Part shown: positions 1 to 48,835 of the stretch, in pieces
How the letters are laid out: the number at the start of each line of letters is the position of its first letter
Position numbering within the stretch: the first letter of the stretch is position 1
IMG/VR virus record: IMGVR_UViG_2740892051_000004
Span: 1-48,835 of that record
Source of the DNA: a virus
Taxonomy: Duplodnaviria > Heunggongvirae > Uroviricota > Caudoviricetes
Direction: 5' to 3' (one strand)
Length of the DNA stretch: 48,835 nucleotides
Made by a program: the position numbers and the translations under genes
Notes under the pieces: generated by a model
Seen by the model: the letters and a program-made list of their open reading frames with translations, nothing else
Databases searched by the model: none
What the model was told of the DNA's origin: nothing

Positions 1-228
1 ATGAGCTTATTGCCTCGGGAAAACGCACCCCAAAAAAGATATAGACTTCTGAGAATATCAGAAGTGATTAATTTGACTGGCTTACCCAAGTCAACAATTT
101 ATCTAAAGATAAAGAATGATGAATTTCCGAACCAAGTTTCTATCGGTTCTCGTTCTGTTGCATGGGTGGAGCATGAAGTTAATGAATGGATAGAGAAGAA
201 TATTCTCAATAGAAAATTAAACTCCTAA
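1..228 (+). CDS. alpA: AlpA-family DNA-binding regulator (prophage CP4-57 AlpA-like)
   Basis: 75 aa; HTH core 'RLLRISEVINLTGLPKSTIY' and C-terminal 'VAWVEHEVNEWI' match the AlpA/Vis/Xis small winged-helix pattern. Confidence 0.75.
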   Translation: MSLLPRENAPQKRYRLLRISEVINLTGLPKSTIYLKIKNDEFPNQVSIGSRSVAWVEHEVNEWIEKNILNRKLNS

Positions 229-245
229 ATTGAGGTGGCAAATAT

Positions 246-1106
246 ATGGTTGACAATGTTTTTAAGAAGAAATTGGCATCAATTAAGAACGAACATGTGT
301 CGGTGTTAGATAGTTACAAAGTAAGATCATTTAAAGAGACTCATAGCGACACGGCCTGTATTGTGCGTATTATTGAAATATATTCACTGAATAAGCTGCG
401 AGCTAAAGGTGAAAAGCTGTATTCACTTACGGGGTTAACAGTACCTGATACGGAAACTGTGGCGAATGAGATCAACCTGCTCCTGAGCCGTTATGCCCAG
501 TTGTGTCGTCAGGAAGAGGAAGAGTTATCTTTCCGGCAGCGTGAAGTGACAAATGCGGAAGTTGCATGGAAAAGCACATTCTCAAAAAACGGCGTCAGTA
601 GCATTGCTGAAGCCAAAACGAATAAAATGGGGCATGCTGAACGAGCGGATGCTGAACGGTATTACCATCTGGCTGTTTCCCGGTTGAATGAACAACATAG
701 TCGATTGAGCACGATCAAGCTTTTGCCGGGAGTACTGGCCGATGAAGGAAACTACATTGGGAAGGGAATCGATAAGCGTTTACTGAATATATTTCCTCAA
801 TCCGGCCAGATCCCTGCTGATTTTATTTCTGTATTTAATGACAGTGACGTTGTCCGTGATATTAAATTTATTACTGATGCACTCAAGTCTTTATCTGATT
901 CCGTGAGTGAAATTATTAGTCGTTGTAGCGTTCCAACTGATCGTTATGTATTAAATAACGGTGGAATGGCAAGAGCTATGGCTTACAGGGAGTACTATCG
1001 AGCAGATAATTATGTATTACGTTCAGTCGTAAGTGACCGGGATTATGTTGAGCATGTAATGAAATACAATCTGGTTACTGAGTACAAAAATAAAATCTTT
1101 TCTTAA
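246..1106 (+). CDS. hypothetical protein; possibly capsid scaffold (GpO-like by position and size only)
   Basis: 286 aa ORF directly upstream of capsid-like gene in P2 O-N order; no recognisable motif. Confidence 0.45.
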   Translation: MVDNVFKKKLASIKNEHVSVLDSYKVRSFKETHSDTACIVRIIEIYSLNKLRAKGEKLYSLTGLTVPDTETVANEINLLLSRYAQLCRQEEEELSFRQREVTNAEVAWKSTFSKNGVSSIAEAKTNKMGHAERADAERYYHLAVSRLNEQHSRLSTIKLLPGVLADEGNYIGKGIDKRLLNIFPQSGQIPADFISVFNDSDVVRDIKFITDALKSLSDSVSEIISRCSVPTDRYVLNNGGMARAMAYREYYRADNYVLRSVVSDRDYVEHVMKYNLVTEYKNKIFS

Positions 1107-1128
1107 ATACTTAAAAAGGTGAAAAACT

Positions 1129-2133
1129 ATGTATGCCTTCAAAACTGAAAGGCCGGACGCAGCACGTCGTTATCATAATAAATTCGTCACTGGCACTAAC
1201 TATCAGGAAGAATCAAACAGACGCTTTGCATTAAGCGAACCTACTGAAAATATACTGCGTACCTCAATTCTGGAATCCGGGTGGCTTATTAAAAATATTA
1301 CCCTACGTGATGTTAACGCCGTGTCAGGTAATGCCGTCAATATTGGTGCCAGTGAACTGTATACCGGACGTGTGGATGGTGGCCGTTTCCACAAAAAAAT
1401 GGCAATCAATGGTACGGAGTTCTTTCTGACAGAGACGGATACCTGCGCCCGGATCAGCTATTCCGATATGTCTCATATTTACCATACCGGCGTGCCGGAT
1501 GAGTTTGAGAAAACGGTTGAGAGCTTTTTTGCCCAGGCATATGCGCTGGACATGCTGCGGGTCGGTTTCAACGGTGTGTCGATTGCAAATACTACAAACC
1601 CGGAAATCAATAAAAAAGGCGAGGATGTCAATATTGGCTGGCATGCACTGGCGAAAGCCTACGGGAACGGAAAGCAAATCATCTCTGAGCCTGTCACTCT
1701 GGGAGAGACTGGCACCTGGAAAAATATTGATGCTCTGGCCAACCATCTGATTACAGAGCTTATTGCTGAGCAGTTTCGTGAAGATCCTCGTCTGGTTGTA
1801 CTGGTTGGGGCAGAGCTGGCAGCACATCAACGCCTGAAGTTATTTAATGCCGCAGACCGCCCGTCTGATGTGAATGCGGCACAGATGGCTACAAGTTCTG
1901 TTGCTGGCCGCTTTGCGTTTATTCCCCCGTTTATGCCGGGTAAGCGTCTGGCAGTAACGACGCTGGATAATCTGCATATTTACACTCAGGCGATAACACG
2001 CTGGTTTCGTGCTGAGTTTGATGATGAAAGCAGTGAATACGTGCATTCCTACCTGCGCAATGAAGGTTATGCACTCGGTGAACCTGAACTGTACGCGGCT
2101 GTTGATGAGTGCACCCTGACGTTTGCGGATTGA
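1129..2133 (+). CDS. putative P2-family major capsid protein (GpN-like)
   Basis: 334 aa; segments 'GFNGV...NIGW...IDALA...DPRLVVLVGAELAAH' resemble recalled P2 GpN conserved blocks; needs HMM confirmation. Confidence 0.5.
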   Translation: MYAFKTERPDAARRYHNKFVTGTNYQEESNRRFALSEPTENILRTSILESGWLIKNITLRDVNAVSGNAVNIGASELYTGRVDGGRFHKKMAINGTEFFLTETDTCARISYSDMSHIYHTGVPDEFEKTVESFFAQAYALDMLRVGFNGVSIANTTNPEINKKGEDVNIGWHALAKAYGNGKQIISEPVTLGETGTWKNIDALANHLITELIAEQFREDPRLVVLVGAELAAHQRLKLFNAADRPSDVNAAQMATSSVAGRFAFIPPFMPGKRLAVTTLDNLHIYTQAITRWFRAEFDDESSEYVHSYLRNEGYALGEPELYAAVDECTLTFAD

Positions 2134-2147
2134 CTTAGCGACAGAAA

Positions 2148-2176
2148 GACCCGCTCAGAGGCGGGTCTCGTTTACA
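2148..2176 (+). terminator. rho-independent terminator after capsid-like gene
   Basis: GACCCGC-tcagag-GCGGGTC hairpin followed by TCGTTT, 15 nt after stop codon. Confidence 0.5.
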
Positions 2177-2271
2177 GCATCAGGAAAAATGAAGAACTAT
2201 TTTTAAGCAGAGGCTTAAGCATGCCAGCGTTAATTAATCCAGGCAATGATCAGTTTTCGGTTATAAATTTC

Positions 2272-2301
2272 TTGCCTCACCAGGAATGCGCGGGATATAG
2301 T
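2272..2301 (+). promoter_or_regulatory. candidate sigma70 promoter (P4 PLE-like) upstream of immunity region
   Basis: TTGCCT-N18-TATAGT upstream of seqA. Confidence 0.3.
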
Positions 2302-2332
2302 TTAAAGGTTGCCGCAAAATCGGCAGCCGGGC

Positions 2333-2356
2333 GTAGGAACCCGTGTTATCTGAAGG
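2333..2356 (+). promoter_or_regulatory. seqA-like target of CI immunity RNA
   Basis: GTAGGAA...TCTGAAGG; both arms exactly complementary to seqB (2510..2531). Confidence 0.5.
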
Positions 2357-2469
2357 CGATACTACACGCGCTAGGCGTGTTTTTTTGTGTCGCAGCTTTG
2401 ACTCACCTAAAATTTATGGTGTGGTGGCTGATTGTATTTTTTTATTTTTTACGCCACATCATCAGAATT

Positions 2470-2545
2470 ATGGTAGTCCAGGCGGGGCAGCTTTCGGGCT
2501 GGCCGGTATCCTTCAGAGCCGGTATTCCTACCCCCGTCTGGGCTA
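2470..2545 (+). ncRNA. P4-type CI immunity RNA (C4 antisense RNA-like) containing seqB; ends approximate
   Basis: seqB core CCTTCAGA-GCCGGTA-TTCCTAC at 2510..2531 is antiparallel-complementary to seqA and seqC; sits in a leader upstream of early ORFs as in P4. Confidence 0.45.
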
Positions 2546-2557
2546 CCACCCATGAGC

Positions 2558-2599
2558 GTAGGAACTCCGGTGGTAGCGTTACCCGCTATCTGAAGGAGG
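2558..2599 (+). promoter_or_regulatory. seqC-like target overlapping ribosome-binding site of first early ORF
   Basis: GTAGGAA...TCTGAAGG repeat of seqA, ending in AGGAGG 9 nt before ATG at 2608. Confidence 0.5.
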
Positions 2600-2607
2600 T
2601 TGCCATT

Positions 2608-2811
2608 ATGGCTACAGTCCCTGCTTTATCTCACCCTGAATTTACCTTTGTCTTTCTGGCTGTCCGCCGTACAGACCGTGATGCCCGTCCACGCCCTGTG
2701 CGTGTAATCGCAGAATGCGAGCATGCTGCACGCCTTAAACTTGCCACTGAATTTATCCTGAGCTTTGCTGCCCGTATCCCTGTGAAAAGAGCCGGGGAGG
2801 TGGTTGCATGA
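2608..2811 (+). CDS. hypothetical small early protein (satellite)
   Basis: 68-codon 3' part of track ORF 2221..2811 starting at internal ATG with AGGAGG RBS; upstream part of that ORF spans the RNA region. Confidence 0.5.
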   Translation: MATVPALSHPEFTFVFLAVRRTDRDARPRPVRVIAECEHAARLKLATEFILSFAARIPVKRAGEVVA

Positions 2812-3044
2812 AATCCATGAATTTTAAGCAAGGCTGCATATTGAGTGAACAGGGGGAGAGTCGTCTGTTACGGGCGGCACTGGCCAGTGAGTTTCTTGCA
2901 GAGGTCTTGTCCGTGCCCACAGTGAATGGAGCGAGAACTGTTTCAGCGGAAGGCGCTGCGGCTTTAGTGGCCTGTATTGCCGAACAACTGGATGGCGTTG
3001 TTAAGGAAACCAGCACAATTAAGGGAGTGATGCGCGATGAATAA
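2808..3044 (+). CDS. hypothetical protein (satellite early operon)
   Basis: 78 aa ORF, 4-nt overlap with flanking ORFs (translational coupling). Confidence 0.5.
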   Translation: MKSMNFKQGCILSEQGESRLLRAALASEFLAEVLSVPTVNGARTVSAEGAAALVACIAEQLDGVVKETSTIKGVMRDE

Positions 3045-3447
3045 TAATCAAAATTTAAAGGCGCATGCTTTACGAACAGCAGTCTTACGCTACTACATTG
3101 CTGATGCATTCATTTCCTTAATGGTGCGTGTTCATAATGAACCTGTTTATATTGAAGATGGCGAACGAATAGAACTCTCCCACGAAAAAGTGGTGAGTAA
3201 TATTATTTACCATATTGAAATGCCGTGGGTGAATGAGTTTGGGGCTGATGCTGGTTGCATACTGGCCGCAGAGAAACTGGAAAAAATGCTTAAACCAGGC
3301 TTTATGTCAGAAAATATTCGCCTGTCAGTTTTTGGTGTCACAGAGATGCGTGAGGTTTACCGGGATATTATTTTCGGAGCACCTGATGGCGAACTACCCG
3401 AAGGTTTTGAATTTGTGAAGCCGGAAGGTCAGGAGGTGCTGCTGTGA
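3037..3447 (+). CDS. hypothetical protein upstream of primase (position of P4 eps/orf151)
   Basis: 136 aa ORF overlapping primase start by 4 nt. Confidence 0.55.
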   Translation: MNNNQNLKAHALRTAVLRYYIADAFISLMVRVHNEPVYIEDGERIELSHEKVVSNIIYHIEMPWVNEFGADAGCILAAEKLEKMLKPGFMSENIRLSVFGVTEMREVYRDIIFGAPDGELPEGFEFVKPEGQEVLL

Positions 3448-6131
3448 AAACACCGTCTGTATCCACGATTTCCGGAGCTGCAATTGGGCGCTGGCCTTAT
3501 ATCCTGTCAGCATTAGGTATTAAAGTACCGTCCGCAGGACATCATGGGGCTTGCCCTGCCTGTGGTGGAAAAGATCGTTTTCGACTGGACGATAAAGCGG
3601 GGCGAGGGACGTGGTTTTGTAATCAGTGCGGTCATGGCGATGGTCTTGATCTGGTTCGTCTGGTGACAGGAAGAAAGATAAAAGAAGTCGCCGGGATGGT
3701 ATCTGAGGCGCTTGCATTACCAGAAATACAGGAGAAGCCCGCATTGCCAGCCAGGAAAAAGGCCGCAGGAAAAGAAGCGGGCGCGGAGCGATATACCAGA
3801 CTCAGACAGCAGTCCTGCAATGGTGAGCCGGTCTATCTGACAAATAAGAGCTTACACGGGTATTCACTTCCCTTGCTGTCACAGCCTTTGAATCTGGCCG
3901 GAATAACATTTTCCACCGGTTCATTACTGCTGCCTTTGACGGATATTTCCGGGAATATTACTGGTGGCCAGCTTATCAATCCTGACGGGGATAAAAGTCT
4001 GCTGCCCGGTAGCCAGCTGTCTGGCGCATTCATTGCCCTGACCGATATACCCGCTGAAACACCTGAACAGGTGATTATCACTGAGGGTTTTGCCACGGCG
4101 CTTACCGTCAGTCTGCTGACTGAAGGATGGATCGTGGCGGCTGTCGCTGCCACCAATTTACTGAAGGTGACGGAGCAGATCCGAAAACGCTGGCCGGAAA
4201 CCCGGATCATTCTGGCCGGAGATAATGATCTGGCTGACGGCAAAGAAAACACCGGGCGTATTCAGGCAGAGAAAGCCGCCAAAGCGGTGGATGGCTGGGT
4301 AACGCTCCCTCCGGTACGCCATAAGGCTGACTGGGATGATTATCGGCAGGAAGTGGGGAAAGAACGGGCGAGAGATGCCTTTCGTGAAGAAATGACGCTG
4401 CATGGCAAAGGGCAGACCCGTTTACCAGAAGGGTTCCGGCTGACAAAAGAATATTTGTGGTACGACAAGCTGGTTAATAAGTCTGATGGTGATACAGAGA
4501 TACGTAATATCAAAATTTGCAGTCCGTTGCGGGTGACGGCAATCACCAGTGATGCTGATGGAAGTAATTACGGGCGTTTGCTGGAATGGGAAGATACCAA
4601 CGGAAACAGCCGTAAATGGGCAATGCCGATGGAGATGCTGGGCGGTAGCGGGGAAGAACTGCGCCGCGTTCTGCTGGTTAACGGGCTTTCTTACATCAAC
4701 ATTAACGGCATGGCCAGAGCATTCCTGATGGAATATATCTCGCTGTGTAAACCGGACAGAAAAGTAACCTGTGTGAATAAAACTGGCTGGCACGGCGGGG
4801 TTTACGTTCTCCAGGATGAAGTGATAGGGCGCGAAGCCCAGTCAGTCATCTTACAAACATCGAGTGTGCAGGGGCGTGATTTTCGTGTCAGCGGCACATC
4901 AGAGGGCTGGCGTGAAAATATAGGCCGTTATTGCATAAAGAATGCCCGTCTTGCCTTTGCGGTGAGTCTGGCATTTGCTGCCCCCCTTCTGAAACTGGTT
5001 GGTATCGGCGGTGGAGGTTATCACCTCAAAGGGGAATCCACAGACGGTAAAACCACGACGATGAAAGTGGCTGCATCAGTATGTGGTGGAACAGATTTCT
5101 GGCATACGTGGCGGGCGACGGGGAATGCCTTAGAAGGAACGGCGAGCCGCCGCAATGATGCCACGCTGATGCTGGATGAAATCCGGGAGGTTGACGGCAG
5201 GGAGGCGGGAAATATCGCTTATATGCTGGCTAACGGGCAGGGCAAAGCCAGAGCCAGAACAGATGGTTCGGTAAGGGAAACCAACCGCTGGAATCTGTTG
5301 TTTCTGTCTACCGGGGAACTGTCACTGGTAGAGCATGCGGCAAGCGCCGGGGAACGTACGTATGCCGGGGTTGAGGTCAGAATGATCCAGATCCCAAGCG
5401 ATTCGGGCAAGTATGGCGTGTTTGAAGAACTTCATGGCTTCAGTAGCGGGAAAACCCTGGCTGAGCATCTTGAGCAGCACGTAGCGCATTATCATGGTGC
5501 ACCATTCCGCGACTGGCTGTATTGCCTGACCGCTGATCTGCCGGAACTGACCAGTCAGGCGAAAGCCTTATTGAAAGAGTATACCCGAAGGCTGACGCCG
5601 GAAAATGCCGGGAATCAGGTTGGCCGGGCTGTTACCCGTTTTGCTCTGGTTGCGATGGCCGGGGAGCTGGCCACAAAAGCGGGCATCACAGGATGGCCGG
5701 AGGGAGAGGCCTTTCGTGCCGCTCAAAGCTGTCTGGCTGCATGGATGGCTGACCGGGGCCATACAGCTAATCAGGAAGATAAAGCGGCACTTGAACAGGT
5801 TCGGGACTTCATGACGCGTAATCAGTTCAGTCGGTTTGCTGACTGGAATGACGACAGGAACCGGCCTGTTTCAATGATGGGATTCAGAAAAGTCGATAAA
5901 GGAGACAACGTGACAGAGCCGGTTGTGACGTTCTACGTTCTCCCGTCAGGCTGGAAGGAGATCTGTAAGGGATTTGACTCGCGTAAGGTGGCCAGGTTGT
6001 GTGTGGACGCGGGCTGGCTGAAACCCGGTGAAGATGGCCGGACGCAAAACAGCATTCGCCTGCCAGAAATAGGGCTTAAACGTGTGTACCAGTTCAATAC
6101 ACAGGTACTGGGAAGCGCTGAACCTGAGTGA
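3444..6131 (+). CDS. P4 alpha-type primase-helicase
   Basis: 895 aa; N-terminal zinc ribbon CPACGG...CNQCGH, TOPRIM-like 'ITEGF...ILAGDNDL', Walker A 'GESTDGKTT'. Confidence 0.9.
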   Translation: MKTPSVSTISGAAIGRWPYILSALGIKVPSAGHHGACPACGGKDRFRLDDKAGRGTWFCNQCGHGDGLDLVRLVTGRKIKEVAGMVSEALALPEIQEKPALPARKKAAGKEAGAERYTRLRQQSCNGEPVYLTNKSLHGYSLPLLSQPLNLAGITFSTGSLLLPLTDISGNITGGQLINPDGDKSLLPGSQLSGAFIALTDIPAETPEQVIITEGFATALTVSLLTEGWIVAAVAATNLLKVTEQIRKRWPETRIILAGDNDLADGKENTGRIQAEKAAKAVDGWVTLPPVRHKADWDDYRQEVGKERARDAFREEMTLHGKGQTRLPEGFRLTKEYLWYDKLVNKSDGDTEIRNIKICSPLRVTAITSDADGSNYGRLLEWEDTNGNSRKWAMPMEMLGGSGEELRRVLLVNGLSYININGMARAFLMEYISLCKPDRKVTCVNKTGWHGGVYVLQDEVIGREAQSVILQTSSVQGRDFRVSGTSEGWRENIGRYCIKNARLAFAVSLAFAAPLLKLVGIGGGGYHLKGESTDGKTTTMKVAASVCGGTDFWHTWRATGNALEGTASRRNDATLMLDEIREVDGREAGNIAYMLANGQGKARARTDGSVRETNRWNLLFLSTGELSLVEHAASAGERTYAGVEVRMIQIPSDSGKYGVFEELHGFSSGKTLAEHLEQHVAHYHGAPFRDWLYCLTADLPELTSQAKALLKEYTRRLTPENAGNQVGRAVTRFALVAMAGELATKAGITGWPEGEAFRAAQSCLAAWMADRGHTANQEDKAALEQVRDFMTRNQFSRFADWNDDRNRPVSMMGFRKVDKGDNVTEPVVTFYVLPSGWKEICKGFDSRKVARLCVDAGWLKPGEDGRTQNSIRLPEIGLKRVYQFNTQVLGSAEPE

Positions 6132-6156
6132 TTATCGCGTGAGTCTTATTTTTATG

Positions 6157-6347
6157 AGGTAACACTGGTAACAGAGGTAACACCCGTTACTGATGCGGTT
6201 CTTCAGTGTTACCAGTCAAAAATACTGACTGGTAACAGAGGTAACAAAAAATGGTGTGTTACCACGCGTTACCTCTTGATTTTGCTAACTGGTAACAGAT
6301 TAAATCCTTTTAAATCAATAGCGTTACACGTGTTACCAGTGTTACAC
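6157..6347 (+). repeat. iteron array (satellite ori/crr-like)
   Basis: More than 12 copies of GGTAACA / TGTTACC in both orientations immediately after primase stop. Confidence 0.6.
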
Positions 6348-6413
6348 GTTCAGAACAAGAGGTAGGGATCCAAATCCCTTCTTCTGGCGGGCAACAGTAT
6401 AGGGCACAGAACG

Positions 6414-6686
6414 ATGAAGATGATGAGAATGTACTGCCCCACATGTCAGGCAGTAGCACGGATAGGTAAAACAAACAGGAAACACCCACAACTGTACGAT
6501 GTGTACTGCTATTGCTCTAATGTGGAGTGCGGTCACTCGTTTGTGATGAATGTTGCTTTCTCCCATTCCGTTAGTCCAAGCGCGCTGAACGGGCAGGGAA
6601 GGGTTAAAGAGCTGATTGATGCAATTCCACCCGAGGAACGGGAAAAGGCTTTAAAGTTGCTGCTGGCTGCGCAAAAGAATGGGTAA
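6414..6686 (+). CDS. Ogr/Delta-family zinc-finger late transcription activator
   Basis: 90 aa; 'CPTCQ...16 aa...CYCSNVECGH' C4 zinc finger as in P2 Ogr / P4 Delta. Confidence 0.7.
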   Translation: MKMMRMYCPTCQAVARIGKTNRKHPQLYDVYCYCSNVECGHSFVMNVAFSHSVSPSALNGQGRVKELIDAIPPEEREKALKLLLAAQKNG

Positions 6687-7365
6687 AGTATGCGTCGGGA
6701 ATGGCCGATCTGTTCCCGGAACCTGAACACAGGATTTCAGTTTATACGGTCATAAAATTATTATTTTTCAACTGGTTATCTTCTTCATGTTTCACAAACC
6801 TTCATAAAATCACACACCTAAAATTAATTATCCATTTAATATCATAGAGTTGCGTATTCAGGCCATAGATTCGACGGACAGTAAAACTGAAAAAAAATGA
6901 ATTTCTTTTCATTCTTTTCAGTTCCTGTATCGCAGTACATCTCGAGGACTGGCACGGACTGGCGGTATCGTTTGTAAAAAATCCAGGCTGAAAATTTTTA
7001 GTGATATGAAAACCGCAGGCGGGTGCGGTGTAGTGCCGTTTTGGTCTGTCGAGCGTATATTTTCCTTTTTCACGATTGCTGCATATCAAAACGAATGTGC
7101 AGATATCAGGCCGTGTCAAACCGTGAATCGTGGAGCCTAAATGCCCAAACTACGTTTGTAGACCTAGCTAGGGGAAGGTTTCCACATATACTGCTACCTA
7201 TCTTCCAGTCGCTGGTGAGGATCAAGGTAAGCTAACTGGTGAACAAGAAAAGTACTTTCGTATCTTGCGTACTCGTTTTTTTTGATTAGTATGTACAGGT
7301 AGTAACTGGATGGTGAGAATTCGTCATAACTTATCAAATTGCATGATGTTTATAGAGTATGAGTA

Positions 7366-8247
7366 ATGAGTCATAATAAAAAGGAATATGCTAAATTTTT
7401 CCGTCGCCCCATTTTTTCATCCTTAGCAAAAGGTAAGGATATTTCGGATTTATTTGGGAGTTTTGATTCTTACTGCTATGAAACACTGTTTTCAAACAAT
7501 GATAATAATGAACATGAGATTTCACTAAGGGATTTATTTACATCATTATATGATTTTTTGCGTCTGAATTATAGAAATGAATATGTTTATAAGACAGCAC
7601 TTGTCAATAAAATAATATTCGGTAAGCACAGCCCAAAAACAAGTTCGTCGTCCATAGAGTTACCAATTAAAAACTCTATAGTGGATGTTGCGGTGTTTAA
7701 TGGTACGTCTACAGCTTACGAGATTAAGACAGAGTATGATTCACCAAAAAGGTTGATTACTCAAGCCCCTGATTATTTGGATGTTTTTGATAAAGTGTAT
7801 ATAGTTACACATCCAGAGTATGCAAGTAAATATTGTGCTTTAAATCTCCCCAGAGTGGGAGTTATGGTTTTGAATAAAAAAGATCAATTGAGTGTCATTA
7901 AGGAGGCAGATTCAAATATTGATTATATTAAAAGTGACAGCTTGTTTTCAGTTCTTAGAAAGGAAGAGTTCTTAGCTATAATAGAAGATTACACTTCAAC
8001 TAAAATAAATATGCCTAACGGATTGGTTTATGAATATTGTAAAGAGATATTCATGCAGATGCCATTAAACATAGCAAATAAATACTTTATCTCTGCTATG
8101 AAAAAAAGATGTAACGATAAAGTTTTTTTGGATTATATTTATTCTCTTCCAGCATGTTTACGTGTTTTAGGTTATGCAACACCATTATCAAGAAAGCAAA
8201 AAGAATTCATCATGAATTTGATGGATGTAAAAATTAAAATTTGTTGA
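7366..8247 (+). CDS. PD-(D/E)xK nuclease-like protein, first gene of AT-rich cargo cassette (candidate defense)
   Basis: 293 aa; 'SIVDVAVFNGTSTAYEIKTEY' gives D...E-x-K catalytic signature; Lys/Asn/Ile-rich, strongly AT-rich DNA. Confidence 0.7.
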   Translation: MSHNKKEYAKFFRRPIFSSLAKGKDISDLFGSFDSYCYETLFSNNDNNEHEISLRDLFTSLYDFLRLNYRNEYVYKTALVNKIIFGKHSPKTSSSSIELPIKNSIVDVAVFNGTSTAYEIKTEYDSPKRLITQAPDYLDVFDKVYIVTHPEYASKYCALNLPRVGVMVLNKKDQLSVIKEADSNIDYIKSDSLFSVLRKEEFLAIIEDYTSTKINMPNGLVYEYCKEIFMQMPLNIANKYFISAMKKRCNDKVFLDYIYSLPACLRVLGYATPLSRKQKEFIMNLMDVKIKIC

Positions 8248-8268
8248 TATCCTCAGGAGTTGTAAGTT

Positions 8269-9219
8269 ATGTATAGCCCATATTTGTATGCGAGAAGTAC
8301 AGAGTTATTATGCCTTAGGGACCTCGTTGCGAAGGGAGTTAGCCTAAATGGTCTGCTACCAATTTTAGAACCAATTAACGTCAATACGAGAAATTTATTA
8401 ACATGTTTAAATGTTTGGAATTCTGACATAATTGTTATCCTTAATCCTTATCAGGAAGATTTTTCTTCACACAATAACGTCTTAACTTTAAATCAAAATT
8501 TATCAAGTGTATTAACAAATAAAAATAATATCATCTCTGGATATCTTATTCAGCCCAATACAACGATTAATGATATTAATAATTGGTTGAATGCTAACTT
8601 AAATAGACGAGTTGCACTTCTATATGATAATCCATCATTATCCAACTCTGATATTCAGTTGTTGGCGACAAATCAATTGATTAGTTATCATGTTGTTTTA
8701 AATAATAAAATGCTTCCTAATCAGTGCGCTCTTCTTCCTTTGTCGAAGTTAATTATTATTAGCGATAACTTTAGAAAGTTAGCAAAAAATGCTGATTATA
8801 ATGGGCCGGAACTTTTCACGCACGCACATCAATTCGTGGGACAAAATTACTTAGGATTTGGCGATTATACAATTACTGGCCAGGTACTAGATCTTGGAGG
8901 TGGTCAACCTTCTGCTGTTGCCGCACATTTGGTGTTCAAGAATTTACAAGCGAATACAGTTTGGATTCGTCATTTTGTATCAAGCAACACGCAACGAGGA
9001 AGTTCAAATGTTACTGCAAAATTTTTAGATGTTTCAGATCAAATTACAAATCTTGTTCCCCAACATCCAACCCAGTTTGGCAGCAACATTGGTCTTAACT
9101 ATTATTATTACAATAGTCAACCAACTGTAAGGCATTTCCCTGGGTTGCCAAAAAACAAACAGTATCAAATTACTCACCATATTTGTTTCATGCTGGATTT
9201 AATAGCAGGTCGTATTTAA
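8269..9219 (+). CDS. hypothetical protein, second gene of cargo cassette (partner of nuclease-like protein)
   Basis: 316 aa, 21 nt after upstream gene, same AT-rich composition; N-terminus 'MYSPYLYARSTELLCLRDL'; 3' end overlaps integrase stop by 21 bp. Confidence 0.7.
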   Translation: MYSPYLYARSTELLCLRDLVAKGVSLNGLLPILEPINVNTRNLLTCLNVWNSDIIVILNPYQEDFSSHNNVLTLNQNLSSVLTNKNNIISGYLIQPNTTINDINNWLNANLNRRVALLYDNPSLSNSDIQLLATNQLISYHVVLNNKMLPNQCALLPLSKLIIISDNFRKLAKNADYNGPELFTHAHQFVGQNYLGFGDYTITGQVLDLGGGQPSAVAAHLVFKNLQANTVWIRHFVSSNTQRGSSNVTAKFLDVSDQITNLVPQHPTQFGSNIGLNYYYYNSQPTVRHFPGLPKNKQYQITHHICFMLDLIAGRI

Positions 9220-10374
9220 TAAGCTAGCGTACCATTCCATCATTACTTGTCGATCTTTAATATATTGCGCATGATTGTAAGTACCTCGAATAGAGTTCTT
9301 ATCAACATGCGCAAGCTGCATTTCAATCCAGGCACTTTCAAACCCATGCTCATGCAAGATGGTGCTCATGGTATGCCTGAAACCGTGACCCGTTAACCGA
9401 CCGTGATAACCCAGTAGTTTTATCACTTTGTTGATGCTGGCTTCGCTCATTGGTTTACTGACGTCATTCCGGCCAGGGAAAACGAGGCTGTAATTCCCTG
9501 TTATTTCTTGCAGCTTTTTCAGGATATTGATCGCCTGAGTTGATAACGGAACCAGATGGGGGCGGCGTTTCTTCATCCGTTCTTTGGGGATCTCCCATAA
9601 GGCATTATCTAAATCAAACTCAGCCCATTCCGCTGCACGTAGTTCAATTGTTCGCACGCCTGTTAGCATCAACAGCTGCGTGGCGTATTTGGTAACTAAA
9701 CTGCCCTGATAGTTATCCAGAGCATTAACGAACTCGGGCAACTCGCTTTCAGTCAGGAACGGGAAGTGTTGGGTTTTAGGTTTGTTGAGTGCGATAGCTA
9801 AATCGGGTGCAAAATTATACTTTGCTCTACCAGTGGCAACAGCATAACGAAGCACTTCACCACAGCGGCGGCGGATCTTACTGGTTTGCTCTAGCGCACC
9901 TCTTTTCTCTATTTTTTGCAGGACGGTTAGCAGTTCTAATGGTTCAATCTGCTCAATTGGGCGCTGGCCGATAAAAGGAAAAATATCCTTTTCCATACAA
10001 TTGAGAACCTCTTTTGCATAACCCTCTGACCAGGTGGCTTTTTTCGATGAGTGCCATTCTCTGGCCACAGACTCAAAGCTGTTCTCATGCGCGAACTGCA
10101 AAGCAATCTTATCTGCTTTTCTGGCTTCACTTGGGTTTATCCCGTTGGCTAACATCGAACGCGCTTCATCACGTTTGGTACGTGCCTGTGCCAACGACAC
10201 ATCGCCATATACGCCAAAGGAAATCATCTTAGGCTTACCTGCAAAGCGATAGCGAAAACGCCAGCCTTTACTGCCCGCTGTGTCGATCAGGAGTGATAGC
10301 CCCATACCATCGTTAAGCGTATAGGGTTTGTCCTTCGGTTTTGCTCTTTTTATTTGGATGTCAGATAGCAGCAT
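9199..10374 (-). CDS. int: tyrosine integrase, P4 family with arm-type N-terminal domain
   Basis: Start set at internal Met 'MLLSDIQIKRAKPK'; C-terminal catalytic 'HGFRHT...LAHVD...RGTYNHAQY'. Confidence 0.9.
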   Translation of the reverse strand: MLLSDIQIKRAKPKDKPYTLNDGMGLSLLIDTAGSKGWRFRYRFAGKPKMISFGVYGDVSLAQARTKRDEARSMLANGINPSEARKADKIALQFAHENSFESVAREWHSSKKATWSEGYAKEVLNCMEKDIFPFIGQRPIEQIEPLELLTVLQKIEKRGALEQTSKIRRRCGEVLRYAVATGRAKYNFAPDLAIALNKPKTQHFPFLTESELPEFVNALDNYQGSLVTKYATQLLMLTGVRTIELRAAEWAEFDLDNALWEIPKERMKKRRPHLVPLSTQAINILKKLQEITGNYSLVFPGRNDVSKPMSEASINKVIKLLGYHGRLTGHGFRHTMSTILHEHGFESAWIEMQLAHVDKNSIRGTYNHAQYIKDRQVMMEWYASLLNTTCY

Positions 10375-10622
10375 GTGTATAGAAAAAAGATCGAACTCAG
10401 TTATACACAATGTTATACGCAAAGATGTATAGATTCCATTAGAAATAATGGTACTTTGCTGGACGAGTATAAGGAGATGATATCAGTTAAAACAGTGAGT
10501 TATGGAATTAATTGAACTTAGTGAGAAGTGTTCATGGTGTCCCCTGCAGACATCTACTTGGCGCGGCAGGGGATTGATTGGAATGGTGTTTTTTAGATGT
10601 GAAAAATATTTTACCCGCTATT

Positions 10623-10823
10623 TTACCCATTGGCGCGGCTTAAGAGCTTATTTTTGAATTCACAATGGTCACGATATAACCATCTTGCTCGCCCGTGGAT
10701 AACTTTGGCTTTTGGCAGGTCGCCGGACTTAATCCGGTCATAGATGAAGGTCTTACCGAAGCCAGTATCAGCCATGATGAATTTCAAATCAACCAGTGAA
10801 TCAGGCTGTAGTTCGTGTTGCAT
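10623..10823 (-). CDS. AlpA-family excisionase-like protein upstream of integrase
   Basis: 66 aa; 'LKFIMADTGFGKTFIYDRIKSGDLP...HGRARWLYRDHCEF' AlpA/Xis pattern; cotranscribed orientation with int. Confidence 0.7.
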   Translation of the reverse strand: MQHELQPDSLVDLKFIMADTGFGKTFIYDRIKSGDLPKAKVIHGRARWLYRDHCEFKNKLLSRANG

Positions 10824-11156
10824 GAGTGCTATCTCCGAATAGGGAATCGAACCTGCAAATCAGGTAATAAAAAAACCGCTATCAGGCGGCTTGGTGTTCT
10901 TTCAGTTCTTCAATTCGAATATTGGTTACGTCTGCATGTGCTATCTGCGCCCATAGCATCCAGTGGTCATAGCAGTCGTTGATGTCCTCTGCTTAGATAA
11001 CTCTGTTGAATGGCTCTCCATTCCATTCTCCTGTGACTCGGAAGTGCATTTATCATCTCCATAAAACAAAACTCGCCGTAGCGAGTTCAGATAAAAGAAA
11101 TCCCCGCGAGTGCGAGGATTGTTATTCACCTTTGACGGCAAGTTGCAGGTTAGCCA

Positions 11157-11417
11157 TTACCGCACCTCCAGTCTCCATACCGCCTGACCAATCCGGCTGG
11201 CATGGGTATCTTTGGATACTGTTCCGTCTTTAGCCAGCTCCATAAGAATTTTGCGCAAATCTGCCGAACGCCATTCTTCATCAGGAAATTCCTTCTCCAT
11301 TGCCAACCGCAAATTCCAGGTTGCCATCCTGAATGGATATTCCCCGCCGAGAGCTTTATCTTGCAGGGCAGCCCGGGAACGCATCACCTGCAAAACCTTC
11401 TCTTTTACATCCATCAT
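11157..11417 (-). CDS. hypothetical early-left protein
   Basis: 86 aa ORF overlapping next gene by 4 nt. Confidence 0.5.
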   Translation of the reverse strand: MMDVKEKVLQVMRSRAALQDKALGGEYPFRMATWNLRLAMEKEFPDEEWRSADLRKILMELAKDGTVSKDTHASRIGQAVWRLEVR

Positions 11418-12427
11418 TTCGCCTCCTGCGGCGGTTCTGGTAGCGGCATCCAGTGGGTTACATTGCGGCTCTGCGTTTCGAAGAACTCCTCACCATTGCG
11501 GACGACATCAAAAAACTCACCGTCTCGATATTGCGCATAAAGAACGAATGCACCATCACATAAAATAATTACGTGCTGACCATCATCAGGCATTCGCTGA
11601 CTACAGCTTATCCAACCATCCGGAGTTACCGGATAGTTGCCATTCACAAGGTCAGCTCGAACATATAGTGTGTCATCATGGTGCTGATTGTGGCTGCACC
11701 ACGTTAATTCGCTTAACTCGCCATCTTCTGGCCATACTCCAGCTGTTTGCAGCCAGATATGGGCTGGCGCATCTTGGCAAGGTGTATTAACTGGCAACTT
11801 GTAAGTTTGGCTTACAGGTTCAGCACCATGAAGCATGGCCTTTTTGGTGGCGTCACCGAAATGGTCTACCATATCGAGGTTTTGCTCTGTATGATTGCCA
11901 TCCTGAGCAGTAGGCGTGTTCCGGTGATTATTCCATGAACCAACTTCGTCCAGTTGTTCTGAATTACAGAGCAACTTAAGCATTGCTGCGCGGCACTGGT
12001 TGAAGCCAATCGCCCATGCGGATGCCAGAGCAATGTCGTCTTCCGTGATTTCCTCTGGCACATCTTCCCAGCCGACTACTTCCGGCACAGATACCGGCGC
12101 TGGCTGCGGTAACTTTGGTGCTGTCAGTGATTCCAGTTCTGCGATTTTCTGCTCTGCATTTGTCGCCAAAGCAAGCTGCTTCCCAGCAACCACCTGCCAC
12201 GCTGATGATTCCTGTTTCCACTTATCCAACTCATCCAGTAGTGCAAGCACGTTTTCTGGTCCGGTCAGAAATTTGAAGGCGTTGAGCGCATCAATATCCA
12301 CACCGTAATCTTTAAGTTCCTGTTCACTTAACAAATCGTCATCATATGGCAACATTAACAGGCGTTCCATTGCTGGAATTGCACGTTCTGCCGCCTCACG
12401 CAGTCCCTGATAGTCAATCTTGCTCAC
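11414..12427 (-). CDS. Ea22-like / DUF551-type early protein
   Basis: 337 aa; C-terminal 'GWISCSQRMPDDGQHVIIL' block typical of lambdoid Ea22/DUF551 proteins; position between xis and recombination genes. Confidence 0.55.
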   Translation of the reverse strand: MSKIDYQGLREAAERAIPAMERLLMLPYDDDLLSEQELKDYGVDIDALNAFKFLTGPENVLALLDELDKWKQESSAWQVVAGKQLALATNAEQKIAELESLTAPKLPQPAPVSVPEVVGWEDVPEEITEDDIALASAWAIGFNQCRAAMLKLLCNSEQLDEVGSWNNHRNTPTAQDGNHTEQNLDMVDHFGDATKKAMLHGAEPVSQTYKLPVNTPCQDAPAHIWLQTAGVWPEDGELSELTWCSHNQHHDDTLYVRADLVNGNYPVTPDGWISCSQRMPDDGQHVIILCDGAFVLYAQYRDGEFFDVVRNGEEFFETQSRNVTHWMPLPEPPQEAK

Positions 12428-12731
12428 TGGTTGACTCCTTTGCTGGGCTTTCTAGCTTCTGAGTGGTTGTATCAAACTCAAACAACTTAACCACGTCATC
12501 AAACAGGACATAATCGCCATCAGAATCTTCAGTCATGTCAGCGCCACAATCCTGACCGAACGAGTCACAACCATCCATATCAAGCTCGTATCGCTTCAGG
12601 TTTGCGATATTTGATAAATTCAGCGCCAGTACAGCCAGGTCATAAACCTCTTCGGCGGTATACCCTGCACCATGCCCATACATTTCAATGCGGGATATGA
12701 TTTCTTCTACCCGTTGTTTTGTGATCGTCAT
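12414..12731 (-). CDS. hypothetical acidic early protein
   Basis: 105 aa ORF in operon. Confidence 0.5.
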   Translation of the reverse strand: MTITKQRVEEIISRIEMYGHGAGYTAEEVYDLAVLALNLSNIANLKRYELDMDGCDSFGQDCGADMTEDSDGDYVLFDDVVKLFEFDTTTQKLESPAKESTSEQD

Positions 12732-13207
12732 TTTTGCTCACCTCCCTGTTCTTCCAGAAAAATACGCATAGCCTCAAGCATCTCTTCGGTGTCATACGGA
12801 GACAGCTTGTCACACAGGATGTGTTCAATGCTGTTAATGAACTTTCGGATTGCTTTGCGTTCAATTTCAGCCAGAAAAGCATCGGTGGCTGGGGTGTCTG
12901 ATTGCAGAGACTTTGCGCGATAGTCATTCCACCCTCTTGCATACATGGGATTAACTTGCACTCCATCTTTTACGCAATATGCCTGCCCTCCACGGTTGAT
13001 AACCTTGATTTCGTCCATAGCGCCAGACTTCAGCCCCGCATTCTCCGCTGCCAGCGCCGCGTACTTGGCCTCCGCTTCAGCAAATTTACGCACAAGATAT
13101 TCAGCGTTTGTTTCGTTAACCTTTAAATCACATGGGATGCATTTACCTTTCAGAAATCCATCCATCTCAATTAGTGTCATTTGTTTCATTTTTTCCCACT
13201 CCGCCAC
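12728..13207 (-). CDS. hypothetical early protein
   Basis: 159 aa ORF, 4-nt overlap with neighbour. Confidence 0.5.
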
Positions 13208-13383
13208 ATCGCATTCAGATATTTGTTTTGATTCACTGACGGAAAAGAATTTCTCTTTAGCAATTCCTCTCTCGATGGCATTGGCTTTACGCGTTGGCGA
13301 ATAATCATTTCTGCCGGAAGAATGCCGGGATTGTATGCAAGTCCTCTCATGGTAAATTCCTCAGTCATTACTGATAGCGCCAT
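13186..13383 (-). CDS. hypothetical small protein
   Basis: 65 aa ORF in operon context. Confidence 0.4.
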
Positions 13384-13657
13384 AGCGTGAGCGGTAATTA
13401 CGCAGGCGCTGGTCGATATATTCAGGGAAGTGGGTATATGTGGATTTGCGGAATGGTCGGATTGATGTTTCGTTTATTCGGTCTTTTTCCTGTTTTTCTG
13501 CGAGTTGTATATCGCGTCGGTACTTCCGTTCTTCTTTTGTTTCTGGTGGCAGAGCAAGAAACGCGTCGAGATTATTCTTGATATTTTCCAGCACCTCCGA
13601 TATGGAATTGCCGGAACAGCGGCGCGGGTCGTCCGCACCATATAGAGGCGCTGGCAT
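13361..13657 (-). CDS. hypothetical early protein
   Basis: 98 aa ORF. Confidence 0.45.
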
Positions 13658-13673
13658 GGTTTTCTCCTGTTGA

Positions 13674-14222
13674 TTATTTAGCTAACTTTTTCCAGATCGC
13701 TGAAACGTATTTGGCTTGGTGGATGGCATCATCAAGCGCGTTGTGGCGAGTTCCTTTGAATGGCATATCTCGCTTAGGATCGAATCCTATTACCTTCCCA
13801 AGTTCGACGATTGTTCTTACGTCGCGGTCATTCCACCACTGCCACGGAACTGGCTGCCCTGTCAGCGAATAACTGTTGCGGAGAATAACGCAGTCAAATG
13901 ATGCTCCATTCCCCCAAACCTGAACGAATTTGTGGTTAGCGTTCTTTATGATGAATTCAGATAACCATGAAAGAGCCGTTGAAAGCTCCTGAGTGTTGCT
14001 GGTTAGCGATTTTCTGGCTTCTTCACTCTGTTCCATCCACCATAAAATCGTTGAAGCGTCAGGACGCGCTCGATATCGCATTGATGATTCAAGCGAGATA
14101 TTTACCGAGAACTCTTCTCCTGTTTCTCCGGTATTCGGGTCAAAGAATACCGCCCCAATAGAAATAACAGGCGCGTATGGCCCGTTGCCCATTGTTTCAA
14201 GGTCAACCATTAAGTGATTCAT
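13674..14222 (-). CDS. DEDDh-type 3'-5' exonuclease
   Basis: 'MVDLETMG' (Exo I D-x-E) and 'HNALDDAIHQAKY' (Exo III) motifs. Confidence 0.7.
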   Translation of the reverse strand: MNHLMVDLETMGNGPYAPVISIGAVFFDPNTGETGEEFSVNISLESSMRYRARPDASTILWWMEQSEEARKSLTSNTQELSTALSWLSEFIIKNANHKFVQVWGNGASFDCVILRNSYSLTGQPVPWQWWNDRDVRTIVELGKVIGFDPKRDMPFKGTRHNALDDAIHQAKYVSAIWKKLAK

Positions 14223-14230
14223 GTAAGTCC

Positions 14231-14746
14231 TTAAATTGCGTGAATAGCGTGACGAGGGAAGGGGAGAGTTACTGGTGCAAAGGGTATATCGTCGTCAAAA
14301 TCCATAGGTGGTTCGCTGTGATTCCCTTGCTGCTGAGGTTGCTGTCTTTGTTGCTGACCGTTATTTCGCTGAGGTGAAGACTGTTCATTGCCTCCTTGCT
14401 TGCCACCAATCATTTGCATAGTTCCACCAACGCCCACGATGACTTCAGTAGTGAACCGATCCTGTCCGCTTTGATCCTGCCATTTTCTTGTCCGCAATTT
14501 GCCTTCAAGATAAACCTCAGAGCCTTTTCGCAGATATTCGCTGGCAATTTCTGCCAGTTTCCCGCTCATTACCACGCGGTGCCACTCCGTCTGCTCCTTT
14601 TGCTCTCCAGTTTGCTTATCACGCCATTGTTCTGACGTAGCAACTGTAAGGTTTGCAAATGCCGTTCCTGATGGTGAATATCTGATTTCTGGATCATGCC
14701 CAAGGCGACCAATAATGATCACCTTATTTACGCCTCTGCTTGCCAT
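14231..14746 (-). CDS. ssb: single-stranded DNA-binding protein
   Basis: N-terminal OB-fold '[20 protein letters not shown]', Gly/Gln-rich linker, acidic tail 'DFDDDIPF'. Confidence 0.9.
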
Positions 14747-15454
14747 TTATGCCGCCTGTTTTAGCTCGTTAACTCTGATGTTCATTACCTGAACGCATTT
14801 AGCCTGCGCCTCCTCGTTTCCAGCCATTAATTGCCAGTCACGCTGATAACGCTCGATGAGTTTTTTCTTATCAGTTTCTTTCGATGCATAATCGCTGAAG
14901 TCTTTCAGGATTTGTTCGCAGTCAACCGATGGAGATTTCTGGTTGGTATTTTCTGGTGATGGTTTGTTATCTGATGCTGGGATTGCCCAGCCGGGCAGCG
15001 TTGGAGGGAGCCAGTAAAACCCTGTTCCATCCTTCAGTTTTGCCCTGTGCCACCCCTGCTTTTTATCGAGAGATGTTTGTGCGAAACCTTCCTCAAGGTT
15101 ATACAGATACCGACCGATTCCCCATTGAACGGCAGCGCGCTTCATTGCACCGGAACGACCACCTTTGACGGCTTCTACTTGCGTGTTTTCAGCAGCATCC
15201 CATTTGGTTACCCATTCGGAATCAATCTTGATTGATATGCCGCATTCAACTCCGCCGTTGTTGGGAATATCGCGGTATTCATTGCGCCATCCTGCTTTGC
15301 CGCAAACATCGTCCAGGCGTTTCATGATTGCCCTGTTCGTGACATAAGCCAGCACCATAGCCCACACTTTTCCATCGCGTGTTTTACCGCTTTGCTGTAT
15401 TCGCCATTCGATATCTTCAGGGCTGAATGGCTCATCGAATTTATTCAAATCCAT
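14747..15454 (-). CDS. Rad52-like single-strand annealing protein
   Basis: 235 aa; 'KRAAVQWGIGRYLY' block; conserved C-terminal tail 'KKKLIERYQRDWQL...CVQVMNIRVNELK'. Confidence 0.7.
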   Translation of the reverse strand: MDLNKFDEPFSPEDIEWRIQQSGKTRDGKVWAMVLAYVTNRAIMKRLDDVCGKAGWRNEYRDIPNNGGVECGISIKIDSEWVTKWDAAENTQVEAVKGGRSGAMKRAAVQWGIGRYLYNLEEGFAQTSLDKKQGWHRAKLKDGTGFYWLPPTLPGWAIPASDNKPSPENTNQKSPSVDCEQILKDFSDYASKETDKKKLIERYQRDWQLMAGNEEAQAKCVQVMNIRVNELKQAA

Positions 15455-15553
15455 AATTCACCTCAGAATGGACATGGCCAAAGGAAATAACGCTGGTTTA
15501 ATACTTCGACTCTGGACAAATTAAGGCATACCCGCATTCCTTCGCGGTCACCA

Positions 15554-15712
15554 TTATGGCGATACCAGAGAGCTTTCTGCGTGTACATGCGTCTCTGTAA
15601 CTTGCTCTCCTTCACTGTGGTTGCAAGTGACATGAATATCTCCTTCGTTACCGATTAATTCTTTCATCTGACGAATGAATTCTTCGTCTGACCAGTTATC
15701 TGTAAAACTCAT
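15554..15712 (-). CDS. hypothetical small protein (52 aa)
   Basis: ATGA start/stop overlap with kil-like gene; hand-called. Confidence 0.35.
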   Translation of the reverse strand: MSFTDNWSDEEFIRQMKELIGNEGDIHVTCNHSEGEQVTETHVHAESSLVSP

Positions 15713-15861
15713 TTCCTGCGATACCAAGGAAGGTTGATAGCTGATTTCATCGCTTTATTTGCTTCAAGCCACATTTTGGAATCACCAATAAATCTGGCTA
15801 TTACTGCTTTGTTCTGTGCAGCACGAAGCATCTGGTGATTGATGGCTATTTCATTGCGCAT
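15709..15861 (-). CDS. kil: Kil-like host division inhibitor
   Basis: 50 aa; 'ARFIGDSKMW' resembles lambda Kil 'ATFIGDEKM'; immediately downstream of cIII as in lambda. Confidence 0.5.
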   Translation of the reverse strand: MRNEIAINHQMLRAAQNKAVIARFIGDSKMWLEANKAMKSAINLPWYRRK

Positions 15862-15977
15862 AATAAGACCTCAACTCTTTTCCATCCGTCACGTAATTTA
15901 CGGGTGATTCGTTCAAGTAAAGATTCATTTAGTTGGAAGGCACCCATGCGAGCGCCTCCCGCGATTGCGTAAATCAT
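15846..15977 (-). CDS. cIII: CIII-like protease inhibitor
   Basis: 43 aa; 'ESLLERITRKLRDGWKR' matches lambda CIII core. Confidence 0.65.
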   Translation of the reverse strand: MIYAIAGGARMGAFQLNESLLERITRKLRDGWKRVEVLLCAMK

Positions 15978-16001
15978 GGGTGGTTCCTTATGTTGGTTTT
16001 A

Positions 16002-16970
16002 TTAGTAGGTTATTTTTGTTGCGAATACTTCGCCTTTTACGATGGCTGTTATGATATTTTTAGCAACATCTTCTGATGCGCCAACCTTGATAAGGTCAGC
16101 AAGTATTTTGTTATTTACTTCTTTCCGGTGAGCTTTATCCTTTGCTCTACGCTCTTCTTCTTCCTTGATTCTTTTTTCTTCTGCTATTCTGGCTTGCTCT
16201 TTTGCTTCAGCCTCGCGCCGGATTCGTTCAGCCTCCTCCTGTGCTTTTCGGCGTTCTGCTTCAATTGCCGCCTGCTTTTCTCTTTCAGCTCGTTCTGCTG
16301 CCTCTTTTGCTTCGCGCTGTGCTCGTTGCTCGGCTTCAATGCGTTCACGCTCTGCACGTTCCGCTGCGGCCTTAGCTTCTGCTTCTCGCCTTGCTGCTGA
16401 TTCAATTTCGGCTTTTGCCTTTGCTTCGGCTTCTGCTCTGGCTTTCTCTTCAGCTTCTCTTTTTAAGCGTTCTTCATGCTCTCGCTTTTCCTGCTCCGCT
16501 TTGAGTCTTGCCTCTTCTCTTTGGCGGTCAAATTCGCGATCCATCAAAATAGCTATTTCATGATCAGACTCAATTTGCTTTGCGAGAGCTTCAGCTGCTG
16601 CCTTAGCTTCTTCTTCGGCTTTAATCCGCGCCTGTTCCTCCTCATAATCAGTAAGAGGCTGGCGAGCCTTGGCTTTCAGTTCATCAAGGCGATCGCGCAC
16701 TGTCTTGCGGTTGGCATCAATTAGCTTTGGAATTTCCTTCAGTTCAGCAACAAGGTCTTTGCCAAGACCATCGAGATATGTTTTCGTCTGCGCAACTTTA
16801 TACGCCAGAGAAGCGATCTCCTTTCTGCCCTTTGCCGTTGTGATATCAGGCACAAAGGACATAACTTCACGTTCAACCTTTTGAAGGATTTCTTCAATCT
16901 GGTCTGCAGACTGAAATACAGTCATTGCATTTGCTTTTTCAATAACAACTAAGTCTGTTACTTCACTCAT
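16002..16970 (-). CDS. charged coiled-coil protein with long KAE/R-rich region (function unknown)
   Basis: Start set at 'MSEVTDL' with GGAGG RBS; ~170 aa of EAK/ERA-rich low-complexity sequence. Confidence 0.6.
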   Translation of the reverse strand: MSEVTDLVVIEKANAMTVFQSADQIEEILQKVEREVMSFVPDITTAKGRKEIASLAYKVAQTKTYLDGLGKDLVAELKEIPKLIDANRKTVRDRLDELKAKARQPLTDYEEEQARIKAEEEAKAAAEALAKQIESDHEIAILMDREFDRQREEARLKAEQEKREHEERLKREAEEKARAEAEAKAKAEIESAARREAEAKAAAERAERERIEAEQRAQREAKEAAERAEREKQAAIEAERRKAQEEAERIRREAEAKEQARIAEEKRIKEEEERRAKDKAHRKEVNNKILADLIKVGASEDVAKNIITAIVKGEVFATKITY

Positions 16971-17071
16971 ATATCCTCCATCAAAAAAATTGCCCTCACA
17001 CTGGAGGGCAAAGAAGATTTCCAATAATCAGAACAAGTCGGCTCCTGTTTAGTTACGAGCGACATTGCTCC

Positions 17072-17099
17072 GTGTATTCACTCGTTGGAATGAATACAC
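17072..17099. promoter_or_regulatory. 9-bp inverted repeat upstream of sieB-like gene
   Basis: GTGTATTCA-N10-TGAATACAC. Confidence 0.3.
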
Positions 17100-17225
17100 A
17101 GTGCAGTGTTTATTAGTATGCCTGTCTTTTAACCACATCAGGCTCGGTGGTTCTCGTGTACCCCTACAGCGAGAAATCGGATAAACTCTATTCACCCCTA
17201 CAGAGAGAATGATGGAGATTCACCG

Positions 17226-17765
17226 ATGAGTAACTGGTGGCAGGAACTATTACGTTTCTTCCTGCGTGGTCTTACGCTACAACAGTTAATTCATATGCTT
17301 ATTATTTTAATTGCCTTGATAATAATCACCCCAGCATCAATTAAAGAGTGGGTAGATATAAGGAACCCCGAAATACTTCCAGATCACTGGATGTATTACG
17401 CAATGCTTTTGTGTATCAGTTATGTTCTGAACAGGGTGATGGAGTTTATATTTCTGGCATCTTCAGACAGATATAAAAAATATCTCAGTAAGAGAGATGA
17501 GGCTAAAGTAATTGTGGAGACTGAGAGCCTATTCAATTCTCTGAGTATTCAGGAAAAAGAGGTTTTAGCATTTGCTGTTATGGCAAATAACAAAATCGTA
17601 CTTAAGCACGGCGATCCGGTCGCTTTATCTCTTATGAGAAAAGGCCTTCTCCATCGCTCAGGTGTGACTTACAGCGCGTCAGGTAAAGAGAAATTTGTTA
17701 TACCTGACGTCTGGTTCCATGAGTGTTATATGCGCTTTGCTGGTAAAGCTGATGAGCTAATTTAG
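17226..17765 (+). CDS. sieB: SieB-like superinfection exclusion membrane protein
   Basis: 179 aa; N-terminus 'MSNWWQELLRFFL' and TM segment 'LIHMLIILIALIIITPA' fit recalled SieB family; located between cIII and N. Confidence 0.5.
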   Translation: MSNWWQELLRFFLRGLTLQQLIHMLIILIALIIITPASIKEWVDIRNPEILPDHWMYYAMLLCISYVLNRVMEFIFLASSDRYKKYLSKRDEAKVIVETESLFNSLSIQEKEVLAFAVMANNKIVLKHGDPVALSLMRKGLLHRSGVTYSASGKEKFVIPDVWFHECYMRFAGKADELI

Positions 17766-17787
17766 TTCCTCGACGGCGGGGGGATCG

Positions 17788-18060
17788 TCACCTCGCCGTC
17801 AGTTGTTTTGATTTCCGGTAGCCTGCCGCGTAAATAGCTACGTTTGGCAGGCAAATACTTCCACTGCATTCATCTGCCTTCTTGCAGCAAAGGCTTCCTA
17901 GTGATGCTGCTTTGTCTGCTCTGACGCAACCAGAGAGCTTTAGCGCAATTTTTCGCGCCAGTGCTTCATTACTGCGTCGCTCGGCAATAAGTTCTGCTCT
18001 GCGAGCTTTGTAGCGGCTTTTTGCCGTACCTTTGGATTCTTTCCAGACAATGGTTACCAT
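17788..18060 (-). CDS. N: antitermination protein N (phage 21/P22 type)
   Basis: Start at 'MVTIVWKESKG'; arginine-rich motif 'SRYKARRAELIAERR'; C-terminus 'YAAGYRKSKQLTAR'. Confidence 0.75.
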   Translation of the reverse strand: MVTIVWKESKGTAKSRYKARRAELIAERRSNEALARKIALKLSGCVRADKAASLGSLCCKKADECSGSICLPNVAIYAAGYRKSKQLTAR

Positions 18061-18170
18061 GATGGTCTCCTTTAAGTGGCTTTGGCGCATGACGCGTCGA
18101 GGTGCTTATCTTCTCGATCGCTGTCTTGCAGCTGCAATTCGCGCCATCCCCAAAACCACTCAAGTTCTGG

Positions 18171-18212
18171 TCTCAACGGTTAGGTTGAGAGTCCGTCGAT
18201 GTTAAAGAGCCT
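18171..18212 (-). promoter_or_regulatory. nutL (boxA + boxB)
   Basis: Minus strand GCTCTTTAACA boxA followed by TCTCAAC-CTAACC-GTTGAGA hairpin; same CTAACC loop recurs in nutR. Confidence 0.5.
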
Positions 18213-18249
18213 GCCAATCTGTTCCGTTTGGCTTCCAGCGTCCTGCTGA

Positions 18250-18330
18250 TGGCTTAAATTTAAGACTTCTTAATTTATTGGTCAAGTGCATTTTTGAAGA
18301 AAACTTAATTTTATGGACGTGAATTTAGTT
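18250..18330 (-). promoter_or_regulatory. OL operators / pL region
   Basis: TTAAGA..TCTTAA palindromes shared with OR; TTGACC -35-like on minus strand. Confidence 0.4.
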
Positions 18331-18350
18331 TGTCTTTGATTTTTAACGGG

Positions 18351-18374
18351 AAATAAAAAAGGGGCGAAAGCCCC
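18351..18374 (-). terminator. rho-independent terminator at end of cI
   Basis: GGGGC-tttc-GCCCC hairpin followed by T-run on minus strand. Confidence 0.55.
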
Positions 18375-19025
18375 TTAAGGAAGGTTTGCTAGCTTGGCAT
18401 CAACGACAACGCCAATGATTTTACAGTTCCCATTGATTTCAATCATTGGGTATTGTGGATTGAGTGGTTTCAGGAATTTTCTACCGGCATCAATAACTAA
18501 CTTTTTGAATGTCGCCTCGTTTTCTCCTTCAAGTTTGGCGACTACCAGCTTTCCATTACGTGGTTCGACTTCTGGGTCGACGAGAATAATCATCCCCTCA
18601 GGAATACTCAGTCCTGCCGGGGCAGTCATTGAATCGCCTTTAACGTCGAGCCAAAAAGAGTCTTCAGAACAATCTACCGTTGTGTCGTACCAGTTATCTA
18701 TTGCACGCCTATGATATGGCTCTACAGCTTCCATCCAACATCCTGCGCTTACCCAACTAATTAGAGGATACGAACCTCTTGGATCATGCCTGCTGTGATA
18801 GGCAATGTTTGAAAGACTATCCTCTCCTTTCAACAGGTAATCAGGGGAGCACTGCAAAGCCTTGGCTAAGGCCAATAGGTTTTCGCCATTGGGCTCAGTT
18901 TCAGATCGCTCCCATTGGGAAATAGCAACATTAGACACGCCAACCATCTTGCCAAGGGCAGCCTGCCTAATCTTGAGTTCTTTTCTGCGAGCGCGAATAC
19001 GCTCACCCATCAGTTGTGTATTCAT
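18375..19025 (-). CDS. cI: CI-type repressor (HTH + S24 LexA-like peptidase)
   Basis: N-terminal HTH 'LKIRQAALGKMVGVSNVAISQWE'; 'SAG' cleavage region; 'KGDSM' Ser and 'KLVVAK' Lys dyad. Confidence 0.85.
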   Translation of the reverse strand: MNTQLMGERIRARRKELKIRQAALGKMVGVSNVAISQWERSETEPNGENLLALAKALQCSPDYLLKGEDSLSNIAYHSRHDPRGSYPLISWVSAGCWMEAVEPYHRRAIDNWYDTTVDCSEDSFWLDVKGDSMTAPAGLSIPEGMIILVDPEVEPRNGKLVVAKLEGENEATFKKLVIDAGRKFLKPLNPQYPMIEINGNCKIIGVVVDAKLANLP

Positions 19026-19105
19026 AGTTAAGACATCTTAAATAAACTTGACTTAAGATTCCTTTGGTGGATAATTTAAGTGTTCTTTAATTTCGGAGCG
19101 AGTCT
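19026..19105. promoter_or_regulatory. OR operators with pR/pRM
   Basis: Three TTAAGA-containing palindromes; TTGACT-N16-GATAAT promoter reading into cro. Confidence 0.5.
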
Positions 19106-19291
19106 ATGTACAAAAAAGATGTTATTGACCACTTCGGAACCCAGCGTGCTGTTGCTAAAGCACTAGGCATTAGCGATGCAGCAGTCTCTCAGTGGAAAGA
19201 AGTTATCCCAGAGAAAGACGCCTATCGATTGGAAATCGTTACAGCTGGCGCCCTGAAGTATCAAGAAAGTGCTTACCGCCAAGCGGCATAA
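19106..19291 (+). CDS. cro: Cro-type repressor
   Basis: 61 aa HTH 'RAVAKALGISDAAVSQW' divergent from cI. Confidence 0.75.
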   Translation: MYKKDVIDHFGTQRAVAKALGISDAAVSQWKEVIPEKDAYRLEIVTAGALKYQESAYRQAA

Positions 19292-19297
19292 GCAAAT

Positions 19298-19338
19298 TGC
19301 TCTTTAACAGTTCTGGCCTTTCACCTCTAACCGGGTGA
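19298..19338 (+). promoter_or_regulatory. nutR (boxA + boxB)
   Basis: TGCTCTTTAACA boxA then TCACC-TCTAACCG-GGTGA hairpin. Confidence 0.45.
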
Positions 19339-19406
19339 GCAAACATCAGCGGCAAATCCATTGGGTGTGCCGCTATAACTCAATATCAATATAGGTAAAT
19401 TAACAA

Positions 19407-19703
19407 ATGGCACAAGCAAGCTACAGCAAGCCAACACAGCGAGAAATTGATCGCGCTGAAACTGATTTACTCATCAACCTGTCAACGCTTACCCAGCGCG
19501 GTCTGGCAAAGATGATTGGCTGTCATGAATCGAAGATAAGCAGAACGGACTGGAGATTTATTGCTTCGGTCTTGTGTGCTTTCGGAATGGCATCAGACAT
19601 CAGTCCGATTAGCAGGGCTTTTAAGTATGCGCTTGATGAAATCACAAAGAAAAAATCCCCGGCCGCCACCGAGGATTTTAAGCAAATTGATATGCAATTC
19701 TGA
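19407..19703 (+). CDS. cII: CII transcriptional activator
   Basis: 98 aa; C-terminus 'KKKSPAATEDFKQIDMQF' closely matches lambda CII. Confidence 0.8.
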   Translation: MAQASYSKPTQREIDRAETDLLINLSTLTQRGLAKMIGCHESKISRTDWRFIASVLCAFGMASDISPISRAFKYALDEITKKKSPAATEDFKQIDMQF

Positions 19704-19883
19704 GGGAATTACTGGATCAATCCACAGGAGTAATTATGACAAAACGTCGTAAGAAATACCAGGAAAAAGAAGAGATTCGACACCCTGATTCACCTGAGGG
19801 ATTAGTGGTAGCCGCAGCAAATAACAGGGCGTTCGCAGAGCGCCTTGTTGGTGTTTACAGACTAGCCAAAGCAGGAGTGAAAC

Positions 19884-20714
19884 ATGGGCGTCGTTAAGTT
19901 AGCTGATTACAGGCCTCAACTGGAGGTCGTGGAGCATCGCGTGGCAGAACTCGAAGATGGCTACACTCGGACTGCAAACACACTGTTAGAAGCCGCCATG
20001 CTTTCTGGACTTACTCTACATCAGTTACTGATTGTTATGGCTGTGTGGCGCAAGACATACGGTTACAACAAAAAAATAGATTGGATCGGAAACGAACAGT
20101 TCGCTGAACTCACTGGCATGGCACCAACCAAATGCTCTACCGCCAAAAACGAGCTTATCAGAATGGGAGTTCTCATTCAGGTGGGGCGTCAAGTTGGTAT
20201 GAATACAAACATTTCCGAGTGGAAAACGAAAGTTAACGGATTCGGTAAAACATTTACCAATTCGGTAAAACAAACCTTCACCAAATCGGTAAAAAGCAAT
20301 TTACCGAATCAGTCAAACACAAAAGACAATATACAAAAGACAATAAATACAAATACCCCCTTACCCCCTAGCGGGGGTGGTGATGGGCAGGTTAAACCTG
20401 AACGTCGCAAGGCAGAACGAATCGACTACGAATCCTTCCTGAACGCCTACAACACCGAAGTCGGTGACAGACTGCCACACGCTGTTGCGGTCAACGAGAA
20501 ACGCAAACGCCGCCTGAAGAAAATCATCCCGCAACTGAAAACGCCAAACGTGGACGGTTTCAGAGCGTATGTCAGGGCGTTTGTGCATCAGGCCAAGCCG
20601 TTTTACTTCGGAGACAACGACACGGGCTGGACGGCAGATTTTGATTACCTGCTGAGGGAAGACTCGTTAACGGGAGTTCGGGAAGGGAAGTTTGCAGACA
20701 GGGGGATTGCATGA
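19884..20714 (+). CDS. O: replication initiator O
   Basis: 276 aa in O position; internal repeat '[16 protein letters not shown]' encoded by iterons. Confidence 0.8.
20238..20360 (+). repeat. replication origin: iterons plus AT-rich tract inside O gene
   Basis: Three direct TCGGTAAAA(C/A)A repeats plus inverted copy, followed by A-rich stretch. Confidence 0.5.
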
Positions 20715-22087
20715 GACAGGATATCGAAGCGAGCGTTATCGGTGGACTGCTGATTGGTGGATTAACACCAACCGCCAGCGACGTTCTGGCAACGCTGGAG
20801 CCGGAAGCGTTTTCAATTCCGCTCTACCGGAAAGCCTTCGAGGTTATCCGCAAGCAGGCGAGAAACAGAAACCTAATCGATGCGCTGATGGTTGCCGAGG
20901 CGTGCGGAGAGGAGCATTTCACGTCAATCCTGATGACCAGTAAGAACTGCCCGAGTGCCGCAAACCTGAAGGGATATGCCGGAATGGTCGCGGATAACTA
21001 TCACCGCCGTCTGGTGCTGGAAATCATGGATGAAATGCGTGAACCAATTCAGAGCGGAACCATCGACGCATCGAGTCAGGCGATGGATGAACTTGTAAAA
21101 CGTCTCTCAGCTATCAGAAAGCCCCGTGACGAGGTTAAACCTGTACGGTTAGGGGAAATCATCACTGACTACACTGACACGCTTGACAGGCGTCTGAGGA
21201 ACGGAGAAGAGTCAGATACCCTGAAGACCGGAATCGAAGAACTTGATGCCATCACCGGAGGGATGAACGCGGAAGACCTTGTGATAATCGCTGCTCGTCC
21301 TGGTATGGGGAAAACCGAACTGGCGCTGAAGATTGCCGAAGGCGTTGCAAGCCGCGTTATTCCTGGTTCTGACGTCCGGCGCGGGGTATTGATTTTCTCA
21401 ATGGAAATGAGCGCATTGCAGATTGCAGAGCGAAGCATTGCCAACGCTGGGAGGATGTCGGTTAGCGTGCTGCGAAATCCTGCATCGATGGATGACGAGG
21501 GCTGGGCACGTGTTGCTAACGGCATGAGTCAGCTTGCAGATTTGGATGTATGGGTAGTCGATGCCTCGCGGTTATCGGTCGAAGAAATACGCTCAATCGC
21601 AGAACGGCACAAACAGGAAAATCCAAACCTCTCACTCATCATGGCGGATTATCTTGGCCTGATTGAGAAGCCGAAAGCAGACCGCAACGACCTCGCAATT
21701 GCTCACATCTCCGGAAGCCTGAAGGCGATGGCGAAAGACCTGAAAACGCCTGTTATCTCCCTAAGTCAGCTTTCACGCGATGTTGAGAAGCGACCAAACA
21801 AACGCCCGACAAACGCAGATTTGCGTGATTCAGGAAGCATTGAGCAGGACGCAGACTCAATCATCATGCTCTATCGGGAAGCGGTATATGACGAGAACAG
21901 TAGCGCCGCGCCATTTGCTGAAATCATTGTGACGAAAAACCGTTTTGGCTCGCTTGGTACGGTTTACCAGCGGTTCTGCAACGGACACTTTGTTGCGTGT
22001 GACCAGGATGAAGCCAGACAGATTTGCACAGCATCAAATGCACCTGCTGCGCGTGGCAGACGATATGCACAAGGGGCTGACGTATGA
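20711..22087 (+). CDS. DnaB-like replicative helicase
   Basis: 458 aa; Walker A 'ARPGMGKTE'; translationally coupled to O. Confidence 0.85.
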
Positions 22088-22142
22088 CCATCTACATCAC
22101 TGAGCTTGTAACAGGCCTGCTGGTAATCGCAGGCCTTTTTAT

Positions 22143-22343
22143 TTGGGGGAGAGGGAAGTCATGAATCTGGACGAGCAAGATGCACAAACTATTAGCTCAT
22201 ACATAAGGGCATCAAGACCAGATTACAAAGGTCCGGTATTCGTAGATTTATCTCGCCTTGAAGAGATTTACATGTGGAAAGCAAGGTTACTTACGCATTT
22301 TGTTATTCGAACGATGACTAGCAACATTACAAAACCAATGTAA
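22143..22343 (+). CDS. hypothetical nin-region protein
   Basis: 66 aa ORF. Confidence 0.4.
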   Translation: MGEREVMNLDEQDAQTISSYIRASRPDYKGPVFVDLSRLEEIYMWKARLLTHFVIRTMTSNITKPM

Positions 22344-22352
22344 CTGGAAGAG

Positions 22353-22574
22353 GTGAATATGAGCACACTCGCAGACCTTATTCATGCCGATATGGCTGAA
22401 GATGGAGCAAGGCGTAATAGGTACTGGAAATCATCGAGACTTCCAGTTTGTGAAAGATTCAACCACAGGCCAAAACCAAAACGTAGCCGACGAGACAAAG
22501 TGTTGAAAAAACTCATGCAAATTAACATGGCTGGTTTTGTCAGATTCGTGAGTGAAACGACTAACGGGGATTGA
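22353..22574 (+). CDS. hypothetical nin-region protein (basic)
   Basis: 73 aa ORF. Confidence 0.4.
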   Translation: MNMSTLADLIHADMAEDGARRNRYWKSSRLPVCERFNHRPKPKRSRRDKVLKKLMQINMAGFVRFVSETTNGD

Positions 22575-22575
22575 T

Positions 22576-22932
22576 ATGGACGAATCAAGAAAGCAGTTTG
22601 AGGAATACGTTGCCAAAAAATTGAGATTACCATTCGAGATGATAACCGAGGCAAGAAATGGTGATAGGTACTTCGCATTTTCAAGCATGGATATTCGTCA
22701 CTCCTTAAATGAGTGGTGGACTTTATGGCAGGCATCGCGAGCAGCTATTGAACTGGATATCGACTGGCCAGAATCGAATGACGACTTTTGGAAAGATGGT
22801 GAAGAAGGTGCTTATGCGATGGGTTATGAGGATGGGCGTGACAAAACGGTAATTGCAGTAATGAAAGCTATCAGAGCCGCTGGAATTAAAGAGAAGAATT
22901 TCGATGAAGCAAACAATCTTCCTCCGAAGTAA
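22576..22932 (+). CDS. hypothetical nin-region protein
   Basis: Start set at internal Met 'MDESRKQ' of track ORF 22552..22932. Confidence 0.5.
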   Translation: MDESRKQFEEYVAKKLRLPFEMITEARNGDRYFAFSSMDIRHSLNEWWTLWQASRAAIELDIDWPESNDDFWKDGEEGAYAMGYEDGRDKTVIAVMKAIRAAGIKEKNFDEANNLPPK

Positions 22933-23314
22933 GCAACAACAGCAAGCCGCAATCAACACCATCCTCGCAACACCACTCGATAAAGACAAGCCAGTCACCA
23001 TCCGCATTACTGACTACAAGCGCAACCTTGACCAGAACGCAAAATTTCACGCGATGGTCGCAGATATCGCTAGGCAAGTTCAGTGGCGCGATAAATGGTT
23101 AAAACCAGAACAATGGAAGGTTTTGTTGATCAGCGGTCATGCAGTGGCAACAAAACAGGAAGCTGATGTTTTGCCAGGCCTTGAAGGCGAATACGTCAAC
23201 ATTCGCGAAAGCAGCGCGCAGATGAGCGTGAAGCGTATGGCAAGTCTGATCGAGTACACAACAGCCTGGGCTATTGGTCAGGGTGTCAGATTTACCGACA
23301 GGAGGTACGAATGA
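22904..23314 (+). CDS. ninB: NinB recombination protein
   Basis: 136 aa; blocks '[19 protein letters not shown]' align with lambda NinB. Confidence 0.8.
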
Positions 23315-23487
23315 GACGACAGCGACGAAGTTTCACCGACATCACCTGCGAAAACTGCAAATACCTTCCAACGAAACGCTCCAGAAATAAACGCAAGCCA
23401 ATCCCAAAAGAATCTGACGTAAAAACCTTCAATTACACGGCTCACCTGTGGGATATCCGGTGGCTAAGACATCGTGCGAGGAAATGA
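23311..23487 (+). CDS. ninE: NinE
   Basis: 58 aa '[23 protein letters not shown]...' near-identical to lambda NinE; below track size cutoff. Confidence 0.7.
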
Positions 23488-23849
23488 CAATGGATTATTC
23501 ACAGTTAAGTGATTTTGAAATTAACGTGGCTGTATTCGAAGCTATTCATAACGGATCACCGGATTACAAAGAAGGTGAGAATGGCGATATGGTGTTTGTC
23601 TCATTTGAGGGAGACATTGTAAACGGAGACGCAGTTGAAGTAGAAGTTGAGCGCGGTTCCTTTAACCCATGCGCAAACCCAGCAGACGCATGGCCGATTA
23701 TTGAAAAATACAGGATTAGCATTATCAATCTCGATGAAGACGAGTGGGGTGCACGCGGTGTGGCCTACTGTAAATCTAAGCGAGCTATACATGAAAATCC
23801 CCTCCGCGCCGCCATGATTGTCTTTCTCATGATGCAGAGAATCCAATAA
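23484..23849 (+). CDS. hypothetical nin-region protein
   Basis: Start 'MTMDYSQ' overlapping ninE stop (ATGA). Confidence 0.5.
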
Positions 23850-24025
23850 TGCTTAGCCCATCCCAATCCATTCAATACCAGAAAGAAAGCGTCGAGCGAG
23901 CTTTAACGTGCGCTAACTGCGGTCAGAAGCTGCATGTGCTGGAAGTTCACGTGTGTGAGCACTGCTGCGCAGAACTGATGAGCGATCCGAATAGCTCAAT
24001 GTACGAGGAAGAAGACGATGGCTAA
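23849..24025 (+). CDS. ninF: NinF (zinc-finger-like)
   Basis: 58 aa '[40 protein letters not shown]' matches lambda NinF. Confidence 0.7.
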
Positions 24026-24629
24026 ACCAGCGCGAAGACGATGTAAAAACGATGAATGTCGGGAATGGTTTCACCCTGCATTCGCTAATCAGTGGTGGTG
24101 CTCTCCAGAGTGTGGAACCAAGATAGCACTCGAACGACGAAGCAAAGAACGCGAAAAAGCGGAAAAAGCAGCAGAGAAGAAACGACGACGAGAGGAGCAG
24201 AAACAGAAAGATAAACTTAAGATTCGAAAACTCGCCTTAAAGCCCCGCAGTTACTGGATTAAACAAGCCCAACAAGCCGTAAACTCCTTCATCAGAGAAA
24301 GAGACCGCGACTTACCATGTATCTCGTGCGGAACGCTCACGTCTGCTCAGTGGGATGCCGGACATTACCGGACAACTGCTGCGGCACCTCAACTCCGATT
24401 TGATGAACGCAATATTCACAAGCAATGCGTGGTTTGCAACCAGCACAAAAGCGGAAATCTCGTTCCGTATCGCGTCGAACTGATTAATCGCATCGGGCAG
24501 GAAGCAGTAGACGAAATCGAATCAAACCATAACCGCCATCGCTGGACTGTCGAAGAGTGCAAGGCGATCAAGGCAGAGTACCAGCAGAAACTCAAAGACC
24601 TGCGAAATAGCAGAAGTGAGGCCGCATGA
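24018..24629 (+). CDS. ninG: NinG (Rap) recombination endonuclease
   Basis: 203 aa with Cys-rich motifs matching lambda NinG. Confidence 0.85.
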
Positions 24630-24832
24630 CGTTCTCAGTAAAAACCATTCCAGACATGCTCGTTGAAGCATACGGAAACCAGACAGAAGTAGCACGCAGA
24701 CTGAAATGTAGTCGCGGTACGGTCAGAAAATACGTTGATGATAAAGACGGGAAAATGCACGCCATCGTCAACGACGTTCTTATGGTTCATCGCGGATGGA
24801 GTGAAAGAGATGCGCTATTACGAAAGAATTGA
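24626..24832 (+). CDS. ninH: NinH
   Basis: 68 aa '[26 protein letters not shown]' matches lambda NinH. Confidence 0.8.
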
Positions 24833-25481
24833 TGGCAGCAAATACCGAAATATTTGGGTAGTTGGCGATCTGCACGGATGCTACACGAACCTGATGAAAA
24901 AACTGGAGACAATTGGATTCGACACCAAAAAAGACCTGCTTATCTCGGTTGGCGATTTGGTCGATCGCGGTACAGAGAACGTCGAATGCCTGGAATTAAT
25001 CACATTCCCCTGGTTCAGAGCTGTACGTGGAAACCATGAGCAAATGATGATTGATGGCTTATCAGAGCGCGGAAACGTCAATCACTGGATGCTTAATGGC
25101 GGTGGCTGGTTCTTTAATCTCAATTACGACAAAGAAATTCTGGCTAAAGCTCTTGCCCATAAAGCAGAAGAACTTCCGTTAATCATCGAACTGGTGAGCA
25201 AAGATAAAAAATACGTCATCTGCCACGCCGATTATCCCTGTGACGAATACGAGTTTGGAAAGCCAGTTGATCATCAGCAGGTAATCTGGAACCGCGAACG
25301 AATCAGCAACTCACAAGACGGGATCGTGAAAGAAATCAAAGGCGCGGACACGTTCATCTTTGGTCATACGCCAGCAGTGAAACCACTCAAGTTTGCCAAC
25401 CAGATGTATATCGATACCGGCGCAGTGTTCTGCGGAAACCTCACATTGATTCAGGTACAGGGAGAAGGCGCATGGGCATAA
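24810..25481 (+). CDS. serine/threonine protein phosphatase (lambda NinI / PP-lambda type)
   Basis: Metallophosphatase motifs 'GDLHG', 'GDLVDRG', 'RGNHE'; start at internal Met 'MRYYERI'. Confidence 0.8.
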
Positions 25482-25990
25482 GAGAACTAAACCTCACCAA
25501 AGAGCAGCACGAGTGGCTGAATGGCTGGCTTGAACTGTGGGGCGCATGGGTTTATTCAGGTCGTCTGGAAAAGCGCATGAGCAGCGTAATAGCGAAGTTC
25601 ATGGAGAGCGTAGAGCCGGGAAGAGTTATGACAAGGCCAATGTGCAATGATGATGATGGAATGTTGATTTCTCAGGTCGTCGATTCCGTCATGTACATTG
25701 ACAAAAAAGCCTTTGGCATCCTCCTCAGCTACTACGCTCATGGTTCATCTAAGCGAGCAATTGCATCCTACTATCACGCGACTGCAAAGCCACGCAAGAT
25801 GTGTGGACGTGGTGGCGAGAGATGGAGAAAACCTTCACTGGCAACCTGTAGAAACGAAATTGACGACATCCTGAAAGCGTCGTTATTTGTTTTGTACCAG
25901 CCAATGCAAAATGCTTTTAAAATGCGTAAACGTGTTGAGAAAGTTAAGCATGTTGCTGTTAAAAGCCTTGACATGCAATTATCCATTTAG
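25472..25990 (+). CDS. Q: late antiterminator Q
   Basis: 172 aa; 'LELWGAW' and Cys/Asp-rich '[10 protein letters not shown]' typical of Q-family; followed by promoter, terminator and lysis genes. Confidence 0.7.
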
Positions 25991-25997
25991 CCATAAT
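25968..25997 (+). promoter_or_regulatory. candidate late promoter pR'
   Basis: TTGACA-N18-CATAAT at end of Q gene. Confidence 0.35.
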
Positions 25998-26007
25998 TAG
26001 AAGGTAA

Positions 26008-26050
26008 GCTGCCGTTAGTGACTCTTAAGTTGCAACGGTGGCTTTTTTTA
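26008..26050 (+). terminator. candidate tR' terminator
   Basis: Imperfect hairpin followed by TTTTTTTATTT. Confidence 0.4.
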
Positions 26051-26053
26051 TTT

Positions 26054-26128
26054 GGGTCAGTCGTATAAAGGTCATTACGGAAGGCTGTTAACCTTCTTAT
26101 CGTGGTTCGAGTCCACGCTGTCCCGCCA
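26054..26128 (+). tRNA. tRNA, anticodon GTT (Asn), hand-folded
   Basis: Acceptor stem with one mismatch, D-loop GG, anticodon loop CTGTTAA, T-arm CGTGG-TTCGAGT-CCACG, 3' CCA encoded. Confidence 0.55.
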
Positions 26129-26133
26129 AACAT

Positions 26134-26209
26134 GCTGGTTTAGCTCCAATGGTAGAGCAGTCGCCTTGTAAGCGAATGGGTAGCGGTTCAAGTCCGTTAA
26201 CCAGCACCA
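26134..26209 (+). tRNA. tRNA-Thr (anticodon TGT), hand-folded
   Basis: Acceptor GCTGGTT/AACCAGC, D-arm GCTC-CAATGGT-AGAGC, anticodon loop CTTGTAA, T-loop TTCAAGT, CCA encoded. Confidence 0.65.
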
Positions 26210-26451
26210 TAACTGAGCCGTAGCCACTGGCTATCCTGAATTCATCAGTGATAGTTACGCTGCGGCATTCTACGCATGACCTTCGTGAAAGCGGGTGGCA
26301 AGAGGCTGCGCTAACAACCTCATGCCGTTTTGCCCGTGCATATCGGTCACGAACAAATCTGATTACTAAACACAGTAGCCTGGATTTGTTCTATCAGTAA
26401 TCGACCTTATTCCTAATTAAATAGAGCAAATCCCCTTATTGGGGGTAAGAC

Positions 26452-26775
26452 ATGAAGATGCCAGAAAAACATGACCTGTTAGCCGCCATTCTCGCGGCAA
26501 AGGAACAAGGCATCGGGGCAATCCTTGCGTTTGCAATGGCGTACCTTCGCGGCAGATATAATGGCGGTGCGTTTACAAAAACAGTAATCGACGCAACGAT
26601 GTGCGCCATTATCGCCTGGTTCATTCGTGACCTTCTCGACTTCGCCGGACTAAGTAGCAATCTCGCTTATATAACGAGCGTGTTCATCGGCTACATCGGT
26701 ACTGACTCGATTGGTTCGCTTATCAAACGCTTCGCTGCTAAAAAAGCCGGAGTAGAAGATGGTGGAAATCAATAA
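26452..26775 (+). CDS. S: holin S (lambda type, dual-start MKM)
   Basis: 107 aa essentially identical to recalled lambda S. Confidence 0.9.
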
Positions 26776-27235
26776 TCAACGTAAGGCGTTCCTCGATATG
26801 CTGGCGTGGTCAGAGGGAACTGATAACGGACGGCAGAAAACCAGAAATCATGGTTATGACGTCATTGTAGGAGGAGAGCTATTCACTGATTACTCCGATC
26901 ACCCTCGCAAACTTGTCACGCTAAACCCAAAGCTCAAATCAACAGCCGCCGGACGTTACCAGCTTCTTTCACGTTGGTGGGATGCCTACCGCAAGCAACT
27001 TGGCCTGAAAGACTTCTCTCCGAAAAGCCAGGACGCTGTGGCATTGCAACAGATTAAAGAGCGTGGCGCTTTACCGATGATTGATCGCGGTGATATCCGT
27101 CAGGCAATCGACCGTTGCAGCAATATCTGGGCTTCACTGCCGGGCGCTGGTTATGGTCAGTTCGAGCATAAGGCTGACAGCCTGATTGCAAAATTCAAAG
27201 AAGCTGGCGGAACGGTAAGAGAGATTGAGGCATGA
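26759..27235 (+). CDS. R: endolysin R (lytic transglycosylase)
   Basis: 158 aa near-identical to lambda R. Confidence 0.9.
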
Positions 27236-27699
27236 GCAGAGTAACCGCGATTATCTCCGCTCTGATTATCTGCATCATCGTCTGCCTGTCGTGGGCTGTT
27301 AATCATTACCGTGATAACGCCATCGCCTACAAAGAACAGCGAGATAAAAAAGTCAGTGAGCTGAAGCAGGCGACCGCCACCATTACTGACATGCAGCAAC
27401 GCCAGCGTGCTGCTGATGCACTCGATGCTAAATACACGAAGGAGTTAGCTGATGCGAAAGCTGAAAATGATGCTCTTCGGCGCAAGCTTGATAATGGTGG
27501 CAGGGTGCTCGTCAAAGGAAAATGCCCTGTGCCATCCTCAGCCGAAACCTCCGGCGCCTCCGGCATGGGCAATGATGCCACCGTCGAACTCTCTCCAGTT
27601 GCTGGACGAAACGTTCTCGGTGTCCGGGACGGAATTATCCGCGACCAAACAGCACTGAGAACGCTTCAGGAATACATCAGGACGCAATGCCTTCGATGA
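27232..27699 (+). CDS. Rz: i-spanin Rz
   Basis: N-terminal TM '[18 protein letters not shown]', coiled-coil body, lambda Rz-like. Confidence 0.85.
27452..27658 (+). CDS. Rz1: o-spanin Rz1 lipoprotein embedded in Rz (+1 frame)
   Basis: Signal/lipobox 'LIMVAGCSS', Pro-rich mature region; nested as in lambda. Confidence 0.6.
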
Positions 27700-28042
27700 T
27701 AGCGATAATTTTACTCATCATCCTTCACATCTGGCTCTGTAGACAGGGTGATGATCACTTCTGGAGTGAATCCAGATTAAACATCTCATTGCTGATGCTT
27801 GATATTGAGCATCTGGCGCGCAGTAAGGGGCTGCGTTGAGATAAGAGCCAGTCATCACAAACACCAGGATTTAGCCTCGCATTTGCGGGGCTTTTTTACA
27901 TCTGCAGTAAACCGCGCATCGCAGCGCGTAACAATCCCGAGTCTTTCAGAAAGCTGAGCCTGAGAACTGCCGTATATGGTGGCGACCATCTCGGGGCGGC
28001 TTTTCTGTGCGAACAGGCTCATCTTTCTAAAAGGTAAACGCT

Positions 28043-28528
28043 ATGAATAACTTTGTTGAAATTACCTCAAGAATTGGTCGCATGTACCAAGATTTTCTTA
28101 TAAGTGGAAAGGGGTCTGGCGACATCATAGAGGAAATTGACAAGCTAAGTGCAGAGCTGAGAAGGAATGGGTGTGTTAATTCTATCTTTTTTGAAACTTT
28201 GCTAAAGCAAGGCTTCATGTTTGACATGATTAATTACAACAAAGTCGCACCCAGTGCTTCGCAAAAATCATATGTGTACGTTCTGCATGCTGAAGATAGT
28301 GGGCTAACAAAAATAGGGTTTAGTCGCAGGGTTAATAAACGGATTTCAGAGATATCTCGCATGAGTGGTGGGAAGCTAAATCTAATTGCAAAGATTCCGG
28401 CCGATAGAGAGCTTGAAACCAAATTGCACCAAAAATATTACAACTATAGGTCGCACGGGGAGTGGTTTAGTCTCAATCGTTGTCATTTGAAAGAGCTAAA
28501 AGAAATGCCTGGTAACGAACTGAAATAA
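28043..28528 (+). CDS. T5orf172 / GIY-YIG-like domain protein (AT-rich moron)
   Basis: 'YVYVLHAEDSGLTKIGFSRRVNKRISE...KLHQKYYNYRSHGEWFSL' GIY-YIG-like signature; AT-rich relative to flanks. Confidence 0.55.
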   Translation: MNNFVEITSRIGRMYQDFLISGKGSGDIIEEIDKLSAELRRNGCVNSIFFETLLKQGFMFDMINYNKVAPSASQKSYVYVLHAEDSGLTKIGFSRRVNKRISEISRMSGGKLNLIAKIPADRELETKLHQKYYNYRSHGEWFSLNRCHLKELKEMPGNELK

Positions 28529-28706
28529 TCCCCGGACTCACCAATTAACGGCAGTACAGCGAAACAACCCAAGCCAGTAAGTGGGGAAATAACACTGGCA
28601 GCCACTGAAAGATGAACCTCCTGCCTTATGGCAAAAAAGATTCTTTGTGGTGGCGGACTGATGGAAAGACATCCTAATCAAGCAACCACTCTACAGGGTC
28701 ATAATT

Positions 28707-29078
28707 ATGAACGACCAGCAAATCGAAAAAGAAATCGTTGAGAAAGGCAAAACGGCACCGCGCGTTACGCCAGACCATATCGAAGGAATTATTGCTCAGG
28801 AGGCATATTTCACAGCAGAGGATGGTGCCTTTGGCAAAGCCATAAAAGCGAAACATACTGGCGGAGAGGTAAACTACCAGCCGCACGAATCACTTTCTCT
28901 GCTGACGTTCTGCGTCCTGGTGCTGCGCAACGGCTTCACCGTCACCGGAGAGAGTGCCTGTGCAAGTCCGGAAAATTTTGATGCAGAAATTGGTCGGAAG
29001 ATTGCCCGGCAGAATGCTGTAAACAAAATCTGGATGCTTGAAGGTTACTTGCTGAAGCAGAAGCTAAGCGAACAGTAG
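28707..29078 (+). CDS. hypothetical protein
   Basis: 123 aa ORF. Confidence 0.5.
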   Translation: MNDQQIEKEIVEKGKTAPRVTPDHIEGIIAQEAYFTAEDGAFGKAIKAKHTGGEVNYQPHESLSLLTFCVLVLRNGFTVTGESACASPENFDAEIGRKIARQNAVNKIWMLEGYLLKQKLSEQ

Positions 29079-29181
29079 TTATTACAAAAGCCATTCCCTA
29101 CAGAGTGGCTTTGATAATGGCTTATACCCTGCACGGGATAACTTAACTGATATCCCTTTTAACGGATAAACGGAGCCAACA

Positions 29182-29424
29182 ATGGCAGAGATTATTCCCA
29201 TGACTGAAGAACAGAAATTCCAGTTAGAGATTTACAAACTGGTCATGAACCAGAACGCAGCCGCAGAGGAAGCATTTCAATTCATCGGCACTGACGAGCT
29301 GAAGCTTGAGCTATTCAAAATTCACTTCCAGTCAGGCGGCGCTAATTCAGATATCACGATCCGCACATTCGAAGCGGTGCGTAAATCGAAGGAAGCGTTA
29401 GACCTGTTCACTACCGGAGCATAA
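29182..29424 (+). CDS. hypothetical protein
   Basis: 80 aa ORF upstream of terminase. Confidence 0.45.
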   Translation: MAEIIPMTEEQKFQLEIYKLVMNQNAAAEEAFQFIGTDELKLELFKIHFQSGGANSDITIRTFEAVRKSKEALDLFTTGA

Positions 29425-29426
29425 AC

Positions 29427-29867
29427 ATGGCGCGCCCAACAAAGTATCAAGAGGCGTATGCCGAACAGGCACGCAAACTGTGCTTGCTGGGCTACACCGA
29501 TGCAGAACTTGCTGATTTCTTTGAAGTCAGTGAGTCAACTATTAACAAGTGGAAGCTTGATTATCCTAAGTTTTCGGAGTCCATAAAAAAGGGTAAGGCC
29601 GTCGCTGATGCAGAAGTTAGTGACCGTCTTTATCAACGCGCTATGGGCTTCGTGGCTCCAGACATCGATATTCGTGTTATTGAAAACAGAATTGTCGAAA
29701 CTCCGCTTGAGAAGTATTACCCGCCTGATACAACCGCTGCCATCTTCTGGCTTAAGAACCGACAGAAGGATAAATGGCGCGACAAGGTTGATCACGAGCT
29801 AACAGGCAAAGACGGCGGCGCAATCCAGATTGAAACATCACCGATGAGCACTCTATTTGGAAAATGA
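29427..29867 (+). CDS. terminase small subunit
   Basis: 146 aa, N-terminal HTH 'GYTDAELADFFEVSESTINKWK'; overlaps large subunit start. Confidence 0.8.
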   Translation: MARPTKYQEAYAEQARKLCLLGYTDAELADFFEVSESTINKWKLDYPKFSESIKKGKAVADAEVSDRLYQRAMGFVAPDIDIRVIENRIVETPLEKYYPPDTTAAIFWLKNRQKDKWRDKVDHELTGKDGGAIQIETSPMSTLFGK

Positions 29868-31279
29868 CCTCGATTAATCCTATCTTTGAACCGTTCATTG
29901 AGGCGCATCGCTATAAAGTCGCCAAAGGCGGTCGAGGTAGCGGTAAATCATGGGCAATTGCGAGGCTGCTTGTTGAAGCGGCGCGTCGGCAGCCAGTACG
30001 TATTCTCTGCGCTCGTGAACTGCAAAACAGTATCAGCGATTCGGTAATCCGGTTGCTTGAAGATACCATCGAGCGTGAAGGGTATTCGGCTGAGTTTGAA
30101 ATTCAGCGTTCAATGATTCGTCATCTCGGAACGAATGCTGAATTCATGTTCTACGGCATCAAAAACAACCCGACGAAGATTAAATCGCTCGAAGGCATTG
30201 ATATCTGCTGGGTGGAGGAAGCGGAAGCGGTAACGAAGGAATCATGGGATATCCTGATACCAACCATCCGCAAGCCATTTTCCGAAATATGGGTGAGCTT
30301 CAACCCGAAAAACATCCTCGACGATACCTATCAGCGATTCGTAGTAAACCCTCCCGATGATATTTGTCTGCTGACGGTGAACTACACCGACAACCCGCAC
30401 TTTCCTGAAGTTCTCCGTCTGGAGATGGAAGAGTGTAAACGCAGAAACCCGACACTGTATCGTCACATCTGGCTTGGTGAGCCGGTAAGCGCAAGTGATA
30501 TGGCAATCATCAAACGTGAATGGCTTGAAGCCGCAACCGATGCGCACAAGAAACTCGGATGGAAAGCGAAAGGCGCTGTTGTCTCTGCGCATGACCCATC
30601 AGATACAGGGCCGGATGCTAAAGGTTATGCATCGCGTCACGGTTCGGTAGTTAAGCGCATTGCCGAAGGTCTGCTGATGGACATCAACGAGGGTGCTGAC
30701 TGGGCTACTTCGCTGGCGATTGAAGACGGCGCTGACCATTACCTGTGGGATGGCGATGGTGTCGGTGCAGGGCTGCGCAGACAGACAACGGAAGCGTTCT
30801 CCGGTAAGAAAATCACCGCCACGATGTTCAAGGGCAGCGAATCGCCATTCGATGAAGATGCACCGTATCAGGCCGGAGCATGGGCTGATGAAGTCGTACA
30901 GGGTGACAACGTTCGCACTATTGGTGATGTATTCCGCAATAAGCGAGCGCAATTCTATTACGCACTGGCTGACAGGCTGTATCTGACATATCGGGCGGTT
31001 GTCCACGGTGAGTATGCAGACCCCGACGACATGCTGAGCTTCGATAAAGAAGCGATAGGCGAGAAGATGCTGGAGAAGCTGTTTGCAGAACTGACGCAGA
31101 TTCAGCGCAAATTCAATAACAACGGGAAGCTGGAGCTTATGACTAAGGTCGAAATGAAGCAGAAGCTCGGGATCCCATCTCCTAACCTGGCTGATGCGTT
31201 GATGATGTGTATGCATTGCCCGGAGTCGGCTGCGCAACCCGACTATTCCAGTTACTCAATTCCTTGTGGTGTAGGTTGA
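29864..31279 (+). CDS. terminase large subunit
   Basis: 471 aa; Walker A 'VAKGGRGSGKS'; C-terminal nuclease-type acidic residues. Confidence 0.9.
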   Translation: MTSINPIFEPFIEAHRYKVAKGGRGSGKSWAIARLLVEAARRQPVRILCARELQNSISDSVIRLLEDTIEREGYSAEFEIQRSMIRHLGTNAEFMFYGIKNNPTKIKSLEGIDICWVEEAEAVTKESWDILIPTIRKPFSEIWVSFNPKNILDDTYQRFVVNPPDDICLLTVNYTDNPHFPEVLRLEMEECKRRNPTLYRHIWLGEPVSASDMAIIKREWLEAATDAHKKLGWKAKGAVVSAHDPSDTGPDAKGYASRHGSVVKRIAEGLLMDINEGADWATSLAIEDGADHYLWDGDGVGAGLRRQTTEAFSGKKITATMFKGSESPFDEDAPYQAGAWADEVVQGDNVRTIGDVFRNKRAQFYYALADRLYLTYRAVVHGEYADPDDMLSFDKEAIGEKMLEKLFAELTQIQRKFNNNGKLELMTKVEMKQKLGIPSPNLADALMMCMHCPESAAQPDYSSYSIPCGVG

Positions 31280-31280
31280 T

Positions 31281-33479
31281 ATGGCAGAAAAAAAGATGAC
31301 TGACTGGCATCGCAAGGTGCTGTGCAACTTTGATAATGCCTGGTCAGCAACGCAGGATATGCGTGAGCAGATTATTGAGGCTCAACGTTTCGTCAGGGTG
31401 TCCGGCGCACAGTGGGAAGGTAGCACAAACGCTGGTTACTCGTTTGATGAGGGCAGGTTTGAGCATTACCCGCGTTTTGAACTGAATAAGATTGCCCGTG
31501 AATGTGATCGCATCATTGGCGAGTATCGACAGAATCGCATCAGCGTTAAATTCAGGCCGAAGGATGACAAGGCATCGGAATCGTTAGCCGAAAAGATGAA
31601 CGGCAAATTCCGCGCTGACTATCAGGAAACATCCGGTGGTGAAGCGTGTGATAACGCATTTGATGATGCTGTAACGGGCGGATTCGGTTGTTTCCGCATG
31701 TGTGCCGATTACGAAGATGAAATGGATCCGAGTAACGAGCAGCGCCGCATCAGCCTTCTTCCTGTTTACGACCCAGCGACATGCGTCTTCTTCGATCAGG
31801 ACAGCAAGCAATATGACCGCTCTGATGCTATGTGGGCTATGGAAATGTTCTCCATGACGCCTAAAGCGTTCGAGGCTGAATACCCTGATTCCATCGCGGC
31901 AAGCCTTTCTCGTGATGACACTGGCACTCAATATGACTGGTCAACGCCCGATGCCATCTATGTTGGACGTTACTACGAAGTCCGCATAGAGAAGGTGAAG
32001 CTCACAGCATGGCGTAACCCTGTCAGCGGAGAAACGGCAATCTATGATGAAGAGCAAATCAAAGATATTGTCGACGAGCTGACCGATGGTGCATTCGAAC
32101 TGATTGGCGAGCGAACGGTGAAGAAGCGCCGCGTTTATTGCGGTCTTCTGTCTGGCGCTGAATGGCTGGAAGAACCGAAGCGTATTCCGGGCGAACATAT
32201 TCCTCTCATCCCGGTATATGGGCGTCGCTCATTTGTTGATAATCAGGAGCGAATAGAAGGCCACGCAGCAAAAGCGATGGATGCACAGCGTCTTGAGAAC
32301 CTGATGGTTTCCATGATTGCAGATAACGCTACTCAGGCTGGCGGTGATGGCATTCCTATCGTGGATGTTGATTTCATTCCCGGTCCATTAATGAATCACT
32401 GGGCAGAGAGGAATAAGAAAAGACCTGCAGTTCTTCCCATGACCAGCAAGAAGGACAAAAACGGAACGGTCATTTCAGAGGCTCAGGTTGCTGGCTGGAC
32501 ACCTCCGACACAAATGCCTCCTGCTCTTGCCGGGCTATTGCAGTACACCGGAACGGCTATTCAGCAAATTACAGGTGCGTCGCAGCTTGAGAACATGCCG
32601 AGCAACGTCGCTACCGATACCGTTGATAGCATCTTTAACCGGATGGATACGCAGTCCTATATCTACATGGACAACATGGCTAAATCCATGCGTCGCGCTG
32701 GCGTTGTGTGGCTTTCTATGGCGCGTGAGGTCTATGGCAGTGATACGCCGATGCGTATCGTTAATGAGGACGGCAGCGATGACGTGGCGCTGATGACTGG
32801 TGAAGTGGTTGACCGTCAGACAGGGCAGGTTATCGCGCTTAACGACCTTTCGCAGGGTAACTATGAAGTGACTGTCGATGTCGGTCAGTCGTTCGCTACT
32901 CGCCGTGATGCAACGGTTAAGTCGTTACTTTCCATGCTAGCACTTATCCCGCCCGGAACGCCGAAACACGACCTTGTATCGTCGATGATTCTCGACAATA
33001 TGGACGGCGAAGGGATGGACGACCTTAAAGAATACAACCGCAATCAGTTGCTTCTGTCTGGCGTTATCAAGCCGAGAACGCCTGAAGAACAGCAGATGGT
33101 TGAACAGGCGAAACAACAACAGGCCAGTCAGCCAGATCCGGCTATGGTTGCTGCGCAAGGTCAGCTTCTTGCTGGTCAGGCTGAATTGCAGAAAGCGCAG
33201 AACGAGCAGGCAGCCATTCAGGTTAAAGCATTCCAGGCACAGACTGATGCTCAGGTTGCAGCGGCAAACGTTGTGAAAATCCTCGCATCTGCTGATAGCC
33301 AGCAGAAATCTGATATCCGCGAGGCTCTGAAACTGCTCGGACAGTTCCAGCAACAGCAAGGAGACAATGCCCGTGCTGATGCAGAGCTTGTCCTGAAAAG
33401 TCAGGCACAGGGCCATGCGCAGCGCATGGACATCAGCAGCATCCTGCAAAAATCAACTCAGCAACAACCACAGCAGTAA
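31281..33479 (+). CDS. portal protein (P22 gp1-like)
   Basis: 732 aa; C-terminal Gln-rich helical region 'TPEEQQMVEQAKQQQASQPDPAMVAAQGQLLAGQAELQKAQNEQ' as in P22 portal barrel. Confidence 0.9.
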   Translation: MAEKKMTDWHRKVLCNFDNAWSATQDMREQIIEAQRFVRVSGAQWEGSTNAGYSFDEGRFEHYPRFELNKIARECDRIIGEYRQNRISVKFRPKDDKASESLAEKMNGKFRADYQETSGGEACDNAFDDAVTGGFGCFRMCADYEDEMDPSNEQRRISLLPVYDPATCVFFDQDSKQYDRSDAMWAMEMFSMTPKAFEAEYPDSIAASLSRDDTGTQYDWSTPDAIYVGRYYEVRIEKVKLTAWRNPVSGETAIYDEEQIKDIVDELTDGAFELIGERTVKKRRVYCGLLSGAEWLEEPKRIPGEHIPLIPVYGRRSFVDNQERIEGHAAKAMDAQRLENLMVSMIADNATQAGGDGIPIVDVDFIPGPLMNHWAERNKKRPAVLPMTSKKDKNGTVISEAQVAGWTPPTQMPPALAGLLQYTGTAIQQITGASQLENMPSNVATDTVDSIFNRMDTQSYIYMDNMAKSMRRAGVVWLSMAREVYGSDTPMRIVNEDGSDDVALMTGEVVDRQTGQVIALNDLSQGNYEVTVDVGQSFATRRDATVKSLLSMLALIPPGTPKHDLVSSMILDNMDGEGMDDLKEYNRNQLLLSGVIKPRTPEEQQMVEQAKQQQASQPDPAMVAAQGQLLAGQAELQKAQNEQAAIQVKAFQAQTDAQVAAANVVKILASADSQQKSDIREALKLLGQFQQQQGDNARADAELVLKSQAQGHAQRMDISSILQKSTQQQPQQ

Positions 33480-33569
33480 TTAACCCATAACGTGCAATGG
33501 CTGTCTTTATGAGGCCTGGCACCCTATTGCCTTCCGATGGGCTGAACATCGAGTAAACAGGGGTAACAA

Positions 33570-34463
33570 ATGGACCAGATGGCAGAAAACACACCAGAAG
33601 TTGAAATCGAAACCGACGCGTCAGAGCAGATTCCTGATGATGTCGAACTGGCTGAAGAAGTCGAAACAGAAGATGGCAGTGAGTCCTCCGGCAATGATGC
33701 AGAGGAAGCTACTGAAACTGATGACGACGAATCAGAACAGGAATTCTACTTTGGTGACGAAAAGCTGGATTCGCCAACCAGCGAAGATGGCGCAGAGCAT
33801 GGACTGGTAAAACACCTGCGCAAGACGATTAAAGAGAAAGACCGCGAGCTGAAAGAGCTGATGCGTCAGTCTCAGAAACCCGTCGAGCAGCAGCCGGTAA
33901 TCACTCAACCACCGCGAATGCCAAAACTGGATGATGAGGACATCGGTTTCGATGAAGAAATCTATCAGCAACGTATGGCTAAGTGGGCAGAGGAAAACGG
34001 CAAATACCAGGAGCAAGTACGAGAGCGGAAACGAGAGGAAGAGGCGCGTACCGCAACGCTTCAGCAGAAAGCAGCCAATTACATGCAGAGAGTAAAAGCA
34101 CTGAAAGTGGCTGGCTACCAGGATGCAGAGCAGGCTGTACGCGAAGATGTTCCTGTTCATATTCAGGACATGATCCTTCTTGAGTCAGAGAAGCCGGAAA
34201 TCGTTGTTCTGGCGCTCGGCCGCAACGCTGAACTGCGCAAGCAACTGGCAGAAGCTACCAACCCCGTAGCAATTGGTCGTCTGCTGGAACGTATCGAATC
34301 GAAGGCCAGAATCATGCCAAAAGCAAAAACCACGGCAGCCACAACCCCGACAGTTAAGGGGAGCAACGGCGCAGTAATCAATAACCTCGACAAACTGAAA
34401 GCCAAGGCGCTGGAAACTGGTGACTGGACGCCGTATTTCGCCGCTAAAAAGGCAAAAAAATAA
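33570..34463 (+). CDS. scaffolding protein
   Basis: 297 aa acidic/helical protein between portal and coat. Confidence 0.7.
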   Translation: MDQMAENTPEVEIETDASEQIPDDVELAEEVETEDGSESSGNDAEEATETDDDESEQEFYFGDEKLDSPTSEDGAEHGLVKHLRKTIKEKDRELKELMRQSQKPVEQQPVITQPPRMPKLDDEDIGFDEEIYQQRMAKWAEENGKYQEQVRERKREEEARTATLQQKAANYMQRVKALKVAGYQDAEQAVREDVPVHIQDMILLESEKPEIVVLALGRNAELRKQLAEATNPVAIGRLLERIESKARIMPKAKTTAATTPTVKGSNGAVINNLDKLKAKALETGDWTPYFAAKKAKK

Positions 34464-34481
34464 CCTATCGGAGCATTAAGC

Positions 34482-35735
34482 ATGGCTAACCAATTAGCAA
34501 AAGACCTTGAAATCATGTTCGAAAACTACGTTGAAGGCTTTGAGGCCGCCTGCGTAGTTTCCCGTAACGCTAAAAAATTCCGTCCCGGTGATACAGCAAT
34601 GCAGCGAGCAGGTGATGTTCTGTATCGTCCGCAGCATTACCACATGAACATTGAGGAAGGCCTCGACCTCAGCAGCAAAACGCCAACAGCACTGGTTCAG
34701 CGCCTTGTTCCTTCTGTGTTCAAGGAGCCGAAAAACATTCTGTACACTCTGGATGCGCGTGAAATGCGTGACCCGGAACATAAAACTGAAGCTGGTCGCG
34801 CCGCAGGTATGCGCCTTGCTGCACAGATTGACTCTGATCTGATTTCCATGGTGACGCAGCGTGCTACTAACGTGATCACGATGGCTGACTCAACCACAGG
34901 TTCACAGGGCCGTGATTTGTGGAACTGTGCGGCAGGTATTGATGCCACCATGACGGCGATTGGTGTACCTCAGGGTATCAACCGTCGCTCTTTCTGGAAC
35001 CCCTTCAACTACAAAGACCTTGCTGGCGAGCTTGGTCACCGTGCCTATGCTCAGGGTGCAACCCTGACAGCATACGAAAAAGCGCAGATCCCTCCGGTTG
35101 CGTCCTTCGATAGCTACAAGACCGATATTTCTGGTCGTGTTCCGAAGGGTACAGCAACTTCCCTGACGCTGGCGGCAGAACCTGCGCACAAGGTTGAAGC
35201 GAAAGATGTCAACGATATGCCAGTGGATAACCGACAGGGGACTATTACGGTATCTGCATCTGGGTTGCAGGTTGGCGATGCGTTCACCATTGCTGGCGTG
35301 AATTCTGTACACCAGATCACCAAAGACACCACCGGGCAGCCGCAGGTATTCCGCGTTCTGGCAGTAAGCGGAACGACAGTAACTATCTCCCCGAAAATTC
35401 TGCCGCCTGACAACGCAGATGTCGCCAGCCGTCCATATGCAAACGTTGATGCTAACGCGGCAAATGGTGCAGCAATTACCATTCTCAACAAAAATGCCGC
35501 ACCGGCTAACCTGTTCTGGGCTGATGGTTCTGTTGAACTGATGTACGGCAAGCTGGCGTTCCCGACTGGTCAGGGTCCACAGGTAATGACAGCAACCACC
35601 GAGCAGGGCGCTACGCTGATCATGTCTTACGCCTTCGACCACATCAAAGGCGTAACCACTGCTCGTTTCACCACTCTGTACGGTTGCTCTGTACTTGTTC
35701 CTGAATATACGGGCATCGTTATTGCCGGGCAGTAA
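34482..35735 (+). CDS. major coat protein (P22 gp5-like)
   Basis: 417 aa; 'NLFWADGSVELMYG' aligns with P22 coat 'NVFWADDAIRIV'. Confidence 0.85.
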   Translation: MANQLAKDLEIMFENYVEGFEAACVVSRNAKKFRPGDTAMQRAGDVLYRPQHYHMNIEEGLDLSSKTPTALVQRLVPSVFKEPKNILYTLDAREMRDPEHKTEAGRAAGMRLAAQIDSDLISMVTQRATNVITMADSTTGSQGRDLWNCAAGIDATMTAIGVPQGINRRSFWNPFNYKDLAGELGHRAYAQGATLTAYEKAQIPPVASFDSYKTDISGRVPKGTATSLTLAAEPAHKVEAKDVNDMPVDNRQGTITVSASGLQVGDAFTIAGVNSVHQITKDTTGQPQVFRVLAVSGTTVTISPKILPPDNADVASRPYANVDANAANGAAITILNKNAAPANLFWADGSVELMYGKLAFPTGQGPQVMTATTEQGATLIMSYAFDHIKGVTTARFTTLYGCSVLVPEYTGIVIAGQ

Positions 35736-35776
35736 TTTTGGTGGGGCTTCGGCCCCATTTTTATTGGGAGAAGACA

Positions 35777-35965
35777 ATGGCACGAACAATGCTCTATAAG
35801 CCTGGCAACATGATCACCTGTGGTCAGTTTGCTGTCGATTACATCATTGTTGATGACGAAGAAGTTAAATCTCACCTGAAAAAAGGCTGGGTAAAAACTC
35901 CTGAAGAAACCGCAGCGAAGCAAAAAGTGGCTAAGGCGGAAGAAGATGGCGAAAACGAAGGGTGA
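35777..35965 (+). CDS. hypothetical small protein
   Basis: Start at internal Met 'MARTMLYK' of track ORF. Confidence 0.45.
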   Translation: MARTMLYKPGNMITCGQFAVDYIIVDDEEVKSHLKKGWVKTPEETAAKQKVAKAEEDGENEG

Positions 35966-36407
35966 TCTCGTTCTAAAGGCTTTACGAAAAGCCGGGCTGT
36001 ATTCCAATGCCACGTTGACAGATGCTGACCCTCAGGCGATTGAAGATGCCATTAATGACCTCGAAGACATGATGGCAGCATGGCAGGCTAAAGGTATCGA
36101 GCTTGGGTATCAGTTTGCTGATACAGAAAACGGCATCATGCCGTTACCAGACGATGACTCAGGTATCCCTGCATGGGCAAATGATGGCGTCGCTTTGAAA
36201 CTCGCTGTGCAAGTGTGCATGGATAACGTCATTCAGCCGTCAGACGCTCTCCTTACCGCTGCTGACAGTGCATATCAAACAATCTGTATCGCTTTAACCA
36301 AAATACCACCACTTGAGCGGCGAAATGACATGCCTCGCGGTAGTGGTAACAAAAGCGCGTTTACGTGGAATCGGTTTTACATCGAGAAAGATGATCCGAG
36401 TACGTGA
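35946..36407 (+). CDS. head-to-tail adaptor (P22 gp4-like)
   Basis: 'KGDLVLKALRKAGLYSNATLTDADPQAIEDAINDLEDMMAAW' matches gp4 N-terminus. Confidence 0.75.
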   Translation: MAKTKGDLVLKALRKAGLYSNATLTDADPQAIEDAINDLEDMMAAWQAKGIELGYQFADTENGIMPLPDDDSGIPAWANDGVALKLAVQVCMDNVIQPSDALLTAADSAYQTICIALTKIPPLERRNDMPRGSGNKSAFTWNRFYIEKDDPST

Positions 36408-36416
36408 GGTGAATAA

Positions 36417-37835
36417 ATGCCGATTCAGCAACTTCCGCTTATGAAAGGTGTCGGCAAAGACTTTCGAAACGCCGACTATATCGACTATCTGCCAGTGAAT
36501 ATGTTGGCTACACCCAAAGAAATCCTGAACAGCAGCGGATATCTTCGCTCATTCCCGGGCATTACCAAACGTTCTGATGTGAACGGTGTATCGCGCGGAG
36601 TCGAGTACAACATGGCGCAGAATGCTGTTTATCGTGTCTGTGGTGGCAAGCTCTACAAAGGAGAAAGTGAAGTCGGTGATGTTGCCGGAAGTGGTCGCGT
36701 ATCAATGGCGCATGGTCGGACATCACAGGCGGTAGGCGTTAATGGTCAACTGGTCGAGTATCGCTATGATGGCACGGTTAAAACCGTCTCAAACTGGCCT
36801 ACAGACAGCGGATTCACACAGTACGAGTTAGGCTCAGTCCGCGACATTACGCGCTTACGTGGCCGTTATGCGTGGTCAAAAGACGGCACCGATTCATGGT
36901 TTATCACTGACCTTGGAGACGAATCGCATCCTGACCGATACAGCGCACAATATCGGGCAGAATCACAGCCTGACGGCATCATCGGCATCGGAACATGGCG
37001 AGACTTCATCGTCTGCTTTGGCTCATCGACGATTGAATATTTCTCCCTGACGGGGGCAACCACCGTTGGTGCCGCTTTGTATGTCGCACAGCCATCGCTG
37101 ATGGTGCAGAAAGGTATTGCCGGGACTTACTGCAAAACACCATTCGCTGATTCTTATGCGTTCATCAGCAATCCGGCAACAGGTGCGCCGTCTGTATACA
37201 TCATCGGCTCCGGTCAGGTATCACCAATCGCCAGCGCGAGCATTGAGAAAATCCTCCGCTCCTACACTGCTGATGAACTGGCTGATGGCGTGATGGAATC
37301 GTTGCGGTTTGATGCTCATGAGTTGCTGATTATTCACCTGCCGCGCCATGTTCTGGTGTACGACGCATCTTCAAGCGCCAATGGCCCACAATGGTGTGTG
37401 CTGAAAACAGGCTTATATGACGATGCGTACCGCGCTATTGACTTCATTTACGAAGGAAATCAGATAACGTGCGGCGATAAGCTGGAGTCCGTGACCGGGA
37501 AATTGCAATTCGACATCAGCAGCCAGTACGACAAGCAACAGGAACATCTTCTGTTTACTCCGCTGTTCAAAGCGGATAACGCCAGAGTGTTCGACCTTGA
37601 GGTTGAATCTTCAACTGGAGTTGCGCAGTATGCTGACCGCCTTTTTCTCTCTGCAACCACTGACGGCATCAATTACGGGCGTGAGCAGATGATTGAGCAG
37701 AATGAACCGTTCGTTTACGACAAACGCGTTTTGTGGAAGCGGGTCGGACGCATCAGGAAAAATGTCGGCTTCAAATTGCGCGTTATCACTAAGTCACCTG
37801 TCACTCTCTCAGGCTGCCAGATAAGGATTGAGTAA
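36417..37835 (+). CDS. tail accessory factor (P22 gp10-like)
   Basis: 472 aa, size and order as P22 gp10. Confidence 0.7.
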
Positions 37836-38536
37836 TGGTTGATTCATCACTGAATGATCCTGTCGTGGTTCAGGCTACGCGCCTTGATGCTTCAATTTTG
37901 CCACGCAATATATTCAGCCAGTCTTACCTGCTGTATGTCATAAATCAGGGAGCTGATGTCGGTGCAATTGCTGGGAAGGCAAATCAGGCTGGTCAGGGCG
38001 CTTACGATGCCCAGGTAAAAAACGATGAACAGGACGTAGAACTGGCTGATCACGACGCAAGAATCACCGCAAACACAAAAGCGATAAATCTCCTTGAGGT
38101 CAGGTTAACAACCGCCGAAGGGAAGATAGTCGTACTGCGTAGCGATGTTGATTACTTGCTGGATGAGGTTATCGATATTCAGGGGCATCTGGTCACTGTT
38201 GACCAAAGACTGGATGGCGTAGAAAGCGATGTATCTGACATTAAGAGTGATTACGTATCGAAAACCGTAACCGAATCGCAGTCTCTTGCGTCACCGCTGG
38301 ATGTAAAAACATCATATTCAGTTGATGGAATTCAGGTCGTTGGAGCAAGGCAGACCGGATGGACTGCAGCCACAGGTACGCCACTTCTTGGCTCATTCAA
38401 CGCTAACCAGTCATACACGGTCGGCACTACGTACACACAATCCGAAGTCGCAGCTCTCGCTACAGGTTTGGAGCAGGCGCGGCAGCGTATTCTGGCGCTT
38501 GAAACAGCACTTAGATTACATGGGCTGATTGACTGA
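37835..38536 (+). CDS. tail needle protein (P22 gp26-like)
   Basis: 233 aa; N- and C-termini near-identical to recalled gp26. Confidence 0.85.
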
Positions 38537-38991
38537 TGATTACATTCAAACCAACGCGAAACATCGACCTGATCGAAGCAGTCGGAAATCACCCTGACAT
38601 TATTGCCGGAAGCAACAACGGTGATGGATACGACTACAAGCCTGAATGCCGTTACTTTGAGGTTAACGTGCACGGTCAGTTCGGCGGCATTGTTTACTAT
38701 CAGGAGATTCAGCCGCTGACATTCGATTGCCACGCCATGTACCTGCCAGAGATTCGGGGATTCAGCAAGGAAATCGGGCTGGCGTTTTGGCGATACATTC
38801 TGACTAACACCACCGTTCAGTGCGTCACATCGTTCGCTGCACGCAAATTCCGCCACGGTCAGATGTACTGCGCAATGATTGGCCTTAATCGTGTAGGAAC
38901 CATCAAGAAATACTTCAAAGGCGTGGATGACGTGACTTTTTACAGCGCCACACGCGAAGAACTAATCGACTTCCTGAATCACGGGAGATAG
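38536..38991 (+). CDS. head assembly protein (P22 gp14-like)
   Basis: 151 aa, synteny. Confidence 0.55.
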   Translation: MITFKPTRNIDLIEAVGNHPDIIAGSNNGDGYDYKPECRYFEVNVHGQFGGIVYYQEIQPLTFDCHAMYLPEIRGFSKEIGLAFWRYILTNTTVQCVTSFAARKFRHGQMYCAMIGLNRVGTIKKYFKGVDDVTFYSATREELIDFLNHGR

Positions 38992-38993
38992 CC

Positions 38994-39686
38994 ATGTTAT
39001 ATGCATTTAAGCTGGGCAGAAAACTGCGCGGCGAGGAACCTTATTGCCCTGAAAAAGGCGGGAAAGGTGGCAGCTCTGATAAAAGCGCAAAGTATGCAGC
39101 AGAAGCTCAGAAGTATGCCGCAGACCTGCAAAATCAGCAGTGGCAGACGATCATGAAAAACCTTGCTCCGTTCACGCCTCTTGCGGAGCAGTATGTTAAC
39201 CAGCTTCAGAACCTTTCCAGTTTAGAAGGTCAGGGGCAGGCACTTAATCAGTATTACAACTCTCAGCAGTATAAAGACCTTGCAGGTCAGGCTCGTTACC
39301 AGAGTCTTGCTGCTGCGGAGGCGACGGGTGGACTTGGTTCGACAGCCACAAGCAATCAACTGGCTACGATCGCGCCGACACTCGGTCAGTCTTGGTTATC
39401 AAATCAGATGAGCAATTACAACAATCTGGCAAACGTTGGGCTTGGTGCTCTGCAAGGTCAGGCAAACGCCGGGCAGACGTACGCCAACAACATGAGCAGC
39501 ATTGCACAGCAAAGCGCAGCTCTTGCCGCTGCTAATGCCAATAAACCATCAAGTCTTCAGACTGCAATTAGCGGTGGCACGTCTGGTGCGATTGCCGGTG
39601 CAGGTCTTGCCAGCCTTTTGGGAACATCAACGCCTTGGGGCGCTGGCATTGGTGCTGGTATCGGATTGCTTGGCTCGTTGTTTTAA
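38994..39686 (+). CDS. ejection protein (P22 gp7-like)
   Basis: 230 aa Gln/Ala/Gly-rich with C-terminal glycine-zipper TM-like segment. Confidence 0.6.
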   Translation: MLYAFKLGRKLRGEEPYCPEKGGKGGSSDKSAKYAAEAQKYAADLQNQQWQTIMKNLAPFTPLAEQYVNQLQNLSSLEGQGQALNQYYNSQQYKDLAGQARYQSLAAAEATGGLGSTATSNQLATIAPTLGQSWLSNQMSNYNNLANVGLGALQGQANAGQTYANNMSSIAQQSAALAAANANKPSSLQTAISGGTSGAIAGAGLASLLGTSTPWGAGIGAGIGLLGSLF

Positions 39687-39695
39687 GGGGTAATA

Positions 39696-41027
39696 ATGGC
39701 TACTTGGCAAGGATCAAATGGCGGATTGTTGGCTGGTATCGGCGGCGTCAACTCAAACGCTCCGAGCGTAAATGACATCGGCAATACGCTTCAGCTTATC
39801 AGGCAGAACAATGATATTGAGCGTTCAGGCGCTAACAATGTTGGGCTGACTGCTTTGCAAGGCCTTTCAGGTATTGCAGGGGTGTTTCAGCAGGAAAAGC
39901 AGGCTCAGCGGCAGAAAGAATTTCAGCAGGCGTACGCTAATGCTTATGCGTCTGGTGATCGCGGTGCTTTGCGTCAGTTGGCTACTCAATATCCAGACCA
40001 GATTGAATCCGTTCGTAAAGGCATGGGATTCATTGATGAAGACCAGCGCAATTCTATCGGCACCTTAGCTGCTGGCGCACGCCTTGCTGCCTCGTCTCCA
40101 GAAGCAATGCAATCATGGCTGCAAAACAACGCCGGTGAGTTAGCTCGTGTTGGCGTTAATCCTCAGGATGTCGCTCAGATGTACCAACAGAACCCGCAGC
40201 AGTTCGGCGAATTTGTCGATCACCTGGGGATGGCCAGTCTCGGACCCGAAAAATACTTTGACCTTCAGGATAAAATGCAGGGTCGACAGGTGACTATGCG
40301 CGGTCAGGATCTGGATTCGCAAACCGCCGCCCGGAATCAGGCAATCACAATGCGTGGGCAAGATATCCAGGCAAATTTAGGTCAGCAGCGCATTAATCTG
40401 GACGCAGAAACAAACCGCATTAACAACGAAAATAAGCACCTTGACCGGATGCTATCAGCAGAAACTAACGACCTGAAGCGCCAGGAAATACAGAGCCGCA
40501 TAGCAGCCAACAACCAGAAGTTGCAGCAGAAGCAGCAAGAGCTAAATGATGGCTACAAAGACGGCATCAACACTCTCACAACCAGCATGTTCACTCTGAA
40601 CGATATCGTTAATTCTCCTGCACTTAAGAGCATTACAGGCTTACGTGGAGCAATCCCCAACGTTCCAGGCTCACAGGCTGCAGACACTCAGGCACGACTT
40701 GATACCTTTAAATCCCAAGCATACCTGACAGCGGTTCAGGCCATGCGAGGCATGGGCGCACTTTCTGATGCCGAGGGCAAAAAGCTCGACCAGGCTGTTG
40801 GTTCGCTGCAGAACTCGCAGAGCGAGGAGTCCTTTCGTCGCAACGCTGGCGTCATCCTGAACACGCTCAACCAGAAGCGTAATGAGGCGGTTGGTAAGTA
40901 CGTTCAGCAAAACGGTATCAAGCGAGTGGAAGCGCCTCAGGCTTCTATAGATTACCTGAAGCAGCACCCAGAGCTGTCAATCGACTTCATTAATCGCTAC
41001 GGATATCTTCCATCTTTGGGGCAGTAA
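39696..41027 (+). CDS. ejection protein (P22 gp20-like)
   Basis: 443 aa, synteny. Confidence 0.6.
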   Translation: MATWQGSNGGLLAGIGGVNSNAPSVNDIGNTLQLIRQNNDIERSGANNVGLTALQGLSGIAGVFQQEKQAQRQKEFQQAYANAYASGDRGALRQLATQYPDQIESVRKGMGFIDEDQRNSIGTLAAGARLAASSPEAMQSWLQNNAGELARVGVNPQDVAQMYQQNPQQFGEFVDHLGMASLGPEKYFDLQDKMQGRQVTMRGQDLDSQTAARNQAITMRGQDIQANLGQQRINLDAETNRINNENKHLDRMLSAETNDLKRQEIQSRIAANNQKLQQKQQELNDGYKDGINTLTTSMFTLNDIVNSPALKSITGLRGAIPNVPGSQAADTQARLDTFKSQAYLTAVQAMRGMGALSDAEGKKLDQAVGSLQNSQSEESFRRNAGVILNTLNQKRNEAVGKYVQQNGIKRVEAPQASIDYLKQHPELSIDFINRYGYLPSLGQ

Positions 41028-43763
41028 ATGGCTAATTACCGTGATTTGTTAGAGCAGGCTGGCGCACGTTACGGTGTGCCAGAAGGGTTGATGACTGCAC
41101 TGGGTGCCAAGGAGTCTTCTTACAACCCTGCAGCAGTAAGCTCCTCCGGGGCTGTAGGATTGACTCAGGTTATGCCTGGGACATGGCGTGATATGGGTTA
41201 TACCGATGAGCAAATGCAAAACCCCGAATATCAGGCTGACGCTGGCGCGCGCTATCTGGCAAAGATGTACCAGCAGTTTGGTAACTGGCGTGATGCTCTT
41301 CAGGCTTATCACGACGGCCCCGGCAACGTTATGAAGGCAAAACGTGGTGAATATACGCCAGGACCTGAAGGCCGCGGTTACGTTGATGATCGCTTTGCTC
41401 AATGGGCGGGTGACCCGGTGACAGACTCAACAGTCGAACAGCGCGCCACCTCTGCAAAGGTACATCCTCAGCAAGACCCTAACAACCCGTTTGCACAACT
41501 GGAAGCACAGTCATCCGAACAAGTATCGGCATCAGGTGTGCAGTCAGACCCAAATAATCCATTTGCTCAGATTGAGCAGCAGGCAGCCAGTCAGCAGCCA
41601 CCTCAACCCGTAAGTTCTGTCGCACCGAAACCTGTTCAGCAACAAACAGTTAATCAGGCCAATAATGCACCAACACGGGAAGAACCATCATTGATGCAAC
41701 AAGCTGGCGATTGGCTCACTGGTGGTCAAAGTGCAGGGCAAATTGCAGAACAGGCTGGTCGTGGTCTGGTAAACATACCATTTGACGTATTACAGGGTGG
41801 CGCAAGTCTGATTAATGCAATCAGCCAGGGGCTCGGTGGCCCCAAGGTTTTGGATGATGTTTATCGCCCTGTCGATCGACCGACAGACCCTTATGCGCAA
41901 GCTGGAGAGTCAATAGGCGGTTATCTTGTTCCTGGAGCAGGTGTAGCTGGAAACATGGTCATTGGTTCTCTCGCTGACGCGGCGAATCAACGGGGTGATT
42001 TTGCCGAAAATGCCGCTATTAATGCCGGACTTAACATTGCTACGCATGGCCTGATAAATGGCGTTACCCGTGGTGTTCGTGGTGCATCAAATATAATTAG
42101 TGGCAATAAAACATCTGCACAGAGAGCGACCACTGCGCCAACAGAAACATCACCATTCTCCGGTGATGCCGCAGAGGCAACAAATCCTGCGGTTCATGCC
42201 GCAGAGGCAAGAGCAGCACAAGGTGTACCAATGACTCCTGCGACGAGGAACCCAGAGGAAGTCGTTCGCACAGTAGCAGCACAAAAAAGGCCAAATCTCG
42301 CTTCATCGCTTGATGAACTAGATATCAATCCTCAGGCTGAAGTTCTGGAGTCTGCTGAAAGGCTTAATGTTGATTCATTACTCCCTTCACACTTTTCCGG
42401 GAACGAGCAATACAAGGCAGTTGAGCAAGCAATCAAGTCCCGTGCGGGTTCTGCTCTACAGGTGCAGGAAAATGAAGCAATCAGGCAGCTAGCACAGGGT
42501 GCGGGGGAGATAATTGATCGCGTTTCCGGTGCAAAAGATGCTCTTGGTATGAGCGACAAGTTTATTGATACGGTCAATGGAAGAATGTCTGCGCTGATGA
42601 AACGAAGCGACCAGCTTTATCGCAATGTTGAAAAGGCGATGCCTGCAGGTGCAAAAATTGATGCGCCATCAACAAGGTCAATGCTCAAACAGGTGGCAGA
42701 AGATCTTGGCGGGATGAAAAACCTTGACCCTATTGAAAAGAGAGTCTTTCGGGCAGTTAATCCAGGCAAGAACGGCGCATTAACTTATGCAAATCTCAAT
42801 AAGCAACGACGACTTGTTGGTGATGCACTTCATAAGAATTCTGGACCATATAAAGATGCTGATCGCGCTGCTTTATCGAGGCTTTACGGTTCGCTCGCCG
42901 ATGATCAAAAGGCGGCGCTGTCAGAGACAAATGCATTACGTGATTTTGAAGTTGCTCAGAGGCTTGTTCAGATGCGAAAAAGCATGGAAGAGCAAATGAT
43001 TAATCTAACTGGCAGAACGCTGAACGGTGATGTTTCTCGCAAAGCAACTACAGCACTACAGGCAATGTCGAAAGGCGATGCCAAAGGATTTCGTGAATTG
43101 ATGCAAAACACGCCGTCCAGGAAGCTAAGAACCGAGCTACTGGGAACAGGTCTTCGTGATATGCTTTCGAACGGAAAACGTGGCGCTGATTTTAATCCTG
43201 CAGGGTTTGCTGACTGGTATCAAAACATGTTAGCAAACGGGCAGATGCGCAATCTTGCCCGACATTTACCAAAAGAGACTATGTCAGGTCTGAACGATGT
43301 ATATAAGGTCGCAAAGGCTATCAAAGATGCAAAATCTTACGAGATAACTACAGGAAGACTAAACGAGTTCGTCAAACGGTTTAATCGCGTCACTGCGGCA
43401 AATGAATTTGTTGCTAACCATGCCCAACGCATTGGCACTGCGGTTGGTTCAACTGTGTCAGGACCGTTCAGTGCAGTAGGTGCTGTTGCTGGGTCAGAAA
43501 TTGGGGCAAAAGTCGCCAGCAAAATTAGGGCGATGGGCGGCGCTGCATCAATGGAATCTGCAGAAAAGCTAATTAGCTCACCAGAATTCCAGAAAGCAGC
43601 AAGGTTGGCAGTAAGACAAGCACCAGAAAGCATCGTTGATACAACTGTAAGACGCTCTTCTGCTTGGCGCTCGTTTTACAACTCACTTCCAGAATCAGAT
43701 AAGAAAACCATATCAAGGCTAGGCATCATGTACTGGATGAACAGTGATGATAACCAGAAGTAA
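41028..43763 (+). CDS. ejection/injection protein with N-terminal lytic transglycosylase (SLT) domain
   Basis: '[28 protein letters not shown]...YLAKMY' SLT catalytic Glu motif; 911 aa. Confidence 0.75.
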
Positions 43764-43780
43764 CGGAAAGCCACGGATGG

Positions 43781-43861
43781 TTAGTTGCTGTCTTTTTTAT
43801 ATAAATCTCTGAGCGTATCAAAGAAAATTTTCTTTACCATATCAGATTGTTGTTCTGCCAT
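43781..43861 (-). pseudogene. mnt-like 3' remnant (26 codons)
   Basis: Minus strand encodes 'MAEQQSDMVKKIFFDTLRDLYKKDSN', homologous to C-terminus of intact Mnt at 45008..45259; no N-terminal half. Confidence 0.4.
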
Positions 43862-43951
43862 ACGCGATGCTATTGGTAGCGATGAATTCAATCGCTTGTC
43901 GAGAGCTGGTATTGTCGCCTCGTTAAGCGGTATGAATGAATATGAATAGCT

Positions 43952-44437
43952 TTATCTAATGTTGCTGCTACTGTTGCATGTGACGGTATTTCCAAATCCT
44001 GAATTGCAGTTTGTATAGGTGTCAACACGCGTCGGGTAAGGTTGAGTTATAACAGGCTGGCGCGCTTTTTGCTCGATCGCTTGCATTGTGTTTACAGCCT
44101 GATAATTCAATAAAGCCTGCTGGAATGCTTGGCTTTGCGCTATTTGTTGGGCTTGTTCTTGGCTTTGTAATTGAACATAAAGATTCTGAAGCTCAAGTCT
44201 TGCCTGCGCGTCACTTATCTTGCCATCATCGACACCTTGCCCGAGCATCTTCGCAGCAAGGACATATAACTTAGGTGTTGGTGCTGATGCCATGCGTGAG
44301 TCGTTCTTCACGCTAGCATCAAGGCAATTAGCCATATCGCTAAGCTTTGGATAGCGTTGTTCGCAACTTGCCTGATAGTCGCTAACCTTTGCACACCCTG
44401 CCAGCAGAAGCGGGATAATTAACAGTGATTTTTTCAT
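43952..44437 (-). CDS. lipoprotein (moron), function unknown
   Basis: Start 'MKKSLLIIPLLLAGC' signal peptide with lipobox, GGAGAG RBS; Gln-rich C-terminal half. Confidence 0.6.
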   Translation of the reverse strand: MKKSLLIIPLLLAGCAKVSDYQASCEQRYPKLSDMANCLDASVKNDSRMASAPTPKLYVLAAKMLGQGVDDGKISDAQARLELQNLYVQLQSQEQAQQIAQSQAFQQALLNYQAVNTMQAIEQKARQPVITQPYPTRVDTYTNCNSGFGNTVTCNSSSNIR

Positions 44438-44571
44438 ATGATTAACTCTCCTTATCTTTGCCATCATGGCACTGTTGGGTGTAAATGAGTTATTAACTCA
44501 ATCGACAATATCTTCACGAAAATACTTTTTATTATTAAGATCTTTCTGATTCTAACAAAACGGAAAGTAAT

Positions 44572-44991
44572 ATGAAGAGGATTATCGGCGTCGTTGCTGG
44601 CGCTATATTGTTATCTGGGTGCGCAACTATTGTTGGTGATGAAACGCAGCTTGTGCAAGTGAACAGCAATCCTTCTGGCGCGAGCTTTAAGGTAAAAGAT
44701 GAATCTGGTGTGATTGTTGCGCAAGGTAAGACTCCACAAGGTGTAACACTCGCCAAGTCAGATGGTAGCTATTTTGGCAAAAAGAGCTACCAGATCACTA
44801 TGGAGAAGGATGGGTACGAACCAGTTACCCTGCCAATCAAAGCCAATGCTAATGGTTGGTATATTGGTGGGAACCTTGTGTTTGGTGGGTTAATTGGTTG
44901 GCTTGCTGTAGATCCATTTAATGGTGGGATGTATACCTTGAAGCCAAAAGAGGCAAACGCATCTCTTATACCATCAACAAAGCAAGACTAA
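44572..44991 (+). CDS. lipoprotein (moron), function unknown
   Basis: 'MKRIIGVVAGAILLSGC' lipobox; Gly-rich 'GWYIGGNLVFGGLIGWL' segment. Confidence 0.6.
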   Translation: MKRIIGVVAGAILLSGCATIVGDETQLVQVNSNPSGASFKVKDESGVIVAQGKTPQGVTLAKSDGSYFGKKSYQITMEKDGYEPVTLPIKANANGWYIGGNLVFGGLIGWLAVDPFNGGMYTLKPKEANASLIPSTKQD

Positions 44992-44997
44992 TAAATA

Positions 44998-45025
44998 GGA
45001 CCCACCTTCAGGTGGGTTTTTTGTA
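44998..45025. terminator. bidirectional rho-independent terminator
   Basis: CCCACC-ttca-GGTGGG then TTTTTT; overlaps mnt stop. Confidence 0.55.
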
Positions 45026-45259
45026 CAAATCCTTCAGCGTATCAAACACCATCTTCTTAACAAGCTCTGATTGCTCATCAGCGATGCGTTCCGCATCGTC
45101 TCGATAGCCTGAAATTTTGGATGGCCTTGATACAGCATCAGTCACTATCTGAACTAATTCTGAATTAAGAGAGCGGCCATTGGATTTGGCTCGCTGTTTT
45201 AGTTTTTCCTTTAATTCGTAAGGTAGCCGCAGATTAAATTGCGGGTCATCTCTTCCCAT
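45008..45259 (-). CDS. mnt: Mnt repressor (Arc/MetJ ribbon-helix-helix family)
   Basis: 83 aa; 'DDPQFNLRLPYELKEKLKQRAKSNGRSLNSELVQIV...DAERIADEQSELVKKMVFDTLKDLYKK' closely matches P22 Mnt. Confidence 0.85.
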   Translation of the reverse strand: MGRDDPQFNLRLPYELKEKLKQRAKSNGRSLNSELVQIVTDAVSRPSKISGYRDDAERIADEQSELVKKMVFDTLKDLYKKPT

Positions 45260-45323
45260 TCTTGATGCCTCGCTCTTGTGAGTGGATCGGCATCTTATTA
45301 TCTGCTGGTTGCATCCTCAATAA

Positions 45324-45336
45324 GACCACGGTGGTC
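45324..45336. promoter_or_regulatory. candidate Mnt operator
   Basis: Perfect palindrome GACCACGGTGGTC upstream of mnt, resembling the P22 Omnt core. Confidence 0.45.
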
Positions 45337-45394
45337 GTATTTTTTGGTTAATAATGCATCACTGCGGCCATTCCTTGTATCTGGAGCAAATTAA

Positions 45395-47569
45395 ATGACA
45401 GACATTACAGCCAATGTTGTGGTGAGCATGCCTTCGCAACTCTTCACTATGGCCCGCTCTTTTAAAGCCGTAGCTAATGGCAAAATTTATATCGGTAAAA
45501 TTGACACTGACCCAGTAAATCCTGAAAACCAGATTCAGGTTTATGTGGAGAATGAAGACGGTTCTCACGTTCCTGTTTCGCAACCAATAATCATTAACGC
45601 TGCTGGATATCCGGTATATAACGGACAGATTGCCAAATTCGTAACCGTGCAAGGCCATTCTATGGCTGTTTATGATGCGTATGGTACACAGCAGTTCTAT
45701 TTTCCGAATGTGCTGAAGTATGACCCGGATCAGTTTAAATTACTTATTGGCGGTACAGATGGTAGTAAATATATCGGTTTCGGCGCTTCAACGGTTTACG
45801 ATGCAATCAGGAAAACACCTCAATACTATGGAGCTAAAGCAGATGGATTGACATCAGATTCTGATGCCATTAATGCCGCAGCATTAGCTGCTTTTAATAA
45901 TGGTGGTGGGGAAATATTTTACCCTCCAGGTGTTTATTTAATAGATTCTCCTATCATTCTTTATACAGGCGTTCATCATAAAGGCTCTGGAAAGAGAGCA
46001 ACATTTCTGTATGTTAAAAAAGGTAGTAATACAGATGTATTTAAAACACATGGCTTTGGCGTTGTGGAAAATCTGTCTGATGCGCCATATGGATTTAGCA
46101 TAAAAGATATGACCATTGATGGTAATTATCTTGACTTGCAAAGAGATACAAACTCATGGAGAACTTGCGACACTGTTAACAATGACTATGGAACTGCCAT
46201 TAAAATATTCGGCAGCATGTACCATATTGACGTTGAGATTAATAATGTTGCAGAACATGCTCTCTATTCAGAGGGGTATGGATCATTTCATGATAATCAG
46301 GAACACGCCTCTGAAGTGAGGATAACGGGGAGAATTTCAGGGAGAGAGGGGGTTGTGTTCAGGGGGCCAGGTGATATTAACCTGGATTATATTGTTTTTG
46401 GCCTGTGTGGACTTCCTCCTTACAGCGCAAGATTAACAGCAACAAGCCAACAAAGCCTTCTTTATCCAGGAGAACCATGTCATGGAATTGTTCTTGATAA
46501 TCAGTCTCCTTATACAGGACATGTCGATATAAATTACATCCATGTATATGCCGCGTATTATGGCTATGGATTTAAGACGCTGGGTGTTAACCGATTTAAT
46601 GCGAGGCATGTGTGTGTTGATAATAGTTTAGGTGGTTACTGGTTTACCAACGGGGCACATGGTGTTGTTGCCATCGCAGAAGCCAGGGCGTGCGGAAGAA
46701 TGCCAGATAACTACACTGGCGATTCAATTTCTCCTCTCCGCGACATGCTTCTGGATAACGGTACAATCTGGACACTTAACATCAATATAAAAGCACAAAG
46801 ATATTCACCTTCAATTGATGATGATGGGTATCAGATAGCTATATCAGGCAACAACAATGTAGTTACAATAAACCAAATCGGTCAGTTGCAGAGTGACAAT
46901 GCCCCTATTAAAGCCTCGCTTCTTTCTGTTACTGGTGACAATAACAATGTTACTTTTACATCCAAGAGGATAAAAGGAAATTTATGTTACTTATCCGGCG
47001 GTGGTAATAATATAAGAGGTTCGTGTGATAATTTGTTTTCGGGTTCTGCTCTTATTCGCGATGCAGTAAATTCAACAACAATTTGTTTTGCGAACAGCGT
47101 AGATATAACTGCGAAGGGGCTTTCTTCTGATTGCACTGGATTTAACAGCATTGGCACATGTGCATCAGAGAATATAAGATTAATCACTTCAGGCGCAAAT
47201 GGTTATAATAGGTTTTTAGGTGATAGAATGGCAGCCCTTAACAGGACGTGTACGTGGACGATTATGGCAACAGTTGGAAACTCAATAAATGGGAAATCAA
47301 CTGACGATTATATTGAGTGGAATATGCCAAACCCAACAGGTAGCGAATCTAACGAGGTTGATATTGAGCATAATTTTCTGTATGCCCCAACACCAAACCA
47401 GATTGCTGTGTTGGGGTTTAGACAACCTGCTGGTTCTGCAGAAGGTGCAACTTTAAGTCCAATAGAAATTATCGGAACTCCAAGTGAGTCTTCTTTCAGA
47501 ATTAGATACCATTGGTCAGGCCCTTTATCTTCTGGCTCTGCTCCAATTGTAATGTTCAGGATTAGATAG
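45395..47569 (+). CDS. tailspike protein (P22 gp9-like head-binding domain + divergent receptor-binding domain)
   Basis: N-terminus '[18 protein letters not shown]...[37 protein letters not shown]...LKYDPDQF' matches P22 tailspike; remainder AT-rich and unrelated. Confidence 0.85.
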
Positions 47570-47619
47570 AATTAATTGATATTTTAAAAAATTAAATTAT
47601 TAGTTGATAAATTGTATGC

Positions 47620-47665
47620 GCAAGGCCTGTAACTTGAGTGCCAGGCCTTGCATGTTTTCATTGAT
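47620..47665. terminator. terminator between tailspike and integrase
   Basis: GCAAGGCCTG-N12-CAGGCCTTGC 10-bp stem followed by T-rich tract. Confidence 0.5.
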
Positions 47666-47677
47666 TTTTAAGATGGT

Positions 47678-48835
47678 TCACTCCACCTTTTCATCAAGCC
47701 AGTCCGCCCACCATTGCATCATTTCTCTGCGCTTATCGAGATACTGAGCATGGTTGTAAATTCCACGTACAGATCCGCCGTTGGCATGTGCCAGTTGCAC
47801 TTCAATGGCGTCGGCAGGCCATTCGTGCTCGTTCATAATCGTGCTGAATTCATGCCTGAATCCGTGACCGCTTTCCAGCCCCTCATAGCCGATTTGTTTG
47901 ATCACAAGCAATACCGCGTTCTCGCAGATTGGTTTCTTCTTATCGTTGCGCCCGGCAAAAACAAACTCTGAGACTGGTTTGGTGATTGAGCTTAGCGTAG
48001 TAAGAAGTTCAACCACCTGGTCTGACATAGGAACCACATGAATTTTGCGTCCCTTCATCACACTGGCGTCGATGGTGATAATCCTGTTTTCAAAATCGAC
48101 GTTCTTCCATTGCATGGAGCGAAGCTCTTTCGTTCTTAGGGCTGTGTAGCGTAAAACTTTGGTCGCAATGAGCGATACGATACTTCCTGAAAATGTTGCC
48201 AGTGCTTTGTTGAATGCCGGGATCTGGTCTGCAGGAAGAAACGGGAAGTTCTTCTTGCGGTATCCCTTCATGGCGTCAGCAAGGTCAGGTGCCGGGTTAT
48301 ATTTAGCCCTACCAGTAACAATAGCGTAACGAAAAACCTCGCCGCATCTTCTGCGGGCTTTGTTGGCTCGCTCCATTGCACCGCGATCTTCAAATCTGCG
48401 GATTACTTCCAGCAGTTGCATCGGCTCAATATCCTGAATCTCAAGACCGCCGATGATGGGTAAAATGTCGTCATCAAACATTTTGGCAAGTTCAGTTGCA
48501 TAGCCTACTGACCAGACTTGCTTCTTGTGCTCGTACCATTCCTTGTAAATCGCACTAAATGAATTGTTGTTAGACGAAGCCTTTTTCGCCTTTACCGGAT
48601 CGATGCCAACCGAGATGTCTTTCCTCGCAGTCCATGCCTTATCCCTTGCTTCCTGCAAAGTCATAAGCGGATATTTTCCGACGGTCAGGATTTTCTCCTT
48701 ACCGTCAATCTTGTAGCGAAGCTGCCATACCTTTTTCCCTGACACAGGGACATAAAGGTACAGGCCATTACCATCGAGAAGGCGGTATGGTTTTTCTTTT
48801 GGCTTTGCTGCTTCAATCTGCTTAACGGTGAGCAT
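47678..48835 (-). CDS. int: tyrosine integrase, P4 family (second copy); start codon at window edge
   Basis: 385 aa; paralogous to 9199..10374 ('RRRCGEVFRYAIVTGRAKYNPAPDLA', 'HGFRHE', 'RGIYNHAQY'). Confidence 0.9.
   Translation of the reverse strand: MLTVKQIEAAKPKEKPYRLLDGNGLYLYVPVSGKKVWQLRYKIDGKEKILTVGKYPLMTLQEARDKAWTARKDISVGIDPVKAKKASSNNNSFSAIYKEWYEHKKQVWSVGYATELAKMFDDDILPIIGGLEIQDIEPMQLLEVIRRFEDRGAMERANKARRRCGEVFRYAIVTGRAKYNPAPDLADAMKGYRKKNFPFLPADQIPAFNKALATFSGSIVSLIATKVLRYTALRTKELRSMQWKNVDFENRIITIDASVMKGRKIHVVPMSDQVVELLTTLSSITKPVSEFVFAGRNDKKKPICENAVLLVIKQIGYEGLESGHGFRHEFSTIMNEHEWPADAIEVQLAHANGGSVRGIYNHAQYLDKRREMMQWWADWLDEKVE

Follow-up and report, generated by a model that had tools for sequence, protein, structure and literature searches.

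Phages of the HK620/Sf6/KplE1 recombination type carry attP between the excisionase and integrase genes (PMC2951348; PMC8787464), with the consequence that TorI and IntS lie at opposite ends of the integrated prophage. This has been described for Kapi1, in which int and xis finish at opposite prophage ends (PMC8787464), whilst the core of KplE1, the CPS-53 element of E. coli K-12 (Panis et al., PMC2951348, PMC3509656), has been published as the 16-nt sequence CTGCAGGGGACACCAT (PMC2951348). Here we analysed a stretch of 48,835 nt from a caudoviricete virus record (IMGVR_UViG_2740892051_000004), referred to below as the window, in which a prophage of this type adjoins a second element. The window holds two mobile elements and not the three proposed in a first-pass annotation: a P4-related satellite and a complete P22-like prophage, with one integrase apiece. 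The host site is the 3′ end of the E. coli tRNA-Arg gene argW, between yfdC and dsdC, and it is very probable that this tRNA-Arg(CCU) att site is occupied in tandem by the two independent integrative elements. The order at the locus would be dsdC side, satellite, prophage and argW, with window 1-10533 assigned to the satellite together with Int1 and window 10550-48835 to the prophage together with TorI and IntS:

1..228, plus strand: AlpA/Vis-like HTH regulator, 75 aa (PHROG excisionase/transcriptional regulator)
246..1106, plus strand: all-helical protein, 286 aa, directly upstream of the satellite capsid gene
1129..2133, plus strand: P2-family major capsid protein homologue, 334 aa (PF05125, E=9.5e-67, full profile; phrog_70 major head protein)
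2221..2811, plus strand: Ash/Icd-like protein (PF10554; NF033153 Icd-like)
2808-3044 and 3037-3447: small ORFs preceding the primase-helicase gene
3444..6131, plus strand: primase-helicase with Zn-ribbon, Toprim and DUF927 (domain and PHROG searches)
6414..6686, plus strand: Ogr/Delta-type zinc-finger late-gene activator (PF04606; phrog_603)
7366..9219, plus strand: cargo pair of an sce7726-family gene (7366-8247, P4 cII-like) and an sce7725-family gene (8269-9219), from NCBIfam
9199..10374, minus strand: Int1, P4-family tyrosine integrase, 391 aa from ATG or 407 aa from an upstream TTG
10375..10533: int1-proximal att arm of the satellite, with TATACAC-type repeats as candidate Int1 arm-type sites
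10534-10549, minus strand: att core, written ATGGTGTCCCCTGCAG in the window, where the published 16-nt KplE1/HK620/Sf6 core appears in reverse complement
10550..10622: attR arm of the prophage, in which TTTTACCC occurs twice (candidate IntS arm-type sites)
10623-10823, minus strand: TorI, recombination directionality factor (excisionase), 66/66 identical to K-12 TorI
10843..10858, plus strand: argW T-arm copy GGAATCGAACCTGCAA, 16 nt, just upstream of torI
11157..19025, minus strand: early-left operon and immunity region (Ea22-like, Abc2, exonuclease-like, SSB, Erf/Rad52-like)
17226-17765, plus strand: SieB-related gene within the early-left/immunity region
17788-18090, minus strand: N
18375-19025, minus strand: CI repressor
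19106..25990, plus strand: early-right region (Cro, CII, O, DnaB-like P, nin region, Q)
26054..26209, plus strand: phage-borne tRNA-Asn(GTT) and tRNA-Thr(TGT), the same pair as in Kapi1 and in genomes EC32 and OZ040950
26452..43763, plus strand: lysis cassette and P22-type virion genes (terminase, portal, scaffold, coat, gp10, tail needle, ejection proteins)
45395..47569, plus strand: tailspike, convergent with intS
47620-47651: terminator-like hairpin in the tailspike-intS gap
47678-48835, minus strand: IntS, the prophage's own integrase, complete, 385 aa, 384/385 identical to K-12 IntS

The boundary between the two elements is the att core at 10534-10549, which is situated between int1 and torI. 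Read on the opposite strand it is the 3′ end of argW, matches the published KplE1 core exactly and is identical to the att of Kapi1 (PMC8787464); an exact-match search of the window returned this single copy. The arm motifs switch at the core, from the TATACAC type on the satellite side to TTTTACCC on the phage side: TATACAC occurs three times in the window, twice inside 10375..10533, with two further copies in the distal arm of the satellite, and TTTTACCC has three additional occurrences upstream of intS and has TAAA in common with the published P′ sites. Each arm is also found next to the core in other genomes, 10375..10533 being identical to the int1-argW spacer of E. coli JJ1886 as far as the core and 10550..10622 adjoining the core beside dsdC in the prophage-only genome EC32. 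The middle junction would be a hybrid of satellite arm, core and phage arm, and the crossovers of both integrases would fall within one 16-bp stretch at the argW 3′ end. With the core in between, Int1 does not, contrary to the first-pass annotation, head the prophage, and torI begins 73 bp from the core at the prophage end opposite intS. Repeats of att or of a tRNA 3′ end, sought near 9.2 kb and 47.6 kb as had been suggested, were not found: int1 overlaps the stop codon of the sce7725-family gene by 21 bp, and the tailspike-intS gap contains the terminator-like hairpin only. Nor does the window hold a tRNA or tmRNA gene as integration target, its sole tRNAs being the phage-borne tRNA-Asn and tRNA-Thr; these were rejected as targets, as they are prophage-internal and conserved in Kapi1. 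The argW T-arm copy at 10843..10858, which has a counterpart at the corresponding position in K-12 CPS-53, EC32, OZ040950 and phage Kapi1, is a relic within the recombination module.

As argW and the distal att of the satellite lie outside the window, the outer junctions are inferred from related loci and from a single public contig of identical sequence. To the left, where the window begins at the ATG of the AlpA/Vis-like gene, the distal att copy is expected about 475 bp before position 1 as ATGGTGTCCCCTGCAGGAAT, followed by dsdC-side sequence. To the right, where the ATG of intS is the last codon of the window, attL and argW are expected about 160 bp past position 48835; modules of this type have intS immediately after argW and the intS promoter within attL. 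The public contig (L014) matches window 39395-48835 (the last 9.4 kb) at 100% identity and continues beyond intS with 160 bp, the core, tRNA-Arg(CCU), yfdC, mlaA and fadL; the 160-bp attL arm and argW likewise follow intS in EC32, OZ040950 and K-12. Because this contig runs into argW, yfdC and mlaA, no third element begins at the window end. The second integrase had been described as opening another element and running off the window: it does stand directly after the tailspike terminator, but its 385-aa ORF is complete, it belongs to the prophage and it is followed in the contig by chromosome.

In agreement with the first-pass annotation, the two integrases are related P4-family proteins encoded on the minus strand: both exhibit Arm-DNA-bind_3, Phage_int_M and Phage_integrase domains, they share 45% identity, and they are 40% (Int1) and 35% (IntS) identical to P4 Int, whilst IntS is 99% identical to Kapi1 Int. 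The satellite had been thought to lack an integrase in the window; Int1 is in fact its own. In JJ1886, int1 directly adjoins argW together with the satellite and the prophage is absent, and in Klebsiella Int1 is kept at the same position of the satellite backbone. At the prophage-only loci (EC32 and two others, L018 and L019), int1 is absent. The gene would be located at the tRNA-proximal end of the satellite and transcribed away from the att site.

The region between the two integrases had been regarded as a complete prophage, and its P22-like gene content bears this out. PHROG searches revealed lambdoid early regions together with a P22-type virion module (portal, scaffold, coat, gp4/gp10/gp26, ejection proteins and a tailspike with head-binding domain); the early-left/immunity region at 11157..19025 contains no integrase gene. 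In megablast searches CUS-3, Kapi1, Sf6 and Sf101 matched at 93-97% identity over 36-62% of each queried prophage half, and the 26452..43763 region is similar at the nucleotide level to CUS-3, Kapi1, Sf101, IME10 and Sf6. The element is a complete P22-like prophage (Lederbergvirus) of the HK620/Sf6/KplE1 recombination type. After integration TorI would come to lie beside attR (at 10.6 kb of the window) and IntS beside attL and argW (at the window end). The free-phage record of Kapi1, linearised at att, runs from the excisionase to tailspike, integrase and att, and in phage Dewey the tailspike and integrase both fall within the matched region.

The two elements are found separately as well as together. 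JJ1886 contains the satellite alone, in the order dsdC, AlpA through Ogr/Delta, sce7726, sce7725, int1, argW and yfdC, flanked by a 20-bp repeat; the satellite with Int1 adjoining argW and no prophage is present in several hundred other E. coli genomes and also in Klebsiella, where the same backbone terminates with the integrase followed by argW T-arm sequence. At least 80% of window 1-10500 was detected in 421 genomes. The prophage alone is present in EC32, in the order dsdC, core, torI through tailspike, intS and core-argW, with IntS as sole integrase; K-12 CPS-53 has the same end structure, and at L018 and L019 the same torI end adjoins csc/dsd genes. The tandem junction itself occurs in 13 of 5426 complete genomes and in L016, and six genomes exhibit the reverse order (dsdC, torI to intS, core, satellite to int1, argW). 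A second tandem genome carries the satellite at 100% identity but has only 51% of the prophage sequence in common, a sign that phages were acquired separately next to a satellite already in place. The general idea of serial integration of independent elements at a single hotspot was right, with the argW 3′ end as the hotspot; the count and partition of the elements were not.

It is extremely improbable that the window comprises an integrase-less satellite (1-9219), a lambdoid prophage (9199-47600) headed by Int1 and a third element that integrase 2 would open. Such a division takes its appeal from an uninterrupted minus-strand series of int1, torI and early-left genes that looks like the lambda int-xis-early-left order, and from the location of integrase 2 after the tailspike terminator; it assumes a lambda-like int-xis arrangement. 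However, the att core separates int1 from torI, int1 travels with the satellite without the prophage and the prophage without int1, in Kapi1, a free phage, IntS and the tailspike are neighbours within the genome, and argW and core chromosomal genes lie directly past intS in the identical contig; the discovery of the elements singly and in reverse order already refutes it. There is one internal att copy, and each of the two integrases is assigned to one of two elements. We also regard as very improbable that the whole is one composite unit with two integrases, moving through its outermost att copies: recombination between the outer copies is conceivable in that all three att copies share the 16-bp core, and the same tandem recurs in the 13 genomes, yet the parts occur singly and in both orders, the genome with an identical satellite shares only about half of the prophage, and the two outer sites differ both in the element that supplies the arm and in the arm motif. 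At ~49 kb the unit would exceed the ~39-kb genomes of the related P22-like phages among the matches and, given the established limits on headful packaging, should be too large for a P22-type head.

With two independent elements as the preferred reading, the most likely order of arrival is the satellite first beside argW and the IntS phage second. The satellite would already have occupied the place next to argW that it has in many ST131 genomes, and the phage would then have entered the reconstituted argW, displacing the satellite from the tRNA. Had the phage come first and the satellite later entered its attR (a partial argW copy on the dsdC side), the resulting arrangement would look identical, and the 16-bp core of attR carries most of the 20-bp identity block of the satellite; this sequence of events is nevertheless unlikely, given that attR lacks the tRNA body, that the satellite is 100% identical to the lone argW-side copy of many ST131-type genomes and that the neighbouring prophages differ among tandem genomes. 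A reverse-order genome moreover has a decayed IntS remnant in the tRNA-distal position and an intact satellite in the tRNA-proximal one, which fits the newest element lying next to the tRNA. Each element should still be able to excise independently, since it retains a core copy and its own arm at both sides, although excision of the satellite might be impaired because the middle junction carries only 16 bp of its 20-bp repeat.

P4 remodels the capsid of its helper and cf-PICIs encode a full head module; the core set of P4-like satellites consists of int, alpha, alpA, delta, epsilon, sid and psu. The satellite-like character of 1-9219, recognised from the outset, is upheld by domain, NCBIfam and PHROG matches. 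In addition to the integrase (40% identity), the element resembles P4 in the AlpA/Vis-like protein (46% identical to P4 orf88; its Klebsiella homologue is Phage_AlpA), the Ash/Icd-like protein (58% identical to the P4 cI-region ORF by blastp) and the N-terminal 320 aa of the primase-helicase (38% identical to P4 alpha). It also shares with P4 and P4-like satellites the Ogr/Delta activator, integration at a tRNA gene and a variable cargo slot beside int containing a cII (sce7726)-like gene. This slot, the interval between Ogr/Delta and int, is occupied here by the cargo pair of low GC content (32-36%), which matches 'cll' in PADLOC, P4 cII itself being annotated as sce7726 family; the Klebsiella satellite holds different genes in the same slot, and in JJ1886 ISEc23 is inserted just upstream of the pair. 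A literature search on sce7725/sce7726 function returned nothing specific. The satellite differs from P4 in its target argW, in a helicase part of DUF927 type instead of the alpha C-terminus, and in having a P2-family capsid homologue and the helical 286-aa protein at the sid/psu position. Sid, Psu and epsilon of P4 gave no blastp match at E<=1 and have no Pfam/PHROG equivalent in the satellite, and the P2/P4 cos 19-mer was absent from it with up to 3 mismatches allowed. Due to the absence of sid, psu and epsilon matches the element is, judged by its sequence, P4-related and not canonical P4-like.

The capsid protein is 48% identical to that of ESSI-2-like P2 phages and 25% identical to P2 gpN. 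Its 286-aa neighbour has no match in Pfam, PHROG, NCBIfam or PADLOC, and its homologues are confined to Enterobacterales, all without names; a confident AF2 model (pLDDT 86) exhibits a long helical hairpin, for which Foldseek against the PDB returned only non-significant coiled-coil matches (E>0.1), and the position of the gene suggests a scaffold-like role. The Ogr/Delta activator together with the P2-family coat points to a P2-like myovirus as probable helper; no P2-like prophage lies inside the window, and the adjacent P22-like prophage is an unlikely helper for a satellite carrying these two genes. Tentatively, and with more doubt than conviction, we propose that the satellite represents a widespread uncharacterised Enterobacterales branch of P4-related elements in which its own P2-family major capsid protein and a dedicated scaffold-like 286-aa partner replace Sid/Psu. 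If so, capsids would be built from the satellite coat, would probably be small, and would borrow portal, terminase and tail from the P2-like helper: a third capsid strategy, intermediate between P4 and cf-PICIs. A literature search for P4-like satellites encoding a capsid protein found no specific description.

The main value of these results lies in correct annotation. Prophage and satellite finders, as well as human readers, tend to pair phage-like genes with whichever integrase is closest. This rule breaks down for HK620/Sf6/KplE1-type phages, whose int and xis are at the two ends of the prophage, and where tRNA sites are crowded elements are then wrongly delimited and wrongly counted. As a clean example from nature, the locus shows two 45%-identical integrases with one common 16-bp crossover region in argW, and the four occupancy states in public genomes (either element by itself, or the two together in either order) could serve for studies of arrival order and cross-talk between Int/RDF pairs.

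Compared with the known systems, the recombination module is that of KplE1/CPS-53: core, IntS (384/385) and TorI (66/66) correspond, intS is the argW-side gene and torI the dsdC-side gene, and the argW T-arm relic lies upstream of torI in both. KplE1 itself is a 10.2-kb remnant without immunity region, whereas here the module is part of a complete ~38-kb P22-like prophage, and attR is flanked by the satellite instead of dsdC. With Kapi1, HK620, Sf6, CUS-3 and IME10, temperate P22-like Lederbergvirus phages integrating at argW, the prophage shares the layout from att onwards (excisionase, early left, immunity, replication, nin/Q, tRNA-Asn/Thr, lysis, virion, tailspike and integrase). It is nevertheless a mosaic in relation to them, ~46-60% being shared with any single one, and differs in its tailspike and immI region. 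As in other tandem arrays at tRNA genes, related integrases use one tRNA 3′ end and direct repeats separate the elements. The argW-dsdCXA island of E. coli, reportedly described as variable by Moritz and Welch in 2006, varies in occupancy among strains, and the window presents one particular pair of occupants. The tandem at argW is thus ordinary, well-understood biology, already known in kind, and leaves current understanding unchallenged.

The window was parsed by ORF listing, tRNA search and base composition, which revealed three blocks:

1–9219, plus strand: gene module with a low-GC tail at 7.3–9.2 kb
9199–10374, minus strand: integrase gene int1
~10.6–47.6 kb: lambdoid/P22-like genes, with the second integrase gene, intS, beyond them (47678–48835, minus strand)

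The first-pass annotation had described a complete prophage between two paralogous, same-orientation integrases of the P4 family, with a satellite-like module to the left, and this description holds: Int1 and IntS share the Arm-DNA-bind_3/Phage_int_M/Phage_integrase architecture, are 45% identical to each other and show 40% and 35% identity to P4 Int, respectively. IntS matches K-12 IntS at 384 of 385 residues, and its ORF is complete, with the start codon as the last codon of the window; the second integrase thus does not run off the window, as had been supposed. The same annotation had read the region as three elements serially integrated at one hotspot: the hotspot and the serial integration stand, whilst the number of elements and the attribution of the integrases were wrong.

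The spacer beyond int1 reads ...GAAGTGTTC / ATGGTGTCCCCTGCAG / ACATCTACTT..., with a 16-mer core at 10534–10549 that is the reverse complement of CTGCAGGGGACACCAT. [quoted passage not shown] The core is present as a single copy in the whole window, with up to 3 mismatches allowed. Repeats of this kind, which the first-pass annotation had suggested looking for at about 9.2 and 47.6 kb, are absent there: at the former the stop of the sce7725 gene falls within int1, and at the latter only a terminator-like hairpin lies between tailspike and intS, which are convergent. Directly to the right of the core lies torI (66 codons, 10623–10823, minus strand), the product of which is identical at 66/66 residues to K-12 TorI, the KplE1 excisionase.

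Four occupancy states of the E. coli dsdC-argW-yfdC region were found. In strain JJ1886 the satellite stands alone, in the order dsdC, AlpA-like gene, 286-aa protein, P2-family capsid, Ash/Icd, primase, Ogr/Delta, (ISEc23), sce7726, sce7725, int1, tRNA-Arg and yfdC, bounded by the 20-bp direct repeat ATGGTGTCCCCTGCAGGAAT; at least 80% of window 1–10500 is present in 421 of 5426 complete genomes, mostly at ≥99% identity. The prophage stands alone in EC32 (dsdC, core, torI through P22-type virion genes and tailspike to intS, core-argW, yfdC), with IntS as its sole integrase; K-12 CPS-53 has the same ends, and in two further assemblies (L018 and L019) the same torI-end genes adjoin csc/dsd genes without int1. 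The tandem order of the window recurs in OZ040950 and assembly L016, and a junction search placed it in 13 of 5426 genomes. The reverse-order junction was predicted beforehand, built as a chimeric sequence and then searched, and it was recovered in 6 genomes; G3X16-2 carries dsdC, torI, a decayed remnant, intS, core, satellite through int1, and argW. These four states show that [AlpA...int1] and [torI...intS] are two separable units. In L018/L019 (12639–17482) the TorI end adjoins csc-sucrose-like genes rather than dsdC, called from Pfam as a LacY-type permease, PfkB kinase, GH32 hydrolase and LacI-type regulator, which shows that the dsd side of the argW site varies further.

Thus int1 does not head the prophage: the core lies between int1 and torI, and the EC32 prophage lacks int1. 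The record of the free phage Kapi1, linearised at att, runs from excisionase to tailspike and integrase; with attP located between int and xis, these genes come to lie at the two ends of the prophage, an arrangement shared by Sf6, HK620 and KplE1 (PMC8787464). Nor does the satellite lack an integrase of its own, int1 being joined to it both in JJ1886 and in Klebsiella, where the backbone is the same, the cargo between Ogr/Delta and int is different, and argW T-arm sequence comes after the terminal integrase; this marks the integrase as a conserved gene of the backbone. A third element opened by intS is contradicted by public contig L014, which is 100% identical to window 39395–48835 and continues beyond intS with a 160-bp attL arm, the core, tRNA-Arg(CCU), yfdC, mlaA and fadL: at least in that genome, chromosome alone follows intS.

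Short repeats differ between the two flanks of the core. TATACAC-type motifs lie on the satellite flank at 10375 and 10402 (3 copies in the window), with two more in the JJ1886 satellite distal arm; on the phage flank, TTTTACCC is present at 10609 and 10621, and EC32 has three additional copies upstream of intS. Published IntS P' sites have TAAA in common, which is contained in GGGTAAAA. Candidate arm-type sites of two distinct integrases would look like this. The middle junction is a hybrid with one arm from each element and, judged by sequence, Int1 and IntS, members of one subfamily, use a common 16-bp stretch at the 3' end of argW. An exact 16-nt copy of the argW T-arm, GGAATCGAACCTGCAA, is found at 10843–10858, just upstream of torI and 293 bp from the core, so that pieces of argW 3' sequence lie on both sides of torI. 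K-12 CPS-53, EC32, OZ040950 and Kapi1 all keep this copy, which may be a relic of a longer ancestral attP identity block that was split by the insertion of torI. Some ten genomes match a junction query (10440–10640) only from query position 55, at 88–90% identity, which points to further elements that have a related int-proximal arm and are likewise placed in tandem with TorI-type prophages at argW.

The satellite probably settled at argW first, given that lone copies in many genomes are 100% identical to it, as is the satellite of a second tandem genome, in which only 51% of the prophage is shared; the IntS phage would later have integrated into the reconstituted argW. G3X16-2, with the decayed remnant tRNA-distal and the intact satellite tRNA-proximal, agrees with a rule under which the newest element lies beside the tRNA. 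Since each element retains its own arms and core copies, independent excision would be expected, and loss of the phage would restore a JJ1886-type locus. The satellite's Ogr/Delta activator and P2-family coat make the adjacent P22-like prophage an unlikely helper.

The gene content of the prophage is complete for a P22-like temperate phage:

Left end: TorI, Ea22-like, Abc2, exonuclease-like, SSB and Erf/Rad52-like proteins
Superinfection exclusion, regulation and replication: SieB-related protein, N, CI, Cro, CII, O, DnaB-like P, nin genes, Q
tRNA and lysis: tRNA-Asn, tRNA-Thr, holin, endolysin, spanin
Virion: terminase, portal, scaffold, coat, gp10, tail needle, ejection proteins
Remainder: Arc-type immI region, tailspike, IntS

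It is a mosaic of CUS-3, Kapi1, phiv205-1, Sf6, Sf101 and IME10 segments at 93–97% identity. Between N and the early-left operon, the opposite strand carries the SieB-related superinfection-exclusion gene (17226–17765).

Two satellite genes deserve separate description:

246–1106: 286-aa protein without family assignment, just upstream of the capsid gene
1129–2133: P2-family major capsid homologue (full-length PF05125, E=9.5e-67)

The capsid homologue is 48% identical to those of ESSI-2-like phages and 25% to P2 gpN. Homologues of the 286-aa protein are confined to Enterobacterales, and its AF2 model is confident and all-helical, with no match to folds in the PDB; the pair is kept in Klebsiella, Enterobacter and Salmonella. 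Upstream of the AlpA gene, just left of the window, lies a (CCCAG)n microsatellite (loci L001, 11669–11728; L004, 40–150), whose estimated ~11 units in JJ1886 and ~24 in OZ040950 indicate strain-variable copy number; such variation could influence the activity of the AlpA-capsid operon promoter. A 680-bp non-coding stretch (6687–7365) separates Ogr/Delta from the cargo genes, and ISEc23 (JJ1886) and other insertions break the satellite at or near it in other strains. By analogy with P4 a cos site had been expected here, but the window contains no P2 cos 19-mer. The cargo pair (7366–9219, GC 32–36%) comprises sce7726-family (P4 cII-like; PADLOC 'cll' match) and sce7725-family genes, for which no functional literature was found, and fills a variable slot between Ogr/Delta and int that holds a DprA-like protein and a hydrolase in Klebsiella relatives. 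P4 itself carries gop-beta-cII in the corresponding position, and the slot is probably one for anti-phage cargo.

The tandem arrangement is of a known kind, combining a known recombination module with a common satellite. With P4 the satellite shares AlpA, a cI-region ORF, a primase domain, the Delta-type activator, the integrase and the cII-like cargo gene, whilst sid, psu and epsilon were not detected in it. A limited literature search returned no description of a capsid-encoding P4-related satellite; given the limits of that search and how common the element is, its novelty is uncertain, and it is the only lead with some novelty. Unlike P4, it encodes the P2-family capsid homologue and the 286-aa protein in place of sid/psu/epsilon, in a gene order that mirrors P2 gpO-gpN, and this position makes a dedicated scaffold a possible role for the 286-aa protein.

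Follow-up and report, generated by a model that had tools for sequence, protein, structure and literature searches.

What does a gene for a major capsid protein (MCP) do in a satellite that seems to be built like phage P4? To our knowledge, all characterised P4-type satellites redirect the capsids of their helpers with Sid and Psu, and reviews and surveys describe P4-like elements as having very little in common with phages, a capsid gene being unmentioned. The locus considered here lies at the beginning of the window, i.e. the whole stretch of 48,835 nucleotides that was analysed (IMG/VR record IMGVR_UViG_2740892051_000004). It comprises two open reading frames on the plus strand, 246..1106 (286 aa, designated ORF286) and 1129..2133 (334 aa), which exist exactly as given in a first-pass annotation, where they were read as a possible scaffold gene and a P2-type capsid gene replacing sid and psu in a satellite.

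Both reading frames are housed in an element of about 11.1 kb, which is integrated at a tRNA-Arg gene (argW) of the E. coli chromosome. Gene content, RNA and att repeat identify this element as a P4-type satellite, and the label "satellite" was therefore appropriate: the backbone consists of alpA/vis, the CI/C4 RNA, Ash, DUF5375, a primase, an iteron origin, Ogr/Delta, a defence cargo and an integrase. The features are as follows:

1..228, plus strand: regulator of the alpA/vis type, opening the alpA-ORF286-MCP unit (Pfam Phage_AlpA, E 5.2e-20; 46% identity to P4 Vis/ORF88)
246..1106, plus strand: ORF286, conserved member of a new all-helical family and constant companion of the satellite MCP (286 aa; proposed assembly or size-determining partner)
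1129..2133, plus strand: P2-family MCP, HK97 fold, full length, satellite clade (334 aa; Pfam, PHROG, fold, tree)
2148..2167, plus strand: G+C-rich hairpin immediately behind the stop codon of the MCP gene, where the alpA-ORF286-MCP unit may end (read from the sequence)
2308..2553, plus strand: P4-type RNA immunity region (Rfam RF01394, 68.9 bits; RF01695, 81.1 bits; P4 cI region matched at 71% nucleotide identity)
2308-2385, plus strand: isrK-like leader with terminator, part of the RNA immunity region (Rfam)
2466-2553, plus strand: C4/CI antisense RNA, part of the RNA immunity region (Rfam)
2221..2811, plus strand: Ash reading frame of the helper-derepression family, labelled Icd-like in RefSeq (Pfam Phage_ASH, E 3.1e-32)
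3037..3447, plus strand: DUF5375/P4 ORF106-like protein (PHROG 5991, E 8e-38; homologues with PF17345; P4 ORF106 is annotated as DUF5375)
3444..6131, plus strand: primase-helicase, P4 alpha-like, with zinc ribbon, Toprim and DUF927 (38% identity to P4 alpha residues 4-311)
6155..6345, unstranded: iteron array of GGTAACA-type repeats in both orientations, presumed replication origin (repeats in the sequence)
6414..6686, plus strand: Ogr/Delta late-gene activator (Pfam Ogr_Delta, E 5e-14; 52% identity to ESSI2_ev015 Ogr, E 8.6e-31)
6883..7045, plus strand: cos region of ESSI-2-like peduoviruses, with CTGAAA repeats and core GCAGGCGGGTGCGGTGTAGTGCCGTTTT (matches phage genome ends)
7366..9219, plus strand: variable cargo slot, here sce7726/sce7725, P4 cII-like (RefSeq names; PADLOC "cll", E 1.2e-18; low G+C of 0.32-0.36)
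9199..10422, minus strand: tyrosine integrase, P4 Int-like (40% identity to P4 Int)
10536..10550, plus strand: partial 3' end of tRNA-Arg (argW), TGGTGTCCCCTGCAG, integrase-side border of the satellite (by comparison with strain SA186, which has an intact tRNA-Arg and the att repeat), which now doubles as the junction with a neighbouring prophage

The hairpin at 2148..2167 was missed by the terminator scan because its T tract is poor. In related satellites, the cargo slot is occupied by retron Ec48, Kiwa or other cargo at the same position. The P4 core list of SatelliteFinder comprises int, psu, delta and sid, together with alpA, ash and alpha (PMC13586616); five of these seven (int, alpA, ash, alpha and delta) are found inside the approximately 11 kb, and the missing ones are sid and psu. 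Gram-negative PICIs (phage-inducible chromosomal islands) are recognised by int, alpA, a primase with adjacent origin, a size of about 10-15 kb and helper dependence (PMC6092414), and the gene set, the size and an origin adjoining the primase gene are likewise present here. When P4 Sid, P4 Psu and P2 GpO were used as tblastn queries against the whole window, no match was obtained at E<=1, which upholds the earlier statement that a sid or psu homologue is not evident; GpO of phage ev015 gave three matches at chance level (best E 0.097), none of them within the capsid module including ORF286. Portal, terminase and tail or sheath genes were not found in the satellite part of the window, and portal, terminase and sheath genes are also absent from 28 related loci.

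The reading frame at 1129..2133 is a genuine, intact and selectively maintained capsid gene of the P2 family. Its product matches the Pfam model Phage_cap_P2 (PF05125) across the whole domain (profile positions 16-326 of 327) with an E-value of 9.5e-67 and 225.8 bits, the gathering cutoff being 27, and PHROG 70 "major head protein" with an E-value of 1.8e-86. Among solved P2-family capsids, the sequence matches that of phiRSA1 (7oz4; E 3.6e-21) and P2 gpN (7jw1; E 2.7e-16). The AlphaFold (AF2) model (pLDDT 73.6, pTM 0.77) has an HK97 fold of the gpN type, and Foldseek aligned it with gpN in the P4 procapsid (7jw1; E 6e-20, TM 0.64) and with 7oz4 (E 4e-18). This match to P2-family capsids is far beyond chance, and the resemblance to P2 GpN, initially noted, is confirmed by profile and predicted fold. 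P2 itself is not the closest relative, as the identity to GpN is approximately 25% versus 47-48% to the MCPs of ESSI-2 and ev015, the closest phage proteins.

Satellite MCPs in general share 43-56% identity with helper MCPs. The alignment is collinear and free of the internal deletions that had been considered for the satellite protein, and 97 columns are identical across satellite and helper-phage MCPs. The most diverged stretch is the N-arm, where the satellite MCPs have a common motif, P-x-A-x-x-(Y/F)-H-x-(K/N)-F, that is missing from the helper MCPs. Two further candidates for satellite-specific traits were rejected: the residues discriminating satellite from helper MCPs number just 13 and do not cluster clearly, and a 10-aa difference beside the "sir loop" of P2 separates P2 from ESSI-2-like phages and satellites alike. 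The residue aligned with Phe31 of P2 gpN is invariant in all nine MCPs aligned. Since gpO cleaves P2 gpN after Phe31 (PMC7552001), this invariance is indirect evidence from which assembly of the satellite MCP into an icosahedral shell and its cleavage by gpO are predicted.

A lone structural gene with no other head genes around it is what a decaying and functionless P2-like prophage remnant might leave behind, and the names given by RefSeq in hundreds of E. coli genomes ("hypothetical protein" for ORF286 and "P2 family phage major capsid protein" for the MCP) are generic enough to suit such an origin. However, about 450 E. coli genomes and about 25 other species have the reading frame in intact form, it is under purifying selection (pN 0.10-0.35 versus a saturated pS of 0.69-0.83), it belongs to a monophyletic clade with conserved synteny, and further head or tail pseudogenes are not present. 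The probability of a remnant is accordingly negligible.

The pair formed by the MCP gene and the ORF286 family (ORF~285) is a feature of satellites from about 25 species of Enterobacterales. In species-representative genomes, 21 of 28 satellite loci have an ORF~285 homologue immediately upstream of the MCP gene, the other seven being contig fragments that end before the position of ORF~285, and the same arrangement was seen in all seven satellites examined by hand. This linkage holds on backbones with different primases and integrases. In the phylogenetic tree, 31 satellite MCPs are monophyletic (support 99/100), a topology best explained by a single capture of the gene from an ESSI-2-like phage. 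The satellite is present in about 8% of the complete E. coli genomes; among the 450 E. coli copies, 421 share an identity of 99% or more and ST131 strains are numerous among the matches listed, so that this prevalence mirrors clonal expansion and is a poor guide to whether the element moves today. A search of IMG/VR for virion-derived satellite contigs returned provirus calls of about 50 kb, taken from genomes and thus no sign of virions, in which the satellite is fused with the neighbouring prophage.

ORF286 is a conserved, real gene whose product defines a new all-helical family and is not a homologue of GpO. A Pfam search gave no match at E<0.1, the GpO model PF05929 included, and BLASTP against the scaffold of ev015, the closest one of the helper type, yielded nothing credible (E 1.4 over 14 residues). 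P2 gpO has an N-terminal serine-protease domain with Ser107. The AF2 model of ORF286 is compact, confident (pTM 0.81) and entirely alpha-helical, it contains no protease domain, and its compactness differs from the extended shape of typical scaffolds. Comparison of the family with Sid and Psu by hhalign gave probabilities below 1%, and neither sequence nor fold comparison matched any scaffold or known size-redirecting factor. A C-terminal motif supposedly shared by ORF~285 and helper GpO was also rejected, both ends being merely basic and devoid of a specific motif.

The first-pass annotation had described ORF286 as standing in the O-N order of P2. The position ahead of the capsid gene and the length (286 aa versus 284 aa for GpO) speak for this description, and a strongly diverged GpO-type scaffold or protease would be its consequence; yet neither Pfam, BLASTP nor tblastn detected such a relationship, the all-helical model leaves no room for the protease, and related satellites have their true GpO-derived gene on the other side of the MCP gene. 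GpO homology of ORF286 is already refuted at the sensitivity available and a hidden one is extremely improbable. What stands of the earlier description is thus position and length, and the P2-like gene order is, since ORF286 is not a GpO homologue, a coincidence of these two properties. The constant association with the satellite MCP is nevertheless consistent with a function of ORF286 as scaffold or size determinant.

The GpO-derived gene just mentioned is an extra gene of the relatives outside the Enterobacteriaceae, where it forms a separate reading frame downstream of the MCP gene. It encodes the protease domain only: according to the domain boundaries of GpO (PMC7552001), the scaffolding domain of about 100 aa is missing, and three residues, presumably the catalytic triad, do not vary. 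As these proteins lack the scaffolding domain, the scaffolding role must come from elsewhere. The E. coli lineage has lost the protease gene, and the capsid module is therefore not self-sufficient there.

The helper is probably an ESSI-2-like peduovirus rather than P2. A block of 160 nt kept in all satellites examined corresponds to the genome ends of ESSI-2-like phages; six satellites with hosts ranging from E. coli to Providencia share this cos region, which matches the ends of ESSI-2, ev015, ev040, ev129 and YenM_324. The ESSI-2 record ends with GCAG followed by GCGGGTGCGGTGTAG and starts with GCGGGTGCGGTGTAG followed by TGCC, and the joined 28-mer is intact in the satellite, i.e. 28 nt are identical between the satellite and the end junction of ESSI-2. 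The cos site of P2 with its 19-nt cohesive end is absent from the satellite even if three mismatches are allowed. Because the MCP derives from ESSI-2-like peduoviruses and the satellite carries their cos, P2 is probably not the helper. The size ratio of satellite to ESSI-2-like helper (11.1 kb to 28.8-30.9 kb, 0.36-0.39) is close to that of P4 to P2 (0.35). Five assemblies contain both the satellite and an ESSI-2-like prophage; among complete E. coli genomes, 29-31 such prophages face about 445-450 satellites, making the prophages about 15 times rarer.

A canonical Ogr box (TGT-N12-ACA), considered as a sign of late control, lies upstream of alpA beyond the edge of the window, but solely in E. 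coli: five relatives do not share it, and the head promoter region of ev015 has none. The box was therefore not taken as a sign of late control, and late expression of ORF286 and the MCP gene, which follow alpA in an apparent single unit, is only putative. The 7.8-kb contig "Salmonella phage S.Kent 1-2-1", which contains the cos block, was considered as a packaged satellite and rejected because it encodes no satellite proteins.

The sizes of the two genomes also bear on the idea that the capsid protein acts as a decoy which, together with its partner, blocks capsid assembly of the helper or of competitors or feeds a sensor, while the satellite is packaged as multimers into normal helper capsids. 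EcCICFT073 possesses a capsid homologue and yet full-size capsids (PMC6092414, PMC6893505), and the satellites of the ORF~285-MCP family have a slot for defence cargo, both of which would suit an interference or defence device. Three satellite copies would add up to 33.3 kb or 108-116% of the length of the helper genome and two copies to about 72-77%, neither of which suits a helper-sized head well; moreover, the ORF286-MCP pair resides in the conserved core beside alpA, outside the variable cargo slot, and the private protease of the relatives as well as the invariant cleavage-site residue point to real maturation. Such a device is consequently rather improbable.

On the comparative evidence, capsid-based hijacking is the best reading of this locus: the satellite would encode its own shell and an assembly partner, which build small capsids on the portal, terminase and tails of ESSI-2-like helpers, and we assign a probability of roughly 0.6 to this reading. 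In the presence of a helper, the alpA-ORF286-MCP unit would be expressed, and the satellite MCP, led by ORF286 as scaffold or size determinant, would assemble on the helper portal to form small procapsids, probably with T=4 symmetry and sized for about 11 kb. The MCP would then be processed at the conserved basic-x-Phe site, in the relatives by their own protease-only GpO and in the E. coli lineage by the GpO of the helper. The helper terminase would recognise the satellite copy of the helper cos and package the DNA, and the particle would be finished by head-completion proteins, tails and lysis functions of the helper. Redirection of capsid size, the timing of expression and the composition of the capsid are thus predicted features of this scheme.

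The composition is the point at which a mechanism modelled on Ccm of SaPIbov5 departs from capsid-based hijacking. In that case, the satellite MCP would be a minority subunit which co-assembles with the helper MCP, for example in pentamers or at specific hexamer positions, alters the curvature and poisons helper-sized capsids, and ORF286 would be otherwise employed, e.g. in helper interference or regulation. Ccm fills the pentamers of small capsids (PMC8569155), the identical alignment columns make mixed contacts between satellite and helper capsomers conceivable, and helper GpO is needed by the E. coli lineage anyway. Yet the satellite and helper MCPs are considerably diverged, most of all in the N-arm that contacts the scaffold, and the strict linkage to ORF~285 together with the private protease of the relatives speaks for an assembly line of its own and against a lone intruding subunit. 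We regard co-assembly as unlikely and prefer a shell made by the satellite.

If capsid-based hijacking applies, a P4 backbone would have received a captured capsid protein with a new partner in place of Sid and Psu, and a step on the way from capsid thief to capsid builder would be documented. The element would make the mechanism of PmCI172, i.e. a redirection from T=7 to T=4 via a capsid homologue, amenable to study in E. coli, and candidate helpers are on record as named phages (ESSI2_ev series). Defence cargo (retron Ec48, Kiwa, cII-like genes) is another trait of the family, many complete E. coli genomes have the satellite at argW, and ST131 strains are numerous among the matches listed; the identity of the helper therefore matters for the movement of defence genes. 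The ORF~285-MCP satellite family was not described in the literature searched. We tentatively propose, with less assurance than for hijacking itself, that it represents an undescribed satellite lineage widespread in Enterobacterales and a missing intermediate between P4 and the capsid-forming PICIs (cf-PICIs), possibly characterised by a small shell of its own MCP, ORF286 as a novel helical scaffold, a scaffold-less GpO in the relatives, and portal, terminase and tails taken from ESSI-2-like peduoviruses.

Precedents for capsid genes in satellites exist, namely Ccm, PmCI172 and the cf-PICIs. With P4, whose helper is P2, the present satellite shares a size of about 11 kb, or about one third of the helper genome, a tRNA-integrating P4-type integrase, vis/alpA, CI/C4 RNA immunity, an Ash-family derepressor, DUF5375, an alpha-type primase, an Ogr/Delta activator and a helper-type cos adjoining a defence cargo slot. 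Unlike P4, it lacks the external scaffold Sid and the decoration protein Psu and has the MCP gene and ORF286 beside alpA instead; the C-terminal part of its primase is DUF927, and it has a cos, an Ogr and an MCP indicative of ESSI-2-like helpers. With Ccm of SaPIbov5 (S. aureus, helper phi12), which is responsible for small capsids (PMC8569155), the MCP has in common that it is a satellite homologue of the HK97-fold capsid protein of the helper, as the identity to the ESSI-2 and ev015 MCPs indicates, and that packaging, here predicted from the cos site, is of the cos type. SaPIbov5, in contrast, is an unrelated Gram-positive PICI with a siphovirus helper whose capsids shift from prolate to isometric; Ccm is confined to pentamers and has neither a conserved partner gene nor a private protease, and it ranks 39th among the fold matches of the present MCP.

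PmCI172 of Pasteurella multocida and EcCICFT073 with c1499, compared here by description only, are Gram-negative int-alpA-primase islands with a capsid homologue. PmCI172 forms small isometric heads on contractile tails by a mechanism stated to be undetermined (PMC6092414, PMC6893505). Its helper is Mu-like, however, and that of EcCICFT073 is lambdoid, with capsids of full size. The helical proteins CpmB of SaPI1, Rcm of SaPIpT1028 and TcaP of PLE, which are small or multi-helical, bind the capsid protein and change the size of the shell (PMC12409344, PMC10945586), provide a model for the role proposed for ORF286, but they act on the capsid protein of the helper, whereas ORF286 always travels with that of the satellite. 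The cf-PICIs resemble the present element in a capsid made of satellite-encoded protein, as proposed for the latter, and in capsid genes that form clades apart from their phage homologues. They carry a complete head and packaging module with MCP, portal, protease, connectors, TerS and TerL and take only tails from the helper, whereas the satellite described here encodes only the MCP, accompanied by a protease in the relatives, so that portal, terminase and tails must be those of the helper.

An E. coli genomic island occupies the window up to 10.55 kb, and at its start the claimed two-ORF layout was recovered, with the P2-type capsid gene in second place. The features of the window are as follows:
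246-1106, plus strand: ORF286 (286 aa; RefSeq 'hypothetical protein')
1129-2133, plus strand: gene of the P2-family major capsid protein, MCP (334 aa; Pfam PF05125, PHROG 70)
2148-2167: G+C-rich hairpin, after alpA, ORF286 and the MCP gene
2221-2811: Ash ORF (196 aa; Pfam Ash; annotated 'Icd-like')
2308-2385: isrK-like RNA with terminator, overlapped by the Ash ORF
2466-2553: C4/CI antisense RNA, overlapped by the Ash ORF
6883-7045: conserved non-coding block of 160 nt with invariant core; cos region
7366-9219: sce7726/sce7725 cargo (G+C 0.32-0.36)
10551-48835: P22-like prophage, the rest of the window
26054-26209: tRNA-Asn (GTT) and tRNA-Thr (TGT) genes, inside the P22-like prophage

The identity of the 334-aa protein as a P2-family MCP is unambiguous. 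It matches Pfam PF05125 (E = 9.5e-67; positions 16-326 of the 327 in the profile) and PHROG 70 'major head protein' (E = 1.8e-86), its sequence matches two capsid proteins of known structure, those of phiRSA1 (7oz4) and P2 (gpN, 7jw1), and the top structural match of its AlphaFold model (pLDDT 73.6) is gpN of the P4 procapsid (E = 6e-20). In RefSeq, the gene is already named 'P2 family phage major capsid protein'.

Strain SA186 has this island, ~11.1 kb long, between dsdC and tRNA-Arg (argW), with 17 nt of the tRNA 3' end directly repeated at its two boundaries. Just outside the window, SA186 carries a run of ~15 tandem CCCAGC hexamers, with the att repeat on one side and the region of the alpA promoter on the other (11640-11725 of its locus, L001). 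The gene order is alpA, ORF286, MCP, isrK-like leader and C4/CI antisense RNA, Ash, a 78-aa ORF, DUF5375, primase (zinc ribbon, Toprim, DUF927), iteron array, Ogr/Delta, conserved non-coding block, sce7726/sce7725 cargo and integrase. P4 likewise possesses vis, CI RNA, epsilon, ORF106 (DUF5375), alpha, int and a sce7726-family cII gene; the corresponding proteins of the window are 38-46 % identical to P4 Vis, Int and the N-terminal part of alpha, and the cI region shares 71 % of its nucleotides, so that by sequence the gene set is the backbone of satellite P4. No credible homologue of Sid or Psu, the capsid-redirecting proteins of P4, or of GpO, the P2 scaffold/protease, was detected anywhere in the window by tblastn, and portal, terminase and tail genes are absent from the island. 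The label 'satellite without sid/psu' is therefore correct. The sce7726-family cargo protein is related to P4 cII (PADLOC 'cll', E = 1.2e-18), and since the same slot holds retron Ec48, Kiwa or other systems in relatives, it behaves like the P4 defence hotspot beside cos. IS1A or ISEc23 has inserted into the satellite of some strains (E. coli AR_0081, strain 884), in places within or beside the ORF286-MCP region; some copies are therefore undergoing inactivation.

The P22-like prophage, whose terminase-portal-scaffold-coat block is 95-96 % identical to Sf101, CUS-3, Kapi1 and vB_EcoP-720R6, is integrated at argW in tandem with the satellite (integrase at 47678-48835), with only a 15-nt tRNA remnant between them; the intact tRNA-Arg therefore lies outside the window. 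Several ~50-kb IMG/VR provirus calls from isolate genomes (L082, L088, L090) have ORF286 at exactly 246-1103, and the window is probably such a call, merging the satellite and the adjoining prophage into one 'virus'.

Spacers of only 17 and 22 nt separate alpA, ORF286 and the MCP gene, and a promoter-like site, the terminated isrK-like leader and the C4/CI RNA lie upstream of the Ash and primase genes. As the Ash domain spans only residues 26-141 of the 196-aa ORF, the true coding extent of 2221-2811 is doubtful. Transcription of P4 vis starts at the late promoter PLL, upstream of the immunity region, and by analogy the capsid module would lie outside the early operon controlled by RNA immunity. 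A TGT-N12-ACA box is located 73 nt before alpA in E. coli and is not conserved among relatives.

Within Enterobacteriaceae, ORF286 has 105 homologues, none being named or having a Pfam domain, and when 1.84 billion representatives were searched exhaustively with a profile, only 53 matched, nearly all of 276-311 aa. The best 120 MCP relatives (49-100 % identity) occur in Escherichia, Salmonella, Enterobacter, Cronobacter, Kosakonia, Yersinia, Serratia, Rahnella, Pectobacterium, Dickeya, Xenorhabdus, Providencia and Proteus. All contexts examined are 10-11-kb islands in which an ORF286 homologue (ORF~285) immediately precedes the MCP gene and which also contain a primase, an Ogr/Delta gene, variable defence cargo (retron Ec48, Kiwa, a HATPase gene pair) and an integrase. 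The upstream ORFs are homologous though 17-50 % identical (hhalign probability 98-100 %), and the ORF~285-MCP pair is also found on backbones with another primase (DUF5906) and another integrase. A scan of species-representative genomes gave 65 loci in two clean groups, 28 satellites and 37 ESSI-2-like phages, i.e. small peduoviruses. Among the satellites, ORF~285 directly precedes the MCP gene in 21, the contig beginning at or inside the MCP gene in the other seven; primase and Ogr are present in almost all, and portal, terminase and sheath genes in none. Full-length GpO is encoded in all 37 phage loci, and Ogr, portal, terminase and sheath in almost all (two short contigs are incomplete); none has ORF~285 or a primase. 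Three assemblies (L031, L054, L060), assigned to Vagococcus sp. WN89Y, 'Bacillota bacterium' and 'Bacillales bacterium', contain an enterobacterial satellite or ESSI-2-like phage genes with as much as 98-99 % identity to ev015 and are probably contaminated or mis-binned.

In a neighbour-joining tree, 31 satellite MCPs form one clade (bootstrap 99/100) nested among the ESSI-2-like phage MCPs. Non-synonymous divergence of the MCP gene (pN 0.10-0.35) is far below the saturated synonymous divergence (pS 0.69-0.83), so that its function has been maintained ever since it was captured, once and long ago. The ORF286-MCP pair is carried by 450 of 5426 complete E. coli genomes, a count that is largely clonal, given that 421 copies share at least 99 % identity and that ST131 accounts for many of the strains listed.

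ORF286 had been proposed as a possible GpO-type scaffold, which was not borne out: it has no Pfam profile match, BLAST against the scaffold encoded by the closest phage revealed no similarity, and the confident model (pLDDT 86.9, pTM 0.81) is all-helical and lacks a protease domain. Homology with GpO is thus ruled out at the sensitivity of these comparisons; fold searches returned only generic helical-hairpin matches, and comparing its profile with Sid and Psu gave no match. Relatives outside Enterobacteriaceae encode a GpO homologue of 169-177 aa directly after the MCP gene, which retains the protease domain. Its residues D19, H48 and S96 (ev015 numbering), invariant in satellites, helpers and P2, are taken to be a putative catalytic triad, S96 corresponding by count to P2 Ser107. 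The C-terminal ~100 residues are missing; they equal the internal scaffolding domain of P2 gpO (residues 195-284; PMC7552001), so something else is needed to organise assembly and recruit the protease. ORF~285, the sole other constant member of the capsid module, is the obvious candidate for both tasks. This reading fits the N-arm motif of the satellite MCPs, which is missing from helper MCPs, and the invariant residue aligned with P2 gpN Phe31. The N-arm is the scaffold-contacting part of the MCP in HK97-type shells. In P2 gpN, gpO cleaves after Phe31 (PMC7552001). The Enterobacteriaceae subclade, window included, has lost the protease gene (support 100/100) and would presumably depend on helper GpO; the line of reasoning as a whole, with ORF~285 as organiser of assembly, is inferred.

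P2 as helper needs correction. The satellite MCP is only ~25 % identical to P2 gpN and 47-49 % to the MCPs of Escherichia phages ESSI2_ev015 and ev239 and Cronobacter phage ESSI-2, which are small peduoviruses (genera Quadragintavirus and Seongnamvirus) with genomes of 28.8-30.9 kb. A P2 cohesive end was not found in the satellite, which has an ESSI-2-like cos instead: the 160-nt block, ~70 % identical with an invariant core in satellites of Enterobacter, Atlantibacter, Salmonella, Yersinia and Providencia, matches the extreme linear-genome ends of ESSI-2, ev015, ev040, ev129 and Yersinia phage YenM_324. The ESSI-2 record ends with ...GCAG GCGGGTGCGGTGTAG and starts with GCGGGTGCGGTGTAG TGCCGTTTT; this implies that 15 nt are repeated at the termini and mark the cohesive end. 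The joined 28-mer GCAGGCGGGTGCGGTGTAGTGCCGTTTT occurs in the satellite with no mismatch, preceded by the same CTGAAA repeats. The satellite Ogr is 52 % identical to that of ev015 (E = 8.6e-31) and barely similar to P4 Delta. The satellite thus bears an ESSI-2-like packaging signal and late-activator homologue, and the ratio of its genome size to that of the phages (0.36-0.39) resembles P4/P2 (0.35). On these similarities, the helpers are probably ESSI-2-like phages, not P2. A satellite and an ESSI-2-like prophage occur together in five assemblies (Brenneria populi, Siccibacter colletis, Ca. Erwinia dacicola and two metagenome-assembled genomes), ESSI-2-like prophages occur in only ~30 of the 5426 complete E. 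coli genomes, and an IMG/VR search found no virion-derived packaging evidence. The segment LQKYRNEAPA (P2 gpN residues 172-181), directly preceding the Sid-binding 'sir loop' (PMC7552001), is missing from ESSI-2-like and satellite MCPs alike in the alignment, which might bear on why Sid-type satellites are unseen with these helpers.

The outline of the first-pass annotation stands, with corrections on the scaffold and the helper, and the capsid-based mechanism proposed for the satellite is plausible. Capsid homologues encoded by satellites are already known. Ccm of SaPIbov5 sits in pentamers and gives small capsids (PMC8569155); PmCI172 encodes a capsid homologue and has small heads by a mechanism there termed undetermined, and EcCICFT073 has a capsid homologue, yet full-size heads (PMC6092414, PMC6893505). 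cf-PICIs carry a whole head module. CpmB, Rcm and TcaP are helical redirecting factors acting on the helper capsid protein (PMC12409344, PMC10945586). Surveys of P4-like elements and a capsid-piracy review make no mention of capsid genes in these elements, which are described there as sharing little with phages, and a description of the ORF286-MCP family was not found in the literature searched, a scope mostly outside subscription journals. What looks new here is a P4 backbone with a captured MCP and a novel partner replacing Sid/Psu, a scaffold-less protease in part of the satellite family, and the probable ESSI-2-like helpers.

Follow-up and report, generated by a model that had tools for sequence, protein, structure and literature searches.

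A probable antisense-RNA immunity switch in a P4-like satellite of the E. coli chromosome with a target-recognition sequence unlike that of phage P4

Antisense-RNA immunity switches of the kind found in phage P4 are well understood regulators. P4 reportedly has the terminators t1, t4 and timm (work of Briani and colleagues from 2000, also given in secondary summaries). In P1, the a' and b' sequences of c4 are said to act on a1/b1 and a2/b2, controlling icd-ant, according to Citron and Schuster in 1990 and Biere and colleagues in 1992. A different immunity specificity in retronphage phiR73, a P4-like satellite, was reportedly mapped to seqA, seqB and seqC by Sabbattini and colleagues in 1996. 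Published summaries of the P4 mechanism describe seqA as a target that promotes termination (PMC4825925, PMC10111431), and IsrK-like RNA has been equated with P4 seqA (PMC3632133, PMC4825925, PMC10111431). TraDIS analysis found IsrK-like elements of P4-like prophages to be required in S. Typhi (PMC3632133). In Gifsy-1, a processed CI-like RNA, STnc1160, carries complementary sequences (PMC4825925).

The window analyzed here, the whole 48,835-nt stretch of DNA, contains an antisense-RNA immunity switch that belongs to a P4-like satellite of the E. coli chromosome. In our reading this switch serves the immunity (the maintenance of lysogeny) of a P4-related satellite prophage and very probably works as it does in P4. 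The first-pass annotation had proposed a P4-type architecture in which seqA and seqC repeats flank a complementary seqB, and several lines of evidence bear this out. Rfam searches matched both the C4/CI and the IsrK/SeqA-like families, and P4 itself gives the same pair of matches in the same order and with the same spacing. The region aligns with PLE-seqA-cI-seqC-kil of P4, with identical promoter hexamers. Concerted change of seqA, seqB and seqC is seen over 83 relatives, and the neighboring Vis/AlpA, Eta/Kil and integrase genes, together with the N-terminal region of the primase, match P4 proteins. The three strings lie exactly where they had been placed, and the two seqB arms are exactly reverse-complementary to both arms of seqA and both arms of seqC. 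One small correction concerns the end coordinate first given, 2610, which is the G of the ATG (start codon 2608–2610). The features are collected in Table 1.

Table 1. Features of the immunity module and of the surrounding satellite, in window coordinates.
Feature	Position	Strand	Basis or remark
AlpA/Vis-like regulator	1..228	+	Pfam PF05930, E = 5e-20; 46% identity to P4 Vis
Eta-like ORF, 196 aa	2221..2811	+	49% identity to P4 Eta frame over 180 aa, E = 6e-48
PLE-like sigma-70 promoter	2272..2301	+	promoter scan; TTGCCT, 18-nt spacer, TATAGT; activity predicted
SeqA/IsrK-like leader RNA	2308..2385	+	full-length RF01394 isrK match, 68.9 bits (gathering score 50)
seqA arm a GTAGGAA	2333..2339	+	pairs with seqB 2525-2531
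seqA arm b TCTGAAGG	2349..2356	+	pairs with seqB 2510-2517
Intrinsic terminator	2364..2385	+	terminator scan; GC-rich 6-bp stem and T run
CI/C4-type antisense RNA	2466..2553	+	full-length RF01695 match, 81.1 bits (gathering score 45)
seqB arm b' CCTTCAGA	2510..2517	+	12-nt loop of CI hairpin 2 (Rfam consensus structure)
seqB arm a' TTCCTAC	2525..2531	+	unpaired junction preceding the 3' strand of the CI stem (Rfam consensus)
Alternative helix	2542..2577	+	2542-2550 (3' strand of CI basal stem) with 2569-2577
seqC arm a GTAGGAA	2558..2564	+	pairs with seqB a'
seqC arm b TCTGAAGG	2589..2596	+	pairs with seqB b'
Kil/Icd-like ORF, 67 aa	2608..2811	+	NCBIfam NF033153 'host cell division inhibitor Icd-like', E = 5e-19
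Primase-helicase	3444..6131	+	Pfam Zn_Ribbon_Prim, Toprim_3, DUF927
Satellite integrase	9199..10374	-	40% identity to P4 Int, E = 9e-100

Transcription is predicted to start near 2308. At the homologous position P4 has -35 and -10 hexamers identical to those of the predicted promoter, again 18 nt apart. The -10 hexamer is nearly invariant in the alignment of relatives. In the predicted transcript, seqA belongs to a structured leader RNA closed by the intrinsic terminator. This leader consists of a first hairpin, a second hairpin with seqA arm a in its loop, the single-stranded arm b, which follows arm a after a spacer of 9 nt, and the terminator. The same hairpins appear in the minimum free energy (MFE) fold, and the homologous P4 site scores 60.8 bits with RF01394; folded alone, the leader has a thermodynamic z-score of -0.7, which is not significant. 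The terminator stem is kept among relatives, and in 17 of 42 sequences a G-C pair is replaced by C-G. From its position relative to P4, as reported by Briani and colleagues, we take this terminator to be the equivalent of t1. Equivalents of the P4 downstream terminators t4 and timm were not located. A C-rich, G-poor stretch at 2608–2700 (C 0.34, G 0.20) is the only hint of one.

The covariance search and the RNA fold that the first-pass annotation had named as checks both support its reading of the antisense RNA. C4 was found at the score listed in Table 1, with P4's own CI scoring 74.9 bits against the same model, and the CI fold has an MFE of -47.8 kcal/mol and a z-score of -5.3, with none of 200 shuffles folding as well. 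The fold consists of a long basal stem, 2471–2487 with 2532–2548, and two internal hairpins. Across 42 sequences, pairing is complete (100%) in the long stem and in internal hairpin 1, with compensatory changes present. The seqB arms b' and a' are separated by GCCGGTA, and the MFE fold puts two weak pairs inside the 12-nt loop that holds b'. A small RNA is probably made and processed from the module, and the mature CI RNA would be expected to measure about 70–80 nt (about 2471–2548).

The arms of seqC are separated by 24 nt, and the overlap of seqC with the AGGAGG ribosome-binding site (RBS) of the first early ORF is as first reported: the end of arm b shares 3 nt with the Shine-Dalgarno sequence at 2594–2599, ahead of the ATG at 2608. 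Folded alone, the region from seqC to the kil start has a z-score of -1.1, which is not significant. In this fold CUCC (2565–2568) pairs with GGAG of the Shine-Dalgarno sequence; both motifs are invariant among relatives, so covariation cannot test their pairing. RNAalifold independently predicted an alternative helix between the 3' strand of the CI basal stem and sequence downstream of CI. This helix is 98.7% paired among relatives, with both sides changed in 5 of 9 pairs and slid controls at 22–63%, and a small GAG/CTC stem on top of it places seqC arm a in a loop. The alternative helix and the CI basal stem are mutually exclusive. Its covariation and its competition with the basal stem suggest a possible co-transcriptional choice between a CI-producing and a seqC-presenting fold, a role that we infer. 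In the literature searched we found no description of such a helix for P4.

Across the whole 48.8-kb window, TCTGAAGG occurs only at the seqA and seqC sites and its reverse complement only at 2510. Of 3000 dinucleotide-preserving shuffles of 2272–2610, 8 placed some 8-mer between two copies of its reverse complement. The full two-armed triple appeared in no shuffle, which speaks strongly against the coincidence at first allowed as conceivable. Related modules were collected by scanning genome contigs with a scaffold pattern of 17 specified bases and then applying an nhmmer profile, with which 129 of 239 segments scored, 98 of them near full length. Many pattern matches outside Enterobacterales were due to chance and were removed by the profile. 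The resulting 83 unique modules come from Enterobacterales and viral contigs, and 76 of them keep all four arm pairings. Overall, seqA:seqB is 98.3% paired with both sides changed in 12 of 15 pairs, and seqB:seqC is 96.2% paired with both sides changed in 13 of 15. By arm, pairing amounts to 99.0% for seqA arm a (both sides changed in 6 of 7 pairs), 97.6% for seqA arm b (6 of 8), 100% for seqC arm a (6 of 7) and 92.8% for seqC arm b (7 of 8), where some unpaired cells stem from alignment shifts of 1–3 columns. Slid controls for these helices are 36–51% paired, and the observed covariation score was reached in 0 of 500 shuffles.

The 83 sequences contain 37 seqB specificities, combined from 6 a' alleles and 21 b' alleles, and a single b' allele occurs with up to four a' alleles. 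Full pairing is found in just 0.5% of non-cognate seqA × seqB combinations. Two relatives, L229 and L008, have a seqA mismatched to their own seqB and a seqC that is still matched, which suggests that seqA is the more dispensable partner.

The entire module is contained in the conserved eta-like ORF, which begins upstream of the promoter, crosses the three RNA sites and shares its reading frame with kil. This ORF matches phrog_6928 (E = 8e-57), and in 77 of 81 relatives no stop interrupts its frame over at least the 100 codons that precede the kil ATG; the ATG itself is kept in 79 of the 81, with an ORF length of 63–67 codons in most. The Kil/Icd-like ORF, 58% identical to the old 'cI' ORF of P4 over the region they share, would be the first gene under control of the switch. 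Two ORFs of 78 and 136 aa follow, matching only PHROGs of unknown function and containing no Ant, KilA, Bro or other Pfam/NCBIfam domain, and the primase comes directly next. The N-terminal 320 aa of the primase-helicase are 38% identical to P4 alpha. The switch would be expected to block expression of this gene, which serves replication.

The satellite measures approximately 10.5 kb and comprises AlpA/Vis, Eta/Kil, primase, Ogr/Delta-like and integrase genes at a tRNA-Arg site. The part of the satellite within the window has the AlpA/Vis-like gene at its left end, and the element ends at a 15-nt copy of the tRNA-Arg 3' end, at 10535–10549. The integrase is also annotated in RefSeq at a near-identical locus of E. 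coli SK1144; comparison of the two sequences revealed agreement, one mismatch aside, up to 10549, followed by divergence. The module is internal to the satellite, and the lambdoid prophage of the window starts only after 10549. About 420 complete E. coli genome records contain the satellite at an identity of at least 99%, and in many E. coli genomes it is fixed at a single chromosomal site. The class GTAGGAA/TCTGAAGG occurs in about 8% of complete E. coli genomes. Int, AlpA/Vis and the alpha N-terminus match P4 clearly. BLAST against P4 proteins returned no Sid, Psu or Epsilon match in the satellite, and the matches to Delta (an Ogr/Delta zinc finger) and to cII are weak. As judged from its gene content, the satellite is related to P4 and does not carry the canonical full core set (int, alpA, alpha, delta, sid, psu, epsilon). 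Between alpA and the eta-like ORF lie a P2-family capsid homologue, a 286-aa gene and a hairpin at about 2149–2170, and given these two extra genes and the hairpin the vis-eta translational coupling of P4 may not apply.

By homology with P4, on which promoter firing, CI processing and stability, and termination all rest here, we propose the following mechanism. The PLE-like promoter would constitutively drive transcription of the leader, with part of the transcripts ending at the intrinsic terminator as a 78-nt SeqA/IsrK-like RNA. Read-through transcripts would be processed, by RNase P/PNPase as in immunity of the P4 type, to a stable, tRNA-like CI RNA in which b' is displayed by a hairpin loop and a' by a junction. 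Pairing of these two short sequences with seqA of nascent leaders would raise termination at the first terminator, and CI would thus limit its own synthesis. Pairing with seqC would cover the kil/icd RBS and block translation, and would lead to premature termination ahead of the downstream genes, including the primase-helicase; with kil/icd and these genes blocked, the satellite would remain quiescent. A superinfecting satellite with the same arms would likewise be repressed. When transcription arrives from further upstream, as from the P4 late promoter upstream of vis, ribosomes on the eta-like ORF would override the block.

The same RNAs could be used according to the IsrK logic of Gifsy-1. 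The 2308–2385 RNA would then be a trans regulator that pairs with the CI-like sequence, either free or in a long transcript, and sequestration of that sequence would open the RBS of the first ORF and activate the downstream genes, which goes beyond a role as autoregulatory target of CI; the scheme is compatible with the P4 model. The full-length isrK match fits this logic, as does the leader itself: it and seqC have both arms in common and must be competitors for CI. RNAalifold also pairs seqA with seqB in cis in the full-length transcript, a pairing extended by invariant flanking pairs. In Gifsy-1, IsrK activates translation of orf45-anrP in trans and processed STnc1160 exists (PMC4825925), and the IsrK-like elements needed in S. 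Typhi belong to P4-like prophages (PMC3632133). However, the role described for P4 seqA is that of a termination-promoting target (PMC4825925, PMC10111431), and the decoy test of the IsrK authors themselves gave an unexpected result. The loss of the seqA match in L229 and L008, with seqC still matched, also speaks against a leader that acts in this way, and searches of Pfam, NCBIfam and PHROGs found no AnrP homologue or antirepressor domain downstream of the module. We regard this logic as rather unlikely at the present locus. The membership of CI in the Rfam family of P1/P7 C4, and the Icd-like first ORF, would also suit an organization of the P1/P7 immI or N15 type, in which C4 RNA controls icd-ant, an antirepressor inactivates a protein repressor, and replication genes are not the direct target. 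Related modules do occur in PY54, phiKO2, the P1-like RCS47 and Stx/phiP27-type phages, and one of these modules carries the annotation 'putative antirepressor'. What makes this organization highly improbable here is the downstream region, where neither the 78-aa nor the 136-aa ORF has an Ant, KilA or Bro domain and the primase comes directly after, together with the P4 matches of Eta, Vis, Int and the primase N-terminus. Megablast against phage records returned only two short Klebsiella-phage matches; the more sensitive blastn mode recovered P4, N15-like, Stx and P1-like relatives, and P4 is the sole phage record of the searched collection that covers 96% of the module.

The absence of Sid, Psu and Epsilon homologues and the fixed chromosomal site shared by many E. 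coli genomes raise another question, namely whether these are the sequences of a once-functional satellite that now regulate nothing in a cryptic prophage. Complementarity would be expected to break first under such decay, yet none of the 30 arm base pairs has been lost. The promoter hexamers are also the same as those of P4, and the CI fold, the terminator, the RBS and the Eta/Kil, primase and integrase ORFs are uninterrupted, so that an inactive relic is very unlikely. That unrelated short repeats are complementary by chance has only the shortness of the arms (7 + 8 nt) in its favor, and the shuffles that failed to reproduce the arrangement, the two independent covariance-model matches and the three-site covariation in 83 relatives reduce its probability to a negligible level. 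The reading that we retain is that of a switch of the P4 type.

For the biology of RNA regulation this locus carries little weight, because its architecture and mechanism were solved decades ago in P4 and P1. Both RNAs are already Rfam families, and published work ties them to P4-like satellites. The value is practical: at the SK1144 locus RefSeq gives a protein only, naming the whole 196-aa ORF 'Icd-like', and lists no RNA feature. Reading the arms also offers a simple predictor of which satellites should exclude one another, and the specificity of this module is common in E. coli. It is conceivable, although on balance doubtful, that the module is one member of a large, unsurveyed combinatorial addressing system and, in addition, that the alternative helix serves as a co-transcriptional fold choice. 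In such an addressing system, a conserved scaffold and two short arms would define dozens of mutually heteroimmune satellite classes.

Among the closest described systems is the P4 immunity region, with which this locus has in common the order PLE - seqA/t1 - cI (CI RNA, seqB) - seqC - kil/eta and a near-identical scaffold. In P4, too, the seqB arms occupy the same structural positions, seqC lies over the kil RBS, and kil is nested in eta. The arms themselves are different, GTGAGAA/TTCACAGG in P4 and GTAGGAA/TCTGAAGG here, and all three sites differ from P4 in concert; the target-recognition sequence is thus unlike that of P4 and, read from sequence, would represent another immunity specificity. 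Predicted energies are -25.9 and -31.3 kcal/mol for the cognate duplexes and -9.4 to -17.8 kcal/mol for cross-pairings with P4. Arms unlike those of P4 and weak predicted cross-pairing point to a different immunity class, and the element is probably heteroimmune to P4. Compared with P4, the first terminator and CI lie about 27 nt closer together, the C-terminal half of the primase is of the DUF927 type, Sid, Psu and Epsilon have no homologue, and the P2-family capsid homologue and the 286-aa gene are inserted between alpA and eta.

With P1/P7 immI c4 the module shares the Rfam family RF01695, an Icd-like first ORF, and two-armed recognition of an upstream and a downstream target, the latter over the icd RBS. 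It differs from immI in having no downstream antirepressor gene and in being part of a satellite rather than a plasmid-prophage, and its output would be control of replication genes. Roughly 890 E. coli plasmid matches to the CI part were considered as P1-type plasmid prophages, an assignment rejected on one example, an IncI-type replicon (PK-repZ pseudoknot, RepA, NusG-like protein, TraC) in which an Rfam match to isrK was sought and was absent. In the N15-like telomere phages PY54 and phiKO2, which have a secondary immunity/antirepressor locus, BLAST similarity is 80–83% over both the leader and the CI parts, whereas the downstream genes and the host element are others. The Gifsy-1 locus of Salmonella, IsrK - STnc1160 - orf45 - anrP, has the same succession of a terminated IsrK leader, a CI-like RNA and a small ORF, but there it belongs to a lambdoid prophage in which an antirepressor and an antiterminator are driven and IsrK is a trans-activator, while here it belongs to a satellite. 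With phiR73 the likeness is one of principle, in that the scaffold is conserved and specificity is set by concerted changes at the three sites.

The region between 2272 and 2610 is correctly described as a P4-type RNA immunity module, in which seqB of the antisense CI RNA (C4 family) is complementary to two-armed sites, seqA and seqC. The first-pass annotation had claimed this architecture from the repeats, and the string positions of all three sites confirmed the coordinates. The 8-mer TCTGAAGG occurs only twice in the whole 48.8-kb window, in seqA and seqC, while its reverse complement is confined to 2510, in seqB. An Rfam scan of the window at the gathering score reported four features, namely C4, isrK and two tRNAs far downstream. 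The covariance match to C4 bears out the proposal, as does RNA folding, in which the CI region takes the family structure (-47.8 kcal/mol, z = -5.3). In that Rfam structure the b' arm of seqB lies in a hairpin loop and the a' arm in the junction ahead of the closing stem.

Features of the satellite and its immunity module (window positions)
Feature	Position	Sequence or match
AlpA/Vis	1-228	46% identity to P4 Vis
286-aa ORF, function unknown	246-1106	precedes capsid homologue; no match in Pfam, NCBIfam or PHROGs
P2-family major capsid homologue	1129-2133	PF05125, E = 9.5e-67; phrog_70
GC-rich hairpin, then weak T tract	2149-2170	GACCCGCC...GGCGGGTC, read by eye
Eta-like ORF, 196 aa	2221-2811	49% identity to P4 Eta, E = 6e-48
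IsrK-like leader	2308-2385	RF01394, 68.9 bits
seqA	2333-2339, 2349-2356	GTAGGAA, TCTGAAGG
C4 antisense RNA (CI)	2466-2553	RF01695, 81.1 bits
seqB	2510-2517, 2525-2531	CCTTCAGA, GCCGGTA, TTCCTAC
seqC	2558-2564, 2589-2596	GTAGGAA, TCTGAAGG
Ribosome-binding site	2594-2599	AGGAGG
Kil/Icd-like ORF, 67 aa	2608-2811	NF033153; start codon 2608-2610; nested in frame within eta-like ORF
Two small ORFs	2808-3447	match only PHROGs of unknown function
Primase-helicase	3444-6131	N-terminus 38% identity to P4 alpha
Ogr/Delta zinc finger	6414-6686	PF04606
sce7726/sce7725 pair	7366-9219	sce7726 matches P4 cII, BLAST E = 1e-9
Integrase	9199-10374	minus strand; 40% identity to P4 Int
Copy of tRNA-Arg 3' end, 15 nt	10535-10549	ends satellite
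tRNA-Asn and tRNA-Thr	26054-26209	in downstream prophage

The window begins with a P4-related satellite whose gene set is non-canonical. BLAST against the P4 proteins found no homologues of Sid, Psu or Epsilon in the satellite, and the P2-family capsid homologue may represent a different way to exploit the capsid assembly of a helper. The sce7726 protein is homologous to P4 cII, which is itself annotated as 'sce7726 family'; BLAST found nothing in P4 for sce7725, which resembles the arrangement there, in which the gene neighbouring cII is annotated 'beta family protein'. The pair adjoins the integrase gene, the position reported for anti-phage cargo in P4-like satellites (PMC9122126). In 77/81 relatives the eta frame has no stop codon within at least the 100 codons that precede the kil ATG, so the eta-like ORF over the RNA genes is conserved, as in P4. 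In L241, the near-identical locus of E. coli SK1144, RefSeq labels the whole 196-aa ORF (20082-20672) 'host cell division inhibitor Icd-like protein' and gives neither CI nor the leader an RNA gene. The hairpin lies directly after the capsid-like gene, approximately 50 nt ahead of the ATG of the eta-like ORF, and was not among the terminators called by the scan. It could reduce the read-through that enters the immunity region from alpA, in contrast to P4, where vis abuts eta.

The segment 2140-3100 is present at 99% identity or more in 421 E. coli records, and most of it in 448 of 5426 complete genomes. The element in SK1144 is flanked by dsdC and tRNA-Arg, and the window matches that genome with one mismatch up to 10549, which is 15 nt into the 3' end of tRNA-Arg. 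Past this point SK1144 carries the whole tRNA-Arg, but the window runs into a different prophage, lambdoid or P22-like, so that satellite and prophage are arranged in tandem at one attachment site.

Relatives were sought in genome and viral contigs with a pattern built from the conserved leader hairpins only, to leave the arms unbiased, and segments with a near-full-length match to a window-plus-P4 profile were kept. This gave 98 modules (83 unique sequences, including the window and P4); the named genomes are all Enterobacterales. The 83 sequences contain 37 seqB types built from 6 a' and 21 b' alleles. In 76 of them every base pair of the four arm pairings is Watson-Crick or G-U, while only 0.5% of non-cognate seqA-seqB combinations pair fully. 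In an alignment of 42 sequences, one per arm combination, 98.3% of seqA:seqB cells are paired (slid controls, 40-51%) and 12 of 15 pairs have changed on both sides; for seqB:seqC the values are 96.2% (36-46%) and 13 of 15. The observed covariation score was reached by none of 500 shuffles for either pairing, and RNAalifold predicted seqA:seqB with no structure supplied. Pairing within the internal helices of CI and the leader is 97.3%, and compensatory changes occur there as well.

The three commonest a-arm alleles, GTAGGAA, GTGAGAA and GTGGAAA, differ only from purine to purine at positions 3-5 (alignment columns 62-68 and 281-287, window 2333-2339 and 2525-2531). One b' allele can accompany up to four a' alleles. 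Reassortment of arms would require three separate sites to change together, so recombination seems a less likely route than gradual change by way of G-U wobble intermediates, although this is speculation. The alignment also supports a helix between 2542-2550, the 3' strand of the CI basal stem, and 2569-2577 in the seqC spacer (98.7% paired, 5 of 9 pairs changed on both sides). RNAalifold independently predicts it, capped by a small stem presenting seqC arm a in its loop, which mirrors seqA arm a in its hairpin loop. This helix and the CI basal stem are mutually exclusive, so the transcript, before processing, may choose between the two folds. Further work might be worthwhile only on this helix and on the variety of arm combinations.

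Chance complementarity of short repeats, a concern of the first-pass annotation, is excluded, as the two-armed triple appeared in 0/3000 dinucleotide-preserving shuffles of 2272-2610. An inactive relic is unlikely, and nothing within the module is broken. The reading as a P1-type icd-ant module fails, since searches of Pfam, NCBIfam and PHROGs found no antirepressor gene. It is plausible that the short leader RNA acts as an IsrK-type decoy or activator, which is compatible with P4-type immunity. Bearing on this, in two relatives, L229 (8567-8946) and L008 (317-606), the seqA arms are of another specificity than the module's own seqB, with which seqC continues to match. By their arms these modules look like recombinants, and they suggest that seqA is a less essential partner than seqC; if both are viable, a matching seqA is not essential.

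C4-family RNA also occurs on plasmids, and approximately 890 plasmid places match the CI part by sequence search. In one example, a 93-kb conjugative IncI-type E. coli plasmid (NZ_CP027327.1), the RNA (77.5 bits; positions 2498-2585 of locus L242) lies approximately 850 nt from the PK-repZ pseudoknot and repA, and is followed by genes for an HTH regulator, a NusG-like protein and TraC. It lacks an isrK-like leader upstream, and RefSeq places an 'ash family protein' CDS right on top of it. The RNA shares the a' arm TTCCTAC with the window, whereas its b' arm differs.

The complementarity, RNA families and conserved ORFs of the window fit the P4 model (summarised in PMC4825925 and PMC10111431). 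The leader would be transcribed from a constitutive promoter and partly terminate past seqA, and read-through RNA would be processed to stable CI. Pairing of CI with seqA and seqC would then cause premature termination and keep kil and the replication genes silent, until transcripts from an upstream late promoter were translated through eta, which would override the block. In P4, seqA pairing reportedly boosts termination at the first terminator, t1, giving CI autoregulation, and the main block is reported to lie downstream of cI, at t4 and the Rho-dependent timm (Briani et al., 2000). Equivalents of t4 and timm were not located in the module of the window; the beginning of kil is rich in C and poor in G, which is consistent with Rho loading there but shows no more.

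The P4-type assignment is upheld by P4 itself (NC_001609), as an Rfam scan of its immunity region gave the C4 and isrK families in the same order and spacing. Both elements also have the -35 and -10 hexamers TTGCCT and TATAGT separated by 18 nt, the first leader hairpin, the terminator with its T run, the entire CI scaffold, and the ribosome-binding site and first codons of the downstream ORF. In contrast, the three recognition sites differ, and do so in concert: the seqA/seqC arms are GTGAGAA and TTCACAGG in P4 but GTAGGAA and TCTGAAGG in the window, and the seqB arms are CCTGTGAA and TTCTCAC against CCTTCAGA and TTCCTAC. The module is thus of its own specificity class. Computed cognate duplexes in the window reach -25.9 kcal/mol for seqA and -31.3 kcal/mol for seqC, compared with -9.4 to -17.8 kcal/mol for cross-pairings with P4, and the element is therefore predicted to be heteroimmune with P4.

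Follow-up and report, generated by a model that had tools for sequence, protein, structure and literature searches.

The DNA at 6144–6360 of the window (the whole stretch of DNA analysed here, 48,835 bp in length) is very probably the vegetative replication origin of a phage-satellite island of ~10.5 kb that resides at a tRNA-Arg gene (argW) in E. coli, with the protein encoded by the adjacent pri-rep gene, PriRep, as the cognate initiator. On the basis of its sequence and of its analogy with characterised islands, the element is best read as an iteron origin of the SaPI/PICI type, serving a self-loading PriRep and embedded within a satellite that is otherwise P4-like. The initial annotation of this DNA had proposed a satellite origin served by the adjacent primase-helicase, and this proposal is well supported by where the array lies, by its architecture, by the comparison between loci and by the kind of protein that pri-rep encodes. 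Such origins have been described before in islands of staphylococci and E. coli, and the present element illustrates the class clearly without being unexpected.

The array follows pri-rep directly, such that the TGA stop codon (6129–6131) is separated by 26 bp from the array start, with the first repeat at 6158, whereas 67 bp separate the end of the array from the next ORF, which encodes an Ogr/Delta-like protein (6414–6686). The heptamer GGTAACA or its reverse complement TGTTACC has 12 exact copies in the window, with nine of these copies falling within 6158–6337 and only three in the remaining 48.6 kb. By comparison, dinucleotide-preserving shuffles of the whole window, which provide the chance expectation, contain a mean of 3.8 heptamers and never reach 12. 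Similarly, the GTAAC/GTTAC core is present 13 times in 6159–6345, compared with a maximum of four and a mean of 0.29 in any other 191-bp window, the Poisson probability of the array being ~1e-17 by its cores and ~1e-23 by its heptamers. In addition to the nine exact copies, two sites carry one mismatch (CGTTACC, 6267–6273 and TGTTACA, 6340–6346), one site at a conserved position carries two (CGTTACA, 6322–6328), and an extra partial core is found at 6186–6190, beyond the twelve sites. Leaving this partial core aside, six sites are oriented forward and six in reverse.

The repeats are conserved between homologous loci, the intervening spacers diverge freely and contain indels, and the annotation of the identical E. 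coli locus has no RefSeq feature between pri-rep and ogr, which together indicate that the array DNA is non-coding. Only short antisense ORFs touch it, at the right edge, and an Rfam search returned no structured-RNA match in the array. The GC content of the array is 40%, compared with 47% for the window. The initial annotation counted more than a dozen heptamers, which is slightly generous given nine exact copies, three degenerate ones and one partial core, but its further observations hold, namely that the repeats lie densely and in both orientations in non-coding DNA immediately downstream of the primase-helicase.

The twelve sites follow a strict layout between 6158 and 6346 (>>> 24 < 17 >> 10 << 17 > 24 <<<, where arrows give the orientation of the sites and numbers the spacers in bp), with a period of 9 bp within clusters. 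Because this layout is its own reverse complement, the array forms a dyad of two six-site halves with an axis at ~6252. The left half opens with iterons 1–3 on the + strand, three direct copies of GGTAACA with a 9-bp period (6158–6182, starting at 6158, 6167 and 6176), followed 24 bp further on by iteron 4, a TGTTACC on the – strand (6207–6213), and, past a spacer of 17 bp, by iterons 5 and 6, two copies of GGTAACA on the + strand (6231–6246, starting at 6231 and 6240). The right half begins 10 bp beyond iteron 6 with iterons 7 and 8 on the – strand, TGTTACC and CGTTACC (6257–6273, starting at 6257 and 6267), continues after 17 bp with iteron 9, a GGTAACA on the + strand (6291–6297), and closes with iterons 10–12 on the – strand, CGTTACA, TGTTACC and TGTTACA (6322–6346, starting at 6322, 6331 and 6340), which mirror iterons 1–3 and share their 9-bp period. 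The final spacer of the right half, the 24-bp AT-rich sequence gattaaatccttttaaatcaatag (6298–6321), is a candidate DNA-unwinding segment and holds a conserved AAATCAA, within which ATCAA is conserved across iteron types in the alignment of loci. The sequence of the array is only partly symmetric, with the lowest regional GC content in the right half (23% at 6290–6319), and the AT-rich segment is accordingly off-centre, being restricted to this half. A possible IHF site in this spacer (AAATCAA...) is not claimed, since its distance to TTR departs by one from the consensus.

The dyad symmetry extends beyond the iterons into the flanks TCTTAT and ACAAGA, and is also evident as an inverted repeat between 6144–6181 and 6323–6360. 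The left outer flank, TCTTAT (6144–6149, + strand), is located 8 nt outside iteron 1 and is invariant, or nearly so, in an alignment of 22 loci. Its counterpart on the right, ACAAGA (6355–6360, + strand; reverse complement TCTTGT), is likewise located 8 nt outside the last iteron, and a motif resembling A(A/T)AAGAG is found in other loci too. Further to the right lies the motif CTTCTTCTGGCGGGC (6378–6392, + strand; consensus CTTyTTCTGGCrGGC), which travels with the array. This motif is positioned ~31–32 bp right of the last iteron and is present in almost all loci, with every repeat type and in both island types, whereas in one locus (L035) it is found inverted on the opposite side of the array. 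Its reverse complement resembles, at 16 of 20 positions, the codons near the 3' end of pri-rep that specify the invariant motif RLPEIG. A 20-nt inverted repeat (6058–6077 and 6373–6392) brackets the array, but the stem that it could form, whether in RNA or in DNA, is not supported, because no compensatory changes are observed between loci.

The pri-rep gene (3444–6131, + strand) encodes an 895-aa protein in which matches to Pfam, P4 alpha and PDB entries identify a Zn-ribbon/Toprim primase, a DUF927 helicase and a C-terminal domain. The Pfam domains comprise Zn_Ribbon_Prim (residues 33–68), Toprim_3 (210–307) and DUF927 (331–614), and the catalytic residues are invariant, including the four cysteines, E214/G215, D260/D262, the Walker A GKT and the Walker B DE. 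Similarity to P4 alpha is limited to residues 1–317, which cover the Zn-ribbon/Toprim primase (38% identity), whereas the sequence matches in the PDB are SaPIbov1 Rep (8tch, 1.5e-13) and Cch of SCCmec (5dgk, 1.3e-12). The C-terminal domain (residues 811–895, encoded by 5874–6128 on the + strand) is predicted to be winged-helix-like and is the candidate reader of the iterons; in a model of moderate confidence (mean pLDDT of 75.6) it is structurally closest to 8tch, to the wHTH protein TcpK and to 5dgk. Sequence and predicted fold alike mark the helicase and C-terminal domain as homologues of the corresponding parts of SaPIbov1 Rep and Cch. No similarity was detectable between the C-terminus of PriRep and the C-terminal origin-binding domain of P4 alpha (hhalign probability of 0.2%), and no close relative of PriRep was found among phage records, where the best match reaches 34% identity over the helicase part only. 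The protein family is common in Enterobacterales, with 817 matches at E ≤ 1e-20.

The linkage between gene and array extends across a comparative set of 55 homologous loci (numbered with the prefix L), drawn from one genome per species, of which 49 include enough downstream sequence. A dense array directly follows the pri-rep stop codon in 46 of these 49. In the three exceptions (L038, L044 and L055), each from a different species, an ORF encoding a 333-aa tyrosine-recombinase/integrase-like protein intervenes between gene and array (8667–9800 in L038 and L044). The arrays behind this ORF are intact, with 10–12 copies of the repeat GTGGGAACA and a left flank resembling TCTTAT (TATTAT in L038), which shows the left flank moving together with the array. 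Moreover, ~20 islands that have neither a capsid nor an ogr gene retain the array directly after pri-rep, indicating that the array belongs to pri-rep and not to the downstream gene.

The layout of the array is also shared. Of 50 sequences, 37 have the left half (three forward sites, 24 bp, one reverse site, 16–18 bp and two forward sites), and all of the others except L035 come close to it, one of their sites scoring as degenerate or wrongly oriented in a scan that allows one mismatch. At one mismatch, 22 of the 50 sequences have the complete layout with these spacers, and the number rises to 25 once the window, L004 and L016 are added, in which the tenth site has two mismatches, while the right half is rearranged in many capsid-less islands. 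In contrast to the layout, the repeat word itself varies by locus, comprising GGTAACA (type A, the word of the window), GGGTAACA, GGTGTAACA (type B), GGTGGAACA (type C), GTGGGAACA, GGTKACA, GGATACA and GTACTACATGTA. At least eight words on one scaffold constitute a signature of co-evolving initiator-origin pairs. We note that in all three genomes with two islands the two carry different words, namely C and B in Pantoea stewartii (L026 and L053), B and A in Pantoea leporis (L042 and L043) and A and C in Enterobacter intestinihominis (L004 and L050). These differences are consistent with selection against cross-talk, the three cases being statistically non-significant.

The words can differ between loci whose PriRep proteins are nearly identical, such as L017 and L019 (98%), L014 and L010 (96%) and L008 and L009 (95%), which allows the part of the protein that tracks the word to be located. 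We compared five word-switch pairs, two of which share L008, with 12 same-word pairs of similar divergence. Within residues 811–895, differences are enriched in the switch pairs (34 of 218, compared with 33 of 578 in same-word pairs; odds ratio 3.05, p 2e-5), and the enrichment is stronger within residues 857–884 (21 of 218 compared with 13 of 578; odds ratio 4.6, p 3e-5), whereas the primase part displays no enrichment across the same five and 12 pairs. Position 870 changes in four of the five switches and position 846, where the predicted recognition helix starts, in two of the five. In addition, Arg866 accompanies the 7-mers and type F, and Lys866 accompanies the G-extended 8- and 9-mers GGGTAACA, GGTGTAACA and GGTGGAACA. 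These comparisons, which involve few and partly dependent switches, lend good support to the C-terminal winged helix as the predicted reader of the iterons; the assignments of residues 866 and 870 are suggestive only, and we claim no residue-level code.

The co-variation of the repeat word with the C-terminus of pri-rep also bears on the possibility that the array is an operator or promoter for the Ogr/Delta-like gene and late genes, bound by Ogr/Delta, the HTH protein of the island or a helper factor. The location of the Ogr/Delta ORF directly downstream of the array would suit such a role, as would the finding, in a simple scan, of no terminator between pri-rep and ogr. Furthermore, ~57 bp before the start codon of the ogr-like gene there is a TGT-N12-ACA motif (6340–6357) that shares bases with both the last iteron and the right flank and resembles the Ogr/Delta site of P2 and P4 late promoters. 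However, a simple scan of the + strand between 6050 and 6750 revealed no sigma-70-like promoter, and twelve sites arranged in a 200-bp dyad would make an atypical operator. Because the array persists in the ~20 loci that lack ogr and its word tracks the C-terminus of PriRep, we regard the operator explanation as very unlikely. A dual role at the right edge of the array, where the origin and an ogr promoter may overlap, would be compatible with the origin that we favour.

The replication origin proposed here closely resembles those of the SaPIs. SaPI Rep is both an initiator and a self-loading helicase, with a C-terminal winged helix that recognises iterons, and the SaPI origin, located immediately behind rep, consists of 6–12 iterons around an AT-rich centre, with two or more on either side that point in opposite directions (PMC9371898). 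Each of these elements has a counterpart in the present island, where the array lies directly 3' of pri-rep, as it does in the homologous loci; where twelve sites include an AT-rich segment (6298–6321) placed between the forward site at 6291 and three reverse sites; and where the candidate initiator has a Rep-type DUF927 helicase and a predicted C-terminal winged helix. The co-variation expected for an initiator and its origin is seen in the eight words on one scaffold and in the enrichment within the winged helix (p 2e-5), which we consider to be support rather than proof. The element is nevertheless distinct in several respects. The iterons of SaPIbov1, SaPI1 and SaPI5 are 5–6 bp in length, compared with 7–9 bp here in a Gram-negative host, and the strict 6+6 dyad with fixed spacers of 24/17/10/17/24 bp sets the present array apart from the SaPI origins, as do the fused primase, which is of the Zn-ribbon/Toprim type of P4 alpha, and the surrounding island, which is P4-like in its C4 RNA immunity, Ash, delta and P2-family cos.

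A related arrangement is known from E. coli itself, where a segment of EcCICFT073 that contains pri-rep and ori drives plasmid replication and mutants of rep or ori fail (Fillol-Salom et al. 2018, PMC6092414). As in the island studied here, EcCICFT073 has a single origin immediately after pri-rep, in which 7-bp repeats (GTCTACC/GGTAGAC) in both orientations flank AT-rich DNA. It differs in the repeat word, in the regulation of the island by AlpA and in having a lambdoid helper, and its Pri-Rep is of the D5_N/DUF5906/Pox_D5 type, with no similarity to the DUF927 protein described here. Two published E. coli PICIs, CFT073 and RM13514, have a D5-type Pri-Rep. The supplements of PMC6092414 contain no iteron sequences for a Pri-Rep of the DUF927 type, and a search of CC-licensed PMC papers and bioRxiv found no link between GGTAACA and iterons.

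The initial annotation drew its analogy instead with ori and crr of P4 and with the C-terminal domain of alpha, and part of this analogy stands. P4 is likewise a satellite of P2-family phages, with a homologous N-terminal primase and a repeat array, crr, located right after alpha; its 8-mer GGTGAACA, which can be written as GGT(G)AACA, is one base away from the GGTAACA used here; and the order of sites in P4 ori (>>> < >>) is that of the left half of the present array. The analogy fails for the bipartite organisation, the helicase and the C-terminal domain. In P4, crr (4291–4590) and the type I repeats of ori (9310–9413) are ~4.5 kb apart, whereas the island has only one dense cluster, which is built from the 7-mer GGTAACA and not from the P4 type I iteron TGTTCACC (GGTGAACA). 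Similarly, alpha combines Toprim and D5/SF3 modules with a Pox_D5-type C-terminus, of which PriRep shares only the primase, its helicase being of the DUF927 and not the D5_N/DUF5906 type. Judged from these sequences, the SaPI/PICI origin is the closer match in having a single array, in the position of that array and in the family of the initiator.

The resemblance to P4 nevertheless invites a different reading of the array, as a cis-acting helper that, like crr, binds the initiator and stimulates initiation at a separate origin. The P4 element that occupies the place right after alpha is crr and not ori, and the repeat words GGTGAACA and GGTAACA are alike. Conversely, the array has an AT-rich segment of its own and a dyad layout, and the helicase and C-terminal domain of PriRep resemble those of SaPI Rep, in whose system the array that follows rep serves as the actual origin (PMC9371898). 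Since no second repeat cluster exists anywhere in the island or at its left end, a crr-like helper appears very unlikely.

Iteron plasmids such as pSC101, R6K, RK2 and F share with the proposed origin the placement of initiator sites beside an AT-rich unwinding element and the use of a winged-helix Rep. Their iterons, however, are 17–22 bp in length, mostly direct and spaced by about two helical turns, whereas the repeats here are 7 bp in length, lie in both orientations and have a 9-bp period. In addition, plasmid Reps are not helicases and depend on DnaA and DnaB/C, in contrast to the candidate initiator, which has helicase and primase domains of its own. The origins of SV40 large T and papillomavirus E1 likewise pair an initiator-helicase that has its own origin-binding domain with a dyad of short repeats beside an easily melted AT-rich segment, where a head-to-head pair of hexamers is assembled. 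The viruses concerned are eukaryotic, have four pentanucleotides rather than twelve heptamers and show no relation in sequence or family, so that the analogy is functional only.

Positions 1 to ~10,600 of the window fall within the island that contains the proposed origin, which has entered E. coli at the tRNA-Arg flanked by dsdC and yfdC. At ≥90% identity, the array and its flanks (6100–6420) occur in 449 of the 5,426 complete E. coli genomes, in each case on the chromosome. Reading from the left, the island encodes an HTH protein, a 286-aa ORF, a P2-family major capsid protein, an Ash/Icd-like ORF, two small ORFs and the 895-aa PriRep, followed by the array, and then by the Ogr/Delta-like gene, a cos-like site, an sce7726/sce7725 pair and the integrase. 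The C4 RNA, Ash (epsilon), delta (Ogr/Delta), the alpha-like primase, the integrase at a tRNA gene and the P2-family cos are all features of P4-like satellites, whereas homologues of sid and psu are absent from the island, which carries the P2-family capsid gene instead. This gene content identifies the island as a P4-like satellite with a capsid gene in place of sid/psu. The capsid gene (1129–2133) is preceded by the 286-aa ORF, which has no Pfam or PADLOC match (region 246–2133) and is possibly a scaffold; the presence of its own P2-family capsid and the lack of sid/psu suggest that the capsid strategy of the island is unlike that of P4.

Rfam locates a C4 antisense RNA (2466–2553, 81 bits), isrK (2308–2385) and a c4-a1b1 target (2295–2347) inside the Ash/Icd-like ORF (2221–2811), and the region 2295–2553 is predicted from these matches to be the CI RNA immunity region of P4 type. 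The location of these RNAs suggests that part of the ORF call may really represent RNA genes. The sce7726/sce7725 pair (7366–9219) lies between cos and the integrase, and its first protein matches the PADLOC model 'cll'. The cII of P4 is annotated as belonging to the sce7726 family, and the pair occupies the place of variable defence cargo in P4-like satellites; elsewhere in the comparative set it is found only in L029 and L043. Beyond the window, the left end of the island has a (GCCCA)n microsatellite of ~12 units in the interval from dsdC to the HTH gene (5566–5629 of L001).

The cos-like site (6886–7063) is similar to both ends of the Cronobacter phage ESSI-2 (Peduoviridae), with 75% identity over 148 bp to the right end and 89% over 46 bp to the left end, and its sequence GCGGGTGCGGTGTAG (7019–7033) is identical to a 15-mer that the ESSI-2 record carries at each of its two ends. 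The site lacks the canonical P2/P4 19-mer. The resemblance of the site to the cos of ESSI-2 suggests that the helper is an ESSI-2-like phage of the P2 family. Satellites need a packaging site compatible with their helper, and some centromeres, for instance parC of plasmid R1, are likewise built as short-repeat arrays, but it is most improbable that the array itself serves for packaging (as cos or pac) or as the centromere of a plasmid-partition system, given the separate cos-like site with its ESSI-2 15-mer, the lack of any match to the array DNA in 50,697 phage records, the finding of no gene for a partition ATPase or a ParR/ParB-like protein in the scanned ORFs of the island, and the variation of the word between near-identical islands, which would be unexpected for a site that must match the terminase of a helper. 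As a packaging site the array is excluded in practice. No P2/P4 19-mer occurs within three mismatches in the window or in L001.

For the origin that we propose, we suggest a mechanism in which the C-terminal winged-helix-like domain of PriRep would recognise the 7-bp iterons, with the twelve sites divided into two half-origins of six that mirror each other. On these, a pair of helicase assemblies, probably hexameric like the SaPI Reps, would then load facing opposite ways with no need of a separate loader, melting would begin in the AT-rich 24-bp spacer, and the fused Toprim primase would prime synthesis, leading to bidirectional replication after excision of the island. Binding, hexamer stoichiometry, the site of melting and the start of replication are features that we infer for this element. 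The sites of each half-origin span ~90 bp with uneven spacing, and occupation of every iteron by one winged helix of one hexamer would therefore need bending of the DNA or flexible C-terminal domains; this one-to-one correspondence may be wrong. It is conceivable, but rather doubtful, that the 6+6 dyad is a template for a head-to-head double hexamer with one winged helix per iteron, in which a few natural changes close to the recognition helix and first wing strand (positions 846 and 866–871) re-code the specificity. If this were true, a single scaffold would support eight or more initiator-origin pairs that are mutually orthogonal, the different repeat words of co-resident islands would be explained, and the element would offer an easily dissected bacterial counterpart of the SV40 and E1 origins.

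These findings assign an origin and a likely initiator to a satellite island carried by 449 of the 5,426 complete E. coli genomes. The dyad layout is unusually clean, and the established view of such origins is unchanged. A P4-like satellite appears to run a replicon of SaPI/PICI style that is fused to a primase of P4 type, which would represent a further case of module swapping between satellite families that have been argued to have evolved independently. Proteins that are 95–98% identical yet are associated with different words provide a natural specificity series on an invariant scaffold, which lends itself directly to mapping how the winged helix of a helicase reads DNA and to building compatible replicons.

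Follow-up and report, generated by a model that had tools for sequence, protein, structure and literature searches.

Organization of the locus in the P4-like satellite

The window analysed in this study, the 48,835-nucleotide stretch that makes up positions 1 to 48,835 of IMG/VR virus record IMGVR_UViG_2740892051_000004, includes a P4-like satellite of E. coli in which two co-directional genes on the plus strand, 21 nt apart, are flanked by an Ogr/Delta gene and a tyrosine integrase gene (Table 1). The initial annotation had read the same arrangement from the sequence, with a Delta-like activator and an integrase as the flanks, and all four genes were indeed found as described, the NCBIfam scores given below showing that the central two are real genes and not chance open reading frames. 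The satellite site is the tRNA-Arg gene beside yfdC, and the element carries the hallmarks of P4, including the C4/CI RNA, isrK, an α-like primase, Ogr/Delta, AlpA and int, and a Pfam scan of eight backbone open reading frames (window 1-6686) gave no Pfam family at all, and hence no Psu or Sid domain. The integrase open reading frame on the minus strand (9199 to 10374 or 10422; RefSeq start at 10374) overlaps the downstream gene of the pair convergently by 21 nt at the two 3' ends (9199-9219). The Ogr/Delta-like gene is the final backbone gene ahead of the hotspot.

Table 1. Features of the cargo slot and its flanks (positions in the window)
Feature	Position	Strand	Basis
Ogr/Delta-like zinc-finger activator gene	6414..6686	+	Pfam Ogr_Delta 5.1e-14; RefSeq annotation in SK1144 agrees
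Conserved non-coding backbone with putative cos site	6886..7046	.	Match to P2-like phage termini
Cargo-specific upstream region	7047..7365	+	Missing from PARIS-carrying sister satellite; GC 0.404
sce7726 / Phage_P4_cII-family PD-(D/E)xK nuclease, putative effector, 293 aa	7366..8247	+	
Intergenic spacer, 21 nt, with Shine-Dalgarno AGGAG at 8255-8259	8248..8268	+	Sequence
sce7725-family protein, putative sensor or regulator, possibly enzyme, 316 aa	8269..9219	+	
Integrase gene 3' end belonging to swapped module	9199..9262	-	Homology to PARIS-carrying satellite restarts only at 9263
Tyrosine integrase, backbone part	9263..10422	-	Pfam Arm-DNA-bind_3, Phage_int_M, Phage_integrase; RefSeq annotation

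The pair had been described as far more AT-rich than everything around it and as preceded by about 650 bp of non-coding, likewise AT-rich sequence. The first part holds for the genes themselves, of which the GC content is 0.306 and 0.340 (GC3, 0.27), compared with 0.484 in the satellite backbone and 0.46 in int, but the upstream gap, at 0.39-0.40, is less extreme. This gap measures 679 bp (6687-7365) and falls into two parts: 6687-7046 is conserved backbone including the cos-like region, and only the part from 7047 onward belongs to the cargo. Within the conserved part, positions 6886-7033 are 72-75% identical to the extreme right ends of the linear genomes of P2-like phages ESSI-2 and ESSI2_ev015, and a hairpin, ACCGCAGGCGGGTGCGGT, is located at 7012-7029. 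On this similarity we tentatively assign cos to 6886-7046; a BLAST comparison of the P4 cos junction with the non-coding region gave no match, the cos-like similarity being to the ESSI-2-type phages instead. A promoter of the module itself and its 5' untranslated region presumably lie in the cargo-specific part, although a consensus promoter scan of 7047-7365 gave no convincing sigma-70 match. The Shine-Dalgarno sequence in the spacer sits 9 nt ahead of the ATG of sce7725, and such a short spacer would be compatible with joint transcription and coupled translation of the two genes.

The claim that variable cargo is exchanged beside int was borne out by a survey of the same position in a related satellite. 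In the sister satellite of strain MB06172, which occupies the same tRNA-Arg/yfdC site and has flanks of 94% identity, the homology stops at 7046 and restarts at 9263, and the whole segment in between (window 7047-9262) is replaced by AriA/AriB (PARIS). The module thus lies between cos-proximal backbone and int and is exchanged for another system in a relative, so that the pair belongs to the defence hotspot next to cos; the slot beside the cos-like region matches the P4 hotspot as described (PMC9122126). The AT-rich gene pair is a genuine, exchangeable piece of cargo in the satellite defence slot. PARIS resembles the module also in being a two-gene system of a nuclease and a second protein, AriB being described as a TOPRIM nuclease (PMC11464382), but consists of an ABC ATPase and a DUF4435/TOPRIM protein that are unrelated to the two proteins found here.

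A cII-like nuclease and a β-like partner

Both proteins could be assigned to NCBIfam families. The upstream protein matches sce7726_fam with 175.6 bits (E 9.6e-52; HMM positions 1-183 of 184) and the downstream protein matches sce7725_fam with 242.2 bits (E 1.1e-71; HMM positions 1-311 of 312), well over the curated cutoffs of 70 and 60 bits, respectively, so that in sequence terms both are full-length members with no difference from the NCBIfam sce7725/sce7726 pair, whose names derive from genes of Sorangium cellulosum. The resemblance to this pair, suggested only tentatively at first, was therefore exactly right. PADLOC matched the upstream protein only, with its 'cll' model (1.2e-18).

The sce7726 family of NCBIfam corresponds to Pfam PF26915 (Phage_P4_cII): P4 cII itself matches sce7726_fam at 2.5e-44, and homologues of the sce7726 protein carry precomputed PF26915 assignments; a direct Pfam search with this protein gave no match. 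The D...ExK signature noted from the letters alone (D107 and E119-x-K121) and the PD-(D/E)xK nuclease proposed from it were both upheld. Six residues, E72, E98, D107, E119, K121 and Q133, are invariant in 40 homologues, and the last five of them are also kept in P4 cII. The fold matches PD-(D/E)xK nucleases, with an αβββαβ core in which an acidic residue lies on β2 and the (D/E)xK motif on β3; the nearest solved fold is 3dnx. The nuclease core spans approximately residues 70-180 and is combined with a helical C-terminal domain and with a 69-aa N-terminal helical extension that is missing in P4 cII. Invariant residues and fold together support a putative catalytic competence.

The sce7725 protein has a TIM-barrel-like fold, and its relationship to P4 β is visible to profile methods only, direct BLASTP between the two being not significant. 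Alignment of the sce7725 family with the β family by hhalign gave a probability of 88% (E 3e-6), which falls short of 95%, and weak matches to Pfam Beta_protein, the sole Pfam family matched by several sce7725 members, were found in 13 of the 43 members. P4 β and the sce7725 protein share an N-terminal YxPxLxxRxxE motif and a G(D)Y/H motif. By these similarities the protein is a remote homologue of P4 β and, likewise remotely, of PD-λ-2C; P4 β itself matches the PD-Lambda-2_C model at 8e-14. The sce7725 protein matched neither the PADLOC beta and PD-Lambda-2_C models nor Pfam PF14350, and a Pfam hit to NAD_synthase (E 0.11) was discarded as noise. No significant relatives turned up in the PDB, either for the individual protein sequences or for profiles of sce7725, sce7726 and β, and BFVD returned one uncharacterised Gordonia phage protein, the rest being noise. 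At 50% identity, the sce7725 family alone falls into about 1,500 clusters, and mass spectrometry of clinical E. coli has detected a 'sce7725 family protein' (PMC8203672).

Many polar residues of sce7725 are invariant, which is not accounted for by a sensor model and suggests an enzyme. If the TIM-barrel protein modified self DNA or the nucleotide pool, and sce7726 cut unmodified or differently modified DNA, the pair would act in the manner of restriction-modification, a reading that we consider quite unlikely.

Obligate pairing and distribution of sce7726 and sce7725

In nine of nine other diverse loci, the PF26915/sce7726 gene adjoins an sce7725 gene (eight co-directional, one convergent), with spacers of 4-48 nt in six other co-directional loci, and pairwise identity among the sce7726 proteins is correlated with that among their sce7725 partners (r = 0.91). 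The pairing of sce7726 with sce7725 is shown to be obligate, and the two genes co-diverge. The neighbours of such pairs include type I and BglII restriction-modification genes, Schlafen, a Schlafen-type helicase, Hachiman, HipA, a RES toxin, and a helicase with DUF2290, and one pair lies in the cargo slot beside portal and terminase of a P2-like phage, all in a small and unsystematic sample taken without a control. A tblastn match named 'Listeria phage LM 4-14-1' was rejected as an instance of phage carriage, because the record is labelled UNVERIFIED and its housekeeping genes mark it as a bacterial contig.

The satellite life cycle or host DNA repair, rather than immunity, could in principle be served by such a pair, through DNA processing at cos, by interfering with the helper phage or as an MmcB-like repair nuclease, as the position next to the cos-like region, the 3dnx fold and the HHpred link of P4 cII to the Pfam MmcB-like family (PMC9122126) might indicate. 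The isogenic satellite with PARIS in its place indicates, however, that the module is dispensable for the satellite, and the pair also has copies far away from satellites, both chromosomal and plasmid-borne, in many phyla and beside unrelated defence genes. We consider a role of this kind very improbable.

Within E. coli, the module was detected at ≥99% identity in 422 of 5,426 complete genomes, in which RefSeq names both proteins as sce7726/sce7725 family members; the name O25b:H4-ST131 appears on at least one carrier record. This level of identity reflects clonal spread and not demonstrated selection, and a locus search with a narrower alignment likewise gave mostly identical E. coli copies. 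In three of the 422 genomes, IS1 interrupts sce7725 after about codon 143 while the sce7726 protein remains identical (WP_000019149.1).

These three genomes bear on the possibility that the pair is a toxin-antitoxin addiction module stabilising the satellite, with sce7726 as a constitutively toxic nuclease, sce7725 as its antitoxin and no dedicated immunity. As a compact operon of two closely spaced genes, the pair is like such loci, and Gop of P4 has been reported as toxic in the absence of β, itself called a 'P4 phage antitoxin'. An intact sce7726 gene beside a split sce7725 gene argues that sce7725 is not a plain antitoxin, even though this tolerance could depend on low expression or suppressor mutations. 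In addition, sce7725, at 316 aa and with its many invariant polar residues, is unlike typical small antitoxins, and its relative PD-λ-2C is required for defence but dispensable for toxin neutralisation (PMC9519451). An addiction module is in our estimate rather unlikely.

A candidate gop-less relative of gop-β-cII

The validated defence system closest to the pair is P4 gop-β-cII (PMC9122126), listed as gop_beta_cll in PADLOC and as Rst_gop_beta_cii in a 2026 preprint, which guards against λ and P1 and is triggered by phage orf184, leading to cell death; a P4 locus with PD-λ-2C, PD-λ-2B and cII reduces λ plaques about 1000-fold. Both systems occupy the same hotspot of P4-like satellites, their nucleases fall into one family in both NCBIfam and Pfam and have the same catalytic residues, and nuclease and partner co-diverge as one unit over both branches. 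The module differs in lacking gop and in gene order, the cII-like gene preceding the β-like gene in the same direction with 21 nt between them, whereas in P4 gop-β is convergent with cII. Overall identity to P4 is about 23% for the nuclease and about 18% for the partner. Of the three components, cII is thus present, β is represented by remote homology only, its model not being matched, and gop, the gene for a small SLATT-like membrane protein, was not detected among the small open reading frames in 6687-7365 or in the minus-strand open reading frame at 8253-8429, while in a positive control a small open reading frame of Methylibium matched gop at 3.5e-9. Small open reading frames of the 6687-7365 region cross the junction between backbone and cargo, and the one at 8253-8429 extends from the intergenic spacer into the 5' end of sce7725.

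PD-λ-2 (Vassallo et al. 2022) also holds a β-family protein, PD-λ-2C, in the role proposed here for sce7725, but its other parts are a HigB-like protein and an Xre-peptidase, with no nuclease; neither protein of the pair matches the PADLOC PD-Lambda-2 models, and the module holds no further genes. The initial view that the pair resembles no validated system was accordingly overstated, given a P4 cII-family nuclease and a remote β homologue, and stands in a narrower form, the gop-less arrangement of sce7726 with sce7725 not being a named system of PADLOC v2. The literature searched yielded no paper assigning a function to the sce7725 or sce7726 family, and no report of a phage-challenge test of the pair was found in the open-access text searched. 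Both protein accessions are absent from the rows listed in the supplements of PMC9122126, of which the psu-to-int search may have missed an element with no Pfam-detectable Psu, and the module DNA is not among the synthesised fragments of a 2026 preprint (10.64898/2026.02.27.708500).

Taken by its sequence relationships, the pair is probably a candidate two-gene cousin of a known anti-phage system and not wholly new. We hold it to be reasonably likely that window 7047-9262 is a self-contained two-gene anti-phage module, a gop-less relative of gop-β-cII with a nuclease effector and a β-like sensor. In this module, the cII-like sce7726 would be an active PD-(D/E)xK DNA nuclease and the effector, and the β-like sce7725, co-produced with it, would be needed for defence, sensing infection or licensing the nuclease and not acting as a simple antidote. 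Upon infection, the nuclease would be released onto DNA, and either the invading genome would be destroyed or the infection aborted. We infer from the comparisons above that the pair defends at all, and likewise how the sensor and effector tasks are divided and what the nuclease substrate is; the effector role of the cII-like nuclease is an extrapolation, Gop being the suspected toxin in P4.

A wider reading, which we put forward as possible but doubtful, is that the TIM-barrel proteins of the β/sce7725 family form a widespread, mechanistically new class of infection sensor or enzyme that plugs into interchangeable effectors, which appear to include the Gop membrane protein, HigB/Xre-peptidase and the cII nuclease. 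The ancestral core may then be the β-like and cII-like pair, with gop added later in P4, and an invariant acidic/His/Lys pocket would bind or convert a small molecule or nucleic-acid feature that is phage-derived or phage-induced, thereby licensing the nuclease. To our knowledge, no described defence system uses such pocket-ligand licensing chemistry.

If active, the gop-less module would be a frequent obstacle to phages that are in use, or have been proposed, against the E. coli strains that carry it, and it would be missed or called an incomplete system by PADLOC v2, which flags the orphan cII only. P4 gop-β-cII is itself reframed by these findings: the conserved, co-diverging bacterial unit is the β-like and cII-like pair, and its presence without Gop points to the nuclease as core effector and to the β-like protein as core sensor or regulator, Gop having a secondary part. 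The simpler two-gene version offers a tractable way into the mechanism of β, cII, sce7725 and sce7726.

Exchangeable cargo of a P4-like satellite

The two co-directional genes pointed out in the initial annotation do lie 21 nt apart between an Ogr/Delta gene and an integrase gene (see the table), with AGGAG 9 nt ahead of the start codon of gene 2, and the convergent genes sce7725 and int share 21 nt at their 3' ends. Their GC content, 0.306 for gene 1 and 0.340 for gene 2 (0.27 at the third codon positions of both), against 0.484 for the satellite backbone and 0.46 for int, agrees well with the marked AT-richness noticed there.

Features of the window and of related loci
Sequence	Feature	Position	Strand	Remark
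Window	P2-family major capsid protein homologue	1129-2133		Pfam 9.5e-67
Window	C4/CI antisense RNA + isrK	2308-2553		P4 hallmark
Window	isrK	2308-2385		Rfam
Window	C4 antisense RNA	2466-2553		Rfam
Window	Ogr/Delta zinc-finger gene	6414-6686		upstream of pair
Window	non-coding region, probable cos site	6886-7046
Window	exchangeable module	7047-9262
Window	gene 1, sce7726	7366-8247	+	293 aa
Window	gene 2, sce7725	8269-9219	+	316 aa
Window	tyrosine integrase	9199-10374/10422		downstream, convergent with pair
Window	apparent second element	10550-48835
Window	first ORF of second element	10623-10823		66 aa, no Pfam match
Window	tRNA-Asn + tRNA-Thr	26054-26209		second element
Phage P4	β	651-1718
E. 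coli THO-015	sce7725 with inserted IS1	2670-4397		also in hits H2 and H3
Metagenomic locus L011	RES-domain gene	5940-6911		starts 4 nt after sce7725
P2-like phage contig L029	36%-identical pair	1-4983		adjoins Phage_portal and gpP-like terminase

The element is a P4-like satellite, carrying, besides C4 RNA and isrK, an AlpA regulator, an Ash-family protein, a Zn-ribbon/Toprim/DUF927 α-like primase, Ogr/Delta and the integrase. The isrK and C4 RNAs make up a P4-type CI RNA immunity region, located inside an ORF annotated as Icd-like/Ash protein. Atypical for P4 are the capsid protein homologue and the lack of any Pfam-detectable Psu or Sid domain in the satellite; a 286-aa protein within 246-2133 gave no family match. 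Owing to the undetectable Psu and Sid, surveys anchored on psu and int may miss this abundant cargo.

In other E. coli strains the satellite site is tRNA-Arg adjoining yfdC. In strain MB06172 this site is occupied by the same satellite (flanks 93-94% identical), with AriA/AriB (PARIS) at the position of the pair, in good agreement with the expectation of variable cargo in this hotspot. Homology to MB06172 ends at 7046 and restarts at 9263, so the exchangeable module comprises the two genes, 319 bp of module-specific DNA upstream of them and the final 64 nt of int (9199-9262). This end of int goes with the cargo and not with the backbone, and thus a recombination breakpoint lies inside int. The non-coding stretch upstream of gene 1 is present as described (679 bp), but it is composed of two parts with different histories instead of a single unit.

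At 72-75% identity, positions 6886-7033 match the right-hand termini of two linear P2-like phage genomes, ESSI-2 and ESSI2_ev015, and the region up to 7046 is probably the satellite cos site. The published P4 hotspot is likewise cos-adjacent (PMC9122126). The P4/P2 cos junction showed no similarity to this region, and the comparison suggests that the satellite cos mimics an ESSI-2-type helper, not P2 itself.

In strains with just the satellite, homology to the window stops 14 nt inside the 3' end of tRNA-Arg (10535-10549), and no intact tRNA-Arg was found in the window beyond 10549; the satellite and a second, prophage-like element seem to share one att site, inserted in tandem. The IMG/VR 'viral' contigs of about 50 kb matching the window combine satellite and prophage.

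Relation to gop-β-cII of phage P4

Both products are full-length members of NCBIfam families, sce7726 for protein 1 (175.6 bits, cutoff 70) and sce7725 for protein 2 (242.2 bits, cutoff 60), exactly as had been tentatively suggested in the initial annotation. Protein 1 also matches the PADLOC model 'cll' (E 1.2e-18), which represents phage P4 cII because P4 cII itself matches it at 3e-113; P4 cII in turn falls within the sce7726 family (2.5e-44), in agreement with its RefSeq annotation, and Pfam PF26915, precomputed on all homologues of protein 1, bears the name Phage_P4_cII. Residues E72, E98, D107, E119, K121 and Q133 are invariant across 40 homologues and lie on the canonical β-strands in the AlphaFold model (pLDDT 93). 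From family membership, invariant residues and modelled positions, the PD-(D/E)xK nuclease assignment is sound, and protein 1 looks catalytically competent.

Protein 2 gave no match in Pfam or PADLOC and no relative by PDB sequence search. The model of protein 2 (pLDDT 95) resembles a TIM barrel to which a β-hairpin and a helical part are added C-terminally. Across 43 homologues 16 residues are invariant (including E12, E34, N59, D199, H220, H235, S238, K297 and H304) and D176 and H303 nearly so, a pattern suggestive of an active site or a site for ligand binding rather than of a scaffold. Pairwise BLAST between sce7725 and P4 β detected the N-terminal YxPxLxxRSxE motif as the sole common stretch, and 13 of the 43 members matched Pfam Beta_protein weakly, this being the only Pfam family matched by more than one member. 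Profile-profile comparison aligned the two families over 249 columns (88% probability, E 3.2e-6), with both the N-terminal and the GDY/GDH motifs in register, making remote homology of sce7725 and β probable.

In phage P4, gop and β, with cII convergent, all lie between cos and int. The gop-β-cII system guards against λ and P1 (Rousset et al., PMC9122126), and phage orf184 sets it off, leading to cell death (Silas et al.). At the locus of the pair no gop-like gene was detected: the small ORFs of the upstream gap, which straddle the backbone/cargo junction, gave no gop match, while a small ORF upstream of Methylibium β, used as positive control, matched gop at 3.5e-9. Since neither gop nor a match to the β model was found, the pair stands outside gop-β-cII as defined; nor is it a member of PD-λ-2. 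The interpretation given in the initial annotation is partly supported: the pair is cargo with a nuclease in a defence hotspot, but, as a relative of a validated system, it is not unmatched. P4 β also matches the PADLOC PD-Lambda-2_C models (8e-14 and 1.7e-8), linking two separately named defence systems via a common β-family component.

Conservation and distribution of the pair

The PF26915/sce7726 gene adjoins sce7725 in every diverse locus examined, with spacers of 4-48 nt in co-directional loci; in Acidobacterium the genes are convergent with a 9-nt overlap. Pairwise identities of nuclease and partner co-vary (r = 0.91; nine loci including P4 and Methylibium, the pairs being non-independent), and E98, D107, E119, K121 and Q133 are kept in all nine. 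In Paraburkholderia the pair lies between Hachiman on one side and type I R-M plus Schlafen on the other; it adjoins HipA and Bro-N in Pseudomonas, a Schlafen-type helicase and BglII R-M on a metagenomic contig, and helicase+DUF2290, a combination validated against T7 (PMC9122126), on an IMG/VR contig. In Providencia it occupies the same slot between Ogr/Delta and int. The pair of L029, an IMG/VR contig, is where P2-like phages have their cos-proximal cargo, which is variable and adjoins gpQ. The RES gene of L011 may be a toxin added to the pair as a third gene, like gop in P4. 'Listeria phage LM 4-14-1' (OR848224.1, UNVERIFIED_ORG) was rejected as a phage, since it looks rather like a bacterial chromosomal contig and encodes dihydroorotate oxidase, an amidase, ABC transporter parts and guanylate kinase.

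With a cutoff of E <= 1e-3, an exhaustive profile search yielded about 1,492 clusters (50% identity), 760 of them with E <= 1e-30; family members are also carried by plasmids in Rhizobiales, Moraxella, Ralstonia and Enterococcus, and annotation places members in Leptospira. Of 5,426 complete E. coli genomes, 422 carry the 2.2-kb region at 99% identity or more, in each case as a single chromosomal copy, and at least one carrier record is named O25b:H4-ST131; such uniformity is a product of clonal descent and cannot count as separate evidence for selection.

RefSeq already has names for the pair, and Pfam and PADLOC incorporate the cII-sce7726 link. In the open-access text searched, these names occur in annotation lists only, no report of a test of the two-gene form turned up, and searches by accession and family identifier found nothing. 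The accessions are absent from the accessible part of the Rousset et al. supplements (PMC9122126), and the DNA from the constructs of a 2026 P4/P2 preprint, in which a different cII-containing hybrid cut λ plaques about 1000-fold (10.64898/2026.02.27.708500).

Roles of nuclease and partner

PDB sequence and profile searches found no structure for the sce7725, sce7726, β and cII families. With its active site intact throughout the family, sce7726 is the obvious effector. PD-λ-2C is needed for defence and dispensable for toxin neutralisation (PMC9519451); as it is a β homologue, β-family proteins work with unrelated effectors, and a sensor or licensing role would fit them better than that of a dedicated antidote. 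Three of the 422 E. coli genomes carry an IS1 that interrupts sce7725 after about codon 143, with the sce7726 protein still identical; at native expression, therefore, the cell apparently tolerates the nuclease in the absence of its partner. This argues against a classical toxin-antitoxin pair, in which sce7725 would neutralise sce7726, and equally against protective modification by sce7725. Given its invariant polar pocket, sce7725 could be an enzyme. Detection of a 'sce7725 family protein' by proteomics in clinical E. coli (PMC8203672) is consistent with constitutive expression.

We favour a model in which sce7725 would sense infection or license the nuclease, and sce7726 would then cut DNA, with a direct or abortive outcome. 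A two-gene anti-phage cargo, related to gop-β-cII and devoid of gop, with a nuclease effector and a sensor or licensing partner, is in our judgement a moderately probable explanation; it combines a defence function that is likely with roles of each protein that are assigned at lower confidence.

Follow-up and report, generated by a model that had tools for sequence, protein, structure and literature searches.

A 48.8 kb provirus record read as two elements in tandem at argW: a P4-like satellite and an HK620/Sf6-like prophage

Described systems at argW and at P4-type hotspots

The closest described counterpart of this locus is the argW integration module of KplE1 (CPS-53), HK620 and Sf6, comprising the integrase IntS together with TorI (Panis et al. 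2007, 2010; PMC2951348, PMC3509656). TorI has been reported to function as a recombination directionality factor (RDF; PMC3509656, PMC2951348), IntS/TorI-dependent excision has been shown experimentally with KplE1 and HK620 substrates (PMC2951348, PMC3509656), and the 16-nt core of KplE1 has been published as CTGCAGGGGACACCAT (PMC2951348). The second point of comparison is P4 with the P4-like satellites (Rousset et al. 2022, PMC9122126; Moura de Sousa & Rocha 2021, PMC8628076; NAR 2026, PMC13586616), which are defined by seven core components, i.e. Int, AlpA, Ash/epsilon, Alpha, Delta, Sid and Psu (PMC13586616), and for which tandem elements at one tRNA att site have been noted (PMC8628076).

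We analyzed a stretch of 48 835 nt, here called the window, and comparison with these systems makes it very probable that it represents a tandem array of a P4-like satellite and a P22-like prophage, both inserted at the 3' end of the tRNA-Arg gene argW. In E. coli, the array would have dsdC and yfdC as its neighbours. The satellite is assigned to positions 1–10549 with its distal att about 0.5 kb further left, giving a size of about 10.5–11 kb, and the HK620/Sf6-like prophage to 10534 and onwards to beyond 48835, with torI at one end and intS at the other. The prophage has intS and torI at its opposite ends as in KplE1, HK620 and Sf6, with intS likewise about 160 bp from argW, an identical 16-nt core and a TorI identical at 100%. 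It differs from them in that the dsdC-side flank of the torI-side att is here replaced by the int-side arm of the satellite, and in that the window ends shortly before the intS-side att and argW. The satellite shares with P4 and its relatives a size of about 11 kb, a P4-type integrase by a tRNA 3' end, AlpA, Ash, an alpha-type primase and Ogr/Delta. Unlike P4, however, it has no detectable Psu or Sid, instead carrying a 286-aa ORF and a full-length P2-family capsid homologue; its alpha and delta genes are co-oriented and adjoin the hotspot; and it targets argW, whereas P4 targets leuX. As in known tandem arrays, the core would be regenerated to give element–core–element–core–tRNA with each element keeping its own int, but here the two partners are a satellite and a P22-like phage, having paralogous integrases (45% identity) that use the same core.

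The att core and the homology breaks

The core, ATGGTGTCCCCTGCAG, was found at 10534..10549 on the minus strand and is the reverse complement of CTGCAGGGGACACCAT, that is, the argW 3' end plus T. Reverse-complemented, positions 10535–10549 are identical to argW nt 61–75 (CTGCAGGGGACACCA), and the full 16-mer matches exactly what is annotated as 'attP core' in HK620 (HK620 1368–1383). An initial annotation, made by eye, had recognized neither a repeated att core nor a tRNA 3' fragment, and had suggested that the core might be short and AT-rich. That no repeat is visible was correct, as the 15-mer occurs only once in the window with up to 2 mismatches allowed, because the two other core copies are placed shortly beyond its ends, about 0.5 kb on the left and about 0.16 kb on the right. 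These outer positions were read from the closest complete genome (99.9% at the right end), which contains three direct copies of the core: near dsdC, at the junction and within argW. With regard to tRNA fragments, nothing att-like was found at 9.1–9.3 kb or 47.57–47.68 kb, as claimed, but the region 10.4–10.9 kb matches argW nt 61–75 and 46–61, and the GC-rich 16-bp argW 3' end at 10534–10549 leaves no place for an AT-rich core. ARAGORN, which had been proposed for an extended contig and was run on the window only, reported no argW but solely the phage's own tRNA-Asn and tRNA-Thr (26.05–26.21 kb), the argW fragment of 15 nt being below the length that tRNA finders can detect. When the argW pattern was extended to 25 nt, no match was obtained with ≤3 mismatches, which shows that towards the phage the identity to the tRNA ends with the 16-bp core.

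Three other candidate sites were rejected. Neither a lambda-like att downstream of int (9.1–9.3 kb) nor an att between the tailspike gene and intS (47.57–47.68 kb) gave any core-like match with ≤2 mismatches, and only promoter- or terminator-like consensus matches were seen in these two regions. A second argW-derived 16-mer, GGAATCGAACCTGCAA, lies at 10843..10858 (minus strand) on the far side of torI, where the reverse complement of the window is identical to argW nt 46–61 in the T-arm; this 16-mer is kept in HK620 and in all related loci and shares positions with the promoter annotated 'phage integration' in HK620, but it was dismissed as a crossover site, as every homology break falls at 10534–10549. 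In the attP of KplE1 and HK620, a torI-bearing segment of 293 bp interrupts argW nt 46–75, its insertion point being exactly nt 61.

Homology breaks exactly at the core, with different partners on the two sides. To the left the window is identical over the 1500 nt compared to SK1144, in which the satellite sits alone beside an intact argW, and positions 1–10549 as a whole differ from SK1144 by 1 mismatch in 10 549 nt. The satellite of SK1144 is flanked by direct repeats of 20 bp, each being the core followed by GAAT. To the right the window has 96–98% identity over 300 nt to the torI arm of HK620 attP, against about 25% for the other pairings. The int-proximal arm of the satellite (10375..10533), with TATACAC-type repeats at 10375–10432 and presumably the int promoter, is 100% identical to that in satellite-alone genomes, and five of the six TATACAC heptamers in 25.5 kb fall in the two att arms of the satellite. 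On the other side of the core lies the torI-side arm of the prophage (10550..10622), termed 'attR' in the KplE1 literature; the HK620 counterpart contains an annotated attP repeat at HK620 1441–1463. The proposed alignment to known att pairs was thereby informative, with the HK620/KplE1 core identical and the torI arm at 96–98%. The proposed search for exact repeats of at least 15 bp found none in the window, and the boundaries were settled by the homology breaks instead, the outer ones being taken from near-identical genomes as the window itself has one core copy. The sequence relationships between the two elements and their att sites are those seen directly in these alignments.

The same hybrid junction was present in 13 complete genomes and in 12 IMG/VR contigs of 19–51 kb, eight of them at 47.8–51 kb, while the reverse order (torI…intS, then alpA…satellite int, then argW) was found in 6 genomes and the reconstructed empty attB was intact in 912 of 5426. 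The satellite and its own integrase were found together in about 420 complete genomes of E. coli, in most cases without an adjoining phage. In all arrangements seen, int keeps with the satellite and torI with intS. A search of IMG/VR for the attP junction of the excised satellite gave 0 matches.

Recombination modules, satellite genes and cargo

The satellite integrase is a P4/IntS-type tyrosine recombinase of 391 aa (9199..10374, minus strand; Pfam Arm-DNA-bind_3, Phage_int_M, Phage_integrase). The longest ORF starts with TTG at 10422, but the ATG at 10374 is the likely start, with RefSeq annotating the 391-aa form and the alignment to IntS (45% identity) opening at residue 2. The gene is transcribed away from att/argW with the core about 160 bp upstream of its start, and in satellite-alone genomes it adjoins an intact argW. 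The prophage integrase IntS (47678..48835, minus strand; 385 aa, Pfam domains, RefSeq 'prophage integrase IntS') has the same tRNA-then-int layout, being transcribed away from argW: in two near-identical genomes (L002 and L020) IntS is followed by tRNA-Arg, with 160 bp beyond the window end from intS to the core within intact argW. It had been expected that attL would lie in or near the 3' end of int, but for both integrases att precedes the gene start by about 160 bp, which contradicts that expectation.

The prophage excisionase gene torI (10623..10823, minus strand) encodes a product 100% identical to E. coli TorI (PDB 1Z4H) and lies 73 bp from the core. The initial annotation had described it as an AlpA-type gene 200 bp upstream of int. 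The distance agrees, being 200 bp if counted from the TTG at 10422, and 248 bp if the ATG at 10374, the likely start, is used. The label is apt insofar as the product belongs to phrog_66 together with AlpA-like excisionases, but the product is TorI and falls below a match to Pfam AlpA. Its implied pairing with the adjoining integrase has to be abandoned, since the att core separates them; by homology torI is the RDF partner of IntS and separate from the satellite integrase. The Pfam AlpA member is instead the satellite gene at 1..228 (plus strand; PF05930 Phage_AlpA, E=5.2e-20; phrog_2790/phrog_66 'excisionase and transcriptional regulator'), which shares 27% identity with TorI. It is the first gene after the distal att copy of the satellite, about 0.5 kb left of the window, and is probably the excisionase/regulator (RDF) partner of the satellite integrase. 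Homology and insertion scars are the basis for supposing that the satellite Int acts on this core, with AlpA as its putative RDF.

The remaining satellite genes include a P4 alpha-like primase-helicase (3444..6131, plus strand; Pfam Zn_Ribbon_Prim, Toprim_3, DUF927), an Ogr/Delta-like zinc-finger late-gene activator (6414..6686, plus strand; Pfam PF04606, E=5.1e-14, and RefSeq annotation) and Ash (Pfam Phage_ASH). Int, AlpA, Ash, Alpha and Delta of the P4 core set (Int, AlpA, Ash/epsilon, Alpha, Delta, Sid, Psu) were hence found in this element of about 10 kb, while no Pfam or PHROG match to Psu or Sid was obtained among the satellite ORFs. A full-length but diverged homologue of the P2-family major capsid protein lies at 1129–2133 (Pfam), and the ORF at 246–1106 encodes the 286-aa product, an orphan without any tblastn match at E<0.01 in 50 697 phage records, a set that we assumed to include P4. 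Literature searches for satellites encoding a P2-family capsid protein returned nothing relevant. A cos-like region (6882..7048), directly upstream of the cargo slot, has 72–77% identity to the termini of ESSI-2-like P2-family phages, the match reaching the last base of the ESSI-2 record. The satellite appears to work like the P4 type but is at best an incomplete-quorum variant, because Psu and Sid were undetected and a P2-family capsid homologue is present instead. It may, more tentatively, stem from an undescribed P4-like lineage with a capsid homologue and an orphan ORF in place of Sid and Psu, and with ESSI-2-type helpers, proposed because the cos-like region resembles theirs. In the KplE1/HK620 attP, in turn, torI may have been inserted into an ancestral tRNA-homologous site of about 30 nt, as suggested by the split of argW nt 46–75 exactly at nt 61. 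We consider this combined scenario possible, although the odds are against it.

The cargo consists of sce7726 (7366–8247, plus strand; NCBIfam NF033832, E=9.6e-52; PADLOC PDLC02989, E=1.2e-18) and sce7725 (8269–9219, plus strand; NCBIfam NF033831, E=1.1e-71; no PADLOC match), putative defence-type genes for which the literature searched gave incidental mentions as annotations and no description of a function. Their GC contents are 0.31 and 0.34 against 0.48 for the backbone. As in the P4-like hotspots of Rousset et al. (2022), a cos-like site is followed by variable low-GC cargo ending at int, and the slot between Ogr/Delta-cos and int holds other cargo in sister elements (L004 and L005), namely an ATP-dependent nuclease or an AAA ATPase plus DUF4435 (PARIS-like). 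Together with the roughly 420 genomes having satellite and integrase combined, these sister cargos bear out an alternative already raised in the initial annotation, that the integrase belongs to the satellite and its cargo sits between delta and int. The convergence of sce7725 with the integrase gene, which ends at 9199 on the minus strand, was confirmed from the ORF list and RefSeq copies, with the same overlap annotated in identical copies (11270..12220 versus 12200..13375). The 21-bp overlap (9199..9219) comprises the last 6 codons plus the stop of each gene, all non-conserved: the sce7725 model stops at residue 311 of 316, and the cargo homology break between sister elements falls inside the last ~15 int codons, which vary with the cargo. 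The overlap is real, and harmless because att lies upstream of int, away from its 3' end.

Formation of the array and its meaning

The core at 10534–10549 is a single copy common to both elements and forms a hybrid att site, with the int-side arm of the satellite to the left and the torI-side arm of the phage to the right. Judging from the characterized KplE1/HK620 system and from P4-type integrases, each element would excise independently: its own Int and RDF would act on its own arm sites and recombine the two core copies flanking it. The predicted attP junctions are GAGAAGTGTTC-ATGGTGTCCCCTGCAG-GAATGTGATTAATG for the satellite and GAACTGATAA-core-ACATCTACTTGG for the phage, whereas the predicted scars are GTGTTC-core-GAATCGAACC after loss of the phage and dsdC-core-ACATCT after loss of the satellite. 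The satellite was probably resident first and had regenerated an argW copy, into which the phage then integrated. This order is suggested by the near-clonality of the satellite across hundreds of genomes, in contrast to the variable prophages beside it; the support is weak because either order yields an identical final structure.

The adjacency of the two elements could be functional, such that leftward transcription upon induction would pass through torI, across the core and into the satellite int, coupling satellite recombination to phage induction. The two genes share a strand, the interval from the torI stop (10623) to the int start (10374) showed no hairpin resembling a terminator, and the arrangement recurs in 13 genomes. 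However, the helper signals are of the P2 family (Ogr/Delta, the P2-type capsid homologue and the ESSI-2-like cos region), the reverse order also occurs, most satellites have no adjoining phage and Int without its RDF should not excise, and we therefore regard such coupling as improbable. Still less credible is that the 48.8 kb make up one composite element, in which a phage captured a satellite module and moves via the outermost att copies. Provirus callers do give one element, the junction is spanned by the 12 IMG/VR contigs and both ends of the window coincide with gene boundaries in the respective element; but an intact core copy splits the parts, each part is found alone or in reverse order at the same site, and 48.8 kb exceeds the 38–39 kb of the HK620 and Sf6 genomes. 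The outermost sites would, moreover, combine the AlpA-side arm of the satellite with the IntS-side arm of the phage, and neither integrase is expected to have both arm sets. That the integrase at 9199–10374 and the gene at 10623–10823, adjacent and co-oriented as int and xis are in lambda and P22, form a lambda-like pair of the prophage with attL and a short AT-rich core near 9.2 kb is refuted by the permuted arrangements, with a characterized att core between the two genes, the integrase accompanying the satellite without any phage in about 400 genomes, torI accompanying intS without the satellite integrase in K-12-type prophages and HK620, no core-like sequence near 9.2 kb, and the prophage owning IntS at 47678–48835.

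Read as a satellite and a prophage sharing argW, the arrangement is ordinary, of known kinds and fully explained. Its value is mainly practical: a 'provirus' of 48.8 kb trimmed at gene boundaries is actually two elements, and crediting the satellite integrase to the P22-like phage leads to a wrong att site, int-xis pairing, genome size and ownership of the defence cargo. The locus also serves as a worked example of how homology breaks against single-element and empty-site genomes can settle att boundaries when only one core is visible. For the elements themselves, argW is a landing site common to the satellite and the phage, whose Int and RDF modules are paralogous (45% and 27% identity), a common use that is expected of tRNA-targeting integrases and comes as no surprise.

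The att core and the satellite–phage junction

The 15 nucleotides at 10535–10549 were found to be the exact reverse complement of nt 61–75 of the tRNA-Arg gene argW, although the initial annotation had recognised no tRNA 3' fragment at 10.4–10.9 kb. Together with the preceding A they constitute ATGGTGTCCCCTGCAG, which occurs a single time in the window even with two mismatches allowed, in agreement with the earlier failure to see a repeated att core. BLAST matches to 9000–11500 divided at one point: 9000–10549 matched many E. coli chromosomes at 100% identity, with the annotations 'sce7725 family protein', 'integrase' and 'tRNA-Arg' there, and 10534–11126 matched HK620, Sf6 and their P22-like relatives at ~97%. 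The chromosomal and phage blocks share exactly 16 bp, annotated in HK620 as 'attP core' between int and hkaC, and the reverse complement of 10534–10549 is the published duplicated KplE1 core, CTGCAGGGGACACCAT (PMC2951348). The tRNA finder ARAGORN did not report the argW fragment; its only predictions in the window were a tRNA-Asn and a tRNA-Thr carried by the phage, at 26 kb.

When six att-type sites were aligned base by base, the left side of the core matched exactly, over the 1500 nt compared, that of E. coli strain SK1144, which carries the satellite alone adjoining an intact argW. The right side was 96–98% identical to the torI-side arm of HK620 attP, and all non-cognate arm pairings gave ~25% identity. 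The SK1144 satellite lies between dsdC and argW, flanked by a 20-bp direct repeat (core plus GAAT), and differs from 1–10549 by one base. A presumed attL had been placed in or next to coding sequence, where the cargo ORF (8269–9219, +) and the integrase ORF (ending at 9199, −) converge. Their 21-bp overlap was confirmed, being annotated by RefSeq also in identical copies, but the att site lies upstream of int instead and the overlap is therefore irrelevant to att.

Element boundaries in other genomes

An empty site reconstructed from the satellite's outer left flank, the core and argW (316 bp) was found uninterrupted at 100% identity, with at least 80% of it covered in 912 of 5426 complete E. 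coli genomes. The junction of satellite int arm, core and torI arm was present in 13 complete genomes and in 12 IMG/VR contigs (L006–L017) of 19–51 kb, eight of them 47.8–51 kb, and the opposite-order junction (intS arm, core, satellite alpA arm) in six genomes; G3X16-2 has the order dsdC, KplE1-like element (torI to intS), satellite (alpA to int), argW. In the complete genome most similar to the window (99.9% at the right end), the core is present as three direct copies: one lies 516 bp to the left of the position that corresponds to the window start, one at the junction and one within argW. The window extends from the satellite alpA ATG at 1 to the intS ATG at 48835. Both cuts fall on gene boundaries a little inside the outer att copies, which is why the window holds no repeat; such edges are typical of a gene-boundary-trimmed provirus call merging two elements.

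Two integrases and the torI-side arm

In all arrangements seen, the 391-aa integrase goes with the satellite backbone and cargo, bearing out the suggestion that it is the satellite's own, and torI goes with intS. The satellite integrase and IntS are paralogous (45% identity, same three-domain architecture), and the satellite AlpA-family protein and TorI are distant homologues (27% identity). Each element therefore has its own pair of integrase and recombination directionality factor (a probable one in the case of the satellite AlpA), at opposite ends, which is the layout described for KplE1 (PMC2951348). The satellite integrase more likely starts at ATG 10374 (391 aa) than at TTG 10422; RefSeq uses this ATG, and the alignment to IntS begins at residue 2. 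Five of the six TATACAC heptamers in 25.5 kb fall in the satellite's two att arms (10375–10432 on the int side), which would fit candidate arm-type Int-binding sites distinct from those of the phage. The AlpA-side arm also holds a (CCCAG)n tract of about 13 units (2665–2727 of L001, the locus carrying this arm), which lies ~0.3 kb to the left of the first window base.

The P22-like prophage (10534 to beyond 48835) encodes a P22-type capsid, portal and tailspike head-binding domain. The small gene noted earlier upstream of the satellite integrase was indeed present: it is torI (10623–10823, −), at the left end of the prophage, with a 66-aa product 100% identical to TorI, an excisionase characterised structurally and genetically (PMC3509656). 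The 385-aa prophage integrase (47678–48835) is annotated IntS in near-identical genomes, where the core lies 160 bp further on, inside argW.

Besides nt 61–75 at 10535–10549 (−), nt 46–61 of argW (TTGCAGGTTCGATTCC, T-arm) occur exactly at 10843–10858 (−). The phage attP thereby holds argW 46–75 in two parts, which divide at nt 61 and have between them a 293-bp segment (10550–10842) containing torI. This split is kept in HK620, the ST131 prophage and the 12 IMG/VR contigs, and the 16-mer overlaps a 'phage integration' promoter and cII site annotated in HK620. We estimate a chance 16-mer argW match at ~1e-3 per whole window, and as far rarer within 300 bp of the core. The arrangement suggests that torI may have been inserted into an ancestral ~30-nt tRNA-homologous attP. 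The interval from the torI stop to the start of satellite int, a gene of the same orientation (10374–10623, −), showed no terminator-like hairpin, so that leftward phage transcription through the att core could conceivably reach the integrase gene of the satellite.

To judge from KplE1/HK620 and from P4-type integrases, recombination between the two core copies that flank an element would excise that element alone and leave its neighbour integrated; no satellite attP junction was found in IMG/VR. Either order of arrival yields the same structure. That the phage came second is weakly favoured, because ~420 of the 5426 complete E. coli genomes, many ST131 among them, carry an almost clonal satellite while adjacent prophages vary.

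Satellite backbone and cargo slot

The satellite gene order begins with an AlpA family gene (1–228, +), an orphan 286-aa ORF (246–1106, +) and a full-length P2-family major capsid homologue (1129–2133, +; PF05125, E=9.5e-67), followed by an Ash/Icd-like gene, an alpha-type primase (3444–6131) and Ogr/Delta (6414–6686), and ends with sce7726, sce7725 and the integrase. Pfam, PHROG and phage tblastn gave no match for the orphan ORF and no recognisable Psu or Sid in the satellite; the orphan ORF and capsid homologue (246–2133) stand in their place. The capsid homologue shares no more than ~50% identity with any capsid protein among the phages of the collection, those of ESSI-2-like phages being closest. 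Several CTGGTAACAGAGGTAACA-like iterons directly 3' of the primase gene (6160–6350) are probably the replication origin. Just upstream of the cargo, the non-coding segment 6882–7048 is 72–77% identical to the genome termini of the P2-family Cronobacter phage ESSI-2 and ESSI2-like Escherichia phages; from this similarity it is probably the satellite cos site, and it hints at the helper family.

The cargo pair sce7726/sce7725 (7366–9219) occupies a known defence hotspot, with a GC content of 31–34% versus 48% for the backbone. PADLOC matched sce7726 to the candidate model PDLC02989 and sce7725 to none, and our literature search found no functional paper on the pair. In sister satellites of the same backbone, the place between Ogr/Delta and int is taken by an ATP-dependent nuclease, or by an AAA ATPase with DUF4435 (PARIS-like), the last cargo gene abutting the int 3' end or overlapping it by 22 bp. 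The initial comparison with P4 hotspots thus held, the slot agreeing with the published P4-like hotspot that adjoins cos and has int as boundary (PMC9122126, PMC13586616). DNA homology among cargo variants stops within the last ~15 int codons (window 9199–9260; 4561–4620 and 4846–4905 in the sister satellites L004 and L005), and the integrase C-terminal tail therefore differs by cargo cassette; the overlapped residues lie outside the conserved part of both sce7725 and integrase proteins. The tails by cargo are KDRQVMMEWYASLLNTTCY, KQRQIMIQYYSDIVYS and LQRKSMMQFYSDLIM.

The prophage belongs plainly to the KplE1/HK620/Sf6 argW module. The satellite has the P4-like tRNA-targeting Int, AlpA, Ash, alpha primase, Ogr/Delta, cos-like site and hotspot, but with no detectable Psu or Sid it is a P4-like variant rather than a full-quorum member. 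As tandem arrays at tRNA sites are already known (e.g. PMC8628076), the integrase and att question is settled and the arrangement is an ordinary one.
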